Source: a virus
IMG/VR virus record: IMGVR_UViG_3300027608_000303
Span: 1 to 15,632 of that record
Length of the DNA stretch: 15,632 bases
Reading direction: 5' to 3' (one strand)
In this document: one piece after another, positions 1 through 15,632 of the stretch
Position numbering within the stretch: position 1 is the first letter of the stretch
How the letters are laid out: every line of letters begins with the position of its first letter
The notes under the pieces: model-generated
What the model saw: only the letters and a program-made list of their open reading frames with translations
Database searches by the model: none
What the model was told of the DNA's origin: nothing
Translations under genes and position numbers: made by a program

Positions 1-127
1 ACTGCGTTGATCGCTGGTCGGTCAGAGATTGTGTTTGTCACAAACTCGTTTAGGTGCTGTGGCAAAGTTAGGCCAGTGTTTGTGCTGGTGTCGTCATCCG
101 CAGCACGAACGTACATTTTGGAATCAT
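1..127. repeat. Terminal overlap, copy 1 (identical to 15506-15632); marks circular closure of a 15,505-bp unit
   Basis: Compared base by base: 1-127 and 15506-15632 are the same 127-nt string, and both copies are cut by the window edges. The ORF interrupted at base 1 continues in frame from 15505. Confidence 0.9.
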
Positions 128-809
128 CATCGCCCATAGCGGCTTTGATGGAGTGATCTAGGTAGCTGATGCCATCTACGATCGGTGAGCGTGGCTTAGT
201 AAATGCCACTGGTGCGGCAGCCTGAACAACCGCGCTGGCGGTTACTTCATCGGCCGCTGGGGCGGTGTTTTCGGTTTCCACAATTATCTCCTGTGGTTCA
301 TCCTCTGCGGCTTGTTCCGCTTCGGTGGTTTCTGGGTCGAGTTCGTCATCAGCCTCGGTAGCTGCAACGCTCGCTATTTGAGCATCCTTAAATGCTGGGT
401 TTGTTACATGGGCAACGGCTTCTAGATTGGCTGCACTTACAACCATCACACCGCGCTGGATTGTGTATTCATTGACGGCTGCCTCAATGCTAAATGCCGG
501 GCGCAATCCCTCAGATGCTTCGACTAGTGCATCATTGCCAGCATTAGTAGGTGCAATTTTGAATGCCATTGAAACGCCAGCAGGGCTGACTTCTAAAGAC
601 TCCGCGACTCCGCGACCTAGGGGTCTGGTTCTGTCATGCTCGCTATTAAGAATTATTTGGCTTGGATCGATGTCACCAAACGCGCCAAACTCAAAGCGCA
701 CTGGACCAGCCGATGTATTGCCAACTTTAGAAAACGGGACCACCAAACCTCTGATAGTTCTGGTTTCAACTGATGCGGCCAAGACTTGGCCCTCAAAACT
801 AATTTGCAT
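1..809 (-). CDS. N-terminal part of a prohead protease - acidic linker - major capsid protein fusion ORF (continues at 15505 in the circular molecule; 516 aa in total)
   Basis: Absent from the ORF track because it runs off the window start. The minus-strand ATG at 809-807 is preceded by GAGAGGAAA. I checked every codon from 807 down to 3 and found no stop. The frame matches the 14764..15621 ORF (809-116 = 693 = 3 x 231). The translation starts MQISFEGQVLAASVETRTIRGLVVPFSKVG and includes LNSEHDRTRPLG, GLRPAFSIEAAV and LEAVAHVTNPAF. That pattern fits HK97-type prohead proteases (MEROPS S78 / Peptidase_S78). An acidic stretch follows: ATEADDELDPETTEAEQAAEDEPQEIIVETE. Confidence 0.85.
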   Translation of the reverse strand, partial: MQISFEGQVLAASVETRTIRGLVVPFSKVGNTSAGPVRFEFGAFGDIDPSQIILNSEHDRTRPLGRGVAESLEVSPAGVSMAFKIAPTNAGNDALVEASEGLRPAFSIEAAVNEYTIQRGVMVVSAANLEAVAHVTNPAFKDAQIASVAATEADDELDPETTEAEQAAEDEPQEIIVETENTAPAADEVTASAVVQAAAPVAFTKPRSPIVDGISYLDHSIKAAMGDDDSKMYVRAADDDTSTNTGLTLPQHLNEFVTNTISDRPAINA

Positions 810-1926
810 TTTCTGTGTTTCCTCTCGGTGCAAGATCCATTTCTTCACGCGCTTCTTCAACGTCAATTAGTCCGTAGTCGAGCATTTTGCCAAGAACTTC
901 AATCTGCTCTAGTGGGTTTCCGCGTAAGTAATCATCTAGATCAAATCTGACAACTTGGCCTCTTGGAGTTATGTCATTCATGCTTAGACGTTCAGATACA
1001 CACGACATAAACGGTTTAAGGCTAAAGTCCACAAGGCTGCGGCGTTCTTGACTTACGTTGGAATAAGTTGCGCTGGCTGATTCGGCGTTGATGTACCAGG
1101 CAGGGATGTTGCACATACGCGCAATTTCAGCTGCGGTGTTCAAGCGTGATTCCGTCAACTGCATTTGTCCGGCATCGTATCCAAAAGTCGTGACATCTAA
1201 TGGGCCAGATAGGTATGCGGTTGAGCGTGTGGCTCGGGCTTGCTTCCACTGGGCCAGTAGGCTCGACACCTGCTCTGGCGGTAGATCCACGCCACTATTC
1301 TTGATTACCATTGTCGGGTTTGGCTCGGCGGCCATTCGGCTGACTGCCTTTTCAAGTTCCAAAGCGGTTGAGATAGTGCGGCCACCTCGGTTGAGTATGC
1401 CCTCGTCAATACCGCTAAACATAATGAGCGAGCCAACCCCAGTTATTGGGGTTAAGTATCCGTCAAGGTAAAAACCGTTTACGATCTCATCGGTCATTGT
1501 GTCAGTTGTAAAAGTCACGCGCATTGGATCTACACGCCGAGCCTGTGTTGGTCGGCCATCCTCTGGGCTAGTTGCCAAAACAACCCAAAAGGCTTGCCCC
1601 TGAAATAATAAGTCCTCTACAGTCCACGCCATAGTGACCGCTAATGGCAACGCTGGGTCGGGTTGCTTAAGTATGCTGCGGCCCTCAACCTTTTCGCCTG
1701 TAATTTCGTTGTATGAGTTAAGGCCGAGTGTAGCAATCGTGCCAGCAATGATGTTTCGCGCCCGGGCAACTGCTGGAACTTGCATTGCATCGGATCGGCT
1801 TACGCGGATCATTGCTAATGGCGACCAAGAATCTTGGTAATAGGGTATCTGCACACCAGCCTTAGCAGCTGCTTTAATCTCTGTTTTTTCTTGGCTAGTG
1901 CCAAGCAAAAAATCTATGAATCCCAT
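799..1926 (-). CDS. Portal protein (HK97-family type)
   Basis: 375-aa ORF directly after the large terminase and directly before the protease. The length and sequence character resemble Phage_portal family proteins. Its stop overlaps the next gene's start by 11 nt. Confidence 0.85.
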   Translation of the reverse strand: MGFIDFLLGTSQEKTEIKAAAKAGVQIPYYQDSWSPLAMIRVSRSDAMQVPAVARARNIIAGTIATLGLNSYNEITGEKVEGRSILKQPDPALPLAVTMAWTVEDLLFQGQAFWVVLATSPEDGRPTQARRVDPMRVTFTTDTMTDEIVNGFYLDGYLTPITGVGSLIMFSGIDEGILNRGGRTISTALELEKAVSRMAAEPNPTMVIKNSGVDLPPEQVSSLLAQWKQARATRSTAYLSGPLDVTTFGYDAGQMQLTESRLNTAAEIARMCNIPAWYINAESASATYSNVSQERRSLVDFSLKPFMSCVSERLSMNDITPRGQVVRFDLDDYLRGNPLEQIEVLGKMLDYGLIDVEEAREEMDLAPRGNTENAN

Positions 1927-1928
1927 TT

Positions 1929-2000
1929 TGTCATTACACCATAGGCAAATGACATTCGTGTAATTTGTCAGGCTTTGTCACTTTGTTGCGCGTGTTGTCA
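1929..2000. promoter_or_regulatory. Cluster of TGTCA/TGACA pentamers in the terminase-portal spacer (candidate protein-binding sites or RNA hairpin)
   Basis: TGTCA occurs at 1929, 1966, 1976 and 1996 (spacings of 10 and 20 bp among the last three), and TGACA at 1950. TGTCATT (1929-1935) and AATGACA (1948-1954) form a 7-bp inverted repeat with a 12-nt spacer, ending 2 nt from the portal ATG on the minus strand. Confidence 0.4.
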
Positions 2001-2001
2001 C

Positions 2002-3465
2002 CTATGCGCTGACTATGCTCACACTTTGTTGTGGCTCGGTGGCGTGACCCACTGCCATGACCAAAGCGATTGCAGCTGTGATCGGTACTTGCGCGGCTCG
2101 TCTAGCAATACGCCATCCGCCATCCGATGCCGGGCGGCGAGCGCAACTGACCAAGTGGCTGTGCATAGTTTCTTGGGCAGGATGTAGCAGCTGCCGAGAT
2201 TGCATTGCGTTCATTGCCTGGTCACACATGATCGAAAATCCTGCCGAGTTCCAAGGCGTTGGCGCTGTCGGGATTCCAGCCTGGGCAAGTCTTGGCGCAA
2301 TGTAGCCAGCAGTATTGGGATCATAGGCCAGCACCCTTGGGCGATAGCGCCGAGTCAGTGCGGCTATTTCCCCAGCTAGTTCTAAGTCGTTAATGCCGCC
2401 CTCTTTTTTCCATTCGTGCAGAAATACGCCATACCCGTTTTCTCTCTGTTGCAAAGTAACCAGGCAAGCCAACTCCCGATTGAAATTGAGATCCATTGCC
2501 ATCCAAGTTGGCAACCCATCCTCAAGCATGATGTCGGCTTCGCATTCGTTCCATACCTGCATTGGCCAAGGCGAGTCGATAGCATCCACCCACATACAAA
2601 GGGTTTCAGTTTTGAACGCATCGGGTGAGTCAAAGGTCGCAGCATCCTTGATGTTTTGTTCGTTAATTGTGTAGCCCATTGCAGGGTTGGCCATTTTCCA
2701 GGCTTCGATGTCGTCAACCGATGAACCTGCTGCGGCGCTGTATTCGTAGTAGCCCATTCGATCACTGGCAAAGGTCAGGGCGCGGCGGCGTTGTTCGTTT
2801 AGCACATTGGAAGTTAGATCCCCAGCATTGGATGTCCAAAACACTTGGGCATTGGGTCTGGCTCGGGTAATGGGGGTGACGGCTGCCCAAGTTGCCTCGT
2901 CAATTTCTCGCAGCTCATCGACATAAAGTAAGTCGGCGGTGCTACCGCGTGGCCCCTCGGATGTTGCGGCTCGGATGGAATATTTGCGAATACGCTCACA
3001 CTTTTGCCCACATGACTTGGGGTAATGATGGCAGTAAACCTCTAACTCCTCTTGGCCGTTAGTTCGGGAAACTCGCTTGATCCGCTTGCGCATCCAGTCC
3101 AGGCTTTCGGCCATGTCGACTGTTTGCTTGAAAGTGTCCAGCGATAGTTGCCGAGTCTGCGACATGGCGATGGCATTCTTTTCACCAAAGACATACAGGC
3201 CAGCCAAGATCCGCATCCGCATCATGTGCGTTTTGCCATTCTGCCGGGCGACCAAAACTCCTACACTTGAACGCGCCCACTTGCCATTTGGCAGAATCTT
3301 TAGGGCATCATCCATGACGTGTTGTTGCCAGGGTAGGAGTGGGACTCCTAGTTCGTCAGCTAGTGCCGATACCACTGGCCCTGCGCTGGGCAGGTTTAGG
3401 CTTGGGCTTTCGATCCTTGGCTTCGATAAGCCGTAGATAGTTTCCGACATGATTAGTCCCGTCAT
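2002..3465 (-). CDS. Terminase large subunit
   Basis: 487-aa ORF with a Walker A-like LVARQNGKT and a Walker B-like LLYVDELREID, followed by a C-terminal nuclease-sized domain. It lies between the small terminase and the portal. The start is uncertain (ATG 3465, ATG 3450 or GTG 3375). Confidence 0.92.
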   Translation of the reverse strand: MTGLIMSETIYGLSKPRIESPSLNLPSAGPVVSALADELGVPLLPWQQHVMDDALKILPNGKWARSSVGVLVARQNGKTHMMRMRILAGLYVFGEKNAIAMSQTRQLSLDTFKQTVDMAESLDWMRKRIKRVSRTNGQEELEVYCHHYPKSCGQKCERIRKYSIRAATSEGPRGSTADLLYVDELREIDEATWAAVTPITRARPNAQVFWTSNAGDLTSNVLNEQRRRALTFASDRMGYYEYSAAAGSSVDDIEAWKMANPAMGYTINEQNIKDAATFDSPDAFKTETLCMWVDAIDSPWPMQVWNECEADIMLEDGLPTWMAMDLNFNRELACLVTLQQRENGYGVFLHEWKKEGGINDLELAGEIAALTRRYRPRVLAYDPNTAGYIAPRLAQAGIPTAPTPWNSAGFSIMCDQAMNAMQSRQLLHPAQETMHSHLVSCARRPASDGGWRIARRAAQVPITAAIALVMAVGHATEPQQSVSIVSA

Positions 3466-3733
3466 TTTCCTCGCCCTGTTTTCCTAGTGTTCGTGTTTCG
3501 ACTGTGAGATGCAACTGCTGTAAGACTTGTAAATACTTTGCCGCCAAAGGCGTGGCCTCTTTGAGATCGCCCATGTCAAAAGCAGTATCTAATGCCAAGG
3601 CGATCCGCCGGGCGAGAGTCATGGCCGCTACATCAGTTGGCGCGATCCAATTCGCTACCGACAATGCAGAATTCAACGATAGGTAGATGCCCATTGGTTT
3701 ATCCTCTGGCGCTTCTGGATTCTTTAAGGTCAT
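3356..3733 (-). CDS. Terminase small subunit (putative)
   Basis: 125-aa ORF between the HNH gene and the large terminase. It is helical and has a basic C-terminal tail (KDRKPKPKPAQRR). The call rests mainly on position. An ATGA overlap links it to the HNH stop. Confidence 0.6.
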   Translation of the reverse strand: MTLKNPEAPEDKPMGIYLSLNSALSVANWIAPTDVAAMTLARRIALALDTAFDMGDLKEATPLAAKYLQVLQQLHLTVETRTLGKQGEENDGTNHVGNYLRLIEAKDRKPKPKPAQRRASGIGTS

Positions 3734-4077
3734 GGCTTGGGCCTTTCGGTTGTGGGTGGATCAAATCTGACCAATCGGGGAGAAATAAGAGAAAGGGAGT
3801 CTGTGGGTGGCACGGCCCTAGAAAAAACGCCCCTATGGCTCTCTGTGGCTCTCTGGCGTGTGCTGTTGAACCGTGATGTCTTGGCCTTATGACACGGCTT
3901 ACACAATGGTTGCACGTTGTCTATAGTGTTACTGCCCCCAGCGGCTAACTCGATGATGTGATCCACCTCTGTTGCCCGGTCACCACACATCAAGCACGAC
4001 TTGCCCCATACTCTGAAACACGCAGTCCGTAGATTGCGCCATTGGGTGGTAGTTCCCTGACTATGCGCTCTACTCAT
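3730..4077 (-). CDS. HNH endonuclease
   Basis: Contains CLMCGDRATEVDHIIELAAGGSNTIDNVQPLCKPCHKAKT, which carries CxxC, the H-N-H residues and a second CxxC. Placement next to the terminase matches the HK97-like cos packaging arrangement. Confidence 0.9.
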   Translation of the reverse strand: MSRAHSQGTTTQWRNLRTACFRVWGKSCLMCGDRATEVDHIIELAAGGSNTIDNVQPLCKPCHKAKTSRFNSTRQRATESHRGVFSRAVPPTDSLSLISPRLVRFDPPTTERPKP

Positions 4078-4321
4078 GCCCAGCCATTATGTTGTAAGCA
4101 TCCATCAATCCTCGTTCGTATTTGTAGTTTGCTGGATGTATGTCAAGTATGTAATCAGTCAGCTTATCTAAGCGTTGTTTGTATGTTGCTTCAATGATGC
4201 TTGCTAATTCTTTTGCATCCTTGATCTGTTCTTGTAGTTGCGTATGATCTTTCCTTAGATACTCAACCATCGCTACATACTCCAAGAGTTCATCGTGCTT
4301 TACCTGCACCCATCTCGTCAT
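4070..4321 (-). CDS. Hypothetical small coiled-coil protein
   Basis: 83-aa ORF that overlaps the HNH start by 8 nt. The sequence is heptad-like and charged (LQEQIKDAKELASIIEATYKQRLDKL). By hand count it is ~40% GC, lower than neighbouring genes. The Shine-Dalgarno is weak. Confidence 0.65.
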   Translation of the reverse strand: MTRWVQVKHDELLEYVAMVEYLRKDHTQLQEQIKDAKELASIIEATYKQRLDKLTDYILDIHPANYKYERGLMDAYNIMAGHE

Positions 4322-4690
4322 GATTTAGATCGTAACCTATACTTGCCACCCGAGCCGATAGGTGAGCAGGGAATGGCATTGAGTCAAGCCACTCGCCACC
4401 GTCACCGCGTAGGTTTGATTGGTCATGGGTGCTTTCGCACAATCGCGCCGTGTGCCTTAGTGCTGGGTGTTTTGATGCCAGGCGATTCGTGTTGACATCA
4501 GCTGCTAAGGCTCGCATTTCTGCTATTTCATGGGCTTATCAATCCATGCCGAGATACGCCATCTGACGGCGGTTCACCCGAGGATTGGTCGGGCATTAGT
4601 TATACTCTTAACTAGAGTGTTGAGGCTCACGATGTTAGCATCGTTATGAACGGCACGCGGTTCTTTCTTGGGATCCGCGTGTCGTTTGTT
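4322..4690. other. Largest non-coding region (369 bp); candidate cos / late promoter / structured RNA region
   Basis: No convincing ORF in any frame. The core is ~58% GC (hand count of 4341-4460), while the flanking genes are ~40-42% GC. It contains a perfect TTGACA (4492-4497, plus strand), TATACT (4601-4606, plus strand) and three consecutive hairpins. Confidence 0.6.
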
Positions 4691-4692
4691 TT
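4654..4692. terminator. Stem-loop directly after the last early gene; the T-tract is on the plus-strand side
   Basis: CACGCGG (4654-4660) pairs with CCGCGTG (4675-4681), and further imperfect pairs form in the 14-nt interior. On the plus strand it is followed by TCGTTTGTTTT (4682-4692). On the minus strand it starts 9 nt after the TAA of the 4691..4981 gene. Confidence 0.5.
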
Positions 4693-4981
4693 AAATCAAA
4701 TCTGCTGGTCCTAGTTTTTCGTAAAACTTTTCCCAATTACCACAGCAATGTGTCACCCACATACGCTCATTAGTATCAGGATCAACACCGAAATCAACTG
4801 GTTCAAGTATCTTGGCGCACTGTGGGCATGACTGTGGCAAGTTTTGAGCTGCTAGATAATGACCTCGTATCTTGCCCTCAATACTTGCCCAAACTGCATC
4901 GCTTGAAATTGGTTCTTTCATTATGTTTTCCAATACCCTTTCGATCTCATCCACGATTTTGCCATTTCTCACAAAAGTCAC
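4691..4981 (-). CDS. Hypothetical small Cys-rich (zinc-ribbon-like) protein
   Basis: 96-aa ORF with a GTG start at 4981 (an internal ATG at residue 21 is also possible). It carries CPQC and, 24 residues later, HCC. About 42% GC by hand count. Confidence 0.6.
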   Translation of the reverse strand: MTFVRNGKIVDEIERVLENIMKEPISSDAVWASIEGKIRGHYLAAQNLPQSCPQCAKILEPVDFGVDPDTNERMWVTHCCGNWEKFYEKLGPADLI

Positions 4982-5034
4982 ACGGCTTGCCTATGTATAC
5001 CCATCCACCGCAACCACAGCGCATGATGTCAGCA

Positions 5035-5409
5035 TCAGTTCCCATCGAATAACCTCACTTGCTCTTGTACCTGTCCACCGCGCCACACTGCCAACATTCG
5101 GCGATGGCTTGACTTGCGGTCTGCCGGGCGTTCCCCACATCGCCAGATCATGCCAGATCGAGCAACTGTGTTAAAGGCCGCCCCAATGACTTTGCCTGAT
5201 CCGCCTGGTGCGCCGATCTCGTTGACTACATCCTCGGCTGTAAAGGGTTTACCAGTGCGAGCCATTTGACGTATGCAGATTACGGCTTCGTTGTGCCAGT
5301 TCAGCTGTGATTCCTTAGCAATGGTTATGCCCTCGGCTTTGCCCATGATTCCCTGATGCCGACAGATCGCGCAAAACTTAGGCGCATCTGCACCATGTTC
5401 GCAGATCAC
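5035..5409 (-). CDS. Hypothetical DNA-binding-like protein with an N-terminal CEHG...CAIC zinc motif
   Basis: The track ORF is 5035..5433. A GTG at 5409 forms a GTGA overlap with the upstream stop and follows GGGA, so I prefer it as the start. The C-terminal half (FTAEDVVNEIGAP...VIGAAFNTVARSGMI...SSHRRMLAVWRG) resembles winged-helix-type segments I recall from actinophage proteins of unknown function. Confidence 0.6.
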   Translation of the reverse strand: MICEHGADAPKFCAICRHQGIMGKAEGITIAKESQLNWHNEAVICIRQMARTGKPFTAEDVVNEIGAPGGSGKVIGAAFNTVARSGMIWRCGERPADRKSSHRRMLAVWRGGQVQEQVRLFDGN

Positions 5410-5960
5410 GAGCGATCCCAAATGGCCGCGCATCGCTCGCCCTCGCCACCCACTGGGCAGACATAGCCAGCGTAGGGTGTGCCATCTTTCTTTAGGCCGG
5501 TCTTACGGCGCATTGGCCCATGCTTACATTCCGGAACGCTCAAGTCAGGCTCATCAACTAATGCCCAAGGGTCAACATCTTTTGGCTTTGCTGGCCCAGG
5601 TGCTTGACGATCCTTAGCTGCTTGCACCTCTTGTTTGGATGCAATGCCCTTTGATAACCCAAGCCCTAACGCCGCCAGGCAACGCCCCCAGGCTGATGTT
5701 TCAAGATTCTGGAGTTCACTGCCCCGAGTGTATGGAGTTTTGCCCTCGATCAGTTCGGCGGCTGTGCCTATGCCTGGTCGTTCATCGTCTGGTGTCCGGT
5801 ATGCGTAAGCGATGCCCCACATCATCAAAGGCGATCCCTCAAGTATTCCCTTGAATTCAAATTGCAATGAACCTTGGGGAAAAGTTTTATAGAATTCTTG
5901 AATTCTTTCTTGCACCGTTGTATATGATTCCAAATCAAATGCCATCAGATTTTCCGCCAT
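5406..5960 (-). CDS. Hypothetical protein with a C-terminal CKHG...C...C zinc ribbon; possible ssDNA-binding/annealing role (weak)
   Basis: 184-aa ORF. An alternative ATG at 5945 forms a TGATG overlap with the upstream stop. The segment LETSAWGRCLAALGLG loosely recalls Rad52/Sak-type annealing proteins, but I cannot confirm this by eye. The C-terminus reads PECKHGPMRRKTGLKKDGTPYAGYVCPVGGEGERC. Confidence 0.6.
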   Translation of the reverse strand: MAENLMAFDLESYTTVQERIQEFYKTFPQGSLQFEFKGILEGSPLMMWGIAYAYRTPDDERPGIGTAAELIEGKTPYTRGSELQNLETSAWGRCLAALGLGLSKGIASKQEVQAAKDRQAPGPAKPKDVDPWALVDEPDLSVPECKHGPMRRKTGLKKDGTPYAGYVCPVGGEGERCAAIWDRS

Positions 5961-6130
5961 CCATCAGAGATCATCTCATCCTCGATTGTGCGTTGACCTT
6001 GCGCCCATCGGCGGTAGTCAAGTTCCTTGCGCCTTAGTGACTGCTCTTGGTGATTATTCTCTATTGCTACACCGACAACTAAACCGATGATAAAGAATAA
6101 GCCAAAGCCTAAAATCGTTAATAGTCCCAT
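5945..6130 (-). CDS. Small membrane protein (one N-terminal TM helix, charged C-terminus)
   Basis: 61 aa, with LLTILGFGLFFIIGLVVGVAI followed by a charged tail. A good RBS (AAAGGAAACAGGGC) precedes the ATG. Confidence 0.65.
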   Translation of the reverse strand: MGLLTILGFGLFFIIGLVVGVAIENNHQEQSLRRKELDYRRWAQGQRTIEDEMISDGWRKI

Positions 6131-6145
6131 GCCCTGTTTCCTTTT

Positions 6146-6292
6146 CTATTTATCGAGATCGCTGGCTTTGTATCTCTTAACGCCGCCAATGCGTTTGGGC
6201 TTTAATGCCCCTGACTTTTCCCACCTGATAAGTGTGCGTTCACTTACCCGCAGTTTGTCAGCTGCCTCTTTAGCGGTTAGATACTTATCCAT
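6146..6292 (-). CDS. Helix-turn-helix DNA-binding protein (MerR/excisionase-like HTH_17 type), 48 aa
   Basis: Below the track length cut-off, so translated by hand: MDKYLTAKEAADKLRVSERTLIRWEKSGALKPKRIGGVKRYKASDLDK. The ATG at 6292-6290 is preceded by AAGGAAAGGGA, and the stop TAG is at 6146-6148. The pattern (L)T..EAA..L.VS.RT(L).W...G is classic for this HTH family. Confidence 0.8.
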   Translation of the reverse strand: MDKYLTAKEAADKLRVSERTLIRWEKSGALKPKRIGGVKRYKASDLDK

Positions 6293-6309
6293 ACGATCCC
6301 TTTCCTTAG

Positions 6310-6343
6310 TGACATACTATGACAATACCTGACATAGTATCTA
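6310..6343 (-). promoter_or_regulatory. Candidate early promoter overlapping a 27-bp near-palindromic operator
   Basis: TGACA occurs at 6310, 6320 and 6330, an exact 10-bp phasing. Bases 6314-6340 form an imperfect palindrome (ATACTATGaCA...TGaCATAGTAT), with 10 of 13 positions matched per arm. On the minus strand the region reads TAGATA (6343-6338), an 18-nt spacer, then TAGTAT (6319-6314), about 20 nt upstream of the HTH gene ATG. Confidence 0.45.
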
Positions 6344-6345
6344 GG

Positions 6346-6531
6346 TTATTCCTCGGGCGTGTCGTTATCGCGTAAAGGCAGGGTTATCAACCACACCAAA
6401 ACTCCCACGATAATCAGTAACCCTGTGACTTTTTTTGCTGATCCATCTAGGGTGAAATACGCGATAAGCAAGCCGACATAAGTGTATGTATCAGCCGTTA
6501 TTGCTGAAACGTACCTCTTGAGCCATTTCAC
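6346..6531 (-). CDS. Small membrane protein (two TM helices)
   Basis: 61 aa, with a GTG start in a GTGA overlap preceded by AAGGAG. Hydrophobic segments are YTYVGLLIAYFTL and VTGLLIIVGVLVWLITLPL. It is the last gene of the late operon. Confidence 0.7.
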   Translation of the reverse strand: MKWLKRYVSAITADTYTYVGLLIAYFTLDGSAKKVTGLLIIVGVLVWLITLPLRDNDTPEE

Positions 6532-7358
6532 TTTATTCTCCTTATGCTAGTTGCTATTTGTCCGACAAGGACTGCACCGATCACAACGCTTTGAGATTCC
6601 TCACGCTGGTCAGGGGTCATGTCATTGCCAACATTCAGAATGGCCTCGGCAGCTGCGATCACTTGTGCAGCGCCCGGCAAATCCGCCAAAACGGGTGGTA
6701 GTTCAATTACGATTGGGGGATCAGGTGCAAGTGCTGGTGGCTCTGGGGCAAGCGCTAGTGGTTGCGGTGCTAAAGGCGGTGGCTCGGATGCTACGACAGG
6801 TGGCAAGGGTGCTGGCGTTGGTGGCTCTGGCCGTGGTGTTGGTTCTGGTGTTTGTGTTGGTGTTGGCGTTGGCTCTGGGGCTGGCTCTGGCGCAACTACT
6901 GGCGGCGGGGTTGGCTCATCACTGACCACAGGCTGCGGCACTGGCGGATCGCTCGGGCTTGGTGTCGGTGTTGGCTCTGGCATCGGGGTGTCGCTCGGTG
7001 TGATTATTGGCTCGGGTATAGGTGTTGGATTAACTGGAGGAGGTTCAGATGGTAAGGGTTCTGGGATTATTCCTGCGTAGTAGCGTTGTGGATCATTTGG
7101 TAGCAAAGAGTCACTTATGTAAATTGTGTATGGGCCAGCCCAACCACCCTCACAATAAAGTTGAGCGATGTTCCCCTTATTTTCAAAGTATGGGTTCGAG
7201 TTATCCCAACCAGTTGAAAATGTCCTTTGCTCGCCAGTTATCGGATCGCCACAAGTAATTTCGGCAAAGCCAGTTGCAGCGAATGCTTTGGGCGGTTGCA
7301 ATAGCATCGTGAACCCTACGATGAAAGCGACAAATGCCACTCTCAAAGGCTTATTCAT
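6528..7358 (-). CDS. Secreted, proline-rich, C-terminally anchored envelope protein (function unknown)
   Basis: 276 aa. There is a signal-peptide-like N-terminus (MNKPLRVAFVAFIVGFTMLLQPPKAFA/AT), followed by a ~70-aa two-Cys globular domain. A ~125-aa Pro/Thr/Glu-rich linker spans residues ~98-222 (nt 6693-7067). The C-terminus has a hydrophobic segment, SVVIGAVLVGQIATSI, followed by RRIK. Confidence 0.8.
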   Translation of the reverse strand: MNKPLRVAFVAFIVGFTMLLQPPKAFAATGFAEITCGDPITGEQRTFSTGWDNSNPYFENKGNIAQLYCEGGWAGPYTIYISDSLLPNDPQRYYAGIIPEPLPSEPPPVNPTPIPEPIITPSDTPMPEPTPTPSPSDPPVPQPVVSDEPTPPPVVAPEPAPEPTPTPTQTPEPTPRPEPPTPAPLPPVVASEPPPLAPQPLALAPEPPALAPDPPIVIELPPVLADLPGAAQVIAAAEAILNVGNDMTPDQREESQSVVIGAVLVGQIATSIRRIK

Positions 7359-7744
7359 CAGACTAATTTGGCCTTGATCTGTCTGCCATCTAGGACTATC
7401 GGCGCAGCTGAATCATGCCAGATCCAAAAACCCACCGGCATTGACGGATTACAGTCGATGGTGTGTGACCAGTGCAAGTGATAAGTCTTGCCATCCCAGC
7501 CGCCGATGTTCTTATCATCGTGACCAGTTTCATCCAGTTTGTCTGTGCCAGGGTAACGACCAAAGCGGCCACGCAGTACCGAGCCACCCTTGCTGAATTC
7601 AACACGCAGGATTGTGATCCATTCCCATTGGCCAGCCTTGTCTACCTTGTAAGCAATTCCCTTTGGGTACTCGACCCATGTCCACGCTTTTGGTGGGATT
7701 GATTGTTTGCTAGCACCTGACTCAACTTTCCAAAGTTGGCTCAT
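7358..7744 (-). CDS. Hypothetical Trp-rich protein
   Basis: 128 aa with 9 Trp and no TM segment or signal peptide. An ATGA overlap links it to the holin gene, and a TGATG overlap links it to the next gene. Confidence 0.7.
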   Translation of the reverse strand: MSQLWKVESGASKQSIPPKAWTWVEYPKGIAYKVDKAGQWEWITILRVEFSKGGSVLRGRFGRYPGTDKLDETGHDDKNIGGWDGKTYHLHWSHTIDCNPSMPVGFWIWHDSAAPIVLDGRQIKAKLV

Positions 7745-7983
7745 TTTTCTAGTTTCTTATCGGCATCCGTAAAGATGTCGTTAATCTCTGCGTCATCTAG
7801 GTTGCCGTCTTTGAGGAATGCTCGGGCTAGTCCCTCGATAACTACGGCCACGCCACCAATGCCAGCAATGATGATTGCCTTGGCTGGCTCTACACCTGCC
7901 ACAGCTGATGCGCCTACGACTGAAAGGCTACTGGCTGCAAAGACTGCCACCATTCGTAGCAAAATGTTTTTGGTTTTGTTCAT
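7741..7983 (-). CDS. Holin (putative, two TM helices with a charged C-terminal tail)
   Basis: 80 aa. The two TM segments are LLRMVAVFAASSLSVVGASAVAG and AIIIAGIGGVAVVIEGLARAF, followed by an acidic/basic tail. It lies immediately downstream of the endolysin with an ATGA overlap. Confidence 0.65.
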   Translation of the reverse strand: MNKTKNILLRMVAVFAASSLSVVGASAVAGVEPAKAIIIAGIGGVAVVIEGLARAFLKDGNLDDAEINDIFTDADKKLEK

Positions 7984-8369
7984 GCTCCAAGGATCGCTTT
8001 CGGATCAAGGTCCTTTCCTGCGGACCATCTGATATTGTCGCGCATCTCAAAATGTAGATGCGGCCCTGATGAGTTTCCTGTGCTACCTGATTCGCCAATT
8101 ATCTGACCTTTTGTAACCATTGCGCCTGGCTTAATTCGTACTGCGTTTAGGTGTGCATAGATTACCCAGCCACCCTCGACCTTTTGCACAACCTGGTTGC
8201 CGTAACTTTTGCCCCAATTGGCGTTCTCGATCTTGCCGTCAGCTACTGCCAACACTGGTGTTCCTGTGGGTACTGCGAAGTCAACGCCTGTGTGGTAGCC
8301 CTTTGACCACATCTTGCCTGGCTTCTTGTATGCAGTGGTTATCTTGCCATTTTTAATTGGTAAAGCCAC
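7980..8369 (-). CDS. Endolysin, M23 (LytM-type) metallopeptidase
   Basis: Carries YHTGVDF (HxxxD) and GPHLHFE (HxH) motifs with typical spacing. The track ORF extends to 8417. I prefer the GTG at 8369, which shares one base with the upstream TAG and follows GGAAG. It is a single domain with no recognisable wall-binding module. Confidence 0.88.
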   Translation of the reverse strand: MALPIKNGKITTAYKKPGKMWSKGYHTGVDFAVPTGTPVLAVADGKIENANWGKSYGNQVVQKVEGGWVIYAHLNAVRIKPGAMVTKGQIIGESGSTGNSSGPHLHFEMRDNIRWSAGKDLDPKAILGA

Positions 8370-8617
8370 TACTCTGCCACTTCCAATGCAGGTCCTATAA
8401 AGTTTGTGCCATCCCATGCATAACCAATACCTGCATAAACAGATCGAAAGTTGTTATTGTAAGAAGTTTCAACCCAGTCGCCGCTTAAACCAATAGAAGC
8501 AATAAACGCTTGACCAACAGGTTCGCTGTCTGGAAAAGGTAAATCCTCTATTGTTTCATTGTTAACAACGATTACTTCAACAACATAACCATTTTCAACT
8601 CTTGCAAAATGTGCCAT
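8369..8617 (-). CDS. Small conserved hypothetical protein downstream of the fibre gene
   Basis: 82 aa, starting MAHFARVENGYVVEVIVVNNE. This N-terminal pattern resembles small proteins I recall seeing next to tail fibre genes in aquatic phages, but that is memory only. A TAATG overlap links it to the fibre gene. Confidence 0.65.
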   Translation of the reverse strand: MAHFARVENGYVVEVIVVNNETIEDLPFPDSEPVGQAFIASIGLSGDWVETSYNNNFRSVYAGIGYAWDGTNFIGPALEVAE

Positions 8618-9909
8618 TATGCCAACACCCTAACTATAACTATTCCTGAGCCGCCATTTTTGGAGTTTTTGCCAGCCCCGCCGCCGCCGCCGCCGCCGCC
8701 TGTATTAGCAGTTCCAGCGGTTGCATTATCTGCGTTTGAAGCACCGCCAGTGCCTCCGCCGCCGTCACCGCCTGCAGCTGTCGTGGTTAAATTTGAACCT
8801 ACTCCGCCACCACCGCCGCCGCCGCGTGTCACTGATGTACCAGTTATTGAACTTGCAACTCCGTCTCCACCTTCACGCGCAGCGTCTGTGCTACCAATTT
8901 CAGCAGCTCCCCCGCCGCCGCCGCCGCTTCGAGTAGCGATAACTGATGGCCCGCCTGCAAATCCTTGGCTAGAAGTTCCCGCGCCACCTGCAATTACTGA
9001 TACAATATAACCGCCGCCACCGCCGCCCGAGCCGCCAAGTGACCCAGCGGTTTCTTGCGCTCCGCCCCCGCCTCCGCCAACACTTGTTAAAAATCCAAAA
9101 TTAGAATTTGATCCATTAACACCGTTAGTCAAAGTAGCAGCCGAAATCTGGCCTGCGCCGCCTGCTCCAACGGCAGCGTAATACGTTCCCGTTTGACCTA
9201 TGTAAAGTTGGTTTTCAGCAGCAGCGCCGCCGCCAGATGATTCGCCTGAAACTGTGCAACGATAGCCGCCTGCCCCGCCGCCTGCTGCTGCATCGCCTGC
9301 GGTTGCATTTTCAGATGTTCCGCCGCCGCCGCCCCCAGCAATAACCAAAGCATCTACTAAACCAGTCTTTGTAAATGTTATTGTGCCGGCACCTGTAAAG
9401 GCATAAGCCTTGTAATTAATTCCGCCACTTGTGTAAGTAGTAACTGTGGGGCTGCCCGTAGTACCAGAAACGGAACTATCAGTTAAAGGAGCAACCCCAC
9501 CGCCAAAAGGGACAACAGTCCAAGCGTTTAAGCCTGTTCGTATTAATGAAGCTGATTGGTATTGCTCAAGAGTCGCAGCTAGATTTGTTACGGTTACGCC
9601 TGCACCCGCTGCAAAAGTTACAGTACCAGCGCCAAGACTTACCACGTTTAAGGTTGCATTGGTTGGCCACACTACCGACGCATTTGGTGGGATTGTGTAA
9701 GTTTGAGCGCCTGCGTTATTGGCCGTTACTGTCTTGCCAATGTCGCTAAGCGCAAAAGTGTATGTAGTGCCTGTCTGTGCTTGATAAGTCGGAATTGCTA
9801 CCGCGCTATCAAAGCCAGTGGCCACAGTCTGAATGGCAGATGCGCCATCCTTGACGTAGTCAGTATTCGTAGGGTAACTAATCCCTAGGTAGGTTGTTGT
9901 TCCAGCCAT
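8617..9909 (-). CDS. Glycine-rich minor tail protein / tail fibre (probable receptor-binding protein)
   Basis: 430 aa. The N-terminus (YLGISYPTNTDYVKDGASAIQTVATGFD) is fibre-like. Residues ~185-430 hold six runs of 6-8 consecutive Gly and end in GGSGIVIVRVLA. This layout is typical of the glycine-rich domain found at the C-termini of phage fibre proteins. Confidence 0.8.
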   Translation of the reverse strand: MAGTTTYLGISYPTNTDYVKDGASAIQTVATGFDSAVAIPTYQAQTGTTYTFALSDIGKTVTANNAGAQTYTIPPNASVVWPTNATLNVVSLGAGTVTFAAGAGVTVTNLAATLEQYQSASLIRTGLNAWTVVPFGGGVAPLTDSSVSGTTGSPTVTTYTSGGINYKAYAFTGAGTITFTKTGLVDALVIAGGGGGGTSENATAGDAAAGGGAGGYRCTVSGESSGGGAAAENQLYIGQTGTYYAAVGAGGAGQISAATLTNGVNGSNSNFGFLTSVGGGGGGAQETAGSLGGSGGGGGGYIVSVIAGGAGTSSQGFAGGPSVIATRSGGGGGGAAEIGSTDAAREGGDGVASSITGTSVTRGGGGGGGVGSNLTTTAAGGDGGGGTGGASNADNATAGTANTGGGGGGGGAGKNSKNGGSGIVIVRVLA

Positions 9910-9910
9910 G

Positions 9911-11155
9911 CTATAAGTCCTGCCATTCCTCTGTACTTGGAGTATAACTTGCCCACGTTACAGTTGGCGCTATTTGCAACCAAACTTTGTGTGGATATGT
10001 CTCGGACAAGGCCGAGCAAACTAAGGTTAGGTCACTTGTGTACCTAGTCAGATTCCATTTCATGCCCTCGACAAAGCCATCAAATGTTGTGCCAAAGACT
10101 GCTGGCAGATCTTGGGTATATACCGCCGATCCAACCATCATGTTTATAAGGGCATTTCTTGTGGCATCGCTTACGGTTGGGCTATGTAATGGAATGGTTA
10201 ATTCCTCGGGGTATGTGCGAGGGTATGCCCGGGATTCTAGGAATGCTGTTGCTTGGATCTCAGCATCTGCACCGTTGTGCAAGGTAGTTGATCTAGTGCC
10301 TGCCAACTGACCATAAGATTGCTGACTTGTGTAATCTGCTGCATAGGCTTCGCCATTGTTGCGATAAGTCACGGTTACATCATTCACAATTTCTGACCAC
10401 TGGGCGGCTTGTCGCAAGCCTGCTGCCAGTAGATCATCATCTGTCAAAGTTAATGGCACATAAACTGACCTAGCCCCGTATGAGTCATAGTGTAGAGAGC
10501 CATCAGGTGCTTCAAAAAGGAAACCGCGACCCGATTGGGCAGCTGATTGAACCAATGAAAGAGCATCGGTTAGGCCGCCTGAGTAGGCTTCTAGCTCGTA
10601 GGTTCCGGGCGTATCAATGTCTGCTATTAGATTATCAACTAAAGTTTGGTTAGTCCCATCCCAGTTTCCCCAAGTAGCAATGTTGCTAACACTTGACCAA
10701 ATCAGATCACCCGGCACTTCTGACCAGTCTTGCAAAAATACATCTGAAAGGATGTTTAAGACTCTTGTGCCGTCAAACTCTTTTGCAAAGCCAACCGCGC
10801 CAGTTGTATGTTTATTAACTAGGGCCAATGGGCCGACGGCTGTAATGTTGTAAATCGCCACAGATCCATCAGATCCATAAGCATCTAGGGTTATGTCAAT
10901 GTCCGAAATTATTCCCGTGTAAATTGTTTTGTAGGCCGCTGTTGAGTCTTGGATCTGGATCTCTACGCTGTCCGACAGATTTACGTTAAGGGCAGTGTCT
11001 GCATCAGTCCATAATCTAACGCTGGCAATGCCGGGTTGAGCCTGCTCGTAGATGTCGCGCCTGCCTAGGCTTATGCCAATGCTGCTAATTGTGTTGTCTG
11101 TGTATTCAACCGAACCAGCAAACACCACTTTTGGATAAGGCGTGTAAGTTGTCAC
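9911..11155 (-). CDS. Minor tail protein, distal tail protein (Dit)-like
   Basis: 414 aa, immediately after the tape measure, with a GTG start in a GTGA overlap. The assignment rests on position and size, plus a general resemblance of the N-terminal ~120 aa to siphovirus tail component proteins. Confidence 0.6.
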   Translation of the reverse strand: MTTYTPYPKVVFAGSVEYTDNTISSIGISLGRRDIYEQAQPGIASVRLWTDADTALNVNLSDSVEIQIQDSTAAYKTIYTGIISDIDITLDAYGSDGSVAIYNITAVGPLALVNKHTTGAVGFAKEFDGTRVLNILSDVFLQDWSEVPGDLIWSSVSNIATWGNWDGTNQTLVDNLIADIDTPGTYELEAYSGGLTDALSLVQSAAQSGRGFLFEAPDGSLHYDSYGARSVYVPLTLTDDDLLAAGLRQAAQWSEIVNDVTVTYRNNGEAYAADYTSQQSYGQLAGTRSTTLHNGADAEIQATAFLESRAYPRTYPEELTIPLHSPTVSDATRNALINMMVGSAVYTQDLPAVFGTTFDGFVEGMKWNLTRYTSDLTLVCSALSETYPHKVWLQIAPTVTWASYTPSTEEWQDL

Positions 11156-12459
11156 AATGTAGCCCCGACCAAGTTAATTGGGCCAGTCCGCCTTGCGCTG
11201 TTTTGTAGCAGCTTCTCGATCGATCGGCGAGCAGACTCTGCATCGACAATGCCATTTAGGTTGATGGTCACGTTTTGACCGCCTCCGGCATCAGGGCGAA
11301 CCGATCCAGATCCGCTAGGGACAAATAGTTCAGGGCCAAACTCGCCAACACGGTATGCCTGTCCACCCATTACTGAACCGCCAGCTGCTCTTGCCTTTGG
11401 TCTTGGCGTGAATCCTGCCTCTGGCAGGTTTATATTAAGTGGATTTTGAATAAATCGTAATGCTGGTAAAGCGGCTTGATAAGCATTTGAAATAGCGTTA
11501 ATGGCGTTTGCGACCGTTTCTAATGATGCTGCGATTCGTTCCATCATGCTGGCAGCACCTGGGCCACCGTCTGTAACGGTTGAAAATAGATTGCCAAAAG
11601 CATCGGTAACTGCTCTAAGTGCGCCGCCTAAACTAAATGCGCCATCGCCTTCAAAGTTTCCAGCTAGTTCCCTAGCACGATTGCTCAATCCCTCTGGATC
11701 CTCGCCACTAAATCCCTTGGCAACTTTGTTAACTTCCTCTAACAATGTTTTCATGGTTGGCAGTAATGCCACACCGATGGACTCTTTAAGTTCGCCTACG
11801 CGCTCTGTGACGATGGCCAACTGACCTGCATAGGTTTCGGTGTTGGCCTTAGCTGCGCCACCAAATAACCGTACAAGTTCATCTTGGACTACGTTAAAAT
11901 CTTTTGTTTTCTTGATGTTTTCATCAAGTGGAATGCCCAATTTAGTAAGCGCACCAATGTTGCCGTTGTAAGCCTTGGCGAGAGTCAGCGATACGGTTTC
12001 AAGATCTCGACCAGTTGATGCCGAAATGTCTAAGGCAAGGTTGGTTAGTTCTTGTGCTTTACCTACATCGCTAGTGGCTCGGGCAAGGTTTGCCAGTGCC
12101 GGGCGCAACTTGGTATCGGCTACGCCAAAAGCCAACTGTTGCTTGGTGATGTAAGCCTCGGTTGACTTAATTTGAGCATCGGTGGCATTGGTTGTGTTCT
12201 TTAAAGCTTCGGCAAGTTGCTTTTGTGATGCTTCATCCTCGACTGCCGCCTTGACACCATCAATACCAATCTTGACTGCATAAGCGGCGGCAGCTGCGCC
12301 AGCAACTACGAAAGCCGCAGCGGCAATCTTGCCGTACTTTTTAAGTCCGCCAGCAAAACCCTTGGCATCGTTATCAGCCTGTGCCAGGCTTCGGCCAAAC
12401 TGGTCTACATCAGCAAGCAAATTAAGTTTGAGTGTTCTTACATCAGCCATTGTTGTCAT
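11152..12459 (-). CDS. Tape measure protein
   Basis: 435 aa. It is Ala/Gly/Leu-rich and helical, with an N-terminal hydrophobic stretch (IAAAAFVVAGAAAAAYAV) and a segment like TNLALDISASTGRDLETVSLTLAKAYNGNIGALTKLGIPL, typical of tape-measure domains. The probable start is the second ATG at 12450, which has better RBS spacing. Confidence 0.9.
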   Translation of the reverse strand: MTTMADVRTLKLNLLADVDQFGRSLAQADNDAKGFAGGLKKYGKIAAAAFVVAGAAAAAYAVKIGIDGVKAAVEDEASQKQLAEALKNTTNATDAQIKSTEAYITKQQLAFGVADTKLRPALANLARATSDVGKAQELTNLALDISASTGRDLETVSLTLAKAYNGNIGALTKLGIPLDENIKKTKDFNVVQDELVRLFGGAAKANTETYAGQLAIVTERVGELKESIGVALLPTMKTLLEEVNKVAKGFSGEDPEGLSNRARELAGNFEGDGAFSLGGALRAVTDAFGNLFSTVTDGGPGAASMMERIAASLETVANAINAISNAYQAALPALRFIQNPLNINLPEAGFTPRPKARAAGGSVMGGQAYRVGEFGPELFVPSGSGSVRPDAGGGQNVTINLNGIVDAESARRSIEKLLQNSARRTGPINLVGATL

Positions 12460-12937
12460 CCCACTTTTCTATAACTCTTTTGCTAACCGCATCTTTCCAT
12501 CGGCGTGTCAATTCTGGCTGGATTCTTTTAAGTGTTATGAAAATGCCATAACCCTCATTACCTCTACCCTGTGCAGGTGAGCGATCAGGAAAGCGTCGAC
12601 CACCATTTTCAAATGGTGCAGGGCCGCCAAACTCTGATCCAAACAAAACCTGACCAGATACCGCGCCGCCACTAAATCGACCCTTACTGCCACCAATGGT
12701 TACGTTAGGTATGCGATCCTTGTTGGCTCGAATAGTTGCCGCGACCTTTTGGGCTTGGGCTGGCAATGGGTTGAAGTTATAGCTGCTTTGCATCTCTGTG
12801 GCCGACCACTGGCTAATGCTGGTCACGTCATCTTTTAGGGCTTTTTTTGCACCCTCATCCATCTCACGAAATGCCTTGTAAAGCGATTTAAAATCCCGAG
12901 AGTCAGGGGTCATCTTGACGGTTACTTTGTCAGCCAT
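12443..12937 (-). CDS. HK97 gp10-like tail-completion / neck protein (putative)
   Basis: The track ORF is 12443..12943. The ATG at 12937 lies 6 nt after AGAGGA, so I prefer it. The segments LFGSEFGG and GYGIFITLKRIQPELTRRW resemble the HK97 gp10 family as I remember it. The position between chaperone and tape measure is atypical. Confidence 0.5.
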   Translation of the reverse strand: MADKVTVKMTPDSRDFKSLYKAFREMDEGAKKALKDDVTSISQWSATEMQSSYNFNPLPAQAQKVAATIRANKDRIPNVTIGGSKGRFSGGAVSGQVLFGSEFGGPAPFENGGRRFPDRSPAQGRGNEGYGIFITLKRIQPELTRRWKDAVSKRVIEKWDDNNG

Positions 12938-13321
12938 GACCATTCCTCTCTTGTATCAGCGTTACTGCTGTTGTTATGTCAGCGAGCGACCAAGTCAAAA
13001 GATCGGCCAAAGGGATGCCGGTCGATGTTGCGATCCGCACCAGCGTGTCCCTTAGTTCTCTTTTGGGCTTTCCTCGACCACCTCAAAGGTTTCAAACTCA
13101 TTGGTAACCCAGGCTTGCTGACTTGGCAACTTGGTATGCCCTTGGGCCTTGGCGGCCTTGTAAAGCATACAAGTGATGACATCTAATGAACCTTGGCTCA
13201 TCTTGTCAGCAGCCTGGCTGACTGTGTAGCCGAGTTCGCGTTCGATCTCGATCCACAGCCAAGCCGACTCATCGCTCACTATGTAGTTATTGCCCTGTTT
13301 TGTTGTAACTGTGTATTGCAT
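12930..13321 (-). CDS. Tail assembly chaperone, -1 frameshift (G-T-like) product, ~130 aa
   Basis: After a slip at C CCA AAA, the -1 frame stays open for 43 codons: RELRDTLVRIATSTGIPLADLLTWSLADITTAVTLIQERNGHG. It ends at TGA 12932-12930. This ORF is not in the track because it has no start codon of its own. Confidence 0.6.
13052..13321 (-). CDS. Tail assembly chaperone (G-like, zero-frame product)
   Basis: 89-aa acidic protein between the major tail protein and the tape-measure region. It ends ...EESPKEN and contains a canonical slippery heptamer 6 nt (two codons) before its stop codon. Confidence 0.7.
   Translation of the reverse strand: MQYTVTTKQGNNYIVSDESAWLWIEIERELGYTVSQAADKMSQGSLDVITCMLYKAAKAQGHTKLPSQQAWVTNEFETFEVVEESPKEN
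13061..13067 (-). promoter_or_regulatory. Slippery heptamer C CCA AAA for -1 programmed ribosomal frameshifting
   Basis: Minus-strand CCCAAAA. In the zero frame the codons are AGC CCA AAA, which fits X XXY YYZ. Confidence 0.6.
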
Positions 13322-13343
13322 AAGGGTTGCCCTGTTCTATTCG

Positions 13344-13739
13344 TTAAGTGCGAGTTACTGTTCCATCCTCGACTACAAAAGATAGCGAGGTGGTTAGTAC
13401 GTCAGTGGCCGCGCCACCAACGGTTGGAAATACTGGGAATACGTTGCCAGCAAATGTGTCGCCGTTTACATCGAACGTGAATGCCAACGATGTGTCAGGT
13501 GATGAATTGGCTGCATCCCAAAGCGCGCTGATGATTCCAGCTGATGATGTGTCGTCTAGGTATAGTTCGACGTTTAGTGTCGCGAACTTGTCAACGGTCT
13601 TGTAAGCGCGACCCGATAGCACTTCAAGTACCTGCTGGTTGTTTTCGCGCTCAAGGGTGACTGTTGATGCCTGGTCAGCGTAACTCACCGAATTGATCGA
13701 TAAAGTCAACGAGCGACCAGTTATGTATGTTGCTGGCAT
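13344..13739 (-). CDS. Major tail protein (putative)
   Basis: The track ORF extends to 13835, but that part overlaps the upstream gene. The ATG at 13739 lies 7 nt after AAAGG and just downstream of the upstream stop at 13751-13753. This gives 131 aa starting MPATYITGRSLTL. The position immediately before the chaperone supports the call. Confidence 0.65.
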   Translation of the reverse strand: MPATYITGRSLTLSINSVSYADQASTVTLERENNQQVLEVLSGRAYKTVDKFATLNVELYLDDTSSAGIISALWDAANSSPDTSLAFTFDVNGDTFAGNVFPVFPTVGGAATDVLTTSLSFVVEDGTVTRT

Positions 13740-13750
13740 GACTTGCCTTT

Positions 13751-14122
13751 CTAGTTGGTTGTGACCATCTCGATGTTGAGTTGGCTTATGAGCATGTCGG
13801 CGTTTCCGATCTGCTGGACTGTTGGTTGTGACCATCCACCCAAAAACGAAATGTTATTAGATAGTAAATCAGTAACCGACAAAATCAAGGTTTCCAAGTT
13901 TGCCAAAGCCGCTTGGTTGTCGGCTGCGTTGACAATCACTGTAATGTCGAATCTGACATTGCATCGAGCGCCACCAATGGCTGACACCGTGATGTAAGGC
14001 GATCCCGGCACAAGCACAATGGCAGGTGGCGTGATGTTTTCATTCGGGTATGAGTAAACTACCCGACCAGCAGCTGCCAGAGTCGTGGCAAGGTTAGCCC
14101 GGTATGTGGCGAGATTACCCAA
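13751..14122 (-). CDS. Head-tail joining / tail terminator-like protein (DUF3168-like)
   Basis: 123 aa, with a TTG start at 14122 that lies 6 nt after GAGGGG. The pattern RVVYSYPNENITPPAIVLVPG resembles the DUF3168 family as I recall it. Its position is between the adaptor and the major tail protein. Confidence 0.55.
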   Translation of the reverse strand: MGNLATYRANLATTLAAAGRVVYSYPNENITPPAIVLVPGSPYITVSAIGGARCNVRFDITVIVNAADNQAALANLETLILSVTDLLSNNISFLGGWSQPTVQQIGNADMLISQLNIEMVTTN

Positions 14123-14690
14123 GGTAACCCCTCGTATCCAGGTGCTTGCCTAGTAGGCCAGATACCCGAGTCAGCATTGAGCGACCCAATCGGTATGGCG
14201 CTGGAGATTGAAAATCCACACCTTGCTGGCCAAGTGTGCCAGTGCGTGTGATCCAAATGTCGCAAGCGATCGCAAGACAAGCCTCTGAAACTTCTGGGTA
14301 TCCACTGTCATACAAAGTCGCTTGGCTAGTCAATACTGCTCGGCCAGTTGGGATTATGTTGCGGCGGATTATGTCTGCGTTGGTGATTGCAGCTGTAAAG
14401 AATGGCTCGCCTGGGCCAGTGTATGAATCTATTACTGTGCGCGATCCATTGAATGGTGATCCGCATCCTGTGACCGTCAAAGCCTGACCAGCAACAAAAG
14501 TGTTTTCGTAGCAATAAAAGGTTGCCACATTGCCTGAAAGTGATACGGACTTAATAGCCACATCATCAAATATTAAATAGGAAAGCAAAATGTTTTCGGC
14601 TGCATCCACAACCTCTTGCACAATAGCATCGGCGTAAATGTCACCAATACCAAGTACGGCTTTTAGCTCGCTTAGTGTAATTAGTGCCAT
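14115..14690 (-). CDS. Head-tail adaptor (gp6-like connector) with an internal insertion
   Basis: 191 aa. The N-terminus (ITLSELKAVLGIGDIYADAIVQEVVDAAENILLSYL) matches the usual start of Phage_connect_1-type adaptors. It is the first gene after the capsid gene and about twice the usual length. Confidence 0.65.
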   Translation of the reverse strand: MALITLSELKAVLGIGDIYADAIVQEVVDAAENILLSYLIFDDVAIKSVSLSGNVATFYCYENTFVAGQALTVTGCGSPFNGSRTVIDSYTGPGEPFFTAAITNADIIRRNIIPTGRAVLTSQATLYDSGYPEVSEACLAIACDIWITRTGTLGQQGVDFQSPAPYRLGRSMLTRVSGLLGKHLDTRGYLG

Positions 14691-14715
14691 TGTTTAATCC
14701 TGTCTAGTAAAGGGT

Positions 14716-14747
14716 GTGTGGGGGACACAGGGCCGCATCCCCCACAC
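14716..14747 (-). terminator. Strong GC-rich stem-loop after the capsid gene (terminator or attenuator)
   Basis: GTGTGGGGGA (14716-14725) and TCCCCCACAC (14738-14747) form a perfect 10-bp stem with a 12-nt loop. It sits between the capsid stop (14764) and the adaptor start (14690). The T-run is on the plus-strand side, with only a short TTT on the minus side. Confidence 0.55.
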
Positions 14748-14763
14748 TTTTGTTGAACGATCC

Positions 14764-15632
14764 CTAGGCGATGTTCAAGCGGCGGATGCCGTCTGCTTGC
14801 TTCACTGCAATGGCCATGTAGCCATATAGGGAAATGCGAACCTGACCTGTTTCGATCAAGTTGACCTGCAAGCGAGTTGTTGGTGATTCGTAAACGCTCA
14901 CGCAATCTGGTGCAATGATGAACGCGCTGTCATCGATCCAAGTTGCTGCTGTTACATACGGATCTACATACAAGTTCAAGCCTTGGATATTTCCATCAGC
15001 TGCGCCAGGTGTTAGTGCGCCCGGTGCATTTTGTACGTTGTAGGCAGTGTAAAGAGGGCGGTTTGAGCCATCTACTGCGCCCATTAGGCCACCCCATACT
15101 GCGGTGTTAGCAACTACGTTGCGAGCCTTTTTCTTTGTTGCCTTGTAGAGAGCTGCTGATTCAGTTCCAACGTAGGAAGTGAAACCAACGGCAGTTGCAG
15201 CAACGCCAGTTGATGCTGTGCCTTGTGCTACAAACTGAGCAAGAAGTGCTTCGTCTGTTGCCTTAGCGTAAGCATCGTTCATCTGGGAAAGAAGTAATGA
15301 GAGAAATTCAGGACTTGATCGGTCCAGAAGTTCCCAGCTCACGTCATTACGGCCAGCGAACTTGTTTACAGTCACTGTTAGATAATCGGAAGTCATACCT
15401 GTTTCGGATGGGCTTTGGTTTTCGTCAGTGTCAGCCACAGTTGGCGCAGTTCCCAATTTAGGAATAGTGAATGACATACCTGAACTAACTAATGATTCGC
15501 GGCGTACTGCGTTGATCGCTGGTCGGTCAGAGATTGTGTTTGTCACAAACTCGTTTAGGTGCTGTGGCAAAGTTAGGCCAGTGTTTGTGCTGGTGTCGTC
15601 ATCCGCAGCACGAACGTACATTTTGGAATCAT
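14764..15632 (-). CDS. C-terminal (major capsid protein) part of the same protease-capsid fusion ORF
   Basis: Open frame to the window end, with stop TAG at 14764-14766. The Met at 15621 given in the track is internal (residue 232 of the joined 516-aa product). The position between portal/protease and the head-tail adaptor, plus a ~285-aa size, fits an HK97-fold capsid protein. A strong hairpin lies immediately downstream. Confidence 0.8.
   Translation of the reverse strand, partial: DSKMYVRAADDDTSTNTGLTLPQHLNEFVTNTISDRPAINAVRRESLVSSGMSFTIPKLGTAPTVADTDENQSPSETGMTSDYLTVTVNKFAGRNDVSWELLDRSSPEFLSLLLSQMNDAYAKATDEALLAQFVAQGTASTGVAATAVGFTSYVGTESAALYKATKKKARNVVANTAVWGGLMGAVDGSNRPLYTAYNVQNAPGALTPGAADGNIQGLNLYVDPYVTAATWIDDSAFIIAPDCVSVYESPTTRLQVNLIETGQVRISLYGYMAIAVKQADGIRRLNIA
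15506..15632. repeat. Terminal overlap, copy 2 (identical to 1-127)
   Basis: Same 127-nt string as 1-127. It lies inside the capsid coding sequence, so it is not an intergenic repeat. Confidence 0.9.

Follow-up and report, generated by a model that had tools for sequence, protein, structure and literature searches.

A complete 15.5-kb genome of a probably cos-ended siphovirus from Great Lakes surface water

A 15,632-nt stretch of viral DNA (the window) that begins and ends with the same 127 nt raises two questions: is it the whole genome of a very small tailed phage, and are the repeated bases its physical ends or a trace of assembly? The most probable answer (confidence about 0.88) is that a 15,505-bp unit of the window is the entire genome of an uncultured, most likely cos-ended, probably lytic siphovirus from surface water of the Laurentian Great Lakes.

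Closure of the genome and the 127-nt overlap

Positions 1-127 are identical to 15506-15632, as the initial annotation had noted, and 127 nt is the longest prefix of the window that matches a suffix. A match of this length cannot have arisen by chance; no further long repeats were found within the true genome unit, window 1-15505 (15,505 bp). Joining the ends restores the predicted minus-strand ORF of 1,551 nt (809 + 742 nt; 516 aa plus stop, in a stop-free stretch of 1,605 nt), which runs from an ATG at 809 through base 1 to 15505 and on to a stop at 14764-14766. The intact 516-aa gene, a capsid fusion, is present on JGI contig L165. Independent confirmation of closure comes from a Great Lakes metagenome contig, JGI Ga0049080_10000322, which measures 15,625 nt (15,505 + 120) and is 100% identical to the window over 14,485 nt, straight through the window junction; its breakpoint differs from the window's, and it is closed with a 120-nt overlap. 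In IMG/VR, many relatives likewise align over the junction within one HSP, and none of those aligned across it has inserted genes there; extra genes at this point had been named as a sign against closure. Together with the unit sizes of relatives, these observations support the proposal that the window closes on itself as a complete, circularly assembled genome.

The overlap is likewise supported as a product of assembly, as had been suspected from its length, because 127 nt equals the largest k in the JGI metaSPAdes workflow, because the repeat occupies the middle of the capsid ORF and the same genome was assembled elsewhere with another breakpoint and a 120-nt overlap, and because relatives have their physical ends at a cos site ~3.8 kb away. 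DTR phages are usually recognised in contig catalogues by exact direct repeats at the two ends, which might suggest a true physical repeat, from T7-like or short-DTR packaging, but the same facts, with relatives whose ends pile up beside HNH/TerS and not here, have already largely refuted this reading, which is extremely improbable. It is also very unlikely that the window is incomplete or chimeric, for instance part of some larger phage or prophage, or else a satellite, that closed by accident. Some contigs with family proteins do reach 17-42 kb; however, the two long ones inspected are head-to-tail ~14.4-kb repeats of the same gene order and have no host flanks. The gene order in multi-unit contigs recurs every 14.3-14.5 kb. 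The repeats are imperfect; these contigs may be strain-mosaic graph walks, not real concatemers. Seven relatives assembled end to end, from cos to cos, span 14,737-15,612 nt, no relative was found among 185,579 GTDB genomes, and a satellite is ruled out by the packaging, head, neck, tail and lysis functions that the unit encodes.

Gene content

The complete unit has 27 genes, all on the minus strand, and a coding density of 97% (Table 1). Every convincing ORF, and every JGI gene call on the identical contig, lies on this strand, in agreement with the initial annotation, whose packaging, head, neck, tail and lysis set is recovered by Pfam, PHROG, Foldseek and tblastn.

Table 1. Features of the window, listed in window coordinates (strand "." for the assembly overlap)
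Feature	Coordinates	Strand	Basis or remark
Assembly overlap, copy 1	1..127	.	inside capsid gene; equals 15506-15632
Prohead-protease/HK97-capsid fusion, 5' part (codons 1-270, ATG 809)	1..809	-	Peptidase_S78-like region, residues 40-149
Portal, 375 aa	799..1926	-	Pfam Phage_portal, E = 6e-37
TerL, longest ORF 487 aa	2002..3465	-	Pfam TerL_nuclease and Terminase_6N
TerS, 125 aa	3356..3733	-	Pfam Terminase_6, E = 2e-6
HNH endonuclease, 115 aa	3730..4077	-	Pfam HNH, E = 1.5e-16
Inferred cos core CCACAGACTCCCTT, 14 nt	3793..3806	-	contig ends; conservation in relatives
p83	4070-4321	-	JGI-called small ORF; no family match
p75	4290-4517	-	JGI-called small ORF; no family match
"Early" small DNA-binding module, ~1.6 kb	4691..6292	-	matches the initial annotation
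p96	4691-4981	-	early module
p132	5035-5433	-	early module
p184	5406-5960	-	early module; L5 gp49-like C-terminus
p61	5945-6130	-	early module
HTH_17/MerR protein, 48 aa	6146-6292	-	early module
Membrane p61	6346-6531	-	ORF; no family match
Pro/Thr-rich membrane protein, 276 aa	6528-7358	-	ORF; no family match
p128	7358-7744	-	ORF; no family match
Putative holin	7741-7983	-	PHROG holin match, E = 7e-4; hydrophobic segments from sequence
M23-peptidase endolysin	7980-8417	-	Pfam Peptidase_M23, E = 1e-30
p82, distal tail	8369-8617	-	distal tail block (8369..11155)
Glycine-rich tail protein, 430 aa	8617-9909	-	distal tail block
Minor tail protein, 414 aa	9911-11155	-	distal tail block
Putative tape measure protein, 435 aa	11152..12459	-	C-terminus matches PHROG 1538, "tail length tape measure"
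p166	12443..12943	-	family-conserved ORF between chaperone and tape measure
Tail assembly chaperone G/GT	12930..13321	-	G, 89 aa (13052-13321); GT, 130 aa, by -1 frameshift at CCCAAAA (13061-13067), ends 12930
Major tail (tube) protein, 131 aa	13344..13739	-	AlphaFold model and Foldseek
Neck p123	13751-14122	-	neck block (13751..14690)
Head-tail connector, 191 aa	14115-14690	-	weak Pfam Phage_connect_1, residues 4-40
Prohead-protease/HK97-capsid fusion, 3' part (stop 14764-14766)	14764..15505	-	Pfam Phage_capsid, residues 246-513
Assembly overlap, copy 2 (redundant)	15506..15632	.	identical JGI contig unbroken here

The database comparison proposed for the terminase and portal leads to actinophages: TerL matches 1,681 phage records, nearly all of them actinophages, at no more than 30% identity, and the portal is ~31% identical to those of Decurro, RRH1 and SallySpecial. 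Other gene callers place the TerL start 30-50 codons later. The capsid fusion shares 35-42% identity (tblastn) with the "major capsid and protease fusion" that Arthrobacter and Gordonia phages encode, and the connector gene sits where Decurro, RRH1, SallySpecial and Penoan have theirs.

Among the tail genes, the AlphaFold model of the tube protein (pLDDT 73.5) resembles known tail-tube proteins in Foldseek, those of monocin (MttP), phiCD508, phage 812, GTA and lambda (gpV), at TM ~0.6 and probability 1.0, and the slippery heptamer of the chaperone gene is kept with its -1-frame extension in 51/51 relatives. All 440 homologues of p166 belong to the window phage's own family, with none found beyond it in the searches. 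Partial similarity, including incomplete matches by tblastn to TMPs annotated in phiBT1 and HTVC112P, and a position downstream of G/GT point to the putative tape measure. The distal tail block, which matches Pfam Gly_rich_2, PHROG 2295 and 7759 and, weakly, Phage-tail_3, lies where Decurro and RRH1 carry their minor tail genes.

The 1.6-kb early module described before was located at about 6292-4691; no gene for a polymerase, a primase, an integrase or a repressor was recognised there. The phage is probably lytic, because neither an integrase nor a tRNA was found in the window genome and the GTDB genomes hold no copy. We infer an Actinomycetota host.

Probable cohesive ends and packaging

The candidate cos core lies within the HNH gene, 60 nt upstream of TerS, with the last ~24 HNH codons beyond it; on the gene strand, the virion would have its left end at 3792 and its right end at 3807. 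These positions are extrapolated from relatives with 60-100% capsid identity. Among 80 capsid-anchored contigs, 20 start exactly after the 14-nt core, and 13 HNH-anchored contigs (12 scored, plus L150 read separately) end exactly before it. Two contigs, L036 and L032, have adapter remnants directly at the left end: an Illumina adapter tail, CTTCCGATCT, and part of P5 in reverse complement. In ~60 relatives that span the junction, the core does not vary at any codon position, and its flanks do; downstream of it, variation is limited to third codon positions, and the same stop is kept in 48/51 relatives. The N10-CTCCCC box found here recurs at the left ends of Decurro and SallySpecial, which were determined physically. 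The physical ends are thus very probably cohesive ends at the core on the minus strand, and this exact genome presumably has the same ends, with overhangs of predicted 3' polarity. Simple removal of a 3' overhang does not account for three contigs that stop 11 nt into the core, nor for a few that begin with all of it.

Headful (pac) packaging of a circularly permuted genome, with no fixed ends, would fit the arbitrary permutation of several IMG/VR relatives and of the window itself, but cos-joined intracellular DNA in cellular metagenomes should also give permuted contigs. Dozens of independent contigs whose ends coincide to the nucleotide on either side of the invariant core, the adapter remnants at the cos end, and the HNH-cos-TerS-TerL order, which is the HK97-type cos arrangement also present in the cos phages Decurro and SallySpecial, make headful packaging unlikely.

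On the cohesive-end reading, the virion chromosome is most likely linear. TerS/TerL and the adjacent HNH endonuclease would cut concatemers at the 14-nt site, as in HK97-type phages, probably leaving 3' single-stranded extensions. After injection, the ends would anneal and be ligated, restoring the HNH reading frame across cos. Reads from the resulting circular or concatemeric molecules would let the assembler close the genome, which it wrote out as a closed path in the de Bruijn graph, with two ends that share the largest k-mer (127).

Relation to known tiny actinophages

As in HK97-type cos phages, the HNH gene of the window directly precedes cos, TerS and TerL; the HK97 capsid fold, the S78 protease, the Phage_portal protein and the G/GT -1 frameshift are common to both as well. 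Its genome is 2.5 times smaller, its protease and capsid are fused in one gene, and its neck is down to two or three proteins, with no HK97 gp10-like protein detectable in the window.

The initial annotation held that tape-measure phages this small are rare; this view does not survive a 2022 count of 109 cultured actinophages under 20 kb, among them dozens of Arthrobacter cluster AN phages, 15.0-15.8 kb long, that share the window's fused capsid and its gene order. The architecture of the window is that of cluster AN, RRH1 and SallySpecial. Decurro (cluster AN, genus Decurrovirus; 15,524 bp, 26 genes) is, like the window, ~15.5 kb and nearly one-stranded. The two share an order of terminase, portal, fused protease-capsid, connector, ~140-aa major tail protein, chaperones, TMP, minor tail, split lysis genes and small HTH proteins, with HNH at the extreme right end beside cos; cluster AN phages also have no recognisable replication genes and are lytic. 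The cos flanks of Decurro resemble the window's: a GCGTTTTTT run lies near the right end, and the left end has an N10-TTCCCC box. However, no nucleotide similarity to Arthrobacter cluster AN was found, and detectable protein similarity to Decurro is limited to the portal (31%), the protease portion of the fused capsid (35%), HNH and the M23 lysin. The window differs further in GC (50% vs 60%), in a shorter TMP (435 vs 666 aa), in the extra p166 before TMP, in an HNH gene that crosses cos instead of ending 27 nt before the genome end, and in habitat (freshwater plankton vs soil).

SallySpecial (Gordonia, Emperorvirus; 15,896 bp) and RRH1 (Rhodococcus; 14,270 bp) are also tiny cos siphoviruses; both have TerS-TerL-portal, a capsid fusion and a right-end HNH. 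The SallySpecial HNH is annotated as split across the cohesive ends and, when joined, gives an intact 138-aa ORF, the arrangement proposed for the window. Their portals are 31-32% identical to the window's, but only 3-4 proteins are detectably similar, GC is 68-70%, and the lysis genes lie between the portal and capsid genes; SallySpecial, in contrast to the probably lytic window phage, is temperate (tyrosine integrase and repressor). Penoan (Curtobacterium; 15,303 bp) has a host in the Microbacteriaceae. Of all cultured phages, it aligns with the capsid fusion over the greatest length (residues 8-504, 27%), and it resembles the window in size and gene order, with a TMP of 487 aa; it differs in its GC of 68%, in similarity confined to HNH, portal and capsid, and in having part of the early module on the opposite strand. 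The finding of a complete genome is correct, and the tiny-siphovirus type itself was already known: the window phage is a distant relative of the well-known ~15-kb actinobacterial siphoviruses and represents a new divergent lineage, at about 30% amino-acid identity, of that type.

Closure of the genome

The first and last 127 nt of the window (1-127 and 15506-15632) are identical, and this is the longest prefix that matches a suffix; a repeat scan found no further long repeats in the unit. Dropping one copy leaves 15,505 bp with 50% G+C, in which an ORF crosses the junction on the minus strand, running from an ATG at 809 through base 1 into 15505 and on to a stop at 14764. The 1,551 nt (809 + 742 nt) given for this ORF in the initial annotation are confirmed, and the stop-free stretch measures 1,605 nt. 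An exact-protein look-up retrieved JGI contig Ga0049080_10000322 from metagenome 3300005582, the 15,625 nt of which equal 15,505 + 120. This contig is 100% identical to the window across the 14,485 nt fetched, joins window base 1 to 15505 without a break, and has its own ends near window position ~11,900. Because its breakpoint and its overlap length both differ, it represents a second, independent closure of the same genome. Relatives point the same way: at least 214 IMG/VR contigs encode relatives of the window capsid fusion, and close relatives cross the junction of the circularised unit within single HSPs, e.g., bases 1-8203 of relative L001 match the window from 3792 across the wrap to 11127. 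Extra genes at the junction, which would have argued against closure, are absent from the close IMG/VR relatives.

The JGI metagenome assembly workflow runs metaSPAdes with k = 33, 55, 77, 99 and 127, and the overlap is exactly 127 nt because this is the largest k, an origin that had been suspected from the sequence. One protein of this genome is recorded from a JGI contig of 15,632 nt, as long as the window. The alternative, a physical direct terminal repeat, is rejected, since the repeat has the length of the assembler k and sits inside the capsid ORF; the other breakpoint of the identical JGI contig also counters it. The proposal that the window closes on itself is supported by the independently closed contig and by the junction-crossing relatives: the genome in the window is complete and was assembled as a circle, and its 127-nt overlap is an artefact of the assembler.

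A few contigs bearing family proteins run to 17-42 kb. The two inspected, Ga0620986_11583 (L166/L167; 41,879 nt) and Ga0485157_0000643 (L169; 29,159 nt), carry the full gene order two to three times over, head to tail, with a period of 14.3-14.5 kb, and no host flanks were found on either. Being tandem units without host flanks, they do not stem from larger genomes, and a prophage reading is rejected on the same grounds. The repeat units are alike, not identical, which leaves two origins for these contigs: true concatemers, or assembly graph paths that pass through strain variants.

Gene content

Every credible ORF lies on the minus strand, in agreement with the single-strand layout described earlier, and coding sequence fills 97% of the unit.

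Features of the window, all on the minus strand (products labelled p are named by length in amino acids)
Feature	Coordinates	Product size	Remarks
HNH endonuclease	4077-3730		Pfam HNH, E = 1.5e-16
Candidate cos core	3806-3793		codons 91-95 of the HNH ORF
TerS	3733-3356
TerL	3465-2002
Portal	1926-799
Protease-capsid fusion	809-1 + 15505-14764	516 aa	Pfam
Head-tail connector	14690-14115
p123	14122-13751
Tail-tube protein	13739-13344	131 aa	AlphaFold pLDDT 73.5; TM ~0.6 to tail-tube proteins
Tail assembly chaperone G	13321-13052	89 aa
GT chaperone product	ends 12930	130 aa	-1 frameshift at CCCAAAA, 13067-13061
p166	12943-12443		no family match
Putative tape measure	12459-11152	435 aa	partial match to TMP families and annotated TMPs
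Minor tail protein		414 aa	downstream of tape measure
Glycine-rich tail protein	8617-9909	430 aa	Gly_rich_2
p82			between glycine-rich tail protein and M23 lysin
M23-peptidase lysin	8417-7980
Holin-like protein		80 aa	after M23 lysin
Three function-unassigned proteins			two are membrane proteins; between holin-like gene and ~1.6-kb module
Pro/Thr/Glu-rich protein (one of these three)	6528-7358	276 aa
~1.6-kb module	6292-4691		includes p184
HTH_17/MerR-type protein	6146-6292	48 aa	first gene of the ~1.6-kb module
p184	5406-5960
Two small ORFs			after ~1.6-kb module
Largest non-coding gap	4518-4690		173 nt

The capsid fusion combines a Peptidase_S78-like N-terminus and a Phage_capsid (HK97) C-terminal domain in one ORF, according to Pfam, and its top phage matches are annotated as "major capsid and protease fusion protein." The tail features fit the long non-contractile type: a tube fold, G and GT chaperones linked by a -1 frameshift, and no match to a sheath family in any ORF. 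The slippery CCCAAAA heptamer of this canonical programmed frameshift and the -1-frame extension are kept in 51 of 51 relatives. Similarity of the putative tape measure to TMP families and annotated TMPs is confined to 70-150 residues at its C-terminus, and no Pfam match to it was found. Family searches and a tRNA scan of the window detected neither a tRNA nor a gene for a sheath, integrase, repressor, polymerase or primase, and a scan for promoters and terminators returned sites no more frequent than in shuffled sequence.

The 1.6-kb early module of the initial annotation corresponds to a block headed by the HTH_17/MerR-type DNA-binding gene, which lies in an apparent 215-nt non-coding gap; Decurro, an Arthrobacter cluster AN phage, has the MerR-like gp22 in the same relative position. 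Within the block, p184 joins an N-terminal phrog_23738 domain to a cysteine-rich C-terminus resembling mycobacteriophage L5 gp49, and is the sole replication-related candidate in a genome devoid of recognisable replication genes. A replication initiator role finds no backing in similarity to the "O-like" gp23 of Decurro, and the only PDB match of p184 is a marginal one to the NEIL3 zinc-finger region (E = 0.8). The largest non-coding gap holds a hairpin (CACGCGG…CCGCGTG) directly after p96 and an AT-rich stretch ahead of p75, and may mark where the small-gene module gives way to the packaging/structural operon.

Several other products stand out. The p166 gene occupies an unusual location between the GT chaperone and the tape measure; its product hardly varies among family members (mean column identity 87%), and no relatives outside the family were found in Pfam (even at E = 5), PHROGs, PDB sequences or an INPHARED tblastn search. 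Its AlphaFold model is unusable (pLDDT 36), and an HK97 gp10-like identity is rejected (hhalign probability 0.1%). Comparison of p414 to PDB sequences gave chance-level matches only. The glycine-rich tail protein contains numerous GGGGG runs, and the 276-aa protein has hydrophobic N-terminal and C-terminal segments around a long Pro/Thr/Glu-rich middle; these two biased proteins account for the GC-skew swings and short direct repeats of the window.

A candidate cos site inside the HNH gene

Contig ends in the relatives recur at one place. On the gene strand, 20 of 80 capsid-anchored IMG/VR loci start at the exact nucleotide homologous to window 3792, and 13 HNH-anchored loci stop at the one homologous to 3807. 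The intervening 14-nt core, CCACAGACTCCCTT, located 60 nt upstream of the TerS ATG, is found in ~60 site-spanning contigs and is invariant at all three codon positions, with variable nucleotides on either side; within its flanks (3760-3835, minus strand), a conserved GCGTTTTTT run precedes it and a CTCCCC box follows it. In two relatives, foreign sequence is attached at the left phage end: L036 (1-10) begins with CTTCCGATCT joined directly to it, and L032 (1-14) has GGTGGTCGCCGTAT at the same position. These are the 3' end of an Illumina adapter and a reverse-complement P5 fragment, respectively, and adapter remnants at contig ends argue for true DNA termini, not assembly breaks. Untrimmed adapter in L036 and L032 is also a case of contamination in public IMG/VR contigs.

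The core is usually absent from both contig ends, which points to 3' overhangs, since end repair strips these and fills in and duplicates 5' overhangs. The ends would then be 14-nt 3' cohesive ends, the usual actinophage form. A minority of ends differ: three independent contigs (L102, L122 and L143) stop at their right ends 11 nt into the core (…CCACAGACTCC), and two others (L046 and L022) begin at their left ends with the whole core; simple removal of 3' overhangs does not account for them. Seven relatives assembled from cos end to cos end measure 14,737-15,612 nt, bracketing the 15,505 bp of the window. The left-end box of the window family, TCTCTTATTT-CTCCCC, has counterparts at the same distance in two cultured phages with determined ends, SallySpecial of Gordonia (CCTGCAATTT-TCTCCCC) and Decurro (CCGATCTTTT-TTCCCC). 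As expected of HK97-type cos phages, the relatives have fixed ends beside the terminase genes, and an HNH gene adjoins cos and terminase. Judging from the contig ends of relatives, the virion DNA is most likely a linear molecule whose cos ends fall at 3793-3806, within HNH.

The HNH ORF spans the core and overlaps the TerS start; with the core inside it, the C-terminal tail, and hence full-length HNH, would be translatable only from end-joined DNA. The DPPTT codons 3' of the core vary at third positions only, and the HNH stop, overlapping the TerS start, is the same in 48 of 51 distinct relatives; together, these patterns argue that the tail is under protein-level selection. Reading of HNH across cos is not new: the SallySpecial GenBank record splits HNH into two partial features, one at each genome end, and adds a cohesive-end note, and joining the halves restores an intact 138-aa ORF. 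From the gene arrangement, HNH may be needed for terminase cleavage at cos.

A freshwater lineage and its cultured counterparts

The Ga0049080 metagenome derives from surface water of the Laurentian Great Lakes sampled in spring 2012 (bioRxiv 10.1101/347021). In public metagenomes the family is very common: 1,512 TerL clusters pass E <= 1e-20, and some of these comprise hundreds of members. G+C in the family ranges from 43 to 52%. The window phage is part of a large uncultured freshwater lineage. Rhodococcus phage RRH1 ranked among the references that recruited the most reads in a freshwater virome (PMC4771703). On protein similarity, with TerL and capsid matches almost exclusively to actinophages, the best guess for the host is Actinomycetota. 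Searches of 185,579 GTDB genomes with the capsid profile and with the cos DNA signature returned nothing, and no organism label occurs among cluster members of 10 family proteins. A TerL labelled by a Polynucleobacter MAG comes from a 2-kb contig and is taken as mis-binning; cultured "Ca. Nanopelagicales" phages, at 39 kb, are unrelated by size and content.

Taken jointly, the evidence gives roughly even odds (about 0.5) to an undescribed, genus-to-family-level group of minimal (14.7-15.6 kb) cos siphoviruses that is very common in lake plankton, probably infects uncultured freshwater Actinomycetota of moderate or low GC, and carries cos in the HNH gene. If so, the lineage would be among the smallest abundant freshwater tailed phages and a natural model of a minimal siphovirus. 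The compact 27-gene set of the window bears on the minimal needs of a long-tailed phage, and with it the range of ~15-kb minimal siphoviruses, known from soil actinobacteria, now takes in abundant lake plankton. The window is usable as a finished genome with termini placeable without reads, and can be re-oriented for cataloguing to begin at cos. It overturns no prior knowledge, and its significance is modest.

Neither megablast nor blastn found a nucleotide-level match to the window in 50,697 phage records. TerL matches are nearly all to actinophages, at no more than 30% identity, and the best matches of the portal (31-32% identity) and the capsid fusion are tiny actinophages: Arthrobacter cluster AN (~15.0-15.8 kb, 58 records), Gordonia SallySpecial (15.9 kb) and Schiebs (14.6 kb), Rhodococcus RRH1 (14.3 kb) and Curtobacterium Penoan (15.3 kb). 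Any one cultured small phage has detectable counterparts, 23-42% identical, to only three to five of the 27 window proteins. Cluster or genus membership, in PhagesDB and ICTV practice, takes at least 35% shared gene content or ~70% genome nucleotide identity. With so few proteins shared and no nucleotide match, the window falls outside existing clusters and genera.

The architecture, with HNH placed at the right end, is that of the annotated maps of Decurro, Penoan, RRH1 and SallySpecial, and the gene order is collinear with that of the small actinophages: cos, TerS, TerL, portal, capsid, connector, tail tube, chaperones, TMP, minor tail, lysis and small DNA-binding genes, and HNH. The window also shares their genome size (~14-17 kb) and single fused protease-HK97-fold capsid gene. 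The earlier impression that only a few phages are this small is outdated, PhagesDB listing 109 actinophages below 20 kb in 2022 (bioRxiv 10.1101/2022.02.05.479200). Cluster AN genomes average 15.5 kb and encode a fused protease-capsid gene (PMC5513430), and no replication genes have been identified in them (PMC5679792). The size, fused capsid, HNH-cos layout and absent replication genes are each documented in cultured relatives, and the window phage is a divergent newcomer to a well-documented minimal siphovirus type.

Follow-up and report, generated by a model that had tools for sequence, protein, structure and literature searches.

The window analysed here, the whole stretch of 15,632 nucleotides, comprises positions 1 to 15,632 of the IMG/VR virus record IMGVR_UViG_3300027608_000303. 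Bases 1-127 are exactly identical to bases 15506-15632, indicating a contig that is circular or carries a terminal redundancy, and the unique sequence amounts to 15,505 bases with a G+C content of 49.9%. Across this junction, an open reading frame (ORF) on the minus strand runs from an ATG at 809-807 to base 1, resumes at 15505 and terminates with a stop codon at 14766-14764, yielding 516 codons with 0 internal stops; translation across the junction thereby confirmed the single 516-codon frame proposed in a first-pass annotation, which had been made from the sequence alone. The same ORF was found unbroken and linear over the position of the window junction in independent IMG/VR contigs, one of which (L010) differs at 32/1551 nt, and neither a stop codon nor a frameshift interrupts it there. 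As these independent contigs carry the ORF without interruption, we regard it as confirmed that the protease-capsid ORF is real and not an assembly artefact. Its start codon overlaps the end of the upstream portal gene (portal stop at 801-799) by 11 nt, an arrangement that is also present in relatives and that recurs with the same overlap in the relative L004. No separate protease or scaffold gene was found between the portal gene and the next gene (14115-14690), and the gene map thus agrees with the earlier remark that a separate scaffold gene is absent. The features of the locus are compiled in Table 1.

Table 1. Position, strand and supporting evidence of the features at the protease-capsid locus, including predicted and candidate elements.
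Feature	Position	Strand	Basis
Portal gene, directly upstream, overlapping the start of the 516-codon ORF	799..1926	-	PHROG 12 portal, E 2e-42
Shine-Dalgarno-like GAGAGGA of the long form, 10 nt 5' of ATG 809	820..826	-	duplex energy -5.8
ORF, first part: codons 1-269 and two bases of codon 270	1..809	-	translation across the junction; same Met is the start in homologues
ORF, second part: remainder of codon 270 to codon 516	14764..15505	-	contiguous in independent contigs L010-L012
End copy of 127 bases	15506..15632	.	exact repeat of 1-127; assembly overlap, adds no sequence
Prohead serine protease domain, residues 15-148, HK97 gp4 / MEROPS S78 type	366..767	-	profiles, hhalign, AlphaFold, BFVD
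His58 codon, predicted catalytic histidine, in NSEHD	636..638	-	aligns with HK97 gp4 His65
Ser107 codon, predicted nucleophile, in AFSIEA	489..491	-	aligns with gp4 Ser114 (L-INS-i)
Acidic disordered tether, residues 149-176; would occur in the long form only	282..365	-	pLDDT ~33, charge
Stretch of low synonymous variation, codons 159-201	207..335	-	normalised synonymous entropy
Internal Shine-Dalgarno AGGAG, codons 173-174 (CAG GAG)	288..292	-	duplex energy -7.1; codon bias
A/T-rich 6-nt spacer ATAATT, codons 175-176	282..287	-	most variable bases of the stretch
GTG codon 177, putative internal start codon for a capsid precursor lacking the protease (340 aa, 36.0 kDa)	279..281	-	conservation
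Small hairpin AACCGC-CAGC-GCGGTT, 36 nt 3' of GTG	228..243	-	stem in both sequence variants, loop differs
Two conserved short helices, residues 213-238, holding the nearly invariant Ala236-Ala237	96..173	-	AlphaFold and conservation
HK97-fold capsid body from residue 245	1..77, continuing 14767-15505	-	Pfam PF05065, Foldseek

Sequence analysis assigned the N-terminal domain (residues ~15-148) to the prohead serine proteases of the HK97 gp4 (S78) type, with His58 and Ser107 as the predicted catalytic residues. The ORF itself scored 20.1 bits with Pfam PF04586 (S78; gathering cut-off 21, E 7.6e-4) and 25.3 bits with TIGR01543 (cut-off 59, E 1.4e-5), precomputed PF04586 matches are present in relatives at 64-66% identity, and comparison of a family profile with HK97 gp4 by hhalign gave a probability of 86% (E 5e-6). 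A first AlphaFold run based on 70 close homologues left the N-terminal 206 residues at a pLDDT of ~30, and an alignment of 138 sequences gave a usable model, in which the protease domain (pLDDT 85-90) consists mostly of beta-strands and is matched by a predicted HK97-family proheadase in BFVD (TMt 0.78). PDB sequence searches returned no solved structure homologous to the protease domain, and the top 50 matches of a second PDB fold search consisted of capsid proteins only. His58 and Ser107, which had been singled out earlier as candidate protease motifs (SEHD and AFSIEA), occupy two of the only three columns that never vary in the family (138/138 relatives, down to 22% identity) and align with His65 and Ser114 of HK97 gp4, which we take to be the catalytic residues of that enzyme; the spacing of 49 residues is the same in both proteins, as the first-pass annotation had suggested. 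Ser107 stands opposite Ser114 in the family L-INS-i alignment with a net indel of zero, whereas hhalign against the single gp4 sequence places it opposite Ser118, a shift by 4 residues. The pairing with Ser114 appears preferable to that with Ser118 and is adopted here with some ambiguity remaining. Across the family alignment, the protease domain is better conserved than the capsid domain.

Residues ~245-516 were shown by sequence analysis to form an HK97-fold major capsid protein. Pfam PF05065 covers residues 246-513 with 37.7 bits (cut-off 24.2), TIGR01554, the alignment of which begins at residue 145, reaches 55.5 bits (cut-off 27.5), and residues 260-516 were modelled with a pLDDT of 85-95, for which Foldseek retrieved the HK97 capsid protein 1ohg_A (TMt 0.75, E 7e-13) together with many further phage capsid proteins. 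The similarity to known profiles and folds on which the earlier reading depended was thus obtained above curated thresholds and with an HK97 fold for the capsid half, while the S78 half remained just below its Pfam cut-off. The two domains are separated by a Glu/Asp/Ala-rich segment (residues ~149-202, net charge -16; -12 for residues 141-176) for which the model predicts disorder (pLDDT ~33), and across the family this linker measures 30-129 aa with a median charge of -12. It is followed by two short predicted helices (residues 213-224 and 228-238, pLDDT 63-87), which represent either a short scaffold/delta-like segment or an N-arm, and the maturation cleavage site would fall near residues 205-240, as placed by offset from the HK97 alignment, with the N-terminus of the mature capsid protein expected between residues ~205 and 245.

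Matches to the fusion comprise 476 IMG/VR loci and >4,800 database proteins, most of them full length with ~510-517 aa, and residues 9-515 of the window ORF align to positions 31-543 of the 551 positions of the PHROG 2263 profile (E 1.9e-68). Protease-capsid fusions are a published hallmark of small-genome actinophages, where they are annotated as 'major capsid and protease fusion protein' (PMC5513430, PMC7302621). The earlier view of the arrangement as rare does not hold in the light of these publications, the full-length PHROG match and the thousands of metagenomic members, and the window ORF is, judged by its sequence, a new metagenomic member of this published fusion family of ~15-kb siphovirus-type phages. 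The fusions of small actinophages (Arthrobacter clusters AN/AX/FE, Gordonia CW/DM, Microbacterium EE, Rhodococcus RRH1 and Curtobacterium Penoan) share with it the domain order of S78 protease, low-complexity linker and HK97 capsid, the length (~510-530 aa in the AN-like group), the ~15-kb genome and the synteny of terminase, portal, fusion and head-tail adaptor, an order also seen in Muttlie, Penoan and Adaia. Identity to cultured phages is 25-38%, and the genome as a whole had no nucleotide match among cultured phages by megablast; the G+C content of about 50% contrasts with ~60-69% in the Gordonia phages listed in PMC5559632. All cultured relatives infect Actinobacteria except for one Pseudomonas record. 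One related contig was binned in a freshwater Nanopelagicaceae MAG, which we take as a weak hint at the host, and others fell into Pseudomonadales and Bacteroidetes bins, possibly by mis-binning.

Inspection of the linker in the window's clade revealed that codons 172-177 read CCA CAG GAG nnn nnn GTG, which places an AGGAG motif and a 6-nt spacer in front of a GTG codon. Codon 177 is GTG in 73/77 distinct relatives, compared with a gene-wide GTG share of 22% among Val codons, and the Shine-Dalgarno (SD) duplex energy is <= -5 in all 73 of these (mean -7.0, as against a mean of -4.9 for the annotated start). Codon choice within the SD column is similarly biased, with Gln encoded by CAG in 65/66 cases versus 55% gene-wide and Glu encoded by GAG in 96% of cases versus 34% gene-wide. 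The spacer bases reach a consensus of only 50-60% in an otherwise near-invariant stretch, and both spacer codons vary in sequence as well as in the encoded amino acid. Nowhere else in the gene is an in-frame NTG codon both conserved and preceded by an SD, and a bona fide gene start in the same genome shares the design (AAGGAGAATAAA-GTG at 6531). Because a GTG start codon is read as Met instead of Val, a short form would open with M-ETENTAPAADEVTASAVVQ..., and its expected N-terminal peptide in the window is M-ETENTAPAADEVTASAVVQAAAPVAFTK.

The candidate start lies within a stretch of reduced synonymous variation, in which the normalised synonymous entropy is 0.20-0.30 (codons 159-201) as compared with 0.43-0.74 elsewhere, and which contains 18/30 of the lowest-entropy columns. 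Codons 159-201 occur in the clade as two recombining sequence variants that are common to otherwise diverged genomes. RNA folding of positions 200-360 gave a z of -2.46, and in the window sequence, pairing between the GTG and part of the SD is possible in a weak hairpin. An antisense ORF at 203-361 (plus strand, 52 aa) was considered as a cause of the conservation and rejected, as neither its frame nor its length is conserved and its peptide is Arg/Pro/Leu-rich nonsense; antisense frames are open in all lineages, owing to composition. A scan of positions 1-1000 for sigma-70-type promoters, which does not extend to actinobacterial promoter types, detected no internal promoter.

An in-frame SD and start recur at the same domain boundary in diverged lineages, where they are encoded through different amino acids (EGEQ-V, EGDE-V, EENT-V, KGDE-V, KEGSE-M, EGEK-V, RKEAV-M, QEDTT-M, GETP-M and EGTPA-M). 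When sequences were clustered at 70% identity, such a site was present in 19/22 clusters versus 7.7 expected from codon shuffles of each linker (P ~3e-7), the 22 clusters not being phylogenetically independent and five of them belonging to the window's own clade. The out-of-frame control gave a site in 8/22 clusters for the +1 frame and in 0/22 for the +2 frame. Codon shuffles still yielded a site in 17-77% of cases per sequence, and SD-like motifs arise easily here because GAG, GAA and GGA codons abound in the acidic linkers. In orf21 of the Lactococcus phage Q54, AAGAGGA-N7-ATG at Met144 precedes a sequence of coiled-coil-like character that is similar to the HK97 delta domain. The Gordonia phage Emperor has no internal SD/start site, and Adaia, Penoan and Corgi show only weak AAGGA motifs or odd spacing. 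Where the window has GTG behind AGGAG, the putative internal start codon of the cultured small actinophage relatives is ATG.

We consider it fairly probable that the gene gives rise to two nested products with a common C-terminus. The long form, which has 516 aa (54 kDa) and begins at ATG 809, would probably be translated in small amounts by coupling to the portal gene, since its start codon overlaps the end of that gene, while the short form (340 aa, 36 kDa) would start at GTG 281-279 (codon 177) behind AGGAG and the 6-nt spacer and would consist of the capsid protein with an N-terminal extension of ~60 residues, without the protease. Both forms would co-assemble via their identical capsid parts, a minority of the subunits would bring the tethered protease into the procapsid, and after assembly the protease would cut off itself, the tether and the N-terminal extensions. 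Most capsid subunits would thus probably be made without a protease via the internal start. The obligatory 1:1 stoichiometry of protease and capsid envisaged in the first-pass annotation is probably wrong in view of the AGGAG-N6-GTG conserved in the linker at codon 177, which that annotation had overlooked as it considered Met232 alone, because the internal start would give a protease-less capsid precursor. That annotation had also described the linker as scaffold-like: the acidic segment is indeed there, and the label itself appears doubtful for a region that is predicted to be disordered and lies mostly upstream of the internal start. As most of the segment is located upstream, it would serve as a tether of the long form only. 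The fusion as such is already known, and what looks new is the conserved ribosome-binding site (RBS) and GTG start within the fusion gene; a literature search retrieved no account of internal initiation in such fusions, which is weak evidence as the library searched contains few subscription journals. For the family at large, it seems slightly more probable than not that the annotated 'protease-capsid fusions' are nested gene pairs, in environmental phages of ~15 kb by the thousands as well as in dozens of cultured actinophages and in the Lactococcus phage Q54, with the internal start leaving most subunits protease-less and the portal-coupled start supplying a tethered minority.

A possible, although in our judgement rather unlikely, alternative is that only the single 516-residue chain is made, such that each capsid subunit would carry a protease and an acidic segment (1:1), both of which would be cut off after assembly. 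The AGGAG-N6-GTG arrangement would then be a by-product of a ribosomal pause after the protease, of mRNA structure or of a recombination hot spot between modules. The nucleotide conservation indeed exceeds the RBS, extending over codons 159-201 with a conserved hairpin, and the invariance of GTG and SD may partly reflect another constraint; within this conserved stretch, however, the spacer alone varies freely. The sharing of two variants of the stretch by diverged genomes suggests recombination, and acidic coding sequence often holds SD-like motifs, but a pause or recombination site needs no in-frame start 5-8 nt downstream, as is found in far more clusters than the shuffles predict (19/22 versus 7.7). 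Moreover, a GTG or ATG start is kept in lineages in which unrelated amino acids encode the SD, and in several lineages the sequence after the internal Met resembles the N-terminus of a free-standing capsid/scaffold domain. A chain of this kind would be consistent with an ORF that is unbroken in thousands of genomes, has a working 1:1 protease-scaffold precedent in gpO of phage P2 and would be sterically possible, as ~240 copies of 25 kDa would fill ~1/3 of a T=4 procapsid by our own rough arithmetic.

Independent translation of the capsid from an internal ATG, for which Met225 and Met232 are in frame just 5' of the capsid fold, is very improbable. Position 232 is Gln in 83/117 close relatives and Met in only 23, position 225 is Met in 67/117 and Leu in 45/117, and neither is conserved in the diverse alignment. 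The SD duplex energies at these two codons are +1.1 and -3.0, and column 225 has an SD at 0/63 start codons among the 77 DNA relatives. Both were rejected as internal starts, being neither conserved nor preceded by an SD, which for Met232 accords with the earlier observation that it lacks a good RBS. Least probable of all is that the fusion is artificial, a stop or frameshift at the junction having been overlooked, or that the N-terminal domain is a dead protease relic serving only as scaffold: the ORF does cross the artificial window junction and its S78 score lies just under the Pfam cut-off (20.1 versus 21 bits), but independent linear contigs carry the same unbroken ORF there, His58 and Ser107 never vary across 138 sequences that have hardly any other position in common, and the conservation of the protease domain exceeds that of the capsid domain.

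The fusion has been described before, and in this respect the window adds one new environmental member and points to the abundance of these tiny phages. If the internal start is true, annotated 'fusion' genes would have to be reread as a class, with a second product annotated in each, and a sub-stoichiometric protease in minimal phages would be explained without a separate gene or targeting peptide. Nesting of the two products would represent a third way of bringing a protease into the capsid, with a whole capsid subunit acting as the targeting signal; it would extend the nested-gene logic of lambda and the herpesviruses to the capsid protein itself and would provide a clean and easily testable case of gene nesting for assembly stoichiometry. 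If the internal start is non-functional, these phages would offer naturally occurring cases of capsid assembly in which each subunit bears a protease, which would also be informative.

Comparison with the HK97 gp4/gp5 pair revealed agreement in the His-Ser spacing, in the capsid fold, in the lack of a separate scaffold gene and in the position of the protease-coding sequence directly 5' of that of the capsid. In HK97, however, two separate genes are divided by a stop codon, and gp4 has a further ~75 residues past the protease domain, a tail that targets gp4 into the procapsid. This C-terminal region of gp4 is replaced here by the acidic tether, which reads through into the capsid protein. The delta domain of HK97 gp5 is helical and comprises 103 residues, whereas the extension of the putative short form is much shorter (~60 aa with two short helices). 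P2 gpO likewise combines a protease and an assembly protein in one self-cleaving chain, but its protease is joined to a scaffold instead of a capsid protein, and gpO lacks an internal start. The nesting proposed here follows the logic of lambda C/Nu3, HSV-1 UL26/UL26.5 and HFTV1 gp17/gp17.5, all of which pair a long form bearing an N-terminal protease with an in-frame, internally initiated short form of common C-terminus; in these systems, as proposed here, the short form presumably predominates and the protease enters the shell by covalent attachment to an assembling protein. Internal initiation has been demonstrated experimentally for those three and is deduced from sequence for the present gene, and the part shared by their two products is a scaffold that leaves the capsid, whereas in the present gene the capsid protein itself would be the shared part. 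The fusion gene would thus work like these nested systems without being a strict member of the group, its short product being the capsid protein and not a scaffold.

Bases 1-127 of the window recur without mismatch as bases 15506-15632, a terminal direct repeat of 127 bases that marks the contig as either circular or terminally redundant. Its unique sequence amounts to 15,505 bases at a G+C content of 49.9%. When the ends are joined, the minus-strand fusion gene comprises 516 codons with no internal stop. This frame is not an assembly artefact, as independent linear contigs carry it unbroken through the point where the window ends were joined; the related locus L010 differs from it at 32 of 1551 nt, and nearly all of the best 120 database matches are full-length homologues of 510-517 aa.

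Translation confirmed the motif positions named in the first-pass annotation, with His58 in NSEHD and Ser107 in AFSIEA. Profile searches revealed a Pfam Phage_capsid match at residues 246-513 (37.7 bits, cut-off 24.2) and NCBIfam matches to both major_cap_HK97 and proheadase_HK97, and the capsid domain is a clear member of the HK97 family. Despite a Peptidase_S78 score slightly below the Pfam cut-off (residues 40-149, 20.1 versus 21 bits), the preceding domain appears to be an S78 relative, judging from profile comparison and catalytic residues. HK97 gp4 aligned with the family profile in hhalign with 86% probability (E 5e-6) and with His58 on His65. The family L-INS-i alignment also pairs His58 with gp4 His65 and places Ser107 on gp4 Ser114, both pairs being 49 residues apart, while hhalign puts Ser107 four residues off, at gp4 Ser118, leaving the serine assignment ambiguous between alignments. 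As His58, Ser107 and Ala139 are the only invariant columns among 138 sequences (down to 22% identity), the protease domain seems to be selected as an enzyme.

An AlphaFold model built with the 138-sequence alignment reached a mean pLDDT of 79, and HK97 capsid 1ohg_A could be superposed on its capsid part (TMt 0.75, E 7e-13). The top BFVD matches were models of uncultured-phage proteins covering the full length (493-510 residues), labelled either 'prohead protease' or 'major capsid', and a free proheadase model matched at TMt 0.78. Over its 55 residues the linker has a net charge of -16. Family members retain its character rather than its sequence: the length ranges from 30 to 129 residues, the median charge is -12, and Ala, Glu, Thr, Pro and Val are abundant. 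Overall, one frame combines three parts: an S78-type protease whose catalytic dyad is conserved, a tether that is acidic and disordered, and a capsid protein with the HK97 fold. A marginal profile match (E 0.29) at profile positions 107-202 (protease/linker) was obtained for chain AA of PDB 9sz9/9sza, a 'major capsid protein' of 516 residues; this chain might be a capsid protein of known structure whose gene is fused to a protease.

All called genes of the contig lie on the minus strand, and its gene map contains neither a separate protease nor a scaffold gene. The HNH endonuclease gene is located directly upstream of the small terminase gene, followed by the large terminase gene; since the ORFs of the two terminase subunits share ~110 nt, TerL may actually start further downstream. 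Two small ORFs separate the M23 peptidase gene from a downstream gene whose product of 276 aa has a hydrophobic segment at the N-terminus and a long repeat-like region extremely rich in Pro, Thr and Glu; it matched no known family and may be lysis- or envelope-related. A 430-aa protein with long Gly-rich runs, matching PHROG 2295 (no assigned function, E 1.9e-42), probably acts as tail fibre or receptor-binding protein. In a 184-aa protein, the Cys-containing C-terminal part shows a match to Pfam Phage_gp49 (mycobacteriophage L5/D29 gene 49), a further link to actinophages. A terminator-like hairpin with T-run, antisense to the capsid gene, probably arose by chance (three terminator-like sites in 1-1000 versus 1.0 +/- 1.1 expected).

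Coordinates of genes, protein regions and sequence elements
Feature	Position	Strand	pLDDT (AlphaFold)
HNH endonuclease	3730-4077	-	
Small terminase	3356-3733	-	
Large terminase	2002-3465	-	
Portal	799-1926	-	
Fusion ORF	809-1, then 15505-14764 (ATG 809-807, stop 14766-14764)	-	
Beta-rich protease domain	residues 15-148		85-90
Disordered linker	residues 150-202		~33
Two short helices	residues 213-224 and 228-238		63-87
Capsid body	residues ~260-516		85-95
Stretch of suppressed synonymous variation (codons 159-201)	207-335	-	
Internal SD	292-288	-	
SD-GTG spacer	287-282	-	
Candidate internal GTG start	281-279	-	
Small hairpin	228-243	-	
Terminator-like hairpin	253-276	+	
Presumed head-tail and tail genes	about 14690 down to 12443	-	
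Tape-measure protein	11152-12459	-	
Presumed tail and tail-fibre genes	8617-11155	-	
430-aa protein	8617-9909	-	
M23 peptidase	7980-8417	-	
276-aa protein	6528-7358	-	
184-aa protein	5406-5960	-	
Small DNA-binding genes and genes without known function	remainder of contig	-	

PHROG 2263, the published 'major capsid and protease fusion protein' family of small-genome actinophages, matched end to end (E 1.9e-68); the window gene shares the domain order, ~15-kb genome size and gene order of this family and is a new environmental member of it. A tblastn search against cultured phages yielded 73 records, nearly all of them ~15-17-kb actinophages (Arthrobacter, Gordonia, Curtobacterium, Microbacterium) in which the homologous gene bears this annotation in the same synteny, and the fused gene of cluster AN and RRH1 was described by Klyczek et al. 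2017 (PMC5513430), with a second account of the fusion in Jacobs-Sera et al. (PMC7302621). The first-pass annotation had called such fusions rare but not unprecedented; the precedent is borne out by this published family, while 476 IMG/VR loci and more than 4,800 database proteins (E <= 1e-3) contradict the rarity. Searching with the protease domain only gave 1,235 cluster representatives; among the best 149 of these, 106 have at least 450 residues and the N-terminal domain, and the shorter ones look mostly like contig-end fragments. A 48%-identical fusion gene was located on an 11.7-kb contig (L005, JBMTBW010000024.1) binned in a Candidatus Nanopelagicaceae (freshwater acI) MAG, a weak host hint. 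Other relatives (L006, L007, L008) stem from Pseudomonadales and Bacteroidetes bins and from a 102-kb Actinomycetes MAG contig, where the gene could belong to a prophage.

Two internal methionines were rejected as starts: Met232, where the lack of a good ribosome binding site had already been recognized, is Gln in 83 of 117 relatives, and Met225 is Leu in 45 of 117, both without a Shine-Dalgarno (SD) sequence. A scan of all in-frame ATG, GTG and TTG codons in the DNA of 77 distinct relatives revealed one outstanding position, codon 177 (Val) in the linker, which is GTG in 73 of 77 with an upstream SD duplex energy <= -5 in 73/73. Mean SD duplex energy amounts to -7.0 at this codon, compared with -4.9 at the annotated start. 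Val177 is encoded by GTG in 100% of the 73 clade members versus 22% of Val codons gene-wide, Gln173 by CAG in 98% (55% gene-wide) and Glu174 by GAG in 96% (34% gene-wide), and the two spacer codons vary in sequence and encoded amino acid. The clade consensus, CCACAGGAG-ATCACA-GTG-GAA, is conserved to 90-100% in the SD, 50-60% in the spacer and 100% in the GTG. This combination of fixed SD, free spacer and fixed start codon looks like a ribosome binding site, and an ordinary gene start of the same genome follows the same design (AAGGAGAATAAA-GTG at 6531).

Diverged lineages retain an SD with an in-frame start at the equivalent boundary, some tens of residues beyond the protease domain, encoded by differing amino acids.

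Internal SD and start motifs in diverged relatives
Lineage	Motif	Remark
L005	GAA GGA GAA CAA GTG	
L006	GAA GGA GAC GAA GTG	
L007	GAG GAA AAC ACA GTG	
25-sequence sub-family	AAA GGA GAC GAA GTG	GGA for every Gly and GTG for every Val; 5- or 8-nt spacer
L129 group	AAG GAA GGG TCA GAA ATG	
L151 group	GAA GGA GAA AAA GTG	
L115 group	GAGG-N5-GTG	
L164	GAGAGGA-N7-GTG	
L165	GGAG-N5-ATG	
L167	AGGAG-N8-GTG	
Gordonia GMA5	CAGGAGGA-N7-ATG	-10.0 kcal/mol
Gordonia Rahul	AGGAG-N8-ATG	
Rhodococcus RRH1	GAAGGA-N9-ATG	
Arthrobacter Muttlie	GAGG-N5-ATG	

In the GMA5, Rahul and RRH1 proteins, Asn comes after the internal Met and leads into a conserved helical segment, resembling the N-terminus of an independent scaffold/capsid protein. 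Orf21 of Lactococcus phage Q54 (L174, 10783-12336; 517 aa), annotated as 'head maturation protease', is actually a protease-capsid fusion; it contains AAGAGGA-N7-ATG at Met144 followed by MTFDQNLMQELLDAKKLAADLNAKLKE, coiled-coil-like and resembling the HK97 delta domain. This Firmicutes phage, whose host belongs to another phylum, appears to share the nested design. In a scan where acidic coding sequence readily yields SD-like motifs, a spacing-aware criterion applied to clusters at 70% identity (n=22) detected an in-frame SD and start in 19/22 clusters versus 7.7 predicted by codon shuffles of each linker (Poisson-binomial P about 3e-7, the clusters not being independent), and out-of-frame sites in 8/22 (+1) and 0/22 (+2). 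Adaia, Penoan and Corgi show only weak AAGGA motifs or odd spacing. Gene 10 of Gordonia phage Emperor (L173), with a Pro/Ala-rich linker, is the only fusion among those examined that has no site combining SD and start, possibly a natural 1:1 case or one with a different mechanism.

Synonymous variation in the window's clade is strongly suppressed over codons 159-201 (~130 nt), where normalised entropy drops to 0.2-0.3 compared with about 0.43-0.74 elsewhere in the gene and where 18 of the 30 lowest-entropy columns fall, a stretch wider than a ribosome binding site requires. Because two sequence variants of it are common to genes otherwise 60-65% identical, recombination at the protease/capsid module boundary is suggested. 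A small hairpin (AACCGC-CAGC-GCGGTT), 36 nt downstream of the candidate GTG, has its stem preserved in each of the two variants, which differ in the loop, and the RNA fold of region 200-360 gave z = -2.46. An antisense ORF (203-361) was dismissed as a compositional artefact, and scanning of 1-1000 revealed no sigma-70-type promoter. Either a recombination sequence at the module boundary or a ribosome standby or unstructured landing region may account for the extra constraint.

While the single open frame reported in the first-pass annotation stands, the obligate 1:1 ratio of protease to capsid probably does not, as the conserved AGGAG-N6-GTG points to two co-terminal products. The long form (54.4 kDa) would start at ATG 809, with its SD at a distance of 10 nt; since this start overlaps the portal stop by 11 nt, and similar overlaps occur in the related locus L004, Muttlie, Penoan, Adaia and Q54, its translation may be coupled to that of the low-copy portal. 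The short form (36.0 kDa) would start at the internal GTG behind an optimal SD. Both forms would co-assemble via the shared capsid fold, so that only a minority of subunits would carry the protease, held inside the shell on a ~30-residue acidic leash, before it removes itself, the leash and the N-terminal extensions. Extrapolating by offset from the HK97 alignment, where gp5 residue 113 pairs with query residue 245, would place the counterpart of the gp5 Lys103/Ser104 cleavage site near the almost invariant Ala236-Ala237. By analogy with SaPI1, the 15.5-kb genome size would suggest a T=4 shell.

A literature search, whose incomplete coverage makes it weak evidence of absence, returned no description of an internal start in protease-capsid fusions, and from the comparative evidence the conserved start may represent a new, testable variant of a known strategy. 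The proposed mode of expression would work like that of lambda C/Nu3, HSV-1 UL26/UL26.5 and HFTV1 gp17/gp17.5; however, in those systems the shared part is the scaffold, whereas in the window gene it would be the capsid protein.
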